Source of the DNA: Malacoraja senta | Taxonomy: Eukaryota | Direction of reading: 5' to 3' | Length of the DNA: 64,000 nucleotides | Assembly: GCA_038087875.1 (NCBI GenBank) | Contig: CM075992.1 | Coordinates: 4,218,001 to 4,282,000, forward strand | Part shown: in pieces, positions 1 through 64,000 of the stretch | Numbering within the stretch: the first letter of the stretch is position 1 | How the letters are laid out: the number at the start of each line of letters is the position of its first letter | The notes under the pieces: model-generated | What the model was told of the DNA's origin: nothing | What the model saw: only the letters and a program-made list of their open reading frames with translations | Databases searched by the model: none | Translations under genes and position numbers: made by a program

Positions 1-756
1 CTGCACGTCTTTGGAGTGTGGGGGGAAACCGAAGATCTCGGAGAAAACCCCACGCCGTCATGGGGAGAACGTACAAACTCTGTGCAGACAGCACCCGTGG
101 TCGGGATCGAACCCGGGTCTCTGGCGCTGTAAGCGTTGTAAGGCAGCAACTCTACCGCTGCGTCACCATGCTGCCACCCTTCGAAGAGTTACGAAAAATC
201 AAAATTCAAAATAATACTAATATATTTGGCATATTCACTCTGCTGCATCACTAGAATTCATTCACAATTCAGACTCACTAGCATGGATAGGGTAGACAGT
301 CAGAACATTTTTCCCGGGACGGAAAAAAATTAAATACTAGAGTACATATCTTTAAGGTGAGAGGGGCAAAGTTTAAAGGAGATTTAAGAACCAACCTTTT
401 TTTTAAGGAACACAAAGGGTGGCGAGTGCCTGGAACATGCTGCCGGGGTCAGTGTTGGACTTTTGGATAGGCACATGGTTATGGAGGGGATGGAGGGATA
501 TGGATTATGTGTAGGTAGATAAGAGATGGTTGGCATCATGTTCAGTACAAATATTGTGGGCCGAAGGGACTGTTTTTATACTGTACTGTTCCAAGTACCA
601 GTGTCTAATTGGAGGCTTTCTTTGAAAAGAAGGGGCCTTGTCATGGTAACATTTACACCTTTCATTTCTTCTCCAATCAGTGAAAGTCCTGCAAAATGGT
701 GGCACTGTTCTGAAGTAGCAAATATGATATGTAAAACAGCACGATACATGCAGCCA

Positions 757-892
757 TGTGTTTAAGAAGGAACTGCAGATGCTGGAAAATCGAAGGTAGA
801 CAAAAATGCTGGAGAAGCTCAGCGGGCGAGGCAGCATCTATGGAGCGAAGGAAATAGGCAACGTTTCGGGTCGAAGCCCTTCTTCAGACTCA
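757..892 (-). mobile_element. Mini-PLE 3'-end insertion with hammerhead-like motif
   Basis: Matches the PLE terminus at 48354-48482; 13 bp TSD atacatgcagcca (744-756, 893-905). Confidence 0.85.
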
Positions 893-1065
893 ATACATGC
901 AGCCAAGTAGTTGTTAGTGACATTGATAGGGGGGGTAAATTTCAGCCTTATCGGCAAATGGTGCCAAGGCCACTTTTGCATCCTTGAGAGTGCAGAGTGA
1001 AGAATAGTTTAATCACCTCAATGTTGAACGCAATACATCTGACAATGCGGCACTTATGGAGTCCA

Positions 1066-1263
1066 TATGCAGAAAGGAACTGCAGATGCTGGTTGAAACC
1101 GAAGATAGACACACAATGCTGGAGTAACTCAATGGGACAGGCAGCCTCTCTGGAGAGAAGGGATGGGTTGAGGCGTATCTGAAGAAGGGTCTCGACCCGA
1201 AACGTCACCCATTCCTTCTCTCCAGACATGCTGCCTGTGTTATTCAGGCATTTTGTATCTACC
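1066..1263. mobile_element. Mini-PLE fold-back insertion
   Basis: Inverted arms around CTGAAGAAGGGTCTCGACCCGAAACGTC (1179-1206); 11 bp TSD tatggagtcca (1055-1065, 1264-1274). Confidence 0.85.
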
Positions 1264-1491
1264 TATGGAGTCCAGCTCTGTACAATCAGTCTAAATGTTT
1301 GCGCTTATTGTTGGAATGTAAAAAACCTTTGTGTGAACTCCCCACTGAGCTAAATTTCGCACCTCAAGCATTGTGCAATATTCGTTTTAGCGTTGGATCT
1401 GACGAACCAAACAATTTATCTCCTGGTGGCACAAGGAAGATGAAGCTGGCATAGAGAGGAGCGGCTAATCTTTTGGAAATAGTTGAACATT

Positions 1492-1792
1492 TGGGCGGCA
1501 GCGGTAGAGTTGCTGCCTCACAGCGCCATAGACCCGGGTTCGATCCCGACTACGGGTGCAGTCTGTACGGAGTTCGTTCCTTCTCCCCGTGACCTGCCTG
1601 TGTTTTCTCTGAGATTTTCAGTTTCCTCCCACACTCCGAAGACGTACAGGGTTGTAGGTAAATTGGCGTGGTATAAAAGTTAATTGCCCTTAATGTGTGT
1701 AGGATAGTGTTAATGTGTGGCGATTGCTGGTCAGTGCAGACTCGGTGGGGCCGAATGGCCTGTTTCCGCGCTGTTTCTGGAGACTAAACTCA
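1492..1792 (+). mobile_element. tRNA-derived V-SINE (HE1-like), representative copy
   Basis: tRNA-like head with B box GGTTCGATCC, V-domain-like GTTTCCTCCCACAC..AAGAC, and CR1-like tail GGGCCGAATGGCCTGTTTCC. About 25 copies, e.g. 1-180, 2130-2428, 3890-4116, 7755-8036, 13716-13950, 16655-16920, 40422-40830, 46141-46590, 51251-51535, 56740-57005, 58495-58771. Confidence 0.85.
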
Positions 1793-4540
1793 ACCCATAA
1801 TATCACACAGCAGCGTTTCACTGATTTATTCTATTACTGAACAATTCATAAGGATAAAGTTCTATCTCAACGGCATACAGCTGAGGGTTTGTGATCCAAT
1901 CTAAAGTGTTGTGGTGAGGAAGCTTGATTGCCTGATGCACATTGGCAGACAAAAAACATATGGTCTTTTAAAAGTACTTCAAGGAAGCCATTTTAAGTGG
2001 CCTGGCCTCCATATGACTGATAGGAGCATGTTTGACCTTTAGCTGAAATACTCACTGAGTCACCTAGTTTAGGGACAGTCAGAGGGGCCCAATAAATAGG
2101 AGATAGAAGGAACTGCAGATGCTTTAGACTTTTGGCTATAGAGATGCAGTGCGGAAACAGGCCCTTCAGCCCGCCAAGTCCGTGCTGACCAAAGACCACC
2201 CCGTACACTAACACAATCCTACACACTAGGGACAATTTACAATTTTACCAAAGTCAGTTAACCTACAATCCTGAACGTCTTTGGAGTGTGGGAGGAAACC
2301 GGAGCACCCGGAGAAAACCCACGAGGTCACAGAGAGAACGAACAAACTCTGTAAAGACAGCACCCGTAGTCAGGATCGAACCCGGGACTCTGGCGCTGCA
2401 AGACAAGCAGCTCTACCAATGTGCCACCCAAAGTTTGACATGCTGGTTGCCGTTCGTGCAAGTTGACAAAACAAAAAGACACAATGTGCTGGAGTAACTC
2501 AGTAGGTCAGGCAAGACCTTTGGAGAGCATGGATAGAAGAGGTTTCGGGTCGGGACCCTTCTTCAGATAGATTGATGATGTTTCAGGCCGGGTCCCTACT
2601 TCAGACCAAAGAAGTGTCCCAATCCAAAATGTCATCCCGCCCCCCCCCTTCCCCCACACTCTCCAGAGATGCTGCCAGACCCGCTGAGTTACCCCTGTAT
2701 CTTTTTTTGAGGACTAATAAATTATGGCCCAGCCAAAAACACCAACCTGTGAGCAAATAAAGAAGGGGGGGGGGGAAATAAAGTCCATGCTCAGAATTTC
2801 ACAGTACTTGAAGGCTTGTTGCTTTAAATAGATAATATTGCCCAACATTTAACATCACTGGGCAGCCTGGAGCTAACAGCATGTTGCTCCTGTGGAATCA
2901 AGAGTACTTGGCTTGAAGCCAAAGCTGGAGGCAAGTGAGGACCACACACCCTACAAGAAGTCCTTCTTTGCAGCTCTCAACAATCCAAACGCACTGGTCC
3001 CAAATTTAAAATGGGACCAGGAAAGTGAGCGGGGAGATTTAATTTACATTTTGCGAGGCATAGATAGCGTAGACAACCAGAACCTCCCCCCCCCTCCCCC
3101 CCCCCCACTCCCCGGGTGGAAACATCAAAGACTGGAGGGCATCGATTTATGGTGAGAGCGTCAAAGTTTAAAGGAGATATGCGGGACAAGGCTTTTTTTT
3201 GCGCAGGGTGTGGTAAATTCCTGGAACGTGTTTTGGGGGTGGTGATGGTGGCAGATATGATAGTGTAGGATGGAACTTTAGATGCTGGTTTAAACCGAAG
3301 ACAGACACAAAATGCTGGAGTAACTCAGCAGGACAGGCAGCATTTCTGGAGCAAAGGAATGGGTGACCTTTTGGTTCTTCAGACCCGAAATGTCACCCAT
3401 TCCTTCTCTCCAGAGTTGCTGCCTGTCACGCTGAGTTACTCCAGCATTTTGTGCAGATATGACAGTGGGGTTTAAAAGACTTTAATACGAGCACATGGAT
3501 ATGCAGGGAGCGGAGGGATATGGAGTATGTGCAGATACATCAGAATTGATCTTGGAGCCATGCTTGGTTCAGACATTGTTGGCGTCAAGGCATAGAATGC
3601 TATAAATCTAATGCATACACTTGGAATTAGCATGGTGTGTACAACAGGCGTGGGAAGCAGTGTACTGTACTGTAACATCTCTGTCCTCGGTCATCAATTG
3701 ACAGGTTTTTCTAGGTTGCTAAACCCATGACTTATCAATGGCCAATTAACCTCCAAGCACGATGCAGAACACCAAAGGGGAATCCCACACAGGCATTGAT
3801 AGAAGTCAAACTCCATACAGAGAGCATCTGAACCTTCTGAACCTTGTGAATTTTGTAGTCGGCAGGGCAGTACTCTGCATATCGCCAGCTTGGACAATTT
3901 TACATTTTTATCAAGTCAATTAAACAAGCCAATTAACCTACAAACCTGCGCGTCTTTGGAGTGTGGGAGGAAACCGAAGATCTCGGAGAAAACCCACGCA
4001 GATCACGGGGAGAACGTACAAACTCCATACAGACAGCACCCGTAGTCGGGATCGAACCACGGGTCTCTGGCGCTGCATTTTGCTGTAAGGCAGCTACTCT
4101 ACCGCTGTGCCACCGTGACATCTGAGGTTGTGATCGATCAAACTTGTGTTTCTGGAGCTGTGAGATGGCACAGTTGCACCATAGAAATAAAGAACCGGTT
4201 AATACTGCAAAGGACACAGAGTTGTGGTGTAACTCAGCAGCTCGGGCAGCATCTCTGGAGAACGTGTATAGGTGGAGTTTCGGTTTGAGGTCCTTCATCA
4301 GAGTGATTGTAGGGGGGAATGGGAAGCTGGGAAAGGGGAGAGGCAGGCCAAGGTGTGGCAGGTAACAGGTGGACACAGGTGAGGGGGGAGTTTTTAGCTA
4401 GGCAGATGGTTGGAACAAAAAACAGATATAAGAATAGAGGATGCGAGATGGGTTGCGGATTGTGAAGCATTGTACCATCATGCCAACATCGTGTTCACAT
4501 CTGTGCCTGGACTGCAGCTGTCTGCAAAGCTGGGAAGAAT

Positions 4541-4966
4541 CTAAAGACGATTAATCAGTCGAGAACTCACGGAGGAGTCAAGTTCAGACTGGGACAGGGT
4601 GCGGTCGTATACATCTCGAAAGTCACGTCAACTTGCGAATTCCCAGCTTTTACGATTCCACCTAGTATTTTGCAAACCACAGACCCAGGTGTTCCTGTTG
4701 GCAGCAACAAATCGAGGTGAAGAGGCTGCTGAAAATTATCCCTTGGTGAATGTGGGTGGCAAGAGAATTGGTGCGGGGATGGGGTCATGTGAAAACACTG
4801 GGAAGTATCCTGCAGCAATGCCACTAGGCTGCTTACAAATATTGGCCATCTGTTTAGCCTCTTGCTGATCGCGGGTCGATGTGACATTCAAGGTGTATAT
4901 GACCGCACCCTAGCGCAGTCTGAACTTAACTCCTCGGAGAATTCTCGACTGATTAAAGGTCTTTAG
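4541..4966. repeat. 98 bp inverted repeat with 230 bp spacer
   Basis: 4541-4638 versus reverse complement of 4869-4966: 81/98 identical by manual count, no gaps. Confidence 0.95.
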
Positions 4967-6266
4967 GTTGTAGGGGAAGTGAGTAGGAGAATAGAATGGC
5001 TAGCATTACCCCGTCCTAAACTTAATTAGCTTATTGGAAAGAACCAGGGGCTTGTAAGCAGATCAATTAACTCTCGACTATTTGGTTGAGGAAAACATTT
5101 GAAGAAACTCAATGGGTCCATGCAGTAACTAAATAGGAATGAGTTTATTTCCCCCAATGTTTACACTTGCCAAAGCCCAGAAAAGACATTGTATCTGAAG
5201 AAGGGTCCCGACCTGAAATGTCACTTATCCATGTCCTCCAGTGATGCTGCCTGACCCGTTGAGTTACTCCAGCACTTTGTGCTTTATTCAAGATTCCAGC
5301 ATCTGACCTTCCTTGTGACTCCAAATACATCTTGCTTATTTTTGCTTCATCCCGAGTAATGAATTCTTCATAAGACATAGAAGCAGAAGTAGGCCAATTG
5401 ACCCATTGAGTCTGCTCTGCCATTCGGTCTTGGCTGATGGCCATTTCACCCCATGACCTTTGACACGCTTACTAATCAAGAACCTATCAATCTCCACTTT
5501 AAAAATATCCAATGATGTGGCCTCCACCGCCACTTTACACTCCTGATATGAAACTCCATTCTAAAGGTGCATCCTTACATTCTGAGGCTGTGCCCTCTGG
5601 TCCTAGACTCGCCCCATAGTGGAAACATCCACTCTATTAATCAGCAAGTTTCAATGAGATTACCCCCCTGTCATAAACTCCAATAAGTGCAGTCCCAGAG
5701 TCATCATACACTCCTGATATGTTAACCCAATCATCCCAACCCGGGATCATTCTTGCAAACCTCCTCTGGACCCTCTCCAATGCCAGCACATCCTTCCTCA
5801 GCTATGGAGCACAAAGAAGCTGGCAATGCCAAGCTTTGTTAGAGCCCTTACAGTGGTTTGCACATTGGACAATTGTCTCAAGAAGCCTCAGATCAGTCTG
5901 AAGAAGTGTCTTTTTTCTCTTTTCTTTTTTAAATTATGATTATTATTATTATTTTTTTTTAATTTTAATTTTATTAGAAGTAAGTACAGTCATATGGCAC
6001 CAAGGTGCCTAATATATATTGACATGTTACATTTTATGTACAGCTTCTTATTATTTTTTTTAAATAATGAAAAAGAAAAAGAGAAAAACGTGTGATATAT
6101 AGTGTGTGAGAAGGGTGAAAGAAGAAAAGTGAAGAAAAGAAGATGGAAAGAAAAAGAGTAGAAAGTAATGAAGAAGGGTCTCTCGACCCGAAACGTTGCC
6201 TACTCCTTCTCTCCATAGATGCTGCCTCACCCGCTGAGTTTCTCCAGCATTATTTGTCTACTTAAT

Positions 6267-6613
6267 ATGGCTGTCCCACTGTACGAGCTAATTCAAGAGT
6301 TCTCCCGAGTTTCCCCTGATTTGAACTCTGAGAATTATGGTAATGGCCACTCGTAGGTACTCGGGGCTTTCGTGGACATTTTTCAACATGTTGAAAAATC
6401 TTCACGGTTCTTCCCGAGCTTACCGCGTTTCCCCGAGTACCTGCCGTTAGCGTTACGAGCCTCTAAGAGACGTCCCCGAGCTCCGACGGACCCACGACGT
6501 TACAAGCCGTTAAGAGACGTCCCGAGCTCCGACGTACCTACGCTTACCACGAGTATGATTTTTTTTTTAACTCGGGAGATCTCTTGAATTACCTCGTACA
6601 GTGGGACAGGCCC
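6267..6613. mobile_element. CTGTCCCAC-terminus MITE (CCCGAG subfamily)
   Basis: TIR ctgtcccactgtacgag / ctcgtacagtgggacag; central palindrome 6378-6399. Confidence 0.85.
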
Positions 6614-7091
6614 TTAAAACTGTCAAGATGATTAGCCCAGCATGGTAGACCATTGTTTAAATGGAAAGCGAGTATGAAATGTAGTAATACAGAAGGATTT
6701 GGGCATGGAGTATGGGAGATGAGATGGTAGATATTGGCTTGCAGATACAGCAAGAAATCACAGGATGCATATTGAAGAAGCATCATGGAAAGCAATCTGT
6801 CGGGAAGCATCAGAGCCTGGTTTGGGAACAGTTCTGCCCAGTTGTAGATGTAGTGATTGCCCATGAAACAGACCAGACTCCCGATCATTGACTCCATCAT
6901 AGACAACGTAGACAAAATAATCAAAGATGTGTCCTCCCCATTCCTTCTTCTCCACACTCACGTCCAGCAGAAGGTGCAGAAGCTTGAAAACGCACAATGC
7001 AGGACTCAGGAGCAACTTCTTCCCCTCTATTATCAGGCTTCTGAACGGTGCTTCCATAAGCTAGGGTACTGTCCGCTTTACCTCTAACGCA

Positions 7092-7360
7092 AGGGTGGCA
7101 CGGTGGCGCAGCCGTAGACGTGCTGCCTCACAGTGCCAGAGATGCCGGTTCGATCCTGACTACGGGTGCTGTCTGTACGGAGTTTGGACATGCTCCCCAT
7201 GAGATTTCTCCGGGAACTCCGGTTTCCTCCCACACTTCAAAGACGTGCAGGTTTGTAGGTTAATTGGCTTGGTATAATTGTAAATTGTCCCTAGTGTGTG
7301 TAGGATAGTGTGTGTTAGTGGGGGATTGCCGGTCGGCATAGACTGTATCTCTAAACTAAA
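7092..7360 (+). mobile_element. V-SINE (HE1-like)
   Basis: ggtggcacggtggcgcagccgtag head and ctctaaactaaa tail. Confidence 0.85.
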
Positions 7361-10300
7361 TATTGCAGATAATAGACTTTGAGTATGCAACTAATGCGCT
7401 ACAATGCTGAGAACTAAGTTCTGCTCAATCTTGACAAGTTTGACTTAATTGCATTCTTGTATGGTACAGTGTATCTGATTTGTTTTGCTAGCATACAACA
7501 TAAAGCTTTTCACTGTGCCTTGATACAGGTGACAATAATGAAACTAAGTACTACTCCCTCTGGACTAATTACAGATTGGCAGCCGATTCCTTTCTCAGTC
7601 CTCCTCGTTCCCTCAGGGACCATCTTATTCACCTCTCAAACCACATTCTCTTTCTCGGCATGTTTACACAGCTCCTGACACGGTTCCCACCCAGCCCGTT
7701 AGCAAATGATTACAGCGTTGTTGCCAACATTTAAACACCTGCGTGTTCAGCTTAATTTAGTTTTGGAGATACAGCATGGAAACAGGCCCTTCGGCCCACC
7801 TAGTCAGCACTGGCCAGCGAACACCACACATTAACGTTATCCTATGGACTATTCACACATACACCAAGTCAATTAACCTTGGGAGAAAACTGAAGATCTC
7901 GGAGAAAACCCACGCAGATCACGGGGAGAACGTACAAACTCCGTACAGACAGCACCCGTATTCGGGATCGAACATGGGCCAGGATTGAACCCGGGTCTCT
8001 GGCACCGTGAGGCAACAACTTTACCACTGTGCCGCCTAGGTTAGCTCACATTGTCGTATTAAACACATTGACAGCTCAATGCACAGCCCTGCAAGGTAAT
8101 GAGAACCCGGGGTCACAGTTTAAGAATAAGTAGTAGGCCATTTAGGACTGAGATGAGGAAAAACTTCTTCACCCAGAGAGGGTTGTGAATCTGTGGAATT
8201 CTCAGCCACAGAAGGCAGTGGAGGCCAATTCACCGGATGTTTTCAAGGGAGAGTTAGATTTAGCTCTTAGGGCTAAAGGAATCAAGGAATATGGGGAAAA
8301 CGCAGGAACAGGGTACTGATTTTAGATGATCGGCCATGATCATATTGAATAGCAGTGGTGGCTCGAAGGGCCGAATGGCCTACTCCTGCACCTATTTTTC
8401 TATGTTTCTATTACTATGACTGAACACCATTAAGGCAGATCACTCACTTTCAATCTATTTCCCAACAATACATGCTGAACTACTACTTGATTCAAACCTT
8501 TCCTTTTACAGTACATTCCCCGCTGGGTTTCTCCAGCTTTCACTGAAATATTTCACTTGCCCCAACAGTTCTCTTGCTGACAAATCCCACTCTTTGTATG
8601 AATTTCTGAAATCCCATTTGAACTGCCTTACCACTGCGATTCCTCCTTTTGGATTCGGTAGAGTTTAGTTTAGAGATACAGCGCAGAAACAGGCCCTTCG
8701 GCCCATCGAGCCCGCGCCGACCAGCGATTCCTGCACACTAGCACTATCCTACACACACGAGGGACAATTTGCTTTTTTTTTTAACAAAGCCTGTTAACCT
8801 GAAAAAAAACTGCACGTCTTTGGAGTGTGGGAGGAAACCGGAGCACCCGGAGAAAACCCACGCAGGTCATGAGGACACTGGAACCTAGGTGGTGGATTAA
8901 ACCATCTCCCAAACGACCCATCGCATTTCACAACAAGCCCTCCTAACCTCCCTTGTGGCAGAATCTGTGGGTTCTTCTTTGGCCTCAACAGTTACTCCAG
9001 ACCCCACGGAACTGGAAATGGTGCAATAAATACTGCAACCTCAAAGGACTGCCTCAGAAAAGATTACGAAGACTAAATGTTTGGCTTCATGTGTTGTATT
9101 GATTGTAAGTCCTCAATAAGGGCTTGTGTCTCTGTTCTTCTGTCCATGATTCATTAAGGAGATAGCATACAGCCCACAATGGGTGGCATGGTGACTCAGA
9201 GGGCGGCACAGTGGCACAGCGGTAGACTCATAGAGTGATGCAGTGTGGAAACAGGCCCTTCGGCCCAACTTGCCCACACCGGCCAACATGTCCCAGCTAC
9301 ACTAGTCCCACCTGCCAGCATTTGGTCCATATCCTTCCAAACATGTCCTATTCATGTACCTGTCTAACTGCTTCTTAAACTTTTGTATAGTCCCTGCACT
9401 CAACTACCTCCTCTCACAGCTTGTTCCATACATGCACCACACTTTGTGTGAAAAAGTTACCCCTCAGATTCCAATTAAATCTTTTCTTTTCCCCTTAAAC
9501 CTATGTCCTCTGGTCCTCGATTCACCTACTCTGGGCAAGAGACTCTGTGCACCTACCCGATCTATTCCTCCATTGAACTTGTACACCCCTCATCATCCTG
9601 CGCTCTAAGGAATAGAGTCCCAAGGAATAGAGTTCCTGCCTTATAGCGCCAGATACCCAAGTTCGATCCTGACCATGGGTAGTCACCGTACAGAGTTTGT
9701 CTATTCCCCCGGTGACTGCATGGGTTTCCTGCAGGTGCTCCGGTTTCCTCCCCGACTCCTTGCACGTACAATGTTTGTAGGTTAATTGTAAATTTTCCCT
9801 GGTGGGTCTAGGATAGTGCTAGTGTATGAGGTGATCACTGGTTGGTATGGACTCAGTGGACCGAAGGGCCTGTTTCCACGCTGTATCTCTAAAGTCTAAG
9901 GTTTAATGTCCACGCTGAACAAGTTAAATTTATCTCCACTGCCTGTATGTGATTCATATCTCTCCAATACCAGCATATCCATATAAAGATCCAAAAGACT
10001 CTATCATATTTGCCTCCACCACCACCTCTGGGCAGCACATACCAGGTACCCACCACTCTCTTAGAAAAATACATGCCTTAAACATCTCCTTTTTACTTCA
10101 TTCCTCTCAATTTAAAGATATTGAGCTTCAAATTGAGAATTTAAAGCTAGTCCTTAACATCTAGGCCTGGATAGAGTGGCTGTGGAGAGGATGTTTCCAC
10201 TAGTGGGCGATCTAGGACCAGAGGTCATAGCCTCAGAATTAAAGTATGTTCCTTGAAGGATATGAGGAGGAATTCCTTTAGTCAGAAGGTTGTGAATCTG

Positions 10301-10402
10301 TGGAATTCTTTGCCACAGAAGGCTGTGGAGGCCAATGGATATTTTTAAGGCAGAATAGATAGATTCTTGATTAGTACGGGTGTCAGAGGTTATGGGGAGA
10401 AA

Positions 10403-10957
10403 TCAAGTCAAGTCACTTTTATTTCTATAGCACATTTACAAAACAACTCTCGTTGACCAAAGTGCTTTACATTGGTGGAGGTACTAACGTTATACAACAG
10501 TGGTTCATAGATTAAGTACATACATAAATACTTACATATAGCCCTCCCTCAGAGGACGTCAGGAAAGGCTTGAGAGTAAAGATGAGTTTTAAGTCTCGAC
10601 TTAAAGGAGTCGATGGAGGGGGCAGTTCTGATGGGAAGAGGGATGCAGTTCCACAGTCTAGGAGCTGCAACCGCAAAGGCGCGGTCACCCCTGAGCTTAT
10701 GCCTAGACCGCGGGATGTTCAGTAACCCCGTGAGGTTTGAGTAATGGGGTAAGGCTTCCAAGGCTGCCTGCTATCATTTTGATTGAGTCCAAGGGGCCGA
10801 GAAGGATGACCTCAGACTTACTCTCGTTTAGTTGGAGGAAGTTCTGGGCCATCCAACACTTTATATCCTCGTGGCAGTGGATAAGGTTAAGTAGATTTGA
10901 TCGTTTTTTGGACTTCAGGGGGAGATAGAGTTGTGCATCGTCTGCATAGCAATGGAA
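10403..10957 (-). mobile_element. L2-clade LINE 3' fragment with internal deletion, nested in a CR1 end
   Basis: FHCYADDAQLYL near 10950 joined to RGDRAFAVAAPRLWN...SFKSRLKTHLY; (TTGAC)n tail; related 3' end at 29335-29572 (+). Confidence 0.8.
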
Positions 10958-11039
10958 GGCAGGAGAATGGGATTAGGAGGGTGAGACAAATCAGCCATGA
11001 TTGAATGTCGAGTAAACTTGATGGGCCGAATGGCCTTAA

Positions 11040-11306
11040 GCCCCTGTCCCACTTTCCCGAGTTACTCAAACTTGGAGAATTACGGTAATAGCCAGCCGTA
11101 GGTACTCGGGGCTATTTTTTTAACTCGTGGACATTTTTCAACATGCTGAAAAACGTCCCGACTTACCTGATGCCTCGAGTACCTACGGCTGGCATTATGA
11201 GCCGCTACGAAATATCTACAGACTCGCTACGGACATTCTCCGAGTTTGAATCAAGGGGAAAACTTGGGGAGAATTCGTGAGGAACTCGGGAAACTGGGAC
11301 AGGGGC
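11040..11306. mobile_element. CTGTCCCAC-terminus MITE
   Basis: ttaa-gcccctgtcccactttcccgag ... ctcgggaaactgggacaggggc-ttaa, inside a CR1 3' UTR. Confidence 0.85.
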
Positions 11307-11509
11307 TTAACTCTTCTCCAATCACTTATGACCCATTGTGGGTAAAGTTATTCTGACTGTCTGCTCAGGTTAATAAATAGTTAATAATGAAATAATTCAT
11401 AATAATGAAGTTATGTCGCTCATAATTCTAGATACTTCCATCATGTCTCCCCTCAATGCCCAGAGAAAACAACCAAGTCTGTCCCACCTCTCCCTTTAGC
11501 TAAAACCCT

Positions 11510-11620
11510 GGGGTGGGAGATTGCAACCTTCACATGTTCCACCCTGTTTCGACGAATGCAATCAACCTGGCGGGCACAAACAGAAGATCAAACAGAACAA
11601 GTTGTCTTACAGAAGAAGAA
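11510..11620 (+). mobile_element. Short retroposon family A, decayed copy
   Basis: Fold 11510-11563 with L3 and P3' mutated; agaagaagaa tail; degenerate TSD agctaaaaccct / agctaatacctt. Confidence 0.8.
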
Positions 11621-11824
11621 GCTAATACCTTCTAATTCAGGTAGCATTCTGGTAAACCTCTTCTGCACCCTCTCCAAAGCCTCTAATTACTTTGTGTGAT
11701 GGGATGACCAGAACTGCACACAAATGTGGCCTAACCAAAGTCCTATAAAACCACAACATAACTTCTTACCTCTTGGACTCAATGCCCCAACCATGAAAGA
11801 AAGCATAACATATGCCATATTAAA

Positions 11825-12059
11825 GGGTCTGTCCCACTTTCACGACCTAATTCACGACCTCTGCCGAGTTTGTCCTTGACTCATACTCGCAGCATGGTCG
11901 TCACGAGGTCGTAGGAGGTCGTAGGTAGGTCGTAGCAGTCCGTGATGCTAGTCGTAGGTAATCATGGCATCAAGTAGGTCGGGGAGATTTTTCAACATGA
12001 TGAAAAATGTCCACGAGTAAAAAAGATCGTGAATTAGGTTGTGAAAGTGGGACAGGCCC
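11825..12059. mobile_element. CTGTCCCAC-terminus MITE (CACGAC subfamily)
   Basis: TIR ctgtcccactttcacgacctaattcacga; same subfamily as 47928-48169 in opposite orientation. Confidence 0.85.
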
Positions 12060-12915
12060 TTTACACTGCCTTTACAAGTGGGACAGGCCCTTTACACTGC
12101 CTTTACAAGTTGTCCAAAACTTTAGGCTGTGCACGAAGAAGAAGACACTGTCTTTGGTACATTATTGGTACAGTGGCTAGGGAGGCTGGAACTTTATTCC
12201 TTGGAGCAGTGGGGGGGTTGAGGGGTGGTCTTGTGGAGTACATAGAGTAGGGGTGGCAAGAACCAGTGGACATAGGTTTACAGTGAGAGGAGAAAGATTT
12301 AATGGGAACCTGAGGGGCAACTGTTTCACCCAGAGGGTGGCGGGTGTATGGAACGAGCTGCCAGGTTAGCTCGTTTGTACAGGTACATGGATTGGAAAGA
12401 TTTAGATGGATATATGAGCAAAACTTGGGCAGGTGGGACTGGTGTAGGAGGCATCTTGGTCGGCTTGGCCAAGTTGGGCTGAAGGGCCATTTTCCATGCT
12501 GTATGACTCTATGACTGTGTTGCCACTTTGAGTTAATTATACAGTATCATTAAATATTAAATCACAAGGATTGATAATGTGAATTATTTTTGCAGTTCAC
12601 CATCTGAGAGTCTTACTGGCAAATGGAGACATGAGAGACTACACTTTCTGGAACATGGGGCATAGACAAACTGTTGGAGGACCTCAATAAGTTCATGTTA
12701 TAGGAGCAGAATTAGGTCATTCGACCCATCATGTCTACTTCGCCATATAATCATGGCTGATCTATCTTTCCCTCCCAATCCCATGCCCCCGCCTTCTCCC
12801 CACAACCCCTGACACCCGTACTAATCAAGAATCTATCAATCTCCACCTGAAAAATACCCAATGACTTGGCCTCCACAGCCTTCTGTGGCAATGAATTCCA
12901 CAGATTCACCGCCCT

Positions 12916-13095
12916 GGGGTCAAGGAAAGAGCGTTCACGTCGCGGCCCTGTTTCCACCAATCTTTCCACCACCACGCACAAGAAGCGCAAGGAGCAACAA
13001 GACAGACACCATTGTATGCAGTTGCCGAGAATGTGTGTTCAGCTCTGGCTGGACAACTTCTAATCTTGTGTGTGGGACTCGATAAGAAGAAGACG
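12916..13095 (+). mobile_element. Short retroposon family B (HDV/CPEB3-like head, (AAG)n tail) inserted in a CR1 fragment
   Basis: Head GGGGUC AA GGAAAGA GCG UUCACGU CGC GGCCCU GU UUCCA CCAA UCUUUCC (12916-12967); TSD acc(g/a)ccct (12908-12915, 13096-13103). Confidence 0.82.
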
Positions 13096-13829
13096 ACCAC
13101 CCTCTGACGGAAGAAATCCCTCCTCATCTCCTTCCTAAAGATACCTCTCCCCATGGCCCCTGACACCCTCAATGCACCTGTGGACAGATCCCTTTACCTA
13201 CATTGATGCTGCTTGATCTGCTGAGTTCCTCCAGCAATTTTACTAATCTCCTTGCAGCTAATGCAAGATGCGACAACAAATCAGTTTTAGGTGAGTCCAT
13301 GGCACGTTGAAAATTACTCTTCCATGTCCGCAGTCTTCTACAATCATTGTTCATGCATTGTTTTATTGCATCCATTTTGCAAATGTATCTGTTAATCTTC
13401 TTTATGTGACTCAATGTATGTGACACTGTGCCAGCTGTCTGAGTGAACAATGGGCCCAGTGTATTTTGTCTTTTCACATCAATTTTCACACTTGAGGTGT
13501 GTCCACTTTGCAGGTGGGGTACAGCAAAATAGATTTATTGCAATGGGAAGACTTAGATACTAGATTAAAATGGTCGCAGGCAGAATGAGATGATACTTGT
13601 TACTGCTTGGATGCGTTTGGCCCAATAAAAATAAATGCTTTTAGTGACTCTATGGCCTGACAGCCTGCACAGATCTCAACAGAGTTATCAGAAGGAAAAT
13701 AATTAAGAGAGTATAGGCATGGTGGCGCAACGGTAGAGTTGCTGCCTTACAGTGCCAAGTTCGATCCCGACTACGAGTGCTGTCTTTACGGAGTTTGTAC
13801 GTTCGGCTTGGTATAAATGTAAATTGTTT

Positions 13830-13883
13830 TGTGTGCGTGTGTGCGTGTGTGCGTGTGTGTGCGTGTGTGTGTGTGTGTGTGTG
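13830..13883. repeat. (GT)n/(GC) compound microsatellite inside a SINE
   Basis: gtgtgcgtgtgtgcgt...gtgtgtg. Confidence 0.95.
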
Positions 13884-14102
13884 GGGATCGCTGGTCGGTG
13901 CGGACTCGGTGGGCCGAAGGGCCTGTTTCCGCGCTGTATCTCTGAAAGTAAAATTTTGCAGACTGAGGAATGAAAAGTCACCCAGAAAATCAACTTGCGT
14001 GTAATTCCTCCAATTCATGCTTCTTTCACAACTCAATTTACAACTCTCCCATGCTGACGGTTACGTACACAGAAAATCCCCACAAAGTGCTGGAATAATA
14101 AT

Positions 14103-14272
14103 GGGCCTGTCCCACTTAGGCGATTTTTTGACTGCCGCAAAATTTTCAACATGTTGAAAAGATTTTGGTGACAATTTTTGCTGTCGTAGATTGTCGCCAG
14201 GTGTCGCAGGTGAATTCCATTGAAACTAGTCCCTGGCAGTCGCCTAAAGAGTCGCCTAAGTGGGACAGGCCC
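14103..14272. mobile_element. CTGTCCCAC-terminus MITE (GGCGA subfamily)
   Basis: gggcctgtcccacttaggcga ... tcgcctaagtgggacaggccc; palindrome at 14143-14160. Confidence 0.85.
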
Positions 14273-14290
14273 CATAACCTACTGGGTTAC

Positions 14291-14712
14291 GGGCCTGTCC
14301 CACTTAGGAGACCTAAACAGCAACCTCTGGTGACCTTGCCCACCACCCAAGGTTTCCATGAGGTTACAGGAGGTTTTGGTCACTCTCCCTAATGGTCGAA
14401 AGTGGTTTCTGCGTGGTCGAGGCTTCATCTAGGTTGCTGCTATTTTTTCATCAGGATTAAAACCAGCCTTGACTAAAAATAGGTTGCCGTTTTAAAAATC
14501 GATCATTTTTTTGTCACAGGTCTAGTCGAAGCCGCTAGTCGAAGGTAGTTAAGGGAGGTCGAAGGAGGTTTTCTTCATAGTCGAGGAAGGTTTTCAACAT
14601 ATGCGTAGGAGGTGGTAGGAGGTTGCAGGTCACCTCGACCTTGATTCTTCTTTTGGGTGGCGGGCAAGGTCACCAGAGGTTGCTGTTTAGGTCTCCTAAG
14701 TGGGACAGGCCC
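14291..14712. mobile_element. CTGTCCCAC-terminus MITE with about 55 bp TIR
   Basis: gggcctgtcccacttaggagacctaaacagcaacctctggtgaccttgccc mirrored at 14655-14712. Confidence 0.88.
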
Positions 14713-16183
14713 TTCACAGACAGCATCTCTGGAGGACATCAGTATGATTCAATTATACAATAATTCAATATTGTTATATGTACCCATGCAAAATTCTCTG
14801 TCTTGCATACAATCTGGTAAAATCACTCTATATAGATAAGCATAATCACAGATAAAGTACAACAATTGTCGTGTAAGAATAGTAGACTTCACTGAGGCAG
14901 TAATCAAAGAGTCACCACCTTTCTGGCACCAATGTGTCCTTCAAGTTTCAAGGTTTTTCGAGAACCAGAGGACATAGGCTTAAGGTGAGGGGAGAAAGAT
15001 TCAATGGGATCCTGAGAGGTAACTATTTTACACAAAGGGCGGTGGCTGTATGGAACGGGCTGCTGGAGGAGGTAGTTGAGGCAGGTAGCATCCCAACGTT
15101 CGAGAGACATTTAGTCAGGTACATGGATTGGGTAGGTTTAGAGGGATATGGGTCTAAGGCAGGCAGTAGGGACTAGTGTCGGAGGGAACTCCAGATGCTG
15201 GTTTAAACCAAAGATAGACACAAAAAGCAGATGTAACTCAGCGGGACAGGCAGCATCTCTGGAGAAAAGGAATGGGTGACATTTTGGGTCGAGACCCTTC
15301 TTCAGACCCAGCTTTTTGTGTCTATCTTGGGACTAGTGTCGATGGGACATGTTGGTCACCATGGGCAAGGTGGACCAAAGAGCCAGTTTTCACGCTGTAT
15401 GACTCTCTGACTATGACTGCTCCCTAACCTCGACAGTTGCCTCTCTTAAAATTCCCCACCTCTCCTCATCCAAGTTCTTGTTAATGTTACTTCTTAACTG
15501 TTTGACCCCTTTCCTAAAACCTCGTTGTATAGCCTGATGTCTGAGCTTTGGTAAAGCTCCCACAGATGTTCAATATGCTCTATAAATCCAAGGTGTCTTT
15601 CGTACTGAGAAATCTATGCATTGGATGTTCGATTGGCACACCTTGCCCACAGTGACCAACATGTCCCATCTACACTAGTCCCAAGATAGACACAAAAAGC
15701 TGGGTCTGAAGAAGGATCTCAACCTGAAACATCACCCATTCCTTCTCTCCAGAAATGTTTCCTGTCCCGCTGAGTTACTCCAGCATTTATTGTCTCTGCA
15801 TTAGATGTGTTAGCTTCTGGAAAGAACTGGAGAACCAGCCACCAGCAGGAGGAGCTACATTGCCCCATCTATCGAACGGCTATTGTAAATCAGACCAATC
15901 CCCATGCACAGAAAAGATGTGATTTTATTCACTTCTGGGGAGTGAGCTTCAATATCACATGTTGCCGACCACTACCTGTCCTTAAGAAGGCGGTGGTGGG
16001 CTGTTTTTTTTAGCCATGCAGCAGTTATAGAAACATAGAAAATAGGTGCAGCAGTAGGCCATTCGTCCCCTTGAGCCAGCACCGTCATTCAATATGATCA
16101 TGGCTGATCAACCAAAATCAGAACCCCCTTCCTGCTTTCTCCCCATATCCCTTGATTCCGTTAGCCCTAAGAGCTATATCTAA

Positions 16184-16390
16184 CTTTTCTGTGGATTGTC
16201 ACCTTGTCGTGGTGGAGAGGCTTGTGTGCTCCTGAGATCCTGAGAGCGATGCGGTCTGGAGCTATGCTCCTGGTACGGCCACCCATGGCGGTAAGGTCGA
16301 GGGGGAGGCCTCTGAAAAAGAGCAATCCAACCAAGACCTCAACGGTGGAACAGGCAGAGGACGATGGCTGACCTTAGTGGAGCGTCACAA
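16184..16390 (+). mobile_element. RTE-clade (BovB/Expander-like) 5' UTR fragment
   Basis: GGATTGTCACCTTGTCGTGGTGGAGAGGCTTG...GGCCACCCATGGCGGTAAGGTC resembles RTE 5' UTRs; recognised from memory. Confidence 0.6.
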
Positions 16391-17113
16391 CCCCTTTTCA
16401 GACTCCTATCTGTCTTTTAAATATTACGTGTATCCACTTCTATAGGTTTCTTTAGCATGCCAATCCAGATATGGACTACCCTCTGAATGAAAGCGTTGTT
16501 CCTGAAGTCCGTCTTAATTCTCTCCCCGCTCACCTTAAGCCTATGCCCTCGAGTTTTAGAGTCCACAACTCCTCATCCATGCCTCTCATCACCTTGTGCA
16601 CCTCAAGAAGGTCACCTATGCTCCAAAGTAAAAGACTCCCAGCCCCTTTACATTAGTCTAGTTCAGAGATAGAGCACGGAAACAGCCCCATCGGCCTACC
16701 GAGTCCGCACCAACCAGCAATCCCCGCACATTATCACTATCCTACATGCACTAGGGACAATTTACATTTATACCGAGCTAATTAACCTACAAGTCTTTGG
16801 ACTGTGGAATGAAACCAATGATCTCTGAGAAGGTACAAACTCCACACAGGCAGCACCCATAGTTGGGATTGAACCCGGGTCTCTGGCGCTGTAAGACAGC
16901 AACTCTACCACTGCGCCACTAGAGTGATCTCAGAATGTGACATTGGAGCTCAAAAACAAAAATGCTGGATAGACTCAGCAGGTAAAGAACTAAAAAAAGA
17001 GAAGCAGAATCAAAGTTTAGGGTAGACAAAATTGCTGAAGAAACTCAGCGGGTGCGGCAGCATCTATGGAGCAAAGGAAATAGGCAACGTTTCAGGCCAA
17101 AACCCTTCTTCAG

Positions 17114-18768
17114 CAAAGGAACTGAGTGAAATCCAGGTTAGTCGGAAAGTGGTGTTGGGTAAATTGAATGGATTAAAGGCCGATAAATCACCAGGGCCAG
17201 ATAGGCTGCATCCCAGAGTACTTAAGGAAGTAGCTCCAGAAATAGTGGATGCATTAGTGATAATTTTTCAAAACTCTTTAGATTCTGGAGTAGTTCCTGA
17301 GGATTGGAGGGTAGCAAACGTAACCCCACTTTTTAAGAAGGGAGGGAGAGAGAAAACAGGGAATTACAGACCAGTTAGTCTAACATCGGTATTGGGGAAA
17401 CTGCTAGAGTCAGTTATTAAAGATGGGATAGCAGCACATTTGGAAAGTGGTGAAATCATTGGACAAAGTCAGCATGGATTTACGAAAGGTAAATCGTGTC
17501 TGACGAATCTTATAGAATTTTTCGAGGATGTAACTAGTAGAGTGGATAGGGGAGAACCAGTGGATGTGTTGTATCTGGACTTTCAGAAGGCTTTCGACAA
17601 GGTACCACATAAGAGATTAGGATACAAACTTAAATCACACGGTATTGGGGGTTCAGTATTGATGTGGATAGAGAACTGGCTGGCAAACAGGAAGCAAAGA
17701 GTAGGAGTAAACGGGTCCTTTTCACAATGGCAGGCAGTGACTAGTGGGATACCGCAAGGCTCAGTGCTGGGACCCCAGCTATTTACAATTTATATTAATG
17801 ATCTGGACGAGGGAATTGAAAGCAACATCTCCAAGTTTGCGGACGACACTAAACTGGGGGGCAGTGTTAGCTGTGAGGAGGATGCTAGGAGACTGCAAGG
17901 TGACTTGGATAGGCTGGGCGAGTGGGCAAATGTTTGGCAGATGCAGTATAATGTGGATAAATGTGAGGTTATCCACTTTGGTGGCAAAAACGGGAAGGCA
18001 GACTATTATCTAAATGGTGGCCGATTAGGAAATGGGGAGATGCAGCGAGACCTGGGTGTCATGGTACACCAGTCATTGAAAGTAGGCATGCAGGTGCAGC
18101 AGGCAGTGAAGAAAGCGAATTGTATGTTGGCCTTCATAGCAAGAGGATTTGAGTATAGGAGCAGGGAGGTTCTACTGCAGTTGTACAGGGTCTTGGTGAG
18201 ACCACACCTGGAGTATTGCGTACAGTTTTGGTCTCCAAATCTGAGGAAGGACATTATAGCCATAGAGGGAGTGCAGAGAAGGTTCACCAGACTGATTCCT
18301 GGGATGTCAGGACTTTCATATGAAGAAAGACTGGATAGACTTGGCTTATACTTGCTAGAATTTAGGAGATTGAGAGGGGATCTTATAGAAACATACAAAA
18401 TTCTTATGGGGTTGGACAGGCTAGATGCAGGAAGATTGTTCCCGATGTTGGGGAAGTCCAGGACAAGGGGTCACAGCTTAAGGATAAGGGGGAAATCCTT
18501 TAAGACCGAGATGAGGAAAAACTTTTTCACACAGAGAGTGGTGAATCTCTGGAACTCTCTGCCACAGAGGGTAGTTGAGGCCAGTTCATTGGCTATATTT
18601 AAGAGGGAGTTAGATGTGGCCCTTGTTGTTAACAGGATCAGGGGGTATGGAGAGAAGGCAGGTACGGGATACTGAGTTGGATGATCAGCCATGATCATAT
18701 TGAATGGCGGTGCAGGCTCGAATGGCCTACTCCTGCACCTATTTTCTATGTTTCTATGTTTCTATGTT
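17114..18768 (+). mobile_element. CR1-clade LINE, 5'-truncated, uninterrupted RT frame
   Basis: ORF 17032-18675 with KSPGPD, NYRPVSLTS, YLDFQKAFDKV, GIPQGSVLGP, KFADDTK, RPHLEYCVQFWSP; (TTTCTATG)n tail; no endonuclease; the first ~27 codons belong to the mini-PLE it inserted into. Confidence 0.95.
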
Positions 18769-19251
18769 TCAGACCGAACTTAGAGTTTAGGGTGGTGGCC
18801 TTTCATCACTTCTGAAAGGTCAAAGCTTAAAACGTAACTATTTTTGGTTCTCCACCGATGCTTCATGACATGTTGAGTAGTTCCAGTATATCCTGTTTTT
18901 ATTTTAGAATTTTAGTATCTGCATATTTTTCTGCTTGATTGATAGATTCATTCCATGCACATCATGGAAAATAGGTCCTTCAACCAACCTAGTGGGGGAA
19001 GGAACTGCAGATGCCGGTTTACTCCGAAGATAGACACAAAATGCTGGAGTGACTCAGCGAGTCAGGCAGCATCTCTGGAGAAAAGGAATGGGTGGCATTT
19101 CGGATCACAACCCTTCTTCAGAATAGTCCACACCGATCATCGATCACCAGTTCACACTAGTTCTATGTTATCCCACATTCACATACACTCCCTGCACACT
19201 AGAAGCAATTTACAGAGGCCAATTAACCTACAATCCCACATGCCTTTAGGG

Positions 19252-19398
19252 CAGTGGCTCTTAACCTGGGGGTGGTTTGGGGCTTTGCCGGGGGTCATGA
19301 AGGGGACACAAATAACATATCTATTTGTTGAGCCCATGTTTGGGAACCTAAGAAAGGTACATACAGTATTTTGTTCGCATATGCGTTAAGTACCGCTG
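19252..19398. mobile_element. hAT (Charlie-like) MITE nested in a SINE
   Basis: TIRs CAGTGGCTCTTAAC / GTTAAGTACCGCTG; perfect 8 bp TSD ctttaggg (19244-19251, 19399-19406). Confidence 0.85.
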
Positions 19399-19908
19399 CT
19401 TTAGGGTGTGGGAGGAAACCAGAGCACCCGGAGGAAACCCACGTGGTCAACGTGCAAACTCCACATGGAAGTCAGGATCGAAACCAGGACAGGATCAAAC
19501 CCAGGTATCTGACGCTGTGAGAGGCCTCTCTACCAGCTGCGCAACTGTGCCGCCAAAGTTAGCTATGCCAACAAAGCTACAGCATAGGAAGGAACTGCAT
19601 CTGCTGGGTTACACCAAAGATAGACACTAAATGCCGGAGTAACTCAGCAGCGCAGGCAGCATCTCTGTATAGAAGGAATTGGTGACATTTTGAGTCGAGA
19701 CCCTTCTTCAGACTTCATGTCTGAAGAAGGGTCTCAACCCGAAACATCACCCAAAAATCTATCTCTGCCTTAGAAATATTCATTGACCTGGTCTCCACAG
19801 CTTTCTGTGGCAAATAACTCTACAGATTCACCACCCTGACTAAAGAATAGTATAGGTGATAATTGACAAAAAAAAAAAAAATACATGGTATTGAATGCTG
19901 CTAAATGC

Positions 19909-19923
19909 TTTATTGATTTTATT
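19909..19923 (-). terminator. Tandem AATAAA polyadenylation signals of the keratin gene
   Basis: Minus strand AATAAAATCAATAAA about 260 nt after the stop, followed by a T-rich downstream run (19868-19881); another AATAAA at 20048-20053. Confidence 0.7.
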
Positions 19924-20181
19924 CCTCCGCCCAAATATCTCCATAGCGTGCAATTATCGATTACAATCCGAGTTAGACTTTAGACAGTCAACACAAGCAG
20001 TCAACAGAAGCCCCAGGGAAACCCCAGCCATTACATATCAGAGCAGGTTTATTCTGAGTACATGAGGTTTGGAGAAGTTACAGAAGAGGTCAACGTCACA
20101 ACCTTTTGTCCAAGTGGAAGCAGGGTGCATCACCAAGCTCGTACCAATGCCACGATATCAGTGTTTGAATGTTGTTAGGCT

Positions 20182-20204
20182 TTAACTTCTTATTATTTGT
20201 GTTT
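20182..20204 (-). CDS. Type I keratin, coding part of exon 8
   Basis: Pyrimidine tract ttttttatcttccag|AA ACA CAA ATA ATA AGA AGT TAA gives (E)TQIIRS*; spliced CDS totals 1278 nt (425 aa plus stop). Confidence 0.75.
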
Positions 20205-20652
20205 CTGGAAGATAAAAAATATATATTATTATCAATTGCAATCAGAAGCAAGATGTGAACATTCCATCCAACAATTATTAGTGCTGTACAAAGGTAGGTC
20301 AACTCTCATTAGGGAGACAAAGAACTACAGATGCTGGAAAACTCAGCAGGTCAAGCAGCATCTGTTGAGGGAAATGGACAATTGGAATTTCGGGTCGGGA
20401 CTCTTCTTCAGACTTGTTCCGATTAAAAAGAATGTGGCACGAAAAACGTATTTGAACGATAGAGGGAATTTCAAAAAACGCATGTTCGGGGATTTAAGGA
20501 AGTTAAGCAGTGGAACTTAAAAGTAGACAAAGAAGAAGGGTCTTGACTGAAAACGTCACCCATTACTTCTCTCCAGCGATGCTGCCTGTCCCACTGAGTT
20601 ACTCCAGCATTTTGTGTCTACCCAAGGAAGATTAAGGATCCGCTATACACTA

Positions 20653-20970
20653 ATGGCCGTCCCACGGTACGAGTTCATTCCAAGAGCTCTCCCGAGTTTA
20701 AAAAAAATCAAACTCATGGTAAGCACGGAGAATGAATGTGGCGGGTACGTCGGAGCTCGGGGGCGTCTCTTAGCGCTAACGGCAGGTACTCGGGAAGACT
20801 CACTAACGGCAGGTAAGCATGGGAAGAGCCGTGAAGATTTTTCAACATGATGAAAAATGTCCACGAGAGCCCCGAGTACCGACGAGTGGCCATTACCTTA
20901 AATCTCCGAGTTCGAACCAGGGCAAACTCAGGAGTACTCTTGGAATGAACTCGTACGGTGGGACAGGGGT
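20653..20970. mobile_element. CTGTCCCAC-terminus MITE in keratin intron 7
   Basis: TIR gtcccacggtacgagttcattccaagag; near-identical to 42204-42726. Confidence 0.85.
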
Positions 20971-21422
20971 TTAAACCCTCATTATAAACGGACCATGGGG
21001 GAAAGGGGGGGGGGGGGGTGTCAGTTATTGCTGATTGCCTGCTATAACCAAGCAAGGGATTATCATTGTATAAGCAGTAGAAACAAACTGCAGTTGGTGG
21101 TTAATAAGCAGAAGTGCAGCAGGCCAGGCAGCATCTCTAGAGAGCATGGATAGGTGTAGGAAGGAACTGCAGATGTTGCTTTAAACCGAAGATGGACACA
21201 AAAAGCTGCAGTAACTTAGCAGGTCAGGCAGAAAAAAGGAATTGGTGACATTTCGGGTCGAGATCCTTCTTCAGCCTGAGGGTCAGGGGAGGGGGAAATG
21301 GCACATATAGACGGTGATATAGAGAGAGATATAGAACATAATAATAATGAGAGATACCCAAGGCAGGATACAAGTATAAGCATACTATGTGGACCATGAT
21401 TTTGTTTTAATAAAATACTCAC

Positions 21423-21478
21423 CAGTTGTTTTGACTACAGTTACACTGCTGGTCTCCTGTCCGCTACTCGTCAATTGG
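21423..21478 (-). CDS. Type I keratin, exon 7 (tail)
   Basis: tcacag|C CAA TTG...ACT G|gtgagt; 56 nt; continues the frame as (S)QLTSSGQETSSVTVVKTT. Confidence 0.85.
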
Positions 21479-22351
21479 CTGTGATGGAACACCAAACAGA
21501 TTCATCGTGAAGCGGTCAACAGTATTACATAAACAAACACGTAAAATTGACTTTTAGAGTTACTAATTGCGGTGGGCAAGTTCCCTCCTACTGAAAGTAG
21601 TTGGTCGGAGCCCGGACACTACTCCCAATGCTTAAACAACCATCAGTTCCCCGAACGCTTGGCTCGAAAATTAACATCATTCTAAACTTGATTCAGCCAG
21701 TTCAAAGAGCAGCATGGTGGCGCAGCTGGTTAAGCTGCCGACTCATTGCACCAGGGACCCAGGTTCAATCCTGAACCCCCCCCCCAGTGCTGTCTGCGTG
21801 GAGTTTGCACGTTCTCCGTGTGTGACTGCGTGGGTTTCCTCCCACGTCCCAAAGTCGTGCTGGCATGTAAGCTAATTGGCTTTGTTTACATTCTCTAAAT
21901 GGTAATAGGGCCACAGAGCTGTACAGAACAGAAACAGGCCCTTTGGCCCATCATGTCAATGCTGACCCACTTGCCTTTCAGGACCAATCCCATTTTATAA
22001 GTTCATGGTGACAGGAGCAGAATTAGGCCATTCGGCCCATCAAGTCTACTCCGCCATTCAATCATGGCTGATCTATCCCTCTGTATCAACCCCATTCTCC
22101 TGCCTTCTCCCCATAACCCCGACACTTGTACGACTCAAGAATCTATCTATCTCTGCCTTCAAAATATCCATTGGATTTGGTGCATGTACCTCTAAGCCCT
22201 TCATATCCATGTATCTTTCCCAATGTCTTTTGAAAGTTAAAGTGTTTGAACTCACATTTATTGAATCATTAGTCTCTGTGTTGACACCCAATAATTTGCT
22301 GAATGTGCAACATGAACAGTTAATGATCTAACCTCGGAAGGGGTAACCAAC

Positions 22352-22572
22352 CTGATACCAGTCCCTTGAATGAGCTCTCTGTAGGTGGCAATTTCCTTCT
22401 CAAGTTGCATCTTTATGTTGAGGAGTTTAGAATATTCCTGAGTTTTCAGCAACACCTCATTCCTTAGATTGCCAAGCTCCATTTCGAGGCTGGAAATGGA
22501 CATCTTCATCCCGCTAAGTTGCCCGGCATAATTATCGTGAATGCCTTCAACAGTGGCTTCAAGAGAGAAGAC
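22352..22572 (-). CDS. Type I keratin, exon 6 (coil 2B and helix-termination motif)
   Basis: ggcag|GTC; encodes ...EYSKLLNIKMQLEKEIATYRELIQG; 221 nt; donor GTTGGT. Confidence 0.95.
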
Positions 22573-23868
22573 CTGCCAAATGGATAAAAAAGGGAGTTTT
22601 ATTCCACCGATCATTGTAAAGAGATTGGCCAGTATTATATTAATGTAGAACTGCTGTATCACGGCCCAGGTTCGATCCTGACCTTGGGTGCTGTCAGTGT
22701 GGAGTTTGCACATCCTCCTTGTGACAGCGTGGGTTTCCTCCGAGTGCTCCAGTTCCCTCCCACATCCCAAAGACGTATGGATTTGTTGTTTCATTGGCTG
22801 CTGTAAAATTGTCCTCGGTGTGTTGGGAGCGGATGAAAAAGTGGGAAAACAGAGCTAGGGGTGAAGGGGTGACCGATATGGACTTTGACACAAACCAACC
22901 TCCCTTCCATTGACACCTCATGCTGCTTCAACAAGGCATCCAGTCAAAGCAAAAACTATGCATGTTTACACTCACGCCATCCACAGTGTACAGATAAAGG
23001 ATAAAAGGAACAATATTTAGTCGAAGATAAAGCCTGATAAAGTCTGATTATTTATGGAATTCCCTGCCACAGAGGGCAGTGGAGGCCAAATCACTGGATG
23101 GATTTAAGAGAGAGTTAGATAGAGCTCTAGTGGCTGGGAATCAAGGGATATGGGGAGAAGGCATATTTGAAGGCACGGGTTATTGATTGGGGATGATCAG
23201 CCATGATCACATTGAATGGCAGCGCTGGCTCGAAGGGCCAAATGGCCTCCTCCTGCACCTATTTTCTATGTTTCTATATAAAATAGTACAAAGGTCTCCA
23301 GTGAGGTAGATGGGAGATCAGGACCGCACTCTAGCTGGTGAGAGGACGGTTCAGTTGCTTGATAACAACTAGGAAGAAACTGTCCCTGAATCTGGAGGTA
23401 TGCATTTTCTAACTTCTGTAGCTCTTGCCTGATGGGAGAGGGGAGAAGAGGGAGTGACGAGGTGAGAAGGGTCCTTGGTTATGCTGATGGCCTTGCCGAG
23501 GCAGCGTGAAGGGTAGACGGAGTCAATGGAAGGGAAGTTGGTTCGTGTGATGGTCTGGGCTGCCGACACAACTCTTTGCAAGCATGGGACACTGCTGTAT
23601 CTCACTTCCAGGCATGGAGTTTGAACTCTTAAATCGAAAACTAAACTACAATGCCGAGAACTATATTCTGCACTTTGTATCTTCCCCTTTATTGCACTCG
23701 AGTTCGACTTCATTGTATTTATGTATAGTATTATCTGATCTGATCGGATAGCATGCAAAAAAAAAGCACTGTACCTCGGTACATGTGACAATAATCAACC
23801 TAAACATCAAACTAAATCTTGAAGCAGATGAACGGTCATCTGTTTTAAGCTTCTCCAATTGAACTCAC

Positions 23869-23994
23869 AGCACTGCTGAGGGAATCAAACTCGGTCTGAA
23901 GAGCTTGGTGTTGCCGTTTTAATTCCGTGAGCTGCAGTTTTGCACCTTCAGCAGCCTCGTTGACTTGAACAGTCGCAATTACTTGTGTTTCGAC
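23869..23994 (-). CDS. Type I keratin, exon 5
   Basis: aag|GTC; encodes VETQVIATVQVNEAAEGAKLQLTELKRQHQALQTEFDSLSSA; 126 nt; donor GTGAGT. Confidence 0.92.
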
Positions 23995-24795
23995 CTTGGA
24001 TTAGAGGGAAAGTTGCACTAAAAATTACAAAGCATTCACAAATCCAGATCCCTGGACAAAAATATAGCAACAACATGCCGCATAATATGTTCTCGGAGAA
24101 GAATTAAGCCATTCGGCCCATCAACTCAATCCCTCTCAACCCCATTCTCCTGCCTTCTCCCCATAACTCCTGACACCCATACTAGTCAAGAATCTATCTG
24201 TCTCTGCCTTAAAAATACCCAATGACTTGGCCTTCACAGCCGTCTATGGCAATGAGTTCCAGTTTCACTGCCCTCTGACTAAAGAAATTCCTCCTCATCT
24301 CCTTTCTAATGGTACTTCCTATTATTCTGAGGCTACGGCCTCTGGTCCTAGACTCTCCCACTCGTGGAAACATCCTCTCCACATCCACTCTACCCAGGTC
24401 TTTCACTATCTGGTAAGTTTCAATGAGGACCCCCCGCATCCTTCTGAACTCCAGCGGATACTGGCCCAGTGCCGTCAATTCAAGTATTTCCCAAATCTCT
24501 TTCTATTGGGGACTTCTGTTTTTTTGTTAATTTGATTGAACATAGGATTAGCGATCACGATAGCTGTTAAACTGAGCAACGCAGACTTTAAAGAGATTTC
24601 TCTATTTTTTTTTTTTTTTTTAAATGAGTCATCATTTGGATTCAGTAAAGTCCAAATTTCATCCCTATTTTCTTAAGTTGCCCTGCAACATGCCAATAGC
24701 CAGGAGTCACTCATTCCAGCTGATAGATTTTGCTGGGCTATTTCATTCATCATTCAGTGCACTCGAAGGGTCATTGTCTGAAAGAGCAAACGCAC

Positions 24796-24957
24796 CTGAG
24801 ACTCATACCAGATTTTCATGGCATCTTGATTGGCCTTACACGAGGCTTCATGTTTTGCTCGCATATCGGCCAGAACTTTATTCAGGTCAGGTGCATCAGA
24901 ACTGCCCACTTGCACACTGACGGTCCCAGCAACTTGCTGCCTTAAGACAACCAGCTC
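24796..24957 (-). CDS. Type I keratin, exon 4
   Basis: cag|GAG; encodes ELVVLRQQVAGTVSVQVGSSDAPDLNKVLADMRAKHE...WYESQ; 162 nt; donor GTGCGT. Confidence 0.95.
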
Positions 24958-25970
24958 CTGCAAAAAACAACCATCACAAACATAATGGCATTTTCTCTTG
25001 CTGAACATGTACAAAACTATGATGAGCCTCCGTCCCTCTTCCCATCCAGAACCACCGCCTGAAGAAGGGTCCCGACCCATAACGTCACCTATACATGTTC
25101 TCCAAAGATGCTGCCTGACCTGCTGATTTACTCCAGCATTTTGTGTCTTTTAAAAAAAAATCATTTGGTAAATGTAATCAAGAGGAAAATGTAATCAAAA
25201 AATGTAATAGAGGATCAAAGCAAGGCCAAAAGTTCTTTCAAACCAATATTTTCTATCTCAGGAATGAACTGAACATTCTTTTCTTAATTATAGGATATGT
25301 CACTCTTAACGTTAATTTTTGTTGGTGATGGCATAGAGTTATCATCCTGGACTGTTCCGTCCGTTGGTTATTGGGTAGAAAGGTCCAGTGACAACAAAGG
25401 CAAGGCCAAAATATAGTTCCATCTCAGGAAGGTGTGTGACTCGAGCAATTTGGAGAATAGAGCTAGCATCATTATACAGCAAATCCCTCACCAGTAGAGT
25501 TGCTGCCTCTATTCCTTGGAGCACAGGAGGATGAGGGGGTGATCTTATAGAGGTGTATAAAATCATGAGAGGAATAGATCGGGTAGATGCACAGAATCCC
25601 TTGTCCAGAGTAGGTGAATCAAGGACCAGAGGACATAGGTTCAAGGTGAAGGGGAAAAGATTTAATAGGAATCGGAGGAGTAACTTTTTCATACAAAGGG
25701 TGGTGGGTGTATGGAATAAGCTGCCAGAGGAGGTAGTTGAGGCTGGGACTATCCCAACGTTTAAGAAACAGTTAGACAGGTACATGGATAGGACAGGTTT
25801 GGAGGGATATGGACCAAACATGGGCAGATGGGACTAGTATAGTTGGGACATGTTGGGCGGTGTGGGCAAGTTGGACCGAAGGGCCTGTTTCCACACTATA
25901 TCACTCTATGACTAATACCATAAACCGCTAAAGGAGGTAAAGGAGTGAATGACAAACGTGAATACCACAC

Positions 25971-26127
25971 CTCTTCATGGTTCTTCCTCAGATACACCAG
26001 TTCTTCTTGCGAAGCAGTTGTATCACTTTCCATGTCCTTACAATTGCGTATATATTCCTCCTTCATTGCTTTGAGATCCATTATATCACCCTCCACCATC
26101 TGCCTGGTGTTAAATTCATTTTCATAT
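25971..26127 (-). CDS. Type I keratin, exon 3
   Basis: ttcag|A TAT GAA; encodes YENEFNTRQMVEGDI...LVYLRKNHEE; 157 nt; donor GTGTGG; phase matches exon 2. Confidence 0.95.
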
Positions 26128-27039
26128 CTGAATTGAAGATGAAGAGAATAGGGATGTTGTTTAAATTGTACATGAATGAAAGTACAATGAGCTCAAGGTA
26201 ATAAAATTGTACATTTTGGGGGGGAACTGCAGTTCATCGTCAATTGAGGCCCAAGTATAGACAACAAAGCATTATTTATTTATTTTTGTTAAATATATAC
26301 AGTATTAACCATTTCATTATACTATCAGCCCTAGCATTATCTATTGTTGTGTGTAGGAAGGAATTTGATAGATGTAATAGTGGCGTTGAAGAGGCTTTTA
26401 GATAGGCACATGGATATGTAGTTAATGGAGGGATATGGATCACATGCGGGCAGATGATGTCAATGATATTGGCATTATGTTCAGCACAGACATTGTGGGC
26501 CAAAGGCCTGTTCCTGTGCAGGAAGGAGCTGCAGATGCTGGTTTACACCGAAGATAGACACAAAATGCTGGCGAAGCTCAACGGGACAGGCAGTATCTCT
26601 GGAGAAAAGGAATGGGTGACGTTTCAGGCCGAGACCCTTCTTCAGACTGGATTAGGGGGTATTAGCTATAGGGAGAAGTCGGATAGACTTGGATCGTTTT
26701 CTCCGGCATGCCGAAGGTTTCAGGAAGACCTGGTGGACGTATATACAATTACGAGGGGCTTAGATAGCGTCGACAGTCGGAAGCCCTTTTTCACAGGAAG
26801 GAAAAATCAAATACTTAAGGGTGTCGTTTCATGCTGGGAGGAGCAAAGTTTGAAGGAAATGTAGCGGGCAACATTTTTACACAAAGAGTGGTAAGCGCTT
26901 GGAACGTAGCAGGGATTGGTGGTTGAAGCAGATATGACAGTAGCACTTTAGAGACTTTTGAATGGGCACGGATATGCACTTGGCATCATGTTGGCAAGTG
27001 TAGACTAGTTACTTTACTTACCAATGTAGTGCTTTATTA

Positions 27040-27073
<34 letters not shown>
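27040..27073. repeat. (ATT)n microsatellite
   Basis: About 11 perfect ATT units. Confidence 0.95.
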
Positions 27074-27075
<2 letters not shown>

Positions 27076-28078
27076 AGCTCCTCTACTATCACACCATTCA
27101 GCAGGAAAAATGTTCCCAATGTTGGGCGAGTCCAGAACCAGGGGCCACAGTCTTAGAATAAAGGGGAGGCCATTTAAGACTGAGGTGAGAAAAAACTTTT
27201 TCACCCAGAGAGTTGTGAATTTGTGGAATTCCCTGCCACAGAGGGCAGTGGAGGCCAAATCACTGGATGGATTTAAGAGACAGTTAGATAGAGCTCTAGG
27301 GGCTATTGGAGTCAAGGGATATGGGGAGCAGGCAGGCACGGGTTATTGATTGGGGACGATCAGCCATGATCGCAATGAATGGCGGTGCTGGCTCGAAGGG
27401 CTGAATGGCCTCCTCCTGCACCTATTTCCTATATTATCACAACCCGACATGTGCTGTTAGTTCGTACTGCTGCATGGTAGGAGTAACATGCTGTAGTGTG
27501 TCGTATTACGTTACTCAATAAATAATGTTATACCGGATCTGTGAGCATGCGTGATTTACTCAACAGCAAGGGCCTGTTCTTGTGCTATCCTAACCCATGT
27601 TTTATGTGAGAGTCTCTTCACTACACACACTGTTCAAGCAGAAGTCCGCATCACCACCGTGCAAAGAGCAACAAGCACATTGGAGAACTGAACTATCTTT
27701 AATGGGATGTTGTCTTCCACTAAATGTTGCACCCTTCATCCTTTATCTGTACACTGTGGACGACTTGATTGTAACCATGTGTCTTCTTTTCTTTGACTGG
27801 ATAGCACTCAAACAAAAGCTTTTCTATGTACCCTGATACATGTGACAATAATTAACTAAACTAAAGAAAAACCATGAAGAAACTTTGCAGATGTGTCATA
27901 AACAGCAAATTATGTATAAGCACCGTAATGTACACAATGACTATCAGAATTGTCCATTACACTGGTACGCCCATGGGAAATAAACTGATGTTGTTAATGG
28001 TGTCATGCTTTTATTTGGAAGCCCCATAATTTAAAATGTGGCTGCATTTCTGTACACATCAACAAATGGCTCACGCAC

Positions 28079-28161
28079 TTAGACTGGAAGTCTCTTGCAG
28101 CCAGGCTTGCATTATCGAGGTCCAGGGCCACCCGAGCATTTGCAAGGTGAACTTTCAAGAT
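28079..28161 (-). CDS. Type I keratin, exon 2
   Basis: ccag|ATC...; encodes ILKVHLANARVALDLDNASLAARDFQSK; 83 nt, the typical type I keratin exon 2 length; donor GTGCGT. Confidence 0.93.
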
Positions 28162-30639
28162 CTGGAGACAAAATCAGAACGAGTTACCCATGAGAACGTG
28201 CAGTTGAGTCGCTACAGTTTACGATAAGATAAGTAAGTAAGTTTATTGGCCAAGTACCCACATACAAGGAATTTGCCTTGGTGCTCCGCCCACAAGTAAC
28301 AACATGACATACAGTGACAGTTACGAATGACTCAGAAAACACTAAACATTAATAATAATAAAACACCATTGATCAAGCATGTGAACCAACAAAATACCAG
28401 ATCAAAGGGAGGCTACAGATTTTTGGCTGTTGAGTAGAGCAACTACTCGTGGATAAAAACTGTTTTTATGTCTGGCTGTGGCAGCTTTGACAGTCCGGAG
28501 TCGCCTTCCAAAGGGAAGTGATTCAAAGATTTTGTGGCCAGGGTGAGAGGGGTCAGAGATGATCTTGCCTGCTCGCTTCCTGGTCCTTGCAGTGTACAGT
28601 TCATCAATGGAGGGAAGGTTGCAGCCAATAACCTTCTCAGCTGATCGGACGATTCGTGATGCTGCCTTCATTGATGTTTGCAGCGGTAATTGGTTCCCTT
28701 GGGTCACTGCCATTTGCAGTGCAGTAGAATAGTGAAAGGCTTGGATAGAGTGGATGAGGAGAGGATGCTTCCACTAGTGGGAGAGCCTAGGACTAGAGAT
28801 CATAGCTTCAGAATTAAAGGACGTTCTTTTAGGAAGGAGATGAGGAGGAATTTCTATAGTCAGAGGGTGGTGAATCTGTGGAATTCTTTGCCACAGAAGG
28901 CTGTGGAGGCTGTCAGTGGATATTTTTAAGGTGGAGGCTCTTGATTAGTACAGGTGTCAGAGGTTATGGGGATATGTCATGCAAAGAGCAGCAGACAGAG
29001 ACAACTTCAGCAATACTTTGAAAGAGCTAAGTTATCATCATTTAAAACCACTGAAACATTAAAGTAACAGATCACTTTTGAGGTGTTGCAAAATTGAGCA
29101 TGAATTGAAAGTCATCGACTATCATTTCTTTTGGTCAAGGAAACGGCAATAACATCATAACGCTGTCTGTGGATCAGATTAAAGCTTCTTCTACACCAGT
29201 GCTCCCGTTAGATCAAATTTCACGCTTGGAGCTTCAGGTTTGACAGCATTCTAGGTTCAAAGGACCTCGTTCTCCTGACGGTTTAAGAAACAACTGCAGA
29301 TGCTGGAAAAATCGAAGGAAGATACTGTGGAACAGTATCCCTCTTCCCATCAGAACTGCCCCCTCCATCAACTCTTTTAAGTCTAGACTTAAAACTTATT
29401 TCTACTCTCAAGCCTTTCTTGAGGTCCTCTGAGGGAGCGCTGTATGTATGTATGTATTGTTAGATCTACGTACCACTGTATGTAGCATGTTAGTACCTGC
29501 ACTGATGTAAAGCACTTTGGTCAACGAGAGTTGTTTTTAAATGTGTTATAGAAATAAAATTGACTTGACTTGATAAAAATGCTGGAGAAACTCAGCGGGT
29601 GAGGCAGCATCTATGGAGCGAAGGGAAAGGTGACGTACACCCATTTCCTTCGCTCCATAGATGCTGCCTCACCCGCTGAGTTTCTCCAGCATTTTTATCT
29701 ACCTTCGTTCTCCTGACTTGTCAACCTGAATGCTAAAAGGAAGGACAGAGATTTCTAAACCTGCTCCCTCTACTTCTATCCATTTTGCTCGTAGGTCTGA
29801 ACAAGATGAAAGGCTTTAATTAACCCTGTGAAGTAATACAATTCTCTAATCCTAATAAACAGCCAAAAGTAACCTGTGCAAGAACTATCAGATTGGAGAG
29901 AGTTTCAACCTTGTTTGGCTGAGGACTCCCTCCCCCACCTTATTTGCTCCTTCTGGGCATACATTCCATAATTCCACACCATCAAATTAAGTCTGACACC
30001 ACTTCGATAAATGTAACAACATTTTGAGCATTATTAACATTTTGAAGTCCACACTTCAAAACAGCAACTGAGAGCTAAGCAGAGCAAAATTAAATTGGAT
30101 ACGTAGGAAGGAACTGCAGATGCTGGTTTATACCGAGGATAGACACCAAGTGCTAGAGTAAGGTACACAAACATGTTGGAGGAACTCAGCGGGTGCAGCA
30201 GTATCTATGGAGCGAAGGAAATAGGCAACGTTTCGGGCCGAAACCCTTCTTCAGACTGATAGGGGGGAGGGGAGGGGGAGAGGTAACTCCGGGAGTAACT
30301 GCAGGAAAATAATGTGTAACCTTTCGTCTCTGAAGAAGGGTTTCGACCCGACACCCGCCCTTTTGCTCCAGAGATGCTGCCCAAAGATCTTAGAGCAGAG
30401 ATGCTGACTGACCCGCTGAGTTATTCCAGCACTCCGTGCTTAAAATGAAATTGGAGGCAAATTACACAATTCTGAAATAAATGTAAAGCATAAACCCTGC
30501 AAAGCAAAACAATGTGTTGAGCATCGCGGTAAGAAATTAATGCAAGGAATGGGAAGTAGTGATGAGTCAAGTCAAGAGTGGTGTATTGTCATATGTCCCA
30601 GATAAGACAATGTGTGTTCTTACAAAAGTCGACTCTTAC

Positions 30640-31089
30640 CTGGTCTCTTAGGGGCTTGATGATTACATCGTAGGAGGCATAGTCAATAGGCTGCACGGCT
30701 GCGCCAACTTGGAACTGTTTCAGCTTCACTTCCAACTCTGTGTTTGATTTTTCCAGACTCTTGACCTTCTCTAGATAGATAGCCAATCTATCGTTGAGGC
30801 TAATCATGGCCTGTTTCTCATTGCCAATCAGCCCCCCTGCCCCTCCCAATGATGAGGAGCTTGCACTGTAGGAACTTGATGAGAAGCCACCTCCCGCTGA
30901 CATCCCACCACCGCCGCCTCCAAATCCATATGCACTACTGCCGCCTCCAAATGAAAACCCACTACTACTGCCCCCTCCAAATGACGACCCACCTGCCCCA
31001 AATGAACCACCACCCCCGGACCTTCTGAAGCTTCCACCACCCCCACCTGAGGACAGCCGCTGAGAGAAGCTAGTGAATTGCCGTTGCAT
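30640..31089 (-). CDS. Type I keratin, exon 1 (Gly/Ser/Phe-rich head and coil 1A)
   Basis: MQRQF...GGGGSF head, then [23 protein letters not shown] helix-initiation motif; 450 nt ending CAG|GTAAGA donor at 30639. Confidence 0.95.
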
Positions 31090-31250
31090 GATCGCTGCGC
31101 TAGATTACAACAGAAGGCAAAATATAACTCTGGCTCTCAAAGCACAAGCTGACTTTGTGCGGGCTGGTTCCGACCTCGCAGGACGGCGTTGCTGAGTTGG
31201 GTAGTCTACCGATTTCTCAACCGTCCTGTTCACCTGGCTTCTACACCAGC

Positions 31251-31303
31251 TTTTATGGCCCAGAAGATACAGGTGCTCCACCCCTCCCCTCCAATCTCAT
31301 TGG
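31251..31303 (-). promoter_or_regulatory. Keratin core promoter: TATA-like CATAAAA and CCAAT box
   Basis: Minus-strand CATAAAA at 31257-31251, about 160 nt upstream of the ATG; CCAAT on both strands in ccaatctcattgg (31291-31303). Confidence 0.6.
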
Positions 31304-34300
31304 ACTCCAAAGATCACCTTCCTCAAAGCTGACTGCCAGCAAAAAAAAACAAAAAAACAACCCCTCCCCTTGTTTTTGCTGCTTCGGTTTGCAAGTGCTG
31401 ACAGGCAACTTTTGTGTAGCATCAATCAGTTTTCAATAAATGTATTTTGATGGGTATCTTGAATTCCCACAGATCTGTCTCACATGCCCAATACTTCCAA
31501 TCACTGCCACACTCCACCCCCCTTGATCCTACCACACCTTCCTCCCCCCTCTTCCTCATTCTCATCCTCTCTGTACCCTCTGCTCTTCCCTCTCCACACC
31601 CTCTCCACACTCACCCCTCCGGTCCTTCCCACGTGTTTTAAGGTGAGAGGGCAACGTTTTCACACAGAGATCTGGGATGAGCTGCTGGGGCAGAAAATAG
31701 AAGGCAGAGATAAGACTTGTTGCCTTCCATCACCGTGAGGAGGTGCCTGGAAATTCACTGTGATGAATGTTTGTGCTAAATTGTGTTAATTGCGTGTTTT
31801 GTTGCATTTTTACTCTCAAGACTGCGTGGTACAACATTTCGTTCAAACTTGTTTGAATGACCATAAAGGAAATTCAATTCAAAAGACACCTGGGCAGGAA
31901 CATGGATAGGAAAGGTTTAGAGGGATAAGGGTGAAACACGGGCAGGTGGGACTAGTGTAGATGGGACACCGAGTGTAGATGGGCAAGCTGCTGGGTCAGT
32001 TTATAGGGCGGGGATGCTAAAGGGGGCTAATATAGAACTAGTGTGAATGGGTGATCGATGGTTGGTGTGAACTCGGTGGGTTGACGGGCCCGATTCCATG
32101 CTGTATCGTTCAATTAATCAATGTTGAACTCGACTTAAACAGACGTATGTAGGTCAGTAAGCATGGGATAAAGAATATGTCTCTGGAATGTTGGTGGTTG
32201 ATTGGAGACAATATAAAATTATGAGAGGCATAGATAGGATAGACAGTCAGAACCTTTTTCCAAGCGTGGAAATATCCAACAAAAGAGGGTATAGCCATAA
32301 GGTGAGAGGGGGGGAAATATAATGGAGTTGTGTGGGGTAAGTGTTTTACACAGAGGGTGGTGGGGGCCTGGAATGCATTACCAGGGGTGGTGGTGGAAGC
32401 AGATACAATAGAGGCGTTTAAGAAGCCTTTAGATAAGCACATGGATTTTCAGGAAATGGAGGGAAATGGGTCACTTGCAGGCAGATGAGATAAGTTCAGC
32501 TAGGCATCATGTTGAGCACAAGCACTGTGGGCCAAAGGGCCATGTTCTTCAGAGATACTGATACTAGGTTGATGCTGTGGTCAAGATGGTTGCTGGGAAG
32601 AAGCTCTACTTGAACTTAGCGGTCATGGATTTCAAATTTCTATATCGCCTTCCCGATGGTAGAAGTGAAATGAGAGCATGAAATGACAGGGTTGTGTGGA
32701 TTTTCATGATGCTGGCTGCCTTTTTGAGGCCACCCCTACTATAGATCGCTTTGATGGTGGGGAGGTCAGTATCCGTGATGGACTGGGCAGTGTTTACCAC
32801 TTTTTGCAATCTCCTTTGTTCCTGGGCGTTCGAGTTGCTGAACCAGGCCATGATGCAACCAGTCAATATGCCCTCTACCGAACACATGTAGAGGTTCAAG
32901 ATAGCATTCATCGACATTTCAAATCTCCTCAATACGATATGATATGATACAATAGAATATTTATCCCAGGAGGGAAATTGATCTGTCAACAGTTATAAAA
33001 ACTCAAAACATAAACATAAAATTAAAGTGACGAGTGGAAAGGATTGGTGATGTGATGTGCAAAGATTGGGGAGGGGGGGTGGGGGGGGGGTGAGGGGAGT
33101 CAGTCTCAGTCTACCCCATGACAGAAGGGGGAGGAGTTGTACAGTTTGATGGCCACAGGGAAGAAGGATCTCCTGTGGCGTTCTGTGCTGCATCTTGGTG
33201 GAGCCAGTCTGTTGCTCAAGGTACTCCTAAGGTTGACCAGTGTGTGTCATGGAGGGGGTGAGCTGTGTTGTCCAGGATTTTGTCCAATCTTCTAAGGAAG
33301 TAGGGACATTGATGGACATTCTTTACAATGGCATCAATATCCCGAGTTGGTGACTCCCTCCACACCAGCCTGTCGATGAAGACAGGTTCGTTATTACAAA
33401 ATTCTTAAAGGATTGGACAGGCTAGATGCGGAAAAAATGTTCCCCATGTTGGGGGAGTCCAGAATCAGGGGGGTCACAGTTTAAGAAAAAGGAGCAAACC
33501 ATTTAGGACTGAGATGAGGAAAAATCTTTTCACCCAGAGAGTTGTGAATCTGTGGAATTCTCTGCCACAGAAGGCAGTGGAGGCCGATTCACTGGATGTT
33601 TTCAAGAGAGAGATAGATTTAGCTCTTGGGGCTAAAGGAATTAAGGGATAAGGGGAGAAAGCAGGAACGGGGTACTGATTCTGGATGACCTGCCATGATC
33701 ATATTGAATGGCGGTGCTGGCTCAAAGTGCCAAATGGCTCACACCACCACCTATTTTTCCATGTTTCTACGTTTCTAAGTGATTCAGTTTTGGACAAGTG
33801 TTGACAAAGGGTGGTCATGCTTTTTCCCATGTTACAAGGTAGATCACAGTTCACTCTATCTTCCCTCTTTCCCCCGCTTGGGTTCGCACACACACTATAT
33901 TGAAAAACAAATGGAAATATATAAATTGTGCGTTCACCTTCAGGCTGGATTAACATAAGAACATTAATAAGCTGTCTAATTCCAAAGGAGAATTAGCTTT
34001 TGTTCTGCCTCGACAGGTTTTAAGTGCAAGTTTTACCAAGCCCAGAACGGTGAACCCTAGCCTAAGGTGTCAGTAAATGACTCTTCCAGTTGCCTAAAAA
34101 TAACAAGAAAAACATTTCAAAGCCCAGATTCTGAGTGCATCAATCAAGATCAGCTGGAGTTACTGACTTGGCTCAGAACAGAGGGTGGGACGTTACGATG
34201 CTGTCAGTAACTGAATGATAAGCAGATATTTTCCTTCACTCAAAAAGCTGGTGTGAAGGAGTGAACTGCAGAGAAGGAGTGAAATCAGTCTGAAGGTGGG

Positions 34301-37016
34301 CAAGAAATGCTGGAGAAACTCGGCGGGTGAGGCAGCACCTATGGAGAGAAGGAATAGGCAACGCTTCGGGTCGAGACCCTGAATGTCGCCTATTCCTTCT
34401 CTCCATAGATGCTGCCTCACCCACTGAGTTTCTCCAGCATGTTTTGTCCACCTTCGATTGTTCCAGCATCTGCAGTTCTTTCGTAAACAAATCAGCCTGA
34501 AGATGGGGCTCAACCCAAAAGCTTTTTGTGTCTTTCTTTTTGCTGCACTGCGCTCCAATAATCCCCTTCCCAAATGCTCAGAGGTCCCGATGGTTTGGCA
34601 TCTGACACGCTGAATGCCGAATCTTCACAATCTCTGTAACTCATCAGGCCTCTGTTCCCTGGCAACCTTTAAACTCACAGGGAATCAACAGTGAGTTAGC
34701 TCTTCGGGCTAAAGGAATCAAGGGATATGGGGGAAAAGGATGGAATGGGGTACCGATTTTAGATGATCAGCCATGATCATATTGAATGGTGGTGCTTCTC
34801 GAAGGGCCGAATGGCCTACTCCTGCACCTATTTTTCTATGTTTCTATGAATAAGTCCTTCACTCTCTTTAAATTCATCATGGCCCTAGTTCCCGTACTCC
34901 CTTTCAACTCACCGAGTTCTGCTTCATGAGCTCCTTGTAAACTTACAGAGAAAATTCATTATATTATTGTTGAACATGTAAAAAAGTAGCAAAGTGCACT
35001 AATAGGTGTTGAGTATTAGGTGCAAAAAGAATATTATTTGGAGTTAATCCAAAATCTACCAGTATAGCATTACTCACTGCAGCAGAATTTCACAAAGTCT
35101 CACTGTACCATTTCCTCCATAACTTTCTTTGTAAGCATTATGTAAAAACACTTTGCCTATGTTGTCCGCTTTTCTCAAACTAGAATTGTGCAATGCACAG
35201 GGGATATATTTGAGGGTGGAATTAAGTAGTTGGTAAGTTACCGTTCTAACAGCCAGAGTTCTGATCTACTGGTTCAAAGACATAAATTCCACTCCCATCA
35301 TGGAAGTTGGGGAATTTAACTATGGGTAATTAAATGAGAATGGAATTAAATTAATATTGACGACCATACTGGACTGTAAAATACCATCTGGTTTCATAAG
35401 TGCCCTTCAGGGAAGAAAATCCGCTGGTCCCATCGAGTGAGCTCCATGTAACTCCAGACTCAGCTGTTTATTATGAGAGTTATCAGACAGATAGTGAGAG
35501 TCTTTGTTCATAGTTGACAATGGCTTGGACGGATGATACATGCCAATATTACTCATGATGTTCACACCCTGTGAATGATTGAATAAATAAAAAATACATT
35601 TGCACGGACGGTGCATGTTTGCAAATTCCCTATGAAAATTTCCACACAACATTTGGTATTGTTAAAAAGAACCTGCGCTAACAAGTGAGAGATTGATTGG
35701 AAAAAAGGGCACAGAGTGCTGGAGTAACTCAATGGGGTCACGCAGCATTCCTGGAGAACGCAAATAGGTGACGTTTCAGGTCGGGATTCTTCTTCAGACT
35801 CAAAGTGCTGGTGTAACTCTGCATTTCAGGCAGCATCTCTGGAGAGCATGGATAGGTGTCATTTCGGGTCAGGGCCCTTCTTCAGATACAATGTGCTGGA
35901 ATAACTCCGTGGGTCAGGTGGCATCTCTGGAGAACATGGATAGGTAACGTTTCGGGTTGGGAGCCTTCTTCAAAGGAAATTAATCACACAGTGTCTGTGG
36001 ATAGTTCTTGGTTTACATGTCCACCCAGGTCATTTCTTCTTTCCCTGCTCCCATCCAGCAGAGGGCATAAAAGCTTGAAAACACACACCACCAGACTCGG
36101 GAACAGCCTCTTCTCCTCTGTTATCAGGCTTGTGAATGGTCCTTCCATAAGATAGGGTGCTGTCCGATTCATCTCTATCCCATTGCGGTCATAGACTTGG
36201 TCTATGGAACTGATGCTGAGAACTATATAGAAACATAGAAAATAGGTGCAGGAGGAGGCCAATTGGCCCTTCGAGACAGCACCGCCATTCATTGTGATCA
36301 TGGCTGATCGTCCCCAATCAATAACCCGTGCCTGCCTTCTCCCCATATCCCTTGATTCCACTAGCCCCTGGAGCTCTATCTAACTCTCTCTTAAATCCAT
36401 CCAGTGACTTGGCCTCCACTGCCCTCTGTGGCAGGGAATTCCACAAATTCACAACTCTCTGGGTGAAAACGATTTTTCTTACCTCAGTCTTAAATGGCCT
36501 CCCCTTTATTGTTCCATCTATTGCGCTTGAGTTTGACTTAATTGTATTTATGTATAGTATTACCTGACCCGTTTGGATGGCATGCAAAACACAGCCTTTC
36601 ACTGTACCTCGGTACACTGGACAATAATAAACATAACTCTAAACTTAAACCTACATGGTAAAGGCGAACTACGCAGAAATACCCTTCAAGGATTGTAAAC
36701 TAGTTCCTTGGTGGGATGAAATCTTGCCATTAGCAGATGGCATATATCACAAAGGAAATCTCACAGTACAAACAGCCTGAGGATATTTTCAATAGTGTTT
36801 TCCAAATGCTATTAAGGCTAATGGCTCATTTTTTGAAGATGGCAACACTGCCAATATCACAATGTCACAATAATGGCAGCAACTTTGCAACTTCTATCTG
36901 GCTTCAAATGCCTAATGCTGAAGATTTTCCATGGTGAGTAAGCCTGTACTGTACTTTAACTGGATACTGTTGGCAGCCATTGACCAGTTATGTCCGGAGA
37001 TCACTTCAACGTGACT

Positions 37017-37310
37017 ATGGTGATGCAGCGGTAGAGTTGCTGCCTTACAGCGCCAGAGACCCGGGTTCAATCCTGACTACGGGTGCTGTCTGTACGGAGT
37101 CTGTACGTTGTCCCCGTGACCGCATGGGTTTTCCCCGGGGTCTTCTGGTTTCATTCCACTCTCCAAAGACGTACAGGTTTGTAGGTCAATTGCTTCAGTC
37201 AAAATGGTAAATTGTCCCTAGTGTGTGTAGGATAGTGCTTGTGTACAGGGATCACTGATCGGCGCGGACTCGGTGGGCTGAAGGGCCTGTTTCCACATTG
37301 TACCTCTAAA
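37017..37310 (+). mobile_element. V-SINE (HE1-like)
   Basis: Full head, V domain and tail architecture. Confidence 0.85.
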
Positions 37311-38015
37311 AAAAATAATTGGCCAAAATCTCAAAGTACCCATTTTGGGAATTACCCAGAAAATGTCAGTTTTCTCCATGCGATCAGTGTAAACTTTAAA
37401 CATTGTACTAAACCATAGTCCAATGGTTCGAGAAATCTTTGGCTCCAAAACCTAATATTCTATGCATCTTCATTTTAACATGGATTTCCCAGTCCATCAT
37501 GGGAGCTGATCAATAGGATCAAGGGAACTCCAGTAAGTGCTGCTAATATCATCAAAGACCAGGTATATATCATCAAAGGATCAGGTAGACACACAGTCTC
37601 TTGTCCAGGGTTGTGGAATCGATGACCAGAGGGCATAGGTTCAAGGTAAGGTGGAAAAGATTTAATAGGAATCTGAGGGGTAACCTTTTCACATAAAGGG
37701 TGGTGGGTGTATGGAACGAGCTGCGAGAGGAGGTAGTTGAGGCTTGGACAGCTTACACCTCAGCGGTATGAATATTGACTTCTCTAACCTCAAGTAACCC
37801 TTGCTTTCCCTCTCTCTCTGTACTTCCCCCACTCCAGATCCCAATTAGTTTCACTGTCCTCCTGATTAATTTTACAGATTGAATGCCTCATTGTCACTTT
37901 CCCCTCAGCCAACAATGAGCCATTCTACATTTCCATGATCACCGTCTGCTTTGATCTGTCATTTTCACACCTTACCCTTCCATATCTCTGGTCACCCTGT
38001 TCCCTGACTCTCAGT

Positions 38016-38043
38016 CTGAAGAAGGGTCTCGACCCGAAACGTC
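38016..38043 (+). ncRNA. Minimal type I hammerhead-ribozyme-like motif (representative copy)
   Basis: CUGAAGA-A-GGGU(CUCG)ACCC-GAA-ACGU-C: core boxes, stem II, palindromic ACGU stem III and GUC triplet. Confidence 0.65.
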
Positions 38044-39624
38044 ACCAATTCCTTCTCTCCATAGATGCTGCCTGTCCCGCTGAGTTACTCTTGCATTATG
38101 TGTCCACCTTCTCCATAGATGCTGCCTGACCGGTTGTGTTACTCCAGCACTTGGTGTCCTTTTAAGCTATTCTTGAACCTGGTGGTCACGGTTTTCAGAC
38201 CCTGATACCTTCTTCTCAATGGCAGGAGTGAAATGAGAGCATGGCCAGTGTGGTGTGTGTATAAGAAGGAACTGCAGATGCTGGTTTAAACCAAAGATAG
38301 ACGCAAAAAGCTGGAGTAACTCAGCAGGACGGGCAGCATTTCTGGAGAGTAGGAATGGGTGACGTTTTGGGTCTGAAGAAGGATCTCGACCTGAAACATC
38401 ACCCATTCCTTCTCTACAGAGATACTGCCTGACCCGCTGAGTTACCCCAGCTTTTTATGTCTGCCATTGTGGTGTGGGTCTTTGATGATGCTGGCTGCCT
38501 CTTTTGTGGGTGAATCAGTTTGAAAGAATTGAATGGGTGACTCTTGCTCTGTTTTCTTTCCTGTTTATTTGTTTCTATGGCATCGGAGCCATATCTACCC
38601 CTCAAATCAGTGATCTGTTCATTGTTGTGTTGCTGTCTGTGGGAACTCATTGGGTACAGATAGTTTCACCTGCTGTCAGCATATATGGTTTGGTTTGGAA
38701 CAATTCCATGTAACTTGGAAAGAAAAACAAATTGGCAGCCCACATGGCCACATGTTCTACTGTTGGATCTTGTCCTGCAAGTTATTCGCAGACATGGAGT
38801 GTTGAGCTTCTGCAGAAGTTACTGATGCTTCTGCTAAATGAGTTGTTGGACTCAGTCCCAGCGGTATGGAAAACTAACACAAAGCTTGCAGTTTGGATGA
38901 GGGAGGGCATGCATGATCCCTGCCAAATTAACCTTGCTTGAGTCCGAAAGAGGATGTTGGTCCAGGTTGTGCAAGGAATTCTCCTTAAACTTTAGACGTT
39001 AGAGATACAGCACGGACACAGACCTTTCAGCCCACTGAGTCCATACCAACCAACGATCACCCGTACACTAGCTGCATCCTACACACTAGGAACTAGAAAT
39101 GGCTCGAAGGGCCGAATGGCCTACTCCTGCACCTTTTGTCTATTGTCTAACATTTACAGAAGCCCAATTAACCTGCACGTCGTTGGAATGGAAACTGGAG
39201 CACCCGGAGAAAAGCCAAGCGGTCACATGGAGAATGTACAAACTCCATACAGTTAGCACCCATAGTCAGGATCAAACCTGGGTCTCTGGCGCTGTGAGGC
39301 AGCAACCCTACCGCTGCGGAACTGTGTTACCCCAAATTTGTAAAAATACTTCTTGTTGGGTTCAGGATCAATTGAAGAAGGGTCCCAATCCAAAACATCA
39401 CCACTTTCCATGTCAAGGCTAAAGGACAGCTAAGAGTCAAGCACATTGATAGATTAAGAGACATTTGACTAGACTGAGCAAAAATGGTATAATAGATGGT
39501 ATCAGATGGTGATGTGTAGCACTGAAGCAGATGGGCTTACTGATAGTTTTGTAGCCAAATACATAGATTGTTCGTGATTTGGCCATTTCAGTTCATGCAA
39601 CATTTACTCAAGCATTCTACCACG

Positions 39625-40285
39625 TTTTTTTTTATTTTTATTTTTTAATTTAAAAAAATATATATATATTTTTATTAGAGGCAGGTACATATCATATTGA
39701 AAACATTTCATGTATATCATTCCTACATTACCAATATTACCGATTGATATTAACTCTGTTTCTAGTATTTTTTTTAATATAGGTAGAAAATAAGAGAATA
39801 AAAGAAAGGGAAGAAAAGGGATGATAAAGAAGAATGGAATAAATTACTAAAAGCACAACGTTGGAGATATATTCGTACATTTTAAAATATAACTTTTCAT
39901 CTAACCCTTAATTCGAGTTTCAGTCAGGTTCTCGTGCCGAACCAGTCTGTCCCTTCAAATAGTCAATAAATGGAGACCATGTTCTGATAAAAAAGTTCTT
40001 GTTTGTCCATTAAGACAAATCTAATTCTTTCCAAATGGAAGGGCTCCGACATTTCCATAATCCACATTTTAATTGTGGGGGTTATAGGACCTTTCCAAAA
40101 TGTTTATATTAATTTTTTTCCAGTTATTATACTATAGTCCATCAAGTTTCTTTGAGTTGTAAGTGTTAGACTTTGTTCTAATCTTCCTAGTATTATTCAT
40201 TTTAAATCAGGATCCAATTGAGTGTTGACAACTATAGATATTATTCTAAAAATGTCTGTCCACATTCTATCACATTTTCACAGTT
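39625..40285 (-). mobile_element. L1/Tx1-like LINE 3' fragment
   Basis: Minus strand encodes WKGPITPTIKMWIMEMSEPFHLERIRF...FIRTWSPFIDYLK, resembling ORF2 C-termini of non-mammalian L1s, then an AT-rich 3' UTR and A-rich tail; similar tail at 5910-6165. Confidence 0.6.
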
Positions 40286-40568
40286 AAATCTTCTGATTCT
40301 CTCTCCCTCATCAGTCCAGCATCACCTTAAATGTCTGATTCACCTCACTCAATCCCTAAGATAGTGAGCAAAACACAAAGAAATGCCACCTCAGTACGTT
40401 CTCCAGGGCTGACCCGCTGAGTTTAGTTCAGTTTAGAGATACTGTGCACGAACAGGCCCTTCGTCCCACCGAGTCCACCCCAACCAGCGATCCCCGCACA
40501 CTACCACTATACCACACGCACGAGGGACAATTTACACTGATACCAAGCCAATTAACCTACAAACCTGT

Positions 40569-40657
40569 CTGAAGAAGGGTTTCGGCCCGAAACGTTACCT
40601 ATTTCCTTCGCTCCATAGATGCTGCTGCACCCGCTGAGTTTCTCCAGCATTTTTGTG
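40569..40657 (+). mobile_element. Mini-PLE insertion in a SINE, starting at the hammerhead core
   Basis: 16 bp TSD taacctacaaacctgt (40553-40568, 40658-40673). Confidence 0.88.
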
Positions 40658-40887
40658 TAACCTACAAACCTGTACGTCTTTGGAGTGTGGGATAAACCGA
40701 AGATGTCAGAGAAATCCCACGCTGGTCACGGATGAGAACGTACAGACTCTACAGACAGCACCCGTAGTCAGGATCAAACCCGGCTCTGGCGCTGCAAGGC
40801 AGCAACTCTACCGCTGCACCACCGTGCCACACTTGGAGTCATTCCAGTTATTCTACAAAAGTGTGTGTTGTCCAGTTGGAAATGTGA

Positions 40888-41313
40888 TAGAAACATAGAA
40901 ACATAGAAACATAGAAAAATAGGTGCAGGAGTAGGCCATTCGGCCCTACAAGCCTGCACCGCCATTCAATATGATCATGGCTGATCATCCAACTCAGTAT
41001 CCTGTACCTGCCTTCTCTCCATACCCCCTGGTCCCTTTAGCCACAAGGGCCACATCTAACTCCCTCTTAAATATAGCCAATGAACTGGCCTCAACTACCT
41101 TCTGTGGCAGAGAGTTCCAGAGATTCACCACTCTCTGTGTGAAAAAAGTTCTTCTCATCTCGGTTTTAAAGGATTTCCCCCTTATCCTAAAACTGTGACC
41201 CCTTGTCCTGGACTTCCCCAACATCGGGAACAATCTTCCTGCATCTAGCCTGTCCAACCCCTTAAGAATTTTGTAAGTTTCTATAAGATCCCCCCTCAAT
41301 CTCCTAAATTCTA
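40888..41313 (-). mobile_element. CR1 LINE 3' fragment
   Basis: LEFRRLRGDLIETYKI...FTQRVVNLWNSLP and (CATAGAAA)n tail; near-identical to the 3' end of the 17114-18768 copy. Confidence 0.9.
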
Positions 41314-42203
41314 AATTATAGATATAATAGTGGCGTTTAAGAGGCATTTAGAAATGCAGGGAATGGAGGGATGTGGATGTAGCGCAGGCAGAGGAGATTA
41401 GTTTAACTTGGCATCATGTTCAACACAGATATTGTGTGTCAATGGGCTTGTTCCTGTGAAGGAAGGAGCTGCAGATTCTGGTTTACACCGAAGATTCCTT
41501 GTATGTGAATACTTGGCCAATAAACTTACTTACTTACTTACCTACACAGAAAATGCTGGAGTAACTCAGCGGGTCAGGCGGCATCTCTGGAGAGAAAAAG
41601 AATAGACAACGACGACAACGAGAATAGACAGAGATTCAGAGTCTCTCTGAGGATCCTCCAGTGCTTCTACTCTGGGGCTGGAGAAAGCATCTTGTCCGGC
41701 AACATCACAATCTGGTTTGGGAACTGCTCTGCCCGGGACAGGAAGGCTCTGCAGAGAGTGGTGCGTTCGGCCGAATGCACTATGGGAACTACACTCGCCC
41801 CCCTGCAGGACCTATACATCAGAAGGTGCAGATCCAGAGCCAGCAACATTATGGGGGACCCCTTCCACCCCAGCAACGGACTGTTCTAGCTGCTACGGTC
41901 GGGCAAACGCCTCCGCTGTCACGCTGTGAAAACAGAGAGGATGAGACGGAGTTTCTTCCCACAGGCCATTAGGACTGTAAACTCTTACCTCACCAGGGAC
42001 TAACATTACTGAACCAATCTACTGTTGTGTTGTGTCTTTTTAAAATTGCTGGGTTTTTTTGCACAATCCGCAGGCATTGCCACTTTCATTTCACTGCACA
42101 TCTTGTATGTGTATGTGACAAATAAACTTGACTTGACTTGTTTCGGGTCGAGTCCCTTTTTTAGACTGAGAGTCAGGGGAGTGGGAATCTAGAGGTATGG
42201 AAA

Positions 42204-42726
42204 GGCCCTGTCCCACGGTACGAGTTCATTCCAAGAGCTCTCCCGAGTTAAACAAAAATCTAACTCGTGGTAAGCACGGAGAATAATAATAATAATAATA
42301 ATCATTTTATTTACTGCCGCCTTTCTAACACCCAAGGACACCTTACAATGCATAGAATCACAACAAAACAAAAAAAATACAAAACACATAATCGGAAAAA
42401 ATTAAATATAAAAACACCACAGTACACAAATCAAGGACAGAATTCAATTTCAAGAGCACCAAAAGAAAATAAGAAACACAATTTGATTGAATGTAATGGG
42501 TACGTCGGAGCTCGGGGACGTCTCTTAGCGCTAACGGCAGGTACTCGGGAAGACTCGCTAACGGCAGGTAAGCACGGGAAGACTCGTGAAGATTTTTCAA
42601 CATGATGAAAAATGTCCACGAGAGCCCCGAGTACCGACGAGTGGCCATTACCGTAAATCTCCGAGTTCGAATCAGGGCAAACTCGGGGCGAACTCTTGGA
42701 ATGAACTCGTACCGTGGGACAGGGGT
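42204..42726. mobile_element. CTGTCCCAC-terminus MITE with nested A-rich insertion (about 42283-42490)
   Basis: Colinear with 20653-20970 apart from a ~205 bp insert starting with (AAT)n. Confidence 0.85.
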
Positions 42727-43811
42727 TTAAGATAGACACAACAAGCTGGAGTAGCTTAGTGGGTCAAACAACAACTTTGGAAAAAAGGAATAGGTGACGT
42801 TTCAGGTTGAGTCAAAGAATTGTCTCCACCCGAAAAATGCCACCTATTCCTTTTCTCCAGAGATGTTGTCTATCTGCTGGGTTACTCTGTGTCTCTCTAA
42901 ACCAGCATCGGCAGTTCCTTCCTACACTGGTACAAGTTCCTGTACCTGTGCTGCTCTGTTCTATGTTCTACCATCCCGCTCACACTACATAATAATGGAG
43001 ATCTCACTGGAATAATAGATCTGCTGTCTGGATTTTGCTTACCTCGCCAACAAATACCCCTGAAGCAATGTTGTTTTCAACGTCTCCATGGAAACTGTTG
43101 TGCTTTACGTACGACCTGTCAAGTTTCCGATCCTGCTACAGTGCTGCAGAAGATCAAGGAGCAAGGTTGAGGCACATATCTCTGCTATTTTTACAGCTGT
43201 CATTTGACAGGTTGTTGGCCAGGAGCCCGCAAACATTGCTACCAGGGTTAGGGCAGTGCCGCACCGCTGATGGTCCAACCTGATACGTGAGCTCCACGTC
43301 CCCATTACCCTCCAAGACCGCGGGACACTGCAGGGAATTATGGACGCAGCCAAGGCCACCACACAAGCCAACCAACCAGGTGGCGCACGGTCATGTCCCC
43401 AACAACCATGGTAGGGTTGTTAAAAATCAAAATGCATGCCTTGAAATTGCTCCGCAGTCATCATACCAACTTCAGTTGAAGCAAAGACAACACTCAGATG
43501 TGGCTAAACAGCTAATTTAGCTATCACAACCAAAAATACATTTCTAAGCAGCAGTACCTTCACTTGGACAGAGCTGGTCAGAGATGGTACTTCTCGTATG
43601 TGTATGTGACAAATAAACTTGACTTGACTCGACTTGACTTGTTTCGGGTCGAGTCCCTTTTTCAGACTGAGAGTCAGGGGAGAGGGAATCTAGAGGTATG
43701 GAAAGGTGCAGAACAGGCACAAGTAGTGGTCAGCGGTAGAGTTGCTGCCTTACATCGCCAGAGACCCGGGTTCAATCCTTACTACGGGTGCTCTCTGTGC
43801 TGTCATGTAAA

Positions 43812-44017
43812 GGGCCTGTCCCACTTGGGCGTCATTTGCGCGTCTCGCAGATGGCGCGCGAAGATTTTGTACATCCCAACCGACCGCGCGTCACTGCTTA
43901 CGTTACCACGCACCATGCGCGCATCACATGCGCGTCAAGACGCGCGCATCGTTCGTCGTGGCGCGTAAATGATGTCGCGTAAATGACGCGCAAATGACGC
44001 CCAAGTGGGACAGGCCC
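43812..44017. mobile_element. CTGTCCCAC-terminus MITE (GCGCG subfamily)
   Basis: gggcctgtcccacttgggcgtcatttgcgcgtc mirrored at the right end; CpG-rich. Confidence 0.88.
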
Positions 44018-44102
44018 TTCAGCCTCAAGTTCTCTAAATATCACTAGCGATTTGTCCTGGACCAGACACATCGAGGCAAAGACCAAGAAGGCACATCTTT
44101 AA

Positions 44103-44612
44103 AGGCCTGTCTCACGAGTCTGCGGTCATTGGCGGCGAAACAGGAACTATCTACCGCTCCTGGGCCACCAGAGACCGCGGGCACAGTCAAACGCACAATT
44201 CCGGGGCCGTGCGGCGTTGTTCCCAACACCGCACGGTGCTAAAAAAAACCCAACACTGTCCAAAAATATGTTCCTACCACACAGCCGCCGCCAGTGAGGC
44301 ACGAGTGCGGCACGGCCGCCGCCACAGCCGCCGCCAGTGAGGTACGTGTGCGGCACGGCCGCCGCCACAGCCGCCGCCAGTGAGGTACGTGTGCGGCACG
44401 GCCGCCGACAGTGAGGTACGTGTGCGGCACGGCCGCCGCCACAGCCCCGCGATCTGAAAGACGTCATCAGCCGAAACCGCAAGCTCGTTGAACCAGCCGT
44501 ACTTGGCCCCCCGCGCAGCATCCGTGCGGCGCTCTCGTGGTTGCCGTGCGGTCCCCTCTACCGGCGACGCCGCGCTTCACCGCCAACGACCGCAAACCCG
44601 TGGGACAGAGCC
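44103..44612. mobile_element. CTGTCCCAC-terminus MITE containing a 43 bp GC-rich minisatellite
   Basis: About 38 bp imperfect TIR (ggcctgtctcacgagtctgcggtcattggcggcgaa / ttcaccgccaacgaccgcaaacccgtgggacagagcc); interrupts a Rex1-like fragment. Confidence 0.8.
44281..44446. repeat. 43 bp GC-rich minisatellite, about 3.8 units
   Basis: Unit acagccgccgccagtgaggtacgtgtgcggcacggccgccgcc, with one internally deleted unit. Confidence 0.9.
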
Positions 44613-46229
44613 TTTACTTCCTTAAAGAGCTTAGGAAGTTCGGCATTTCCCCAACAACCCTCGCCAACTTCTACAGATGCACCGCAGAAAGCATTTTATC
44701 GGGATGCATCACTGGATGGTTTGGGAACAGCTCCATCCAAGACGCGAAGAAATTGCCGAGAATAGTGGATGTTGCCCAGACACAACCAACCTCCCTTGCA
44801 CACTTTCCATCTACACTTCACGATGCTTTTCACTGTACCTCGGTACACGTGACAATAAACTAAAACTGAACCAAAAAGGTCCAATGTTTCATGGCAGGAG
44901 ATACAGAGGCACCAGCCTCAGTGATAAGCATTTCCATAGATCATATCTTCACTTGGGATATCTGTATTCTTTAAAGTTACATTATTAGCTTAGCAGGTCA
45001 TCCTTTTATTTTATTTTATTTCATTTTATTTTTTAACAACCTGGGAATTCAATTGCACAAAGTGGCACCAGAAACGTGGCGACTCTTGCATACTATCTCA
45101 GTTGATTCGCTCGTGTGTCAGACGATGTAGCTCGCTGTCGGCTGCTGTCGTTGTCCAACATGTTGACAGAATTGTCGCCCGTTGCGTCGCAGAGTGGATC
45201 GCATCGTCGCTTCCAGAGATCGCCACGAGGAGGTTTCTGTCACGATCCCCAGTGTAATCTACTATTGCCACACTCTTGTAAAGTATGATTGCTCCGGTGT
45301 AAAGGTCATAAGGAATAGGAGCAGAATTAGGCCATCCAGCCCTTCAAGTCCACTCCGCCATTCAATCATGGCTGATCTATCTCTCCCTCCTAACTCCATT
45401 CTCCCCATAACCCATAACGCCCGTACTAATCAAGAATCTATCTATCTCTGCCTTAAAAATATGTATTGATGGCCTCCACAGCCTTCTGTGGCAAAGACTT
45501 CCACAGATTCACCACCCTTGACTAAAGAAATTCCTCCTCATCTCCTTCCTAAAGGAACGTCCTTTAATTGTGAGGCTTTGACCTCTAATCCTAGACTCTC
45601 CCTCTAGTGGGAACATCCTCTCCGCATCCACTCTATCCAAGCCTTTCACTGATCTACACGTTTCAATGTGGTTCCCCCCCTCATCCTTCTAAACTCCAGC
45701 GAGTACAGGCCCAGTGCCATCAAACACTCATCCTATGTTAACCCATTCATTCCTGGGATCATTCTTGTAAACCTCAGCTGTAACCCGACAAGAATGGGCA
45801 CATTATGATCACAATAAATGAAAACCGCAGAATAAATTAAAACTGATTTTACAACAAAGCCAGATTTGGGACTTGACAACTTCCGTGACATTTGAAGCAA
45901 AAATATTTGAACTAGCAACAGCACTCCCTATCCAAGCATCTTGAAAGTCAATCTAATACCCATTTACCTGTCAGCACTGGCTTCTAAAATGAGATCTAAC
46001 ATGCAGATAGTTAAACATTTGGAAATTCCACCGCAAGAGTAATTTGCAGACTTTTGCATTAACAATATACATGTGAACATTTATATCTGTTCACTGAAGT
46101 CTACTCTGTGTGAGTCATTAACATATTGTTATTGGTTATATTTAGTTTAGTTTAGAGATACAGGCCCTTCGGCCCACCAAGTCCAGGCCGACCAGCGACC
46201 CACGCACATTAACACTATCCTACACACAC

Positions 46230-46370
46230 TTCTTCTTCTTGCGTACGGCGTGCACAGCCTAAAGTTGTAGGACAACTTGTTCTATTTGATCTTACTTGAT
46301 TGTGCACGCCAGGTTGATTGCATTCGTCGAAACAGGGCGGACCACGTGAAGGTTGCAATCTCCCACCCCT
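46230..46370 (-). mobile_element. Short retroposon family A (HDV-ribozyme head, (AAG)n tail) inserted in a SINE
   Basis: 12 bp TSD tcctacacacac (46218-46229, 46371-46382); homologous to 11510-11620 and 59933-60073. Confidence 0.9.
46316..46369 (-). ncRNA. HDV/CPEB3-like ribozyme fold, intact
   Basis: GGGGUGG GA GAUUGCA ACC UUCACGU GGU CCGCCCU GU UUCGA CGAA UGCAAUC = P1, J1/2, P2, P3, L3, P3', P1', J1/4, minimal P4, J4/2, P2'. Confidence 0.85.
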
Positions 46371-46942
46371 TCCTACACACACCAGGGACAATTTACATCT
46401 ACACCAAGCCAATTAACCTACAAGCCTGTACGTCTTTGGAGTGTGGGTGGAAACCGAAGATCTCGGAGAAAACCCACGCGGCCAGGGAGAGAAGGTACAA
46501 ACTCCGTACAGACAGTCGGGATGGAACCTGGGTCTCTGGCGCTGCAAGCGCTGTAAGGCAGTGACTCTACCACTGTGCCACTGTGACCGCCCTTTTATTA
46601 GTGGAGAATTTTTTAAAAGTTGCTCTTCTTATAATACAATGATCCTATCAATTAAGATTTATTTGTACACAATTTGCACACAACAGTACATCAATTACAC
46701 TGCACACTTATTGCTCTAATAGGTAATTTGATGACAGATTTTATGGTCCTGGCACAGAATTTGGGAGCGTTAAATTGCAGCTGGATTAAATTCTTCCTGT
46801 TGCGTTTGCCAAAGTGATTTATTCATGCCTATCACCCATCCCATCTGGGGGGGTGCAGATAAGTGACAAAGTGGAGGATGTGCTGTGACAAAAACACACA
46901 CAGAAACCTGGATCTTCCAGAGGGTGAAGGTTCAGAAACTGT

Positions 46943-47420
46943 TTCTGGGATGTCAGGACTGTCTTATGAAGAAAGACTGGATAGACTTGGTTTATACTCG
47001 CTAGAATTTAGGAGATTGAGAGGGGGTCTTATAGAAACTTACAAAATTCTTAAGGGGTTGGACAGGCTAGATGCAGGAAGATTGCTCCCGATGTTGGGGA
47101 AAGTCCAGGACAAGGGGTCACAGCTTAAGGATAAGGGGGAAATCCTTTAAAACCGAGATGAGAAGAACTTTTTTCACACAGAGAGTGGTGAATCTCTGGA
47201 ACTCTCTGCCACAGAGGGTAGTCGAGGCCAGTTCATTGGCTATATTTAAGAGGGAGTTAGTGTGGCCCTTGTGGCTAAAGGGATCAGAGGGTATGGAGAG
47301 AAGGCAGGTACGGGATACTGAGTTGGATGATCAGCCATGATCATATTGAATGACGGTGCAGGCTCGAAGGGCCAAATGGCCTACTCCTGCACCTAATTTC
47401 TATGTTTTCTATGTTCTATG
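46943..47420 (+). mobile_element. CR1 LINE 3' fragment, frameshifted
   Basis: GMSGLSYEERLDRLGLYSLEFRRLRG then the CR1 3' UTR. Similar CR1 3' pieces at about 5370-5810, 8095-8410, 23050-23277, 24100-24480, 25510-25912, 27100-27430, 28725-28972, 33395-33775, 36228-36508, 55875-56290, 60199-60527 and 63125-63382. Confidence 0.9.
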
Positions 47421-47927
47421 TTCATTTCATTACATATACATTGCTGTACAAAGACTGCACTCAAACAAGATGGGGGGCTGGGGTCAGGGGTGAGGGTGGG
47501 GAGGATCACAGTTTCATCGATTATTAGAAACATAGAAAATAGGTGCAGGGGTAGTCCATTCGACCCTTCGAGCCATTCAATATGATCATCCAGAATCAGT
47601 GCCCCGTTCCTGCTTTCTCCCCATATCCCTTGATTCCGCTTCTTACGCCGAACAGCTTCTTGGCAACAATAATCAGGCTATCGAACACTGCAAACTCCAA
47701 CTGTACTCCGCAGTGGAAACTGCCTGGGTTGCACTAGGGACTGGTCTTGGTTTGTTTTTTATATATTGAAATTTTATTTTTTATTTTTATTTTTTTATTT
47801 TATCCACTGAGAATTGTGTTCACAATCCTGGAAGTAAGAATGTCATTGTTCCGTTTTGGTATATATGACAACAATCTAATTTTAAAAAATGCGGCACGGT
47901 GGCGCAGCGATGGAGTTGATGCCTTAA

Positions 47928-48169
47928 GGGCCTGTCCCACTTTCACGACCTAATTCACGACCTTTTATACTCGTGGACATTTTTCATCAGGCTAGAAAAA
48001 ACGCCCCGACCTACTTGATGCCACGAGTACCTACGACTAGCATCATGGCCTGCTATGACCTACCTAGGACCTCCTACGACCTCCTACGACCTTGTGACGA
48101 CCATGCTGCGAGTATGAGTCAAGGGCAAACTCGGCACAGGTCGTGAATTAGGTCGTGAAAGTGGGACAG
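47928..48169. mobile_element. CTGTCCCAC-terminus MITE inserted in a SINE head
   Basis: Interrupts the SINE sequence gcctta|cagcg; right TIR lacks its outermost bases. Confidence 0.85.
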
Positions 48170-48353
48170 CGTCGGAGACCCGGTTCGATCCCGACTACGG
48201 GTGCTGTCTGTAAGGAGTTTGTACGTTCTCCCCGTGACCTGCGTGGGTTTTCCCCAGGAGCTCTGGTTTCCTCCCACACTCCAAAGACATGCAGGTATTT
48301 CGGTAAATTGGCTCGGTAAATGTAAAAGGGAAAAGGCAGCAGATGAATATAGT

Positions 48354-50589
48354 GTTAAAGAAGGAACTGCAGATGCTGGAAAATCAAAGGTACACAAAAT
48401 GCTGGAGAAACTCAGCGGGTGCAGCAGCATCTATGGAGCGAAGGAAACAGGCAACGTTTCGGGCTGAAACCCTTCTTCAGACTGATAGGGGGTGGGGAGA
48501 AGAAAGGAAAAAAGGAAAAAGGCGGAGGAGGAGCCCGAGGGCTGGGGAGGGGAGGAGAGACAACCAGATGGCTGATGAAGGGGAGGGGACAGCAAGGGCT
48601 AGCAGAATTGGGAGAATTCAATGTTCAAACCCCCAGGATGTAGACTGCCCAAGCGGAATATGAGGTGCATTTCCTCCAATTTACGGTGTTGCTCGCTGTG
48701 GCCATGGAGGAGACCCAGGACAGAGAGGTCAGATACGGAATGGGAGGGGGAGTTGAAGTGCTGAGCCACCGGGAGTTCAGGTTGGTTATTGCGGACCGAT
48801 GTTCGGCGAAACGATCGCCAAGCCTCCGCTTGGTCTCACCGATGTAGATCAGCTGGCATCTAGAGCAGCGAATGCAATAGATGAGGTTGGAGGAGATGCA
48901 GGTGAACCTCTGTCGCACCTGGAACGACTGCTTGGGTCCTTGAATGGTGTGGAGGGGGGAGGTGGAGGGACAAGTGTTGCATCTCTTGCGGTTGCAAGGG
49001 AAAGTACCAGGGGGAGGGGGTGGTATGGGAGGGAAGGAATGAATTGACAAGGGAGTTACGGAGGGAGCGGTCTTTGCGGAAGGCAGACATGGGAGGAGAT
49101 GGGAAGATGTGGCGAGTGGTGGGGTCACGTTGGAGGTGACGAAACTGACGGAGGATCACTTGTTGTATGTGACGGCTGGTGGGGTGAAAGGTGAGGACTA
49201 GGGGGACTCTGCCTTTGTTGTGAGTGGGGGGATGGGGAGAGAGAGCAGTGTTGCGGGTATGGCAGAGACCCTGGTGCGAGCCTCATCTATGGTGGAGGAG
49301 GGGAACCCCCGTTCCCTGAAGAATGAGGACATTTCAGATGCCCTGGTGTGGAACGCCTCATCCTGGGAGCAGATGCGGCGTAGACGGAGGAATTGGGAGT
49401 GGGGGATGGAGTCCTTACAGGAAGCAGGGTGGGAAGAAGTGTAGTCCAGATAGCCATGGGAGTCGGTGGGTTTGTAGTGGAATCCACTACAAACCCACCG
49501 GTGGTTTCCACTACAAACCCACCGACTCCCATGGCTATCTGGACTACACTTCTTCCCACCCTGCTTCCTGTAAGGACTCCATCCCCCACTCCCAATTCCT
49601 CCGTCTACGCCGCATCTGCTCCAGGATGAGGCGTTCCACACCAGGGCATCTGAAATGTCCTCATTCTTCAGGGAACGGGGGTTCCCTCCTCCACCATAGA
49701 TGAGGCTCGCACCAGGGTCTCTGCCATACCCCGCAACACTGCTCTCTCTCCCCATCCCCCCCACTCACAACAAGGGCAGAGTCCCCTAGTCCTCACCTTT
49801 CACCCCACCAGCCGTCACATACAACAAGTGATCCTCCGTCATTTCGTCACCTCCAACGTGACCCCACCACTCGCCACATCTTCCCATCTCCCCCCATGTC
49901 GCCTCCGCAAAGACCGCTCCTCGTAACTCCCTTGTCAATTCTTCCCTTCCTCCCATACCACCCCATCCCCTGGTACTTTCCCTTGCAACCGCAAGAGATG
50001 CAACACTTGTCCCTTCACCTCCCCCTCCACACCATTCAAGGACCCAAGCAGTCGTTCCAGGTGCGACAGAGGTTCACCTGCATCTCCTCCAACCTCATCT
50101 ATTGCATTCGCTGCTCTAGATGCCAGCTGATCTACATCGGTGAGACCAAGCGGAGGCTTGGCGATCGTTTCGCCGAACATTGGTCCGCAATAACCAACCT
50201 GAACTCCCGGTGGCTCAGCACTTCAACTCCCCCTCCCATTCCGTATCTGACCTCTCTGTCCTGGGTCTCCTCCATGGCCACAGCGAGCAACACCGTAAAT
50301 TGGAGGAAATGCACCTCATATTCCGCTTGGGCAGTCTACATCCTGGTGGCCTGAACATTGAATTCTCCCAATTCTGCTAGCCCTTGCTGTCCCCTCCCCT
50401 TCATCAGCCATCTGGTTGTCTCCTCCCCTCCCCCAGCCCTCGGGCTCCTCCTCCGCCTTTTTCCTTTTTTCCTTTCTTCTCCCCACCCCCTATCAGTCTG
50501 AAGAAGGGTTTCGGCCCAAAACGTTACCTATTTCCTTCGCTCCATAGATGCTGCTGCACCCGCTGAGTTTCTCCAGCATTTTTGTGTAC
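48354..50589. mobile_element. Penelope-like element 3' portion as a 2.2 kb head-to-head palindrome with 17 bp TSD
   Basis: Both arms encode RT thumb (YKPTDSHGYLDYTSSHP...SQFLRLRRICS) and GIY-YIG endonuclease (CNRKRCNTC...NLIYCIRC...YIGETKRRLGDRFAEH); cagcagatgaatatagt at 48337-48353 and 50590-50606. Confidence 0.92.
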
Positions 50590-50631
50590 CAGCAGATGAA
50601 TATAGTTTGTCATTTGTTAATTCCAAGGGCT

Positions 50632-50650
50632 GCACCACCATCTAGTGGTT
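50632..50650 (-). promoter_or_regulatory. Candidate CTCF site
   Basis: Minus strand AACCACTAGATGGTGGTGC resembles the CTCF core CCASYAGRKGGCRS; motif match only. Confidence 0.4.
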
Positions 50651-51554
50651 GTCAGTAGTAACTGCTGCTCATTGTAAACAAGGCAAGGGTCACTGATTGA
50701 TCACAGGACCTTTGACAAACAGGCCCTGAAGCATGGGCAGCTTACAACCCAATGATATGAATATTGATTTATTTAACTTCAAGTAACGCCGGCATGCCCT
50801 CTCCCCATCCCTCCCCCACCCAAGTCATACCACCTTCTCGTTTTCACCCAACAAACAGCTAACAATGGCCTGTATCCTTTATCATCGTTACGTTTTTGCA
50901 TATCTTTCATTCATTGTACAATATCTCTCTACATACACCATCGTCCGTATCTCTCGTTTCCCTTTCCACCGACTTTCAGTCCGAAGAAGGGTCTCGACCT
51001 GAAACGTTGCCCATTCCTGCTCTCCAGAGCTGCTGCCTGTCCCGCTGAGTTACTCCAGCTGTTTCTGCCTATCTTCGGTTTAAACCAGTATCCGCAGTTC
51101 CTTCCTGCACGAGGCCAATGGTAAGGTCTGCTATGGTCTTATGCACAATTAAAAATGCACTAATGCCCATTGAAAAAGCACCGACATCAACCACTCGGTT
51201 ACACTAATTGCTGGGCCAAAAAGGAAAGGCCACGTGGAATTGGTGTTCCAAGTTTAGTTTAGTTTAGAGATACAGCACGGCCCACCGAGTCCACGCCGAC
51301 CAGCGATCCCCATACGCTAGCACTATCCCACACACTAGGCACAATTTTACAACTTTACCAAAGCCAATTAACCTACAAACCTGTATGTCTTTGGAGTGTG
51401 TGAGGAAACCGGAGCACCCGGAGCAACACCCACTTGGTCACAGGGAGAACGTACAAACTCTACACAGACAGCACCCGTAGCTAGGATCGAACCCCGGGTC
51501 TCGGGCGCTGTGAGGTAGCAACTCTACCGCTGTGCATCTGTGGCCACCCCGTAA

Positions 51555-52268
51555 CGTACCAAGCTCTCTGCGCATCCCTCTACAATTGGACCCTCGACTT
51601 CCTCATCCACAGACTGTCTGTATTGGTGGAAATGTGTCATCCTCGATAACAATCAGCACGGGAGCACCTCAAGGCTGCGTGCTCAGCCCTCTGCTTTACT
51701 CACTCTATACTCATGACTGCATAGCCGGACATAGTGCGAACTCCATCATCAAGTTCGCCGACGACACCACTGTGGTGGGACGAATCACTGATGGGGACGA
51801 GTCAGAGTATAGAAGTGAGATCGATCGATTGACCAAATGGTGCCTGCACAATAACCTGGCTCTCAACACCAGCAAAACCAAGGAACTGATTGTGGACTTT
51901 GGAAGGGGTAGGATAGGGACCCACAAGCCCGTTTATATCAACGGGACGATGGTGGAAAGAGTCAAGAACTTCAAATTCCTGGGCATGCATATTTCCGAAG
52001 ATCTTTCCAGGTCCAAGCACACTGATGCATTTATAAAGAAAGCACATCAGCGCCTCTACTTCCTGAGAAGATTACGGAGAGTCGGTATGTCGAGGAGGAC
52101 TCTCTCGAACTTCTACAGGTGCACAGTAGAGAGCATGCTGACTGGTTGCATCGTGGCCTGGTTTGGCAACTTGAGCGTCCATGAGCGGAAAAGAATGCAG
52201 AGAGCTGTGACCACTGCCCAGTCCATCATCGGCTCTGACCTCCCTACCATCGAAGGGATCTATCGCAC
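51555..52268 (+). mobile_element. Rex1/Babar-clade LINE RT fragment
   Basis: STGAPQGCVLSPLLYSLYTHDC, IIKFADDTTVVG, KKAHQRLYFLRRL. Related fragments at about 28230-28660, 32580-33270, 41660-42140, 44615-44870 and 54770-54990. Confidence 0.85.
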
Positions 52269-53664
52269 TCAAAAAGGCAGCATCTCTGGGTAGTAACTCT
52301 CTTGACTTGACTTGACTTGACTAGACTAATGGGCAATTTATTCAAGCTGGTGCACACCAGGAGACCAGTCAAAGCTGATCTGCCAAGTGCAACTGTGGTA
52401 CGGTTTTTATATTCTCAGATGACAAGATTACGCAGAACATGGTTAACACTAAAACTAAGTCTTGATTACAACCTGAAACGTCACCCATTCCTTCTACCCA
52501 GAGATGCTGCCTGTCCCACTGAGTGACTCCAGCCTTTTGTGTCTATCTTCAAGGTAACCAAAGGCTTGGTTGGTTATGAGGAACCATTCATAGCAACAAG
52601 GCCCATTACAGCTGCTGACCTTCCCACCAACAAAGAGATCAACAAGGAGCACTGCTTTTACCTAATATTATTTTTATATTTCTCCTTAAGTTATGGATGC
52701 AATATTTTTCCTTTTGGAATTTTGTGTCTTAAGAAAATATATGAATATTATTTCTTCACATGCCTTCATTTTCAGTAGCGAGAGCACACTTCCTCAATAG
52801 TAAAGGGAGTTTGGAAGATATTGGAAGGATCGCTCTCTATTAGTAGTCATCCCATTCAAACTAAAGACTGATAACAGATGAGGATCAACTAACTGATGTC
52901 CTATTGATACTGTTTGTTCATTCCAGGCCTTGGATCATTGTTAGACACAAAGCGCTGACTCAGTGGATAAGACAGCATCTCTGGAGAAAGAGGATGGGGA
53001 TGTTTCAGGTAGGGACCCTTCCTCAGACTTCATTGATGATTAGATCATTGACGTCGAGCTTGACATTAAACATGGAGCAAGACTGATTGAAGTCAAAGGC
53101 ATCGAAAATGCTTCCATACACAAAAGAACACTTTAAAAATTGATCCAGCAATATTTCAACCGTGAGCAGAGCCTTTGCCAAGGAATGCGTATTCATAGTA
53201 CGTTGCAAGTTGAGTTCAAGGATACGGCCTATTAAATTCATATCAATACCGTATATATGGATCACGAAGAGATTGCAGAAGGTGCTGCTTTGTTGACCCT
53301 CATTGTCTTTGCTGGGTCCTCCCTGATAAAGATGTCTGCACGAACGGTGCTCATGCCTGATAAAAGCACGACTGACAAACTCTGCAAGGAAGGAATTGAA
53401 CTAAAGTCGGAACGATGGCTCTCACTGCAAGAGCAGGTCAGAGGGTGGGCATCCTGCTGCAAATGACTGCGGACTTCCCAGAGCAATTCCACCAACTCCC
53501 AGACACCAGTCTGGAATGCGGTCACAGGTCATAAGTTATAGGAGTTATCCTCCTCGTCCTCCTGAGTTGCAAGGAATAAAGTCCCAGCCTACTCAACCTG
53601 GAGTGGTGCAAAAGTAATTTAAAGTGCAACAATGGGACAATGAAACAATGAAATGAAATTAAGT

Positions 53665-54125
53665 TAGTAGTAGTAGCCCCTCTCCTCGGTCATGACTGAC
53701 CATGGGTGATACATCCTAGTTTGCAGGTGATGTGTGGTCGGATGCAAGCCTGGACGATCGATGTCATATGGAGGACAGGCTGTTGCCCATGCAGCACGTC
53801 CCCCCTCTCCACGTCGCTGATCGATCCAAAGGAACAGCAGGGCCGTTACAGTTTGGCACCAGCGCCGTCGCAGGAGCTGCCAGAGTGGGGTTGTAGACAA
53901 CGACGAACTGCCTTAGCGGCTCCGACTCTGGATTTTCTTGAGGTTTACTCCAGGAGCCTTTTCCATGACTGGATATGGCCACAAGGCAGTGGAGGTTTTA
54001 AATCAGCGTTTTCCCTCTCCTAGATGGACTGCCTTCCCAGGCTGACGAGCCCCATCTGCCCGAGACTCGTGGGGGCGGGAGCGTCTACCTTCCCGTGCAG
54101 GTCTATAGCACCTGCCCACTGCCCA
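53665..54125 (-). mobile_element. Non-autonomous RTE-derived short element
   Basis: RTE-5'UTR-like GGCTCGTCAGCCTGGGAAGGCAGTCCATCTAGGAGAGGGAAAAC, (CTA)n tail, 15 bp TSD gaaatgaa(a/g)ttaagt (53650-53664, 54126-54140). Confidence 0.75.
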
Positions 54126-54442
54126 GAAATGAAGTTAAGTGTAAGAGTGTATGGCGGCAACACGAAGGGGAGTGAGGGGTGGGGTGAAAAAATGGATGAT
54201 TGGGCAAGCGTCATATAGCATTGAGTGTTGGGTGCGGACATCCGAGCAATCAAGCTTCTGCATCTTCTCCAACAAGGTAGAAGAGAGGAGGTGGACTGGA
54301 GGGGCTCCAGGCATCCTTGATGATACATCCAGCCTTCCTCCCATGACACAACATGAAGATGGACTGGATGGAAGGAAGTGACAAGCTTGTGATGAACTGG
54401 GCTGTGTTCACTACTCTCTGCAGGTTCAGGTGGACAAGACCA

Positions 54443-54767
54443 GTGGCGGCACTGTGGCATAGCTGGTAGAGCCGCTGCCTCACAGGGCCAGAGTCCCAGG
54501 TTCGATCCTGAACTTGGGCACTGTCTGTGTGGAGTTTGCACGTTCTACCTGTGACTGCGTGGGTTTCATCCACGTGCTCCGGTTTCCTCCCACATCCCAA
54601 AGACGTGCGAGTTCGTAGGTTAATTGGCCTCTGTAAATTTCCATAGCGTGTTGAGAGTGGATGGGAAAGTGGGGTAACATCAAACCCCATGTGAATGGGT
54701 GATCGATGGTCAGCATGGGACTTGGTGGGCCGAAGGGCCTGTTTCCATGCTGTATCTCTAAACTAAA
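54443..54767 (+). mobile_element. V-SINE (HE1-like), second subfamily
   Basis: Same head, V domain and tail, with a different post-V segment. Confidence 0.8.
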
Positions 54768-57028
54768 CCAAGCAGAGCAGTTGCCATACCAGGCTGAGAC
54801 AAGTCCCACCAGAATACTTTCTGTAAAGCATCTGTAGAAGTTCGAGACAATCCTTCTGGATATGCTGAATCTTCTTAGACTCCTAAGAAAGTAAATATCC
54901 TGATGTGCTTTCTTCAACATTGCATCAGAGTGAAGGGACCAGGTCAGGTTGCTGATGATATAGATGTGTAGGAGCACAAAGCTGTTACCCGTCATCTCTG
55001 CGGATGTGGCAATAAGGACAAGGTTGTTTCCTCAGGTCACCAAACAGCTGAGCAAAGAAGGGTCTCGACCCGAAACGCCACCTATTCCATTTCAACAGAG
55101 ATGCTGTCTGTCCCGCGGAGTTACTCCAGCACTTTGTGTCACTCTTCTATCTTGTTGACATTGAGGGTTAGGTTGTCCTGACACCTTGACGCAAGGCTCT
55201 CGATCCGTTTCCTGTTGTTCACCTCATCATTGCTGTTGATCCAGCCGACAACAACGGTACCATCGGTGAACTTAACGATCGAGTTGGCGCTGTCCCTGGT
55301 CGACTTTCACACACTCATCCAAAAACCCTGCGGAGCCAAAGAAAAAACCCCATTGTTCTTGAGGCGTGGTGTTACTGTAATTGTGGGGGAAGCAGAAGCT
55401 CATTTGCCAAGACTGATGCACAAAGTTCAATAAAGAATATGTAAATTGATAACCAATCTCGCAAAGGCAAAGGTATTGATCGATGATGTCAATGTGCACT
55501 GTCTACACAATGATCGATCAAAGTGTTTGACCTTGGGTTTATTGACTTAAGGCTGTTGCCAATTGCTTTCCATGGGGTGCCATAATCCAAAGTGCACATT
55601 TATCAGTCAGCAATATCATTGGTGCTTTGAAGATCATACTATGCTTCACCCTCGATTGCAATCTCTCTTGTTTTGTTTATTAGGCTGGGACATGTCATGT
55701 TTGCTTTCGACTTCTGTAAGTTTCCAAACAAATCATCTTCCTGCAGCTATGGTATATAGTCATACAGTCATGGAGTCATAGGGTCTTACAGCATGGAAAC
55801 AGGTCCTTCAGCCCAACTTGCCCACACCACCCAACGTGTCCCCATCTACACTAGTCCCACCTGCCTGCATTTAGACAATAGACAATAGGCAATAGACAAT
55901 AGGTGCAGGAGTAGGCCATTTGGCCCTTCGAGCCAGCACCGCCATTCAATGTGATCATGGCTGATCACCCCCAATCAGTACCCCGTTCCTGCCTTCTCCC
56001 CATATCCCTGACTCCGCTATTTTTAAGAGCCCTATCTAGCTCTCTCTTGAAAGAATCCAGAGAACCTGCCTCCACCAGAGAATTCCACACTCACCACTCT
56101 CTGTGAGAAAATGTGTTTCCTCGTCTCCGTTCTAAATGGCTTACTCCTTATTCTTAAACTGTGGCCCCTGGTTCTGGACTCCCCCAACATCGGGAACATG
56201 TTTCCTGCCTCTAGCGTGTCCAAGCCCTTAACAATCTTATATGTTTCAATGAGATATCCTCTCATCCTTCTAAACACCAGAGTGTACAAGCATTTGGCCC
56301 CTATACCTGTCCTATACTGGAGTGTGTGTACTGGTAATCAATCACAATCTCCTTTGTCTTGCTGACATTGAGGGAGAGGTTGTAGTCTCGGCACCAGGTT
56401 ACGAGGTTCATGTAAGGTGTGGTAGGAAAGTACGTTCGTTCCTTTCAAGATTCCAAGGTTCCAATTATTGCCCAGCTTTATGAGATAGCTGTAAATGAAA
56501 GATCACAATTGCAATTGTATTGTGTATAATGACCGAACCAGCACTTCTTACATAAGTATTTGGAGTCACGGAGCGATACAACATGTAAACAGAACCTGTG
56601 GCCAACTTGCCCAAGCTGACCAAGGTGCCCATCTACCCTAGTCCCCACCTGCTCGTATTTGGCCCATATCCTTCTAAACCTTCTAAACCTATCTTAATGT
56701 ATTTTAAATGTTACCTGCCTCAACTACTACCTTTGGCACTTGCAGCGCCAGAGACCCAGGTTCGACCCCGACTACGGGTGCTGTCAGTACGGAGTTTTGT
56801 AAGTTCTCCCGTGACCACGTGGGTTTTCTCCGAGATCTTCGGTTTCCTCCCACACTCCCAAGGCGTACAGGTATGTAGGTAAATTGGCTTGGTAAATGTA
56901 ACAATTGTCCCTAGTGTGTGTAGGATAGTGTTAACACGCGGGGATCGCTGGTCGGCACGGACCCGGTGGGCCGAAGGGCCCGTTTCCGTGCTGTATCTCT
57001 AAATTAAACCAAATAAAACTATAACAAC

Positions 57029-57157
57029 TGAAGTCTGAAGAAGGGTTTCGGCCCGAAACGTTACCTATTTCCTTCGCTCCATAGATGCTGCTGCACCCGC
57101 TGAGTTTCTCCAGCATTTTTGTGTACCTTCGATTTCCAGCATCTGCAGTTCCTTCTT
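57029..57157 (+). mobile_element. Mini-PLE insertion
   Basis: 15 bp TSD taaaactataacaac (57014-57028, 57158-57172); hammerhead-like motif 57035-57062. Confidence 0.88.
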
Positions 57158-57570
57158 TAAAACTATAACAACGTTGCAGCAAGTCAGAATTTCATAGTTC
57201 CTGTTCTGGTGCATGTGACAATTGAACACTCTTGACACTCTATATCACAAGCCAAAGCTACATCCCCCCTTGTCATCGCAGGACACTTCCAAAGTGGCGC
57301 AATGATTTCTAAATGCCTCATCCCTCAGCTGAAAATGGTGGTCCACCAGTTCACTAGCCTGCGCTTTCAACCAATTGATATGGAGTCTGTTGAACCTATT
57401 TGGTAGCTGGCAGGGTCAAGATCAAGTGGACAAGCTTAGTGGAGAGTTCAGCTGCCCAGTGAGTTGGTGGAAATTTCATGTCAAGTTTATGAGTTCCCAG
57501 ATACACTCATTATTAATATTTATTTTACTGTCTGATCCCTGCATTTTGTAATCCAGGCTGGGGGGAACAC

Positions 57571-58480
57571 AAGGTAGACAAAAATGCTGGAGAAACTCAG
57601 CGGGTGAGGCAGCATCTATGGAGTGAAGGAAATAGGCAAAGTTTTGGGTCGAGACCCTTCTTCAGACTGATGTGAGGGTGGAGGGGGGGGAAGACGAAAG
57701 GAAGAGGTGGAGCCAGTGGGCTGAGGGAGAGCTGAGAAGGGGAAGAGAAAGTAGGACTACCTGAAATTAGAGAAGTCAATGTTCATACCACTGGGGTGCA
57801 AACTGCCCAAGCGAACATGAGGTGCTGCTCCTCCAATTTATGGTGGGACTCACTCTGGCCATGGAGGAGGCCCAGGACAGAAAGGTCAGATTGGGAACGG
57901 GAGGGGGAGTTGAAGTGCTGAGCCACCGGGAGATCAGGTTGGTTATTGCAAACTGAGCGGAGGTGTTGGGCGAAGCGATCGCCAAGCCTGAGCTTGGTCT
58001 CACCGATGTAGAGCAGCTGACACCTAGAGCAGCGGATGCAATAGATGAGGTTGGAGGACGTGCAGGTGAACCTCTGCCACACCTGGAAAGACACATATCA
58101 TTGGAAAGATGCTGAGTAGACTCAGAAACATTGAATTCTCCAATATTATGTAATGTTTACAACCTCCACCCCCCCCCCCCTTCCATTTTCTCCCCCTATC
58201 TTTTCCCTGCCCCATCCCCTGGGCCCCACCTCCTCCCCACCTGGACTTGCACCCATTTCACCCCACCCCCTCCTCTTCCACCTCCTCCGCCAGGCACATT
58301 CCTTCCTCTGGCCTCACATTTGCCACTCTTCAATCCCTTTGTCTCACACCCTCAGTTTTAATCTCTGACCTCTGTTCAACCATCTGCCTATCTCCACCCT
58401 TACCTGTGCCTACCTATCACCTGCCAGCTTTCCTCACCCTCCATCCTGACAATCCCGTCCCGAAACGTCATCTATCCATG
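57571..58480 (-). mobile_element. Penelope-like element 3' fragment with adjoining inverted segment
   Basis: 57776-58096 encodes FTCTSSNLIYCIRCSRCQLLYIGETK (GIY-YIG); 58105-58480 resembles the PLE 3' UTR in the opposite orientation. Confidence 0.8.
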
Positions 58481-59932
58481 TATTGATCAATTCAATTTAC
58501 AGATACAGTCTTTCGGCCCACCGAGTCCGCGCCGACCAGCGATCCCCGCACAGTAACACTATCCTACACACAGTGGGGACAATTTTTACATTTTTACCAA
58601 GGCAATGAACCTACAAACCTGCACATCTTTGGAATGTGGGAGGAAACTGGAGCTCCTGGAGAAAACCCACGCAGGTCACGGGGAGAACGTGCAAACTCCG
58701 TTCAGACAGCATTGAACACGGGTGTCTGGCGCTGTCAGGCAGCAGCTCTACCGCTCCGCCACCGTGCCGCCTTATAAATGCGTTCAATAAATTCATGTTT
58801 AGCTCGCGCAAAGAAGGATGGACTTCTTTATTAGAAGGGTCATTAGCAGAAGAGCCCAGCAACTCAATAGTGCAGGCTGTTCATATCAGCTTGCTCCCTC
58901 ATAACTCCCTCTTAACTTCCCCAAACCCATCAAATCATTTAACTTTCAGGAAGATCGGAAATTGAAGTAGGAAGAGTTTTTCACACAAAGGGTGGTGGGT
59001 GTGTGGAACGAGCTGCTAGAGGAGGTAGTTGAGGAACGAGTCGCCGCTAATTTTTCAACATGAAGATTTTTCAACATGTTGAAAAATTTGCGCCGACCAC
59101 AATGAGGCCGCGACCAGTTCCCAGAATGCGGGAACTCCTCACGACCATGAAGGCCACTCCCCGGCAACCACCCCCGGACATGTGACGACCATGTGGCGAC
59201 TGCATAGTTCAATTAGTTCAATTCGAGAACCAGAAGACTCTCTAAGTTTTATCTCTAAACCTCAACCCTTTGCAGTAACAGCAGTGAATAGCAATGCAAT
59301 CCGTTCATGGAACATAGCACTGTACAGCACTGGAACAGGCCCTTCAGCCCACAATGTCTGTGCTGAACATGATGCCAAGATAAACTAATCTGATCGACCA
59401 ACGCATGAATTCAGCATCCTGTCACTTGCACCATTTGCAGCTAACAGCTACCCATTTTAAATGCCTTTTTACACAGAGGGTGGTGGGTGCCTGGAACACG
59501 CAGCCGGGGGTGGTGGTTGTCGCAGGTATGATAGTGACGTTTAAGAAGCTTTGGTATAAGCATGCGGAAATGCAGGGAATGCTGCATTCCCTCAGCTCAC
59601 CTCACGCTGCCTCGGCAAGGCCAGCAGCATAATCAAGGACGAGTCGCACCCTGGCCACTCCCTCTTCTCCCCTCTCCCATCGGGCAAAAGGTATAAAAGT
59701 GTAAAAACACACACCTCCAGATTCAGAAACAGTTTCTTCCCAGCTGTTATCAGGCAATTGAATCATCCTACCACAACCAGAGAGCAGTGCTGAACTACTA
59801 TCTACCTCTTTGGTGACCCTCGGAGTATCCTTGATCGGACTTTGCTGGCTTTACCTTGCACTAAACATTATTCCTTATCATGTAGCTATGCACTGTAATG
59901 GCTCGATTGTAATCATGTATTATCTTTCTACT

Positions 59933-60073
59933 GGGGTAGGAGATTGCAACCTTCACGTGGTCCGCCCTGTTTCGACGAATGCAATCAACCCAGCGTGCAC
60001 TATCAAATAAGATCAAATAGAACAAGTTGTCCTACAACTTTAGGCTGTGCACGCCATACGCAAGAAGAAGAAG
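59933..60073 (+). mobile_element. Short retroposon family A
   Basis: Ribozyme fold 59933-59986 with one P1 mismatch; tail aagaagaagaag; TSD atctttctact (59922-59932, 60074-60084). Confidence 0.9.
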
Positions 60074-62494
60074 ATCTTTCTACTGACTGGTTAGCACGCA
60101 ACAAAAGCTTTTCACTGTACCTCGGTACACATGATAATAAACTGAACTGGAGGAGTGTGGATCATTTGCAGGCAGTCAGAGATGGTACAGGCATCAAGTT
60201 GGGGAAGTCCAGAACAAGGGGTCACAGTTTAAGGATAAGGGGGAAGTATTTTAGGACCGAGAGGAGAAAATCATTTTTCACACAGAGAGTGGTGAATCTG
60301 TGGAATTCTCTGCCACAGAAGATAGTTGAGGCCAGTTCATTGGCTATATTTAAGAGGGAGTTAGATGAGGCCCTTGTAGCTAAAGGGATCAGGGGGTATG
60401 GAGAGAAGGCAGGTACAGAATACTGAGTTGGATGATCAGCCATGATCATATTGAATTGCGGTGCAGGCTCGAAGGGCCGAATGGCCTACTCCTGCACCTA
60501 TTTTCTATGTTTCTATGTTTCTATGTAAGTTCGGCACAGACATTGTGGGCCGAAGGGCCTGTTCTTGTGCTGTACTGTTCTACCTTCCATGTTCCCTGTC
60601 CCATGTTCTGCGTGACGGAACTGGCGATTCAGCAACATTAACGATCCGCGTTGATTCTTGGAAGATACGCAACCCCTTTGCTTTCAAAGCTCAATCGACA
60701 ACCTGGTGAAAGAGTTACTGAAAAATAGAATTCTTTACCCAAGGAATGAAGTCCTGCTGATCCCATTCCTCGGAATCAAGTTAATCATTTTTCTCTCTCA
60801 TCGCTATCAGTCAACAACCCCTTATCTTTTATTTGTCTTTCACACACACACAAGGATTGCATATGAATCTGCGCTCGCTTGATGTGCTTTAGCGACTGGG
60901 ACTTAGTAAGAGGTTATGGGCCTGATCCTCATTTGACTGCAGAGCCTATTGCAAGGTGGAGTTACCATTTTTACTACATCTCAGCAATCAGAGTGTGGGC
61001 AAAGTCCAGATTGCACATTATACACGAGAAGGAGTCAGTTATATTCCTTCCATTCGGCACAGCGGGATCCTTTCTGCGCCAGAAAAGAAATGTTTTTGGG
61101 CTTGCTCTGCGTGTGATGTGAGGATCTGACTGGAAAAACCATGTCGGCCTGTGTGGTTGGAGCAGTTTATCGACCTTCATCGATAGAGCACTCTTTTAAT
61201 GCAAGTGAGTAGACGTGTCTGTTGCCGGGAAGTCTAGTGTGAGCTGGGAGGGCTATATTAGCGGGTCAAAACACAGGTAAATGGGCCAAGCTTAGATTGG
61301 GCGTTTTGGTTGGCATGGACGAGATGGGCCGAAGGGCCCGTTTCCACTCTGCATGATTCTATGACTATATCGGGGAAAGTTAAAAGTTGTTCTGCATACC
61401 TTGTGCTCTGCTCAAATCTGTGATTTAATGGCTTCGATTCTGATGAGTTGGGTGACTTGGCAAAGATTAGTTGTAGTTTAGTTAGTTTAGAGATACAGGA
61501 TGGAAACAGGCCCTTCAGCCCACCATCCATGCCAACCAATGATCACCCTGTACCCAAGCTCTATCCTACACATGAAGGACAATGTATTGGGATGGTTATT
61601 GGGACGGTTTCCCTCCCACACTCCTAAGACATACAGGTTTTGTAGGTTAATTGGCTTCGATAAAATTGTAAATTGTCCCTAGTGTGTAGGATAATGCTAG
61701 TGTGCGGGGATCGCTGGTCGGTGCAGACTCGGTGGGCCGAAGGGCCTGTTTCCACGCTGTATCTCTAAACTAAACTCAACTAAAAACGTTCAGTGTATTT
61801 GATGTAAAGGGTGGGATCTGACAGGTAAGGCCTGAAGATCTGAGTTTACTACTCTGACCAGATGATGTGAAGCACATTCTTGAACTGTTGCAGTCCCACT
61901 GGTGAATCTTGCTGAGAAGGAAGTTTCAGACTTTAAAACCCAGCAATGATAAAGGAATGATGAGAGAGAGTCATACAGCGTGAAAACAGGCCGTTTGGCT
62001 CAACTAGCCCACACCGACCAACAAGCCCCAGAGATCTGTACACAACACAGCAAGGGGTTTCATTATCATAGTCATAGTGATACAGTATGGAAACAGGTCC
62101 TTTGGCCCAACTTTCCCACACCAAACAACAGGTCCCAGCTACACTAGTCCCACCTGCCTGCGCTTGGTCCATATCCCTCCAAACCTGTCCTATCCATGTA
62201 CCTGTCCAACTGCTTCTTAAATGTTGGGATAGTCCCAGCCTCAACTACCTCCTCTGGCAGCTCGTTCCATACACACACCACCCTCTGTGTGATTACAATT
62301 AGCAAAGAGTGCACTATATGCCAATTCTGTTAATGGGCCATTAGACTTGAAAGAATAACTCATATTCTCTCTCCAAGATGCTGGCCAACACTATGAGTAT
62401 TTCTAGCACTTTCAGCTTTCACTAGAGTATCCAAGGCCTTGGTTCAATGTGCCATCTGAATGCCGACAGTGTGAAAGACCCATCCTTTTTTTTT

Positions 62495-62808
62495 TAGTTT
62501 AGTTTAGTTTAGAGATACAGTGCGGAAACAGGCCTTTCGGCCCACCGAGTCCGCACCGACCAGTGGTCGCCATATACTAACATTATCTTACACACACGAT
62601 GGACAATTCACAATTCACAGAAACCGAATTAGCCTACAAATCTGCAGGTCTTTGGAGTGTGGGAGGAAACCGAAGATCTCGGAGAAAACCCAAACAGTCA
62701 TGGGGAGAACGTGCAAACTCCGTACAGACAGCACCTGTAGTCAGGATCGAACCCGGGTCTCCGGCACTGCAATGCAGCAACTCTACCGCTGCACCACCCT
62801 GCCGCCCC
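62495..62808 (-). mobile_element. V-SINE (HE1-like)
   Basis: (TTTAG)n tail on the + strand, head ending ccctgccgccc. Confidence 0.85.
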
Positions 62809-64000
62809 AGAGATTTTTCTCCAGAGATGTTGCCTGACCCGCTGAGTTACTCCAGCACTTTGTGTCTATCTTCAAGTCAAGTTGACATCATTGTTGGATG
62901 TATACGTAGGTGAGGTACAAATACATTGAAAAGCTTGCCTTTGGCAGCATCATGGGCACATAAGCAACATGCAAAAACATAAATCGTACATAAATCGCAC
63001 ATAAGTTCAAAAAGATAATGGAAAATTACTGGTAAAAAAAAAAAGACAATATTGCAAAAATGCACAATAAGAAAACAAGTCCATGATAGTGCAAGAGGTA
63101 GTCCGTAGTGTTCTGTTGCCAAGATAGAAACATAGAAAATTGGTGCAGGAGTAGGCCATTCAGCCCTTTGAGCCAGCACTGCCATTCAATATGATCATGG
63201 CTGATCATCCAAAATCAGTACCTCGTTCCTGCTGTCTCCCCCATATCTCTTGATTCCGTTAGCCCTAAGAGCTATATCAAACTCTCTTTTTGAAAGCATC
63301 CAGTGAATTGGCCTCCACTGCCTTCTGTGGCAGAGAATAAAACAGATTCGCAAAGTTTTTCCTCATCTCAGTCCTAAATGGCTGAGTTCTGGCCTAGGGT
63401 AGTGCAGGATGAGGGTTGTGTAGGTCGGATCAAGAACCTGGTGGTTACCGCAACACTGACGCAAAATTTTGCACAGATTCTAAACCAACATAAGCGACGG
63501 AAGAGTACAGAAGTTATTAGCTGTCTAATTCTTTTTAAAGTTAGCGTAGCTACATATTAAATTATGATTAGTTCCATGCAATATCTTCCAACAGGAAGGA
63601 GAAGATGCAAAATATCGCAAAGGAAACAACAGAGGAAACAATATAATACAAATCATTTCTGTGGGGCTCCTTTCCTTCCCGATGTTTATTCTACTGCAGA
63701 GTTATTTTAACTTATCACAAACTAATGAAAAGTTGCAGATAAGTTTATGGACATTAGATAACATTCCTCCTTTGAACTCTACACAACTATAATCTTTCTA
63801 ATCAAATACAATGTGGCATACAGTTAGGGTCCAGAATCAATATGCTTTCATGATGGTAGCTTGCTCGATACACACAACCTTATGTCAGGTATTCTTAGCA
63901 GGTTTGGAAGCCTGTGGGCATCTATCACTTGTCTAGGGAGGAACTGCAGATGCTGGTTTAAACTGAAGATAGACACAAAATGCTGGAGTAACTCAGTTGG

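Follow-up and report, generated by a model that had tools for sequence, protein, structure and literature searches.

The window analysed here, by which we mean the whole stretch of 64,000 bases, contains many short repeats that are very probably inserted terminal-repeat pieces of Penelope-like elements (PLEs) in a cartilaginous-fish genome. What is new is that most of these copies begin at the same few bases, which are likely the RNA start of the element. We lean towards reading the repeats as hammerhead-bearing terminal-repeat pieces of at least four PLE subfamilies, most of the short ones being dead-end copies of the mRNA leader. The importance is modest and concerns how PLEs transpose and what their hammerhead does: the sharp 5' and 3' boundaries in the window offer a cheap test of the PLE RNA start and of the excess of solo hammerheads over coding copies.

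Copies of the unit and the elements they derive from

Using a profile HMM made from 16 copies of the unit taken from the window, we obtained 64 matches, grouped in 46 clusters, and none in the control, the same window reversed and left uncomplemented. The matches span 5,652 of the 64,000 bases, some flank included (about 9% of the window), and all copy counts given here refer to this 64-kb window alone. The first-pass annotation had proposed more than 20 copies of a 90-250 bp unit and a very high copy number of this PLE-derived sequence; both proposals are borne out, and the unit is present at all ten positions quoted as examples. The seven quoted pairs of target-site duplications (TSDs) are likewise exact direct repeats, of 13, 11, 10, 13, 13, 16 and 15 bp, and the 10-bp one at 3251/3453 extends to 15 bp with one mismatch. 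An automatic search recovered a repeat of at least 9 bp at 8 of the 46 clusters, compared with 5 of 161 mismatched flank pairs; as one of these eight is a simple repeat, a recognisable TSD is absent from most copies. Rfam at gathering thresholds gave no match in the window, minimal motifs not being expected to score, and scans of viral and metagenome contigs with the exact motif pattern returned none.

The insertion that had been described as a single PLE at 48354-50589 consists rather of two 5'-truncated, frameshifted arms of ~1.1 kb each, 97% alike and inverted head to head, within a 17-bp TSD (48337-48353 and 50590-50606). The left arm (48354..49500, minus strand) holds the RT thumb, the Cys linker, GIY-YIG, the 3'UTR, an intact hammerhead (C3 at 48480) and a long 3' end with tail. 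The right arm (49501..50590, plus strand) has lost G12 of its hammerhead (C3 at 50498) and stops at the short 3' end (+93). A third 5'-truncated copy, of subfamily A2 (57571..58092, minus strand), keeps the GIY-YIG end, the 3'UTR, a decayed hammerhead and a short end. Our reference for positions is the module at 50495..50527 (plus strand), which comprises an initiator-like TCAGTCT that overlaps both the 5' strand of stem I and CUGAAGA, an extra A, a 4-bp stem II, the GAAA box (mutated in this copy) and an ACGU palindrome, with a predicted cut after +28; positions -3 to -1 are the 1-3 bases ahead of CUGA.

The PLE origin earlier proposed for the unit agrees with the GIY-YIG and CX4CxxC linker that adjoin it. 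A C-terminal GIY-YIG with internal CxxC and a CX2-5CxxC linker suggest an EN+ PLE of Neptune/Nematis type, a clade assignment made by motifs. The PF01541 match (E 0.0002-0.0005) is just below the cutoff, with the GIY-YIG, its internal CxxC and the linker motifs aligned; of the RT domain, the thumb end alone lies within the window, and the relative P0011 gives a weak RVT_1 match. Among named homologues, the best are those of skate and rays. In relatives whose proteins are 40-50% identical, the same hammerhead features recur with compensatory changes, ~105 nt past the ORF match, and among 80 distant loci 27 yielded 30 hammerhead-like matches that share the extra A and have a short stem I as well.

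Calling the unit the 3' terminus of the PLE is right in that it sits after the ORF, and incomplete in that the same sequence is also the 5' leader of the next copy in PLEs. None of 81 longer matches was a full-length chondrichthyan PLE protein to which the ORF start could be compared, no full-length element was found, and the continuation of the tail into the ORF is putative. In copy 887 the frame that begins with an ATG at +50 has no stop before the tail ends, but a stop falls within the tail in the translated B and C copies.

The 5' boundary and the origin of the short copies

Among 35 arms that reach the 5' edge of the ribozyme, 23 stop between -3 and +4, when 2.2 would be expected. This count drops 11 of the 64 matches (3 duplicates, 3 tandem-internal, 1 at the window edge and 4 weak), and it enters 26645 and 25059 as upstream-extending though both are doubtful, which biases it against the leader reading. 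For 21 arms a TSD or an inversion junction sets the boundary independently; ten of them start at -3 to -1 and none upstream of -3. The boundary sits at the initiator-like TCAGTCT, and TG or TGA directly precedes five of the six copies that start at A(-3). The extra G ahead of A(-3) may be cap-derived, for which we found no supporting passage in the literature, and in the open-access literature we found no description of a 5' boundary shared by solo copies.

The 3' ends of the unit fall at two points, long and short, about 35 nt apart. All eight inverted pairs that could be read (by eye) combine one long and one short end, and all eight show 5' truncation, an inverted partner and a 30-40 bp tail at one end. 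The insertion at 1066..1263, within an 11-bp TSD, has a minus arm that runs from +29 to the long end; its plus arm begins at -1, has the short end and contains the intact motif 1179. Minus arms from -2 with the long end are paired with short-end plus arms from about +15 at 3265..3452 (TSD 3251/3453) and from about +75 at 15182..15328 (13-bp TSD), and at 38262..38469 the minus arm runs from about +16 to the long end and the plus arm from -2 to the short end. A partial inverted duplicate of the 15182..15328 insertion lies at 15633-15795. Single short copies run from -3 to the long end at 757..892 (minus strand; two extra letters on the 5' side, 13-bp TSD at 744/893) and at 57029..57157 (plus strand; young, three extra letters on the 5' side, intact motif, 15-bp TSD at 57014/57158), and from -2 to the short end at 40567..40657 (plus strand; young, intact motif, 16-bp TSD at 40553/40658, 99% identical to the long arm).

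This anatomy of two ends and inverted pairs has been described for PLEs (PMC3846280, PMC8557442, PMC11167929; published work is cited throughout from excerpts). A PLE protein cuts both target strands, reverse transcription starts from two internal sites downstream of the hammerhead, and such internal starts need RNA still further downstream (PMC11167929). The two 3' ends of our unit match these internal starts; those data are from a Poseidon element, of another clade. As reverse transcription starts inside the RNA, the PLE leader itself could be copied and inserted. In the sequence of events that we propose, transcription would start at A(-3) of TCAGTCT, and a protein sitting close to the mRNA's 5' end would copy just 95-130 nt back to the RNA end, much like retroviral strong-stop DNA. 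Two leader cDNAs, one primed per target strand, would then join head to head. Lacking the downstream binding region, leader copies would seldom be mobile again; selection would keep the ribozyme in active masters, with decay following insertion, and cleavage would probably occur solely as a protein-assisted dimer. We put forward tentatively, as a possibility that may well prove wrong, that PLEs in general yield a strong-stop-like by-product, an inserted leader that reaches from one or the other of the start sites back to a capped end lying three bases ahead of the hammerhead. If so, this would account for the genome-wide flood of solo hammerheads, for the 2-bp stem I and for the need of tandem copies in productive transposition. 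Each short copy would be a fossil record of the start site, and the pairs of one long and one short arm would be the trace left by a dimeric protein with two RNAs in its grip, a complex that could also unite two half-ribozymes.

RNA data came from runs of relatives. Depth was ~4,000-4,500 over the unit and 100-420 over the ORF, and its fall directly upstream of the unit is in part artefactual, owing to low-complexity sequence specific to the family. Heterogeneous loose ends fall at 48481-48483 (positions -1 to -3) among the 24 rows listed, with 2,662 further; no peak of RNA beginnings was listed, but fragmented poly(A) RNA from a relative says little on start sites. In distant relatives, TATAAA lies 36-41 nt ahead of CUGA in 29 of 43 motifs, and no TATA motif was found upstream in the 7 window regions checked. 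Thirteen short arms from distant relatives, sampled solely beside ORF-bearing copies, have scattered starts, one of them near the predicted start.

One could object that these are ordinary 5'-truncated copies of the 3' end, and that the pile-up reflects arrest of the reverse transcriptase where, immediately upstream of the ribozyme, it meets the long pyrimidine tract or some bound protein. A pyrimidine-rich tract is indeed present in every upstream-extended copy (0.62-0.93, against a median of 0.5), the edge is passed by 12 of the 35 arms, and short solo motifs were earlier ascribed to truncated PLEs (PMC4209133). Nevertheless, arrest seems rather unlikely to us: the ends are limited to a few bases instead of being spread along the tract, a stall leaves the recurrent TG or TGA unexplained, and the module folds weakly (z near 0), with the stops located past it and not before it.

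The first-pass annotation had favoured a non-autonomous mini-PLE progeny; an independent family of this kind would have a master that starts at -3 and is mobilised in trans. Such a family would fit the common 5' end and the excess of copies over the ORF, and non-autonomous PLE derivatives are known (MRC1, PMC8557442; retrozymes, 10.64898/2026.07.22.740005). Two young short copies, at 40569 and 57035, are identical across 90 columns, but each of them shares 99% identity with the long arm at 50498 too. The inverted copies 3265 and 38262 have the same junction, but it lies on a 3-nt microhomology and the long and short ends of their arms are swapped. Moreover, the same boundary occurs in four subfamilies, each of the at least four subfamilies has short and upstream-extended forms, and in a tree of 30 rows with low support the two forms are interleaved (9 label changes, compared with 8.6 in shuffles). 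The short copies thus show no lineage of their own, and we regard a separate progeny as improbable.

A further reading takes the 5' edge as a 3' splice site, with a pyrimidine tract and CAG before UCUGA, and derives the short copies from a spliced RNA whose first exon is tiny. Subfamilies A, A2 and B do have the tract and CAG ahead of the motif, and in D. virilis Penelope the intron extends to the 5' end of helix I (PMC4209133). We hold this very unlikely, given that the 7 upstream regions contain no TGAAG|GT, TGAG|GT or consensus donor, that no joint ends at the edge among the 15 listed (with 216 further joints), and that the preceding letters differ between copies and relatives have no CAG. 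Barely credible is an origin from ribozyme-cut, circularised monomers, as in non-LTR retrozymes: one three-unit tandem of 88-bp repeats exists and five arms begin at +24 to +29, close to the predicted cut, but most 5' ends lie ~30 nt upstream of the cut site with the whole core kept, and the tandem (subfamily C, 35698..35972, minus strand; units head to tail, 71-77% alike) joins the short end to about -1 instead of the cut site and has a complete hammerhead in none of its three units.

Integrity and folding of the hammerhead motif

The description of the motif as a dimer-type minimal type I hammerhead agrees with the sequence, which has the boxes, a NUH cleavage triplet, the extra A, a palindromic stem III and a covarying stem I; the activity itself is predicted. 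The extra A is present in 33 of 33 aligned window copies and in 18 of 18 sequences of a cross-species set. The G10.1-C11.1 pair is G-C in 15 of these 18 and G-U in 3. ACGU is the majority in all four subfamilies and in most relatives, and this stem III palindrome allows pairing only between two copies. In the set of 18, hand-picked and of related sequences, the two core-adjacent stem I pairs form in every member with two-sided changes (at -2:+30, 8 members have G-C and 10 have C-G), 93% of cells pair, and two-sided changes occur at six of seven pairs. A distal extension of stem I (upstream CUAU/CUCU with AUAG/AGAG) was considered and rejected, as it fails in 38016 and 57665.

CUGAnGA and GAAA boxes at canonical spacing occur in 21 motifs window-wide, eight of them fully intact. 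Of the ten example motifs, six are intact (1179, 38016, 40569, 57035, 26645 and 30254); 38016 belongs to a subfamily B copy with ~280 bp of upstream PLE sequence (37738..38110, plus strand). The other four are damaged: 5195 has no palindrome, 25059 no GAAA, 15305 neither G12 nor palindrome, and 887 has a stem II mismatch. The stem II variants reported earlier are present, but the change from U-A to U-G is one-sided and not compensatory. An excess of core conservation, whose absence would have counted against the motif, was found: subfamily majorities differ at 0 of 13 core positions and at 20 of 75 others (p 0.034). Within individual copies, core CpGs are mutated in 25 of 99 cases and CpGs elsewhere in 27 of 157; CpGs of the ribozyme core decay like other CpGs after insertion.

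According to folding calculations, the active hammerhead dimer has -5 to -10 kcal/mol and the best cofold -20 to -25 kcal/mol, so that the dimer would lie 11-17 kcal/mol above the best competing fold. The 3' part of the unit has no consistent structure (z from -2.2 to +1.4 over 8 sequences). No peak of RNA ends appeared in one poly(A) run of a relative, an insensitive test on fragmented RNA. With most motifs decayed, the dimer energetically disfavoured and no such peak in that insensitive test, the earlier idea of a scattering of working ribozyme half-sites is not supported. As a ribozyme discovery, this predicted and mostly decayed self-cleaving motif is ordinary, its type, dispersal and insertion anatomy being in print.

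Known systems and copies in a keratin gene

The extra A, the ACGU palindrome and the very short stem I are already published features of PLE hammerheads. The minimal type I hammerheads of PLE pseudo-LTRs (Cervera and De la Pena 2014, PMC4209133) share with ours the core boxes, the nucleotide between 9 and 10.1, the G10.1-C11.1 pair, the palindromic stem III, the short helix I and the location past the ORF, as well as thousands of dispersed single motifs in several families per genome. Stem II has 4 bp here, compared with 7-8 bp in Schistosoma and 6 bp in D. virilis, and stem I has 2 bp here; the excerpts of that paper name no cartilaginous fish and no 5' boundary common to solo copies. In Anolis carolinensis, Poseidon PAc (Frangieh et al. 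2024, PMC11167929) also has a hammerhead upstream of two reverse-transcription starts that define a 30-40 bp tail; both target strands are cut and extended, and, as here, no RNA-seq ends mark the cut site. In contrast to our element, Poseidon has no CX2-5CxxC linker; the excerpts do not discuss short leader-only insertions.

Neptune/Nematis EN+ PLEs (Craig et al. 2021, PMC8557442; Arkhipova et al. 2013, PMC3846280) resemble our element in the C-terminal GIY-YIG with internal CxxC and the Cys linker, and in 5' truncation, inverted truncated partners, a tail at one end, TSDs and solo pLTRs. TSDs measure 10-17 bp here and 8-10 bp in Adineta EN+ PLEs and, unlike in EN+ PLEs, no microsatellite targets were seen at the 8 TSD-defined sites in the window. 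Non-LTR retrozymes (Cervera and de la Pena 2020, PMC7229834; Li, Clavereau and Pollet 2026, 10.64898/2026.07.22.740005), reported from one chondrichthyan, are likewise short, non-coding, equipped with a type I hammerhead and kin of PLE terminal repeats; they form tandem arrays with intact ribozymes, whereas we find dispersed singles, inverted pairs and one decayed three-unit array.

The window also contains a host intermediate-filament (type I keratin-like) gene (22330..31104, minus strand), with Filament-family exons from 31104 down to about 22330. As earlier noted, copies lie in its introns: 8 of the 64 matches fall between Filament-family exons. Intron 1 holds an inverted mini-insertion at 29280..29704 that has no CUGA box (arms from +24 and +27, the long arm split by ~260 bp of other DNA, 13-bp TSD) and, at 30103..30275 (minus strand, sense to the pre-mRNA), a copy of subfamily A whose motif is intact (C3 at 30254), after which comes a partial B copy that has a long end. 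The copy in intron 2 (26517..26648, minus strand) belongs to subfamily B, has an intact motif and the long end, and is also sense to the pre-mRNA. A host role of these copies is unlikely. As a side observation, one keratin pre-mRNA would carry two intact sense half-sites.

Copies of the unit and their parent element

A profile built from 16 copies and searched over the window gave 64 matches in 46 clusters, while the same profile gave none on the reversed window. The target-site duplications (TSDs) quoted by the first-pass annotation were all found (7/7, with sizes of 10 to 16 bp), and the long sequence at 48354-50589 has one of 17 bp. Regarding the latter, it is indeed Penelope-like element (PLE) sequence, but instead of a single element we found two arms (oriented copies) of ~1.1 kb, 97% alike and head to head near 49500. 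Both are 5'-truncated and frameshifted, and contain the end of the reverse-transcriptase (RT) thumb, a CX4CxxC linker and a GIY-YIG domain, with top named homologues in Leucoraja, Mobula and Hypanus, which makes a cartilaginous fish the most probable host. According to PMC8557442, linker motifs of this type are typical of Neptune and Nematis and are not present in Penelope/Poseidon. By eye, the units sort into four subfamilies (A, A2, B and C). Every subfamily includes copies reaching upstream into a pyrimidine-rich 3'UTR, and in A, A2 and B this extension runs to the PLE coding sequence or its end. The location of some copies in keratin introns was also confirmed, since intermediate-filament exons on the minus strand, from 31104 to ~22330, enclose eight matches.

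Conservation and folding of the hammerhead

The short stem I and the extra A, given by the first-pass annotation as caveats, are real, but they are already published traits of this kind of ribozyme and not oddities. The same layout is found in distant relatives, with 30 hammerhead-like matches in 27 of 80 loci (~30-50% protein identity). In a hand-picked set of 18 sequences (eight from the window and ten of the relatives' 30 matches), 93% of cells were paired and six of seven pairs showed two-sided changes, a pairing that no shuffled or slid control attained; because the set shares ancestry and was itself used to derive the structure, we take this test as support and not as a probability. Subfamily majorities differ at none of 13 core positions versus 20 of 75 others (p 0.034). 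In individual copies, core CpGs were mutated in 25/99 cases versus 27/157 elsewhere, and non-CpG core positions in 8/311, a low rate that is partly an effect of copy picking. Selection on the hammerhead works on the masters, not on inserted copies. Most of these have decayed: among window motifs with both boxes canonically spaced, 8/21 are intact, meaning that stem II has 4 bp, the ACGU palindrome is retained and the triplet can be cleaved. From the ten example motifs first proposed, six are intact and four are not. Rfam gave no match in the window. Judged by sequence, the repeats belong to the PLE minimal-hammerhead kind in every testable feature, and self-cleavage is predicted.

Two strands in their best fold are more stable than the active dimer by 11-17 kcal/mol, which agrees with the Anolis ribozyme, reported in PMC11167929 to cut only with the element's protein. 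Two intact half-sites, at 30254 and 26645 (30160-30275 and 26517-26648, minus strand), lie 3.6 kb apart and sense to the keratin pre-mRNA, in introns 1 and 2; as a heterodimer they give -7.4 kcal/mol, versus -20.1 for the best fold.

A shared 5' boundary and the origin of the copies

The one unexpected feature of the copies is a shared 5' boundary. Numbering from the C of CUGA (+1), 35 of 53 kept arms reach the ribozyme 5' edge and 23 of these stop within -3 to +4, where 2.2 would be expected from the rate between +5 and +45. In 21 arms a TSD or inversion junction sets the end; ten of them begin at -3 to -1 and none farther upstream. This boundary differs from the predicted cut site, ~30 nt downstream. 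We found no published description of it in the literature listings searched; Lunse et al. 2017 may bear on it, as may the coverage figure in the supplement of the Anolis study.

The most likely reading, at about even odds, is that the repeats arise from an mRNA starting at -3, copied from internal sites back to the RNA end. Transcription would begin at -3, and a protein bound close to the mRNA start would prime on the cut target at either internal site, so that reverse transcription back to the RNA end would give inserts of 95-130 bp. Two cDNAs, one per target strand, would join head to head, one often being trimmed; the resulting copies would be missing the binding region that lies downstream and would later decay.

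The 3' ends fall into two groups, one around +93 and one around +126 to +131, and inverted pairs combine one long and one short arm in 8/8 readable cases (by eye; two further pairs were unreadable). Relatives likewise show two 3' ends. This corresponds to the PLE tail that PMC8557442 and PMC3846280 describe at a single end, and which Frangieh et al. ascribe to two internal reverse-transcription starts; that work also describes cutting and extension of both target strands and a requirement for 172 nt of ORF RNA (PMC11167929). Long copies such as the one at 57032-57160 have two CAGCAU repeats, one located 10-20 nt ahead of each 3' end, and AGAUGCUG around +49 can pair with one or the other; this pairing may mark the start sites, with weak folding support. 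At 35698-35972 (minus strand), three 88-bp units stand head to tail, with the short 3' end of one unit abutting the next at about -1. This fits a template jump in which copying leaves the 5' end of one RNA and resumes at the short start site of another. Similar junctions occur before 5195 and after 2604.

As for the start itself, the boundary sequence TCAGTCT matches the initiator consensus. Copies beginning at A(-3) have TG or TGA directly before it in 5/6 cases, untemplated in two, as the TSD shows. Two runs of relatives have a single C at joints from 48483, which we read as a G preceding A(-3); copying of an RNA cap could add such a G. In relatives, TATAAA lies 36-41 nt before CUGA in 29/43 motifs, which would place their start slightly upstream of stem I, by a few bases. 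The terminal repeat is a known location of PLE promoters (PMC2377424). Distant relatives' loci L004, L021, L013 and related ones carry CCAAT-like and TATA boxes ~40-70 nt before CUGA, just upstream of the hammerhead. Against such a start, the seven upstream regions checked in the window contained no TATA motif, only 1/13 of the relatives' short arms begins near the predicted start, and a full-length element was not found. Four short inverted arms of relatives begin ~80 nt upstream of CUGA.

Relatives' reads and contigs are in agreement with the 5' boundary, with heterogeneous loose ends at 48481-48483 among those listed. RNA depth was ~4,000-4,500 over the unit versus 100-420 over the ORF, with about equal orientations and 89% of reads continuing into unlike sequence, which fits passive transcription of dispersed copies. 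In X24, an RNA run of a related organism whose library strand sense is not given, minus-strand first mates were ~1.2 to 4 times the plus-strand count over the ORF (48700-49470), unlike the unit, where they were balanced.

Arrest of the RT at the pyrimidine tract is an unlikely alternative source of the boundary. The separate non-autonomous PLE progeny of the first-pass annotation is improbable, having failed the tree test: on a tree where few branches are supported, short copies are mixed with extended ones (9 changes, against 8.6 after shuffling), and the youngest of the short copies share 99% identity with the long arm. We give little credence to a 5' end defined by splicing, and hardly any to retrozyme circles. 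A retrozyme array identity, also considered, is not the case for these repeats.

Other elements in the window

A 163-bp inverted duplication (15216-15378 and 15633-15795, 87%) takes in part of a head-to-head mini-insertion and its flank. At 42098-42244, 42686-42724 and 43589-43706, two B units, 96% alike, are interrupted at +25 by an AAGTC-repeat element, and there are 39-bp inverted ends, MITE-like in look. An open RT frame of 549 aa at 17026-18672 (plus strand; RVT_1, E 3.6e-32), presumably CR1-like, is bordered at its 5' edge by a unit of type A that lies on the other strand. Finally, a 259-aa frame at 51514-52290 (plus strand), with RVT_1 and ALKBH8_N matches, is the end of another LINE.

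Follow-up and report, generated by a model that had tools for sequence, protein, structure and literature searches.

Architecture of the insertion

Positions 48337–50606 of the window, the 64,000-nt stretch of Malacoraja senta contig CM075992.1 that was analysed, hold two head-to-head, 5′-truncated Penelope-like element (PLE) copies under one target-site duplication (TSD), a structure that we confirm and consider real with high probability. The left TSD copy (48337..48353, + strand) is an exact direct repeat of the right copy (50590..50606, +), matching at 17 of 17 positions and not extendable, and the 17-mer has only these two occurrences in the whole window (chance ~1e-8); the first base of the right copy also fits the next element base. 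Adjoining the left TSD is a 35-nt PLE tail (48354..48388, − strand), which is present on the left arm only and also terminates the solo copies at 760–890 and 57032–57160. The left arm (48389..49481, −) comprises the thumb region that follows the RT core, a Cys linker, a GIY-YIG domain and the 3′ UTR/pLTR, and the right arm (49507..50589, +) is a tail-less, 5′-truncated copy with a hammerhead core altered at 50518. Aligned over 1097 columns, the left (48389–49481, −) and right (49507–50590, +) arms are 97.1% identical. An earlier note on this DNA had described both the 17 bp TSD around the palindrome and the ~35 extra terminal bases of the left arm, and these are borne out; its left-arm coordinates also stand, but the second copy of the tccac... 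segment starts at 49507, not 49508, and the spacer reads gtggtt.

The 2 kb on each side of the insertion have only dispersed repeats in common (74–82%). A fold-back read chimera would be expected to mirror its flanks and to lack a direct TSD; because the duplication here runs in direct orientation and the flanks show no mirroring, such a chimera is very unlikely to be the source of the structure and was dismissed. Of 21 listed sequencing runs, 20 contain part of the sequence, the highest share of matching words being 0.55. Four sequencing runs were compared with 49445–50950, of which one gave nothing and three, probably from other species, gave family copies that covered the repeat, with a depth of 0–12 over the unique flank at 50618–50719. 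The inverted 5′-truncated copy, the 30–40 nt tail at one end and the TSD are traits of EN+ PLEs, as is the C-terminal GIY-YIG downstream of RT in one ORF (PF01541; collinear with the relative P0004). This architecture is already described for PLEs, and the locus is a further example.

Coding content and element identity

In tblastn searches with P0004, an RT-bearing relative of 908 aa with YIDD at residue 559, both arms match residues ~617–902, and therefore begin after the RT core. These matches uphold the thumb and GIY-YIG content previously proposed for both arms, and the Penelope-like identity is likewise corroborated by the GIY-YIG, the relatives and the collinearity with P0004. The RT-core residues of P0004, P0008, P0001 and P0002 gave no tblastn match anywhere in the 64-kb window. 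The GIY-YIG motif, with an internal CxxC (48838..48885, −), is recognized in translation by Pfam PF01541 with E=2e-4 (22.1 bits) to 5e-4, just below the gathering cut-off of 22.6. Between RT and EN, the translation contains a C-x4-C-x2-C linker (48970..48996, −), also present in the mirror copy, that corresponds to the CX2-5CxxC linker before EN regarded as a mark of Neptune and Nematis elements (PMC8557442). By this linker the element is classed as a Neptune-type PLE, an assignment drawn from a feature common to Neptune and Nematis in a copy lacking the RT core, so that phylogeny does not settle Neptune versus Nematis.

The ORF remnant of the left arm (48599..49479, −) has frameshifts near 49257 and 49014 and a 7-nt deletion, shared with the right arm, near 48799. 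Both arms are frameshifted, and the copy, truncated and frameshifted, is dead. With a 75-aa query piece, 23 of 36 candidate proteins were matched, and the two most similar (89% and 79% identical) are skate-labelled; several of these relatives bear RVT_1 or GIY-YIG, and the closest named ones come from skates and a stingray. Thumb regions in the relatives carry the precomputed family PF26215; the local copy of Pfam returned no family for the thumb-region pieces of the arms, the ESM Atlas gave no usable match, and the metagenome and viral collections gave 0 matches. The C-terminal part of one skate protein (P0002), which is labelled as a nicotinamide riboside kinase 1 isoform, consists of PLE RT and thumb sequence; this is probably a gene model running into a PLE.

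A minimal hammerhead motif is predicted in the pLTR of the left arm (48453..48480, −) by pattern match, with intact core letters and one stem II mismatch; the core pattern occurs in the left arm and at 15 other places. At gathering score, Rfam gave 0 matches in the whole window, hammerhead included, and RNA folding of the tail and hammerhead regions yielded z ~0.4 and ~0.1, so the monomer fold is not significant; nor did folding show a stem-loop at the RT start sites. This motif type has been described with opposite-strand pairs 100–700 bp apart (PMC4209133). The 5′ ends of pLTR matches in the window cluster where the hammerhead core begins, with 18 of the 60 falling in the position-0 bin. In contigs of two runs (X15, depth 381; X17, depth 92), at right-arm coordinates 50586 to 50527, the tail-less 3′ end is joined, with one G between, to the base after the predicted hammerhead cut; such a joint, if go-back, would point to circles or tandem units with ends set by ribozyme cleavage.

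A single event with shared rare changes

The two arms begin at one and the same template base and have in common the 7-nt deletion, which an older copy at 57571–58092 lacks. In three runs, the deletion site has contig depths of 299, 32 and 10 against bin means of 0.5–3 million, these being summed contig depths from other species and not copy counts. At 49847 and 50031, the letters that the arms share are replaced in 98–99.9% of family depth in related genomes, where the PLE family is very abundant (65,000–118,000 contigs per run). The single TSD, the shared deletion and the two shared rare letters support the proposed origin of the palindrome in one event, and the deletion and letters also point to a common template for the inner part.

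The junction between the arms

The arms are separated by a 25-nt junction insert (49482..49506), which was analysed from its strand switches, its hairpin folds and the upstream letters in related genomes. Read across the centre, the left arm is followed by a 19-nt copy that repeats the arm start in sense orientation (49482–49500), then by a reverse piece, and then by the right arm from 49507. The reverse piece is a copy of the end of the 19-nt copy itself, one G short and overlapping on CG. The natural upstream letters of the arm start could be read from loose family-contig ends in related genomes; because they are known, the first base of the insert is recognized as templated, and the three sense starts fall within one base of each other. 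The insert is templated from sequence lying at most 20 nt from the junction, with overlaps of 1–2 nt. Snap-back synthesis, as postulated in the earlier note, fits this centre; the "double" part of that claim does not, and a two-switch centre was rejected since three strand switches are counted in the sequence.

Snap-back and in-trans templated junction inserts have been described for SD-MMEJ (PMC5728401), and the insert resembles those of SD-MMEJ/polymerase-theta in being short and copied within ~30 nt of the junction. RT template jumping would leave the same picture at this locus, and the centre does not distinguish it from host end joining.

Differences between the arms

Between the arms there are 14 substitutions and 16 internal indel events. 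Deletions at homopolymers of the right arm had been pointed out previously; these exist, but are not the sole difference. The right arm has ten single-base losses within 49621–50021, and for nine of the ten, related genomes show the missing letter. Among 18 other repeat pairs in the window there are 37 gap openings per 293 mismatches, whereas the indel:substitution ratio between the arms exceeds 1 (Fisher p ~5e-8, one end gap included). The indel excess and the related-genome letters support the suspicion of polishing error in the right arm, and most of its deletions are probably consensus errors. An error-prone polymerase was not preferred as their cause, as ten losses in 400 nt seem too many for polymerase error rates. 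Inverted duplications are reported to cause missed bases in nanopore reads after the inverted junction (PMC7229812); because real inverted duplications have this effect, the local errors would fit a true palindrome.

Substitutions in the ORF are synonymous in seven of ten cases (P ~0.004–0.011 at a neutral share of 0.25–0.30; the share as modelled is 0.23–0.29). Three synonymous changes fall within 5 nt (50347–50351), and the chance of finding 3 of the 14 substitutions so close is ~0.01 for a statistic picked after seeing the data. Six of the ten lie within the error-rich zone, and outside it the synonymous signal is this one 5-nt cluster. Family letter frequencies were considered for the 40 of 83 rows listed, 50350 not being among these. 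The left-arm letter accounts for 59–73% of family depth in three runs at 50347, for 31%, 49% and <1% in the three runs at 50351, and for 64–81% at 50526; at all three positions, family copies in related genomes commonly have either arm letter, and at 50526 both are also present in other young copies of the window. These synonymous-rich differences hint that the outer right arm derives from a second source RNA. The same pattern would result from ectopic conversion, or if reads of other copies had been used in polishing.

Tail-less ends and small fold-backs elsewhere in the window

The 3′ ends of 60 pLTR matches in the window were compared, taken as reference-limited BLAST ends: 20 coincide with the tail end and 22 with the tail-less site, 18 are shorter, and 0 lie in the interval separating the two sites. 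The tail-less end is a discrete site. Solo pLTR matches have a TSD in 3 of 18 cases (two tailed, and one tail-less at 40567–40659), compared with 3 of 300 random intervals. A further match at 15633–15795 has its own TSD (11/12), ends at the tail-less site, and reproduces the tailed insertion next to it together with 50 nt of flanking sequence, which fits a read-through RNA primed internally. The tail-less site is therefore found without a tailed partner in two TSD-bounded insertions, 40567–40659 and 15633–15795. It also matches the second of two published RT start sites: the Anolis PLE protein, modelled as a dimer, nicks and extends both strands and has two RT start sites, one on either side of the tail (PMC11167929).

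Within 15169–15808, the tailed pLTR insertion (TSD 15169–15181/15329–15341) contains a 21-nt inverted piece, and 15633–15795 lies inverted and tail-less ~250 nt from it at 87% identity; the region is apparently a local hop with 5′ transduction. The matches at 760–890, 40567–40659, 57032–57160 and others look as if a SINE-like unit of 95–130 nt were self-standing in mobilisation.

Five small fold-backs had been named as showing the same asymmetry, and all five are indeed TSD-bounded head-to-head pairs with the tail on one arm. The tail-less arm extends further 5′ than the tailed arm by ~30 nt at 1066–1263 and by ~17–20 nt at 38260–38463, and it does so across the stem II loop at 34296–34488, where the tail is on the right arm. 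At 3266–3452 and 29280–29704, the tailed arm reaches as far 5′ or further, and at the latter it is split by a later 257-bp insertion, a repeat at 29319–29575 with a second copy at 10402–10657 (87% identical). In the first three (1066, 34296 and 38260), each arm holds sequence absent from the other, and copying one arm from the other cannot give such longer tail-less arms. All five are old (~78–92% to the reference), and later central deletions could thus have created the asymmetry. The count of five left out 19588–19745, 42729–42921 and 15182–15328. No TSD was found for the candidate at 19588–19745; in it and in 42729–42921 the tailed arm is as far 5′ or further, and in 15182–15328 the tail-less arm, at 21 nt, is far shorter than the tailed arm. 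These three fit either model and lend no support to two-nick priming. Overall, the proposal that one process yields hairpins of 0.2–2 kb is supported. The accompanying idea that the right arm was recopied almost to its start fares poorly, given that the tail-less site is discrete and used without a tailed partner, that three of the five small fold-backs have a longer tail-less arm, and that the arms of the large insertion differ at family-polymorphic synonymous sites.

Mechanism of insertion

We lean towards an origin in which both target nicks prime RT at two RNA start sites, with short templated snap-backs linking the cDNA ends. Specifically, the GIY-YIG endonuclease would nick both target strands 17 nt apart, as the TSD implies. 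One nick may then prime RT at the outer RNA start site to give the tailed left arm, and the other at the inner site, 35 nt upstream, to give the tail-less right arm; both nick-priming steps have been shown in vitro for another PLE, that of Anolis (PMC11167929). Since same-sense cDNAs cannot pair along their length, the two 5′-truncated cDNA ends would be joined head to head via short templated synthesis with 1–2 nt microhomologies, leaving the 25-nt stutter, presumably by polymerase-theta-like end joining or RT template jumping. Since the two arms end on one and the same template base, either both cDNAs would have run off one truncated RNA, or a long cDNA would have undergone snap-back, with the resulting copy then annealing to a second, shorter cDNA. 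In such a hybrid, the fold-back would make the inner part and the second priming the outer end, which satisfies both lines of evidence, as the outer differences suggest a second RNA and the shared deletion one inner template.

Several observations tell against two-nick priming. The same start base in both arms is predicted by a simple fold-back and not by independent cDNAs; two of the five small fold-backs have a tailed arm as long or longer, with central deletions possible; the in vitro work concerned a Poseidon-clade element, not Neptune; and endonuclease resolution of a fold-back intermediate could also fix the tail-less end (PMC8557442). In the main rival, which we consider rather less likely, one tailed cDNA folds back and is recopied; the copy is severed or set free at the tail boundary, where the endonuclease could act, and is joined to the second target end, with arm differences arising later via mutation, ectopic gene conversion or polishing. 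The common 5′ end point, the centre made of snap-backs, and the shared rare deletion and letters agree with it. Self-priming from palindromes at the inverted junction has moreover been proposed, there on an antisense template (PMC3846280), and the one-sided 30–40 bp tail that often accompanies an inverted 5′-truncated copy has been ascribed to EN-mediated resolution (PMC8557442). It is harder to reconcile with tail-less ends that exist without a tailed partner, with the sequence unique to each arm in three of the five small fold-backs, and with the three linked synonymous changes at 50347–50351, which are unlikely as neutral mutation (~0.01, post hoc).

If two insertions had hit the same spot independently, or if one arm had later undergone inverted duplication at the DNA level, this would explain why the arms differ at family-polymorphic sites in a family so abundant in relatives. 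Nevertheless, there is one TSD only and no second target sequence at the centre, the 5′ end points are identical, the rare deletion is shared, and the right end coincides with the tail-less site of the family, with five more such structures in 64 kb, making this origin quite improbable. An assembly artefact, either a fold-back chimera or a mis-join, is more improbable still. The raised indel:substitution ratio between the arms would be in keeping with one, as would the read support for the locus not found in runs probably from other species, but a chimera mirrors its flank and can yield neither a direct 17-bp duplication nor a stop at the tail-less site. The flanks share only dispersed repeats, and the local errors would fit a true palindrome (PMC7229812).

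Two-nick priming may also be put in a more specific form, which we offer tentatively, as a possibility short of an even chance: a dimeric RNP primes both nicks on two RNAs, at the tail and at the inner site, and the snap-back copy of the longer cDNA bridges to the shorter one. The outer right arm, from 50347 outward, would then stem from one source lineage and the inner part with the deletion from the other, with a template switch between 50182 and 50346. If this were true, the question of PLE integration would become a countable genomic test across the tens of thousands of copies in relatives.

Relation to known systems

The mechanism of inverted PLE insertions is still treated as hypothetical, with self-priming, endonuclease resolution and two RT start sites under discussion (PMC3846280; PMC8557442; PMC11167929). 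An inverted pLTR with a 31-bp tail and a TSD is the typical Penelope structure (PMC3846280), and the locus resembles EN+ PLE insertions (PMC3846280; PMC8557442) in its inverted truncated copy, one-end tail, single TSD and palindromic junction. It differs in that the inverted arm, spanning 1.1 kb of ORF and pLTR, equals its partner in length, and in the three-switch templated insert at the junction; the TSD is 17 bp here and 8–10 bp in the rotifer examples. The C-terminal GIY-YIG after a CX2-5CxxC linker is shared with Neptune and Nematis PLEs, although the RT core is missing from this copy. The Anolis element PAc is alike in its two RT start sites bounding the tail, as proposed here, and in a pLTR hammerhead motif, which is predicted here, but belongs to a different clade, Poseidon, and the accessible text of its description gives no account of inverted insertions (PMC11167929).

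The favoured two-nick priming also recalls L1 twin priming. There, both nicks prime cDNA under one TSD and the inverted junction shows microhomology, so that two-nick priming in one event, a single TSD and an inverted microhomology junction are common to both. In L1, the second primer anneals internally and the two parts do not overlap, whereas here both starts would lie at the RNA 3′ end, so that one sequence appears twice, as a palindrome. The literature searched, which most subscription papers lie outside, yielded no two-primer account of PLE palindromes, nor did a term search in the accessible text of 10.64898/2026.07.22.740005 and PMC9977147; it may be in print.

An arm pair of 1.1 kb offers enough diagnostic sites to ask whether one template or two were used, and the window holds at least six such fold-back structures in 64 kb. 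Long near-perfect palindromes are potential local hot spots of assembly error and possible dsRNA sources, both roles being putative here. Other repeats lie close by: just left of the insertion is a MITE-like repeat with 32-bp perfect terminal inverted repeats (47926–48169; second copy at 11829–12061, 89% identical), followed by an abundant 160-bp SINE-like repeat (48167–48326) that ends 10 nt before the left TSD and has 26 other matches in the window. Further old inverted pairs, 78% and 69% identical, are present at 1490–2432 and 61471–61785, and are not pLTR fold-backs.
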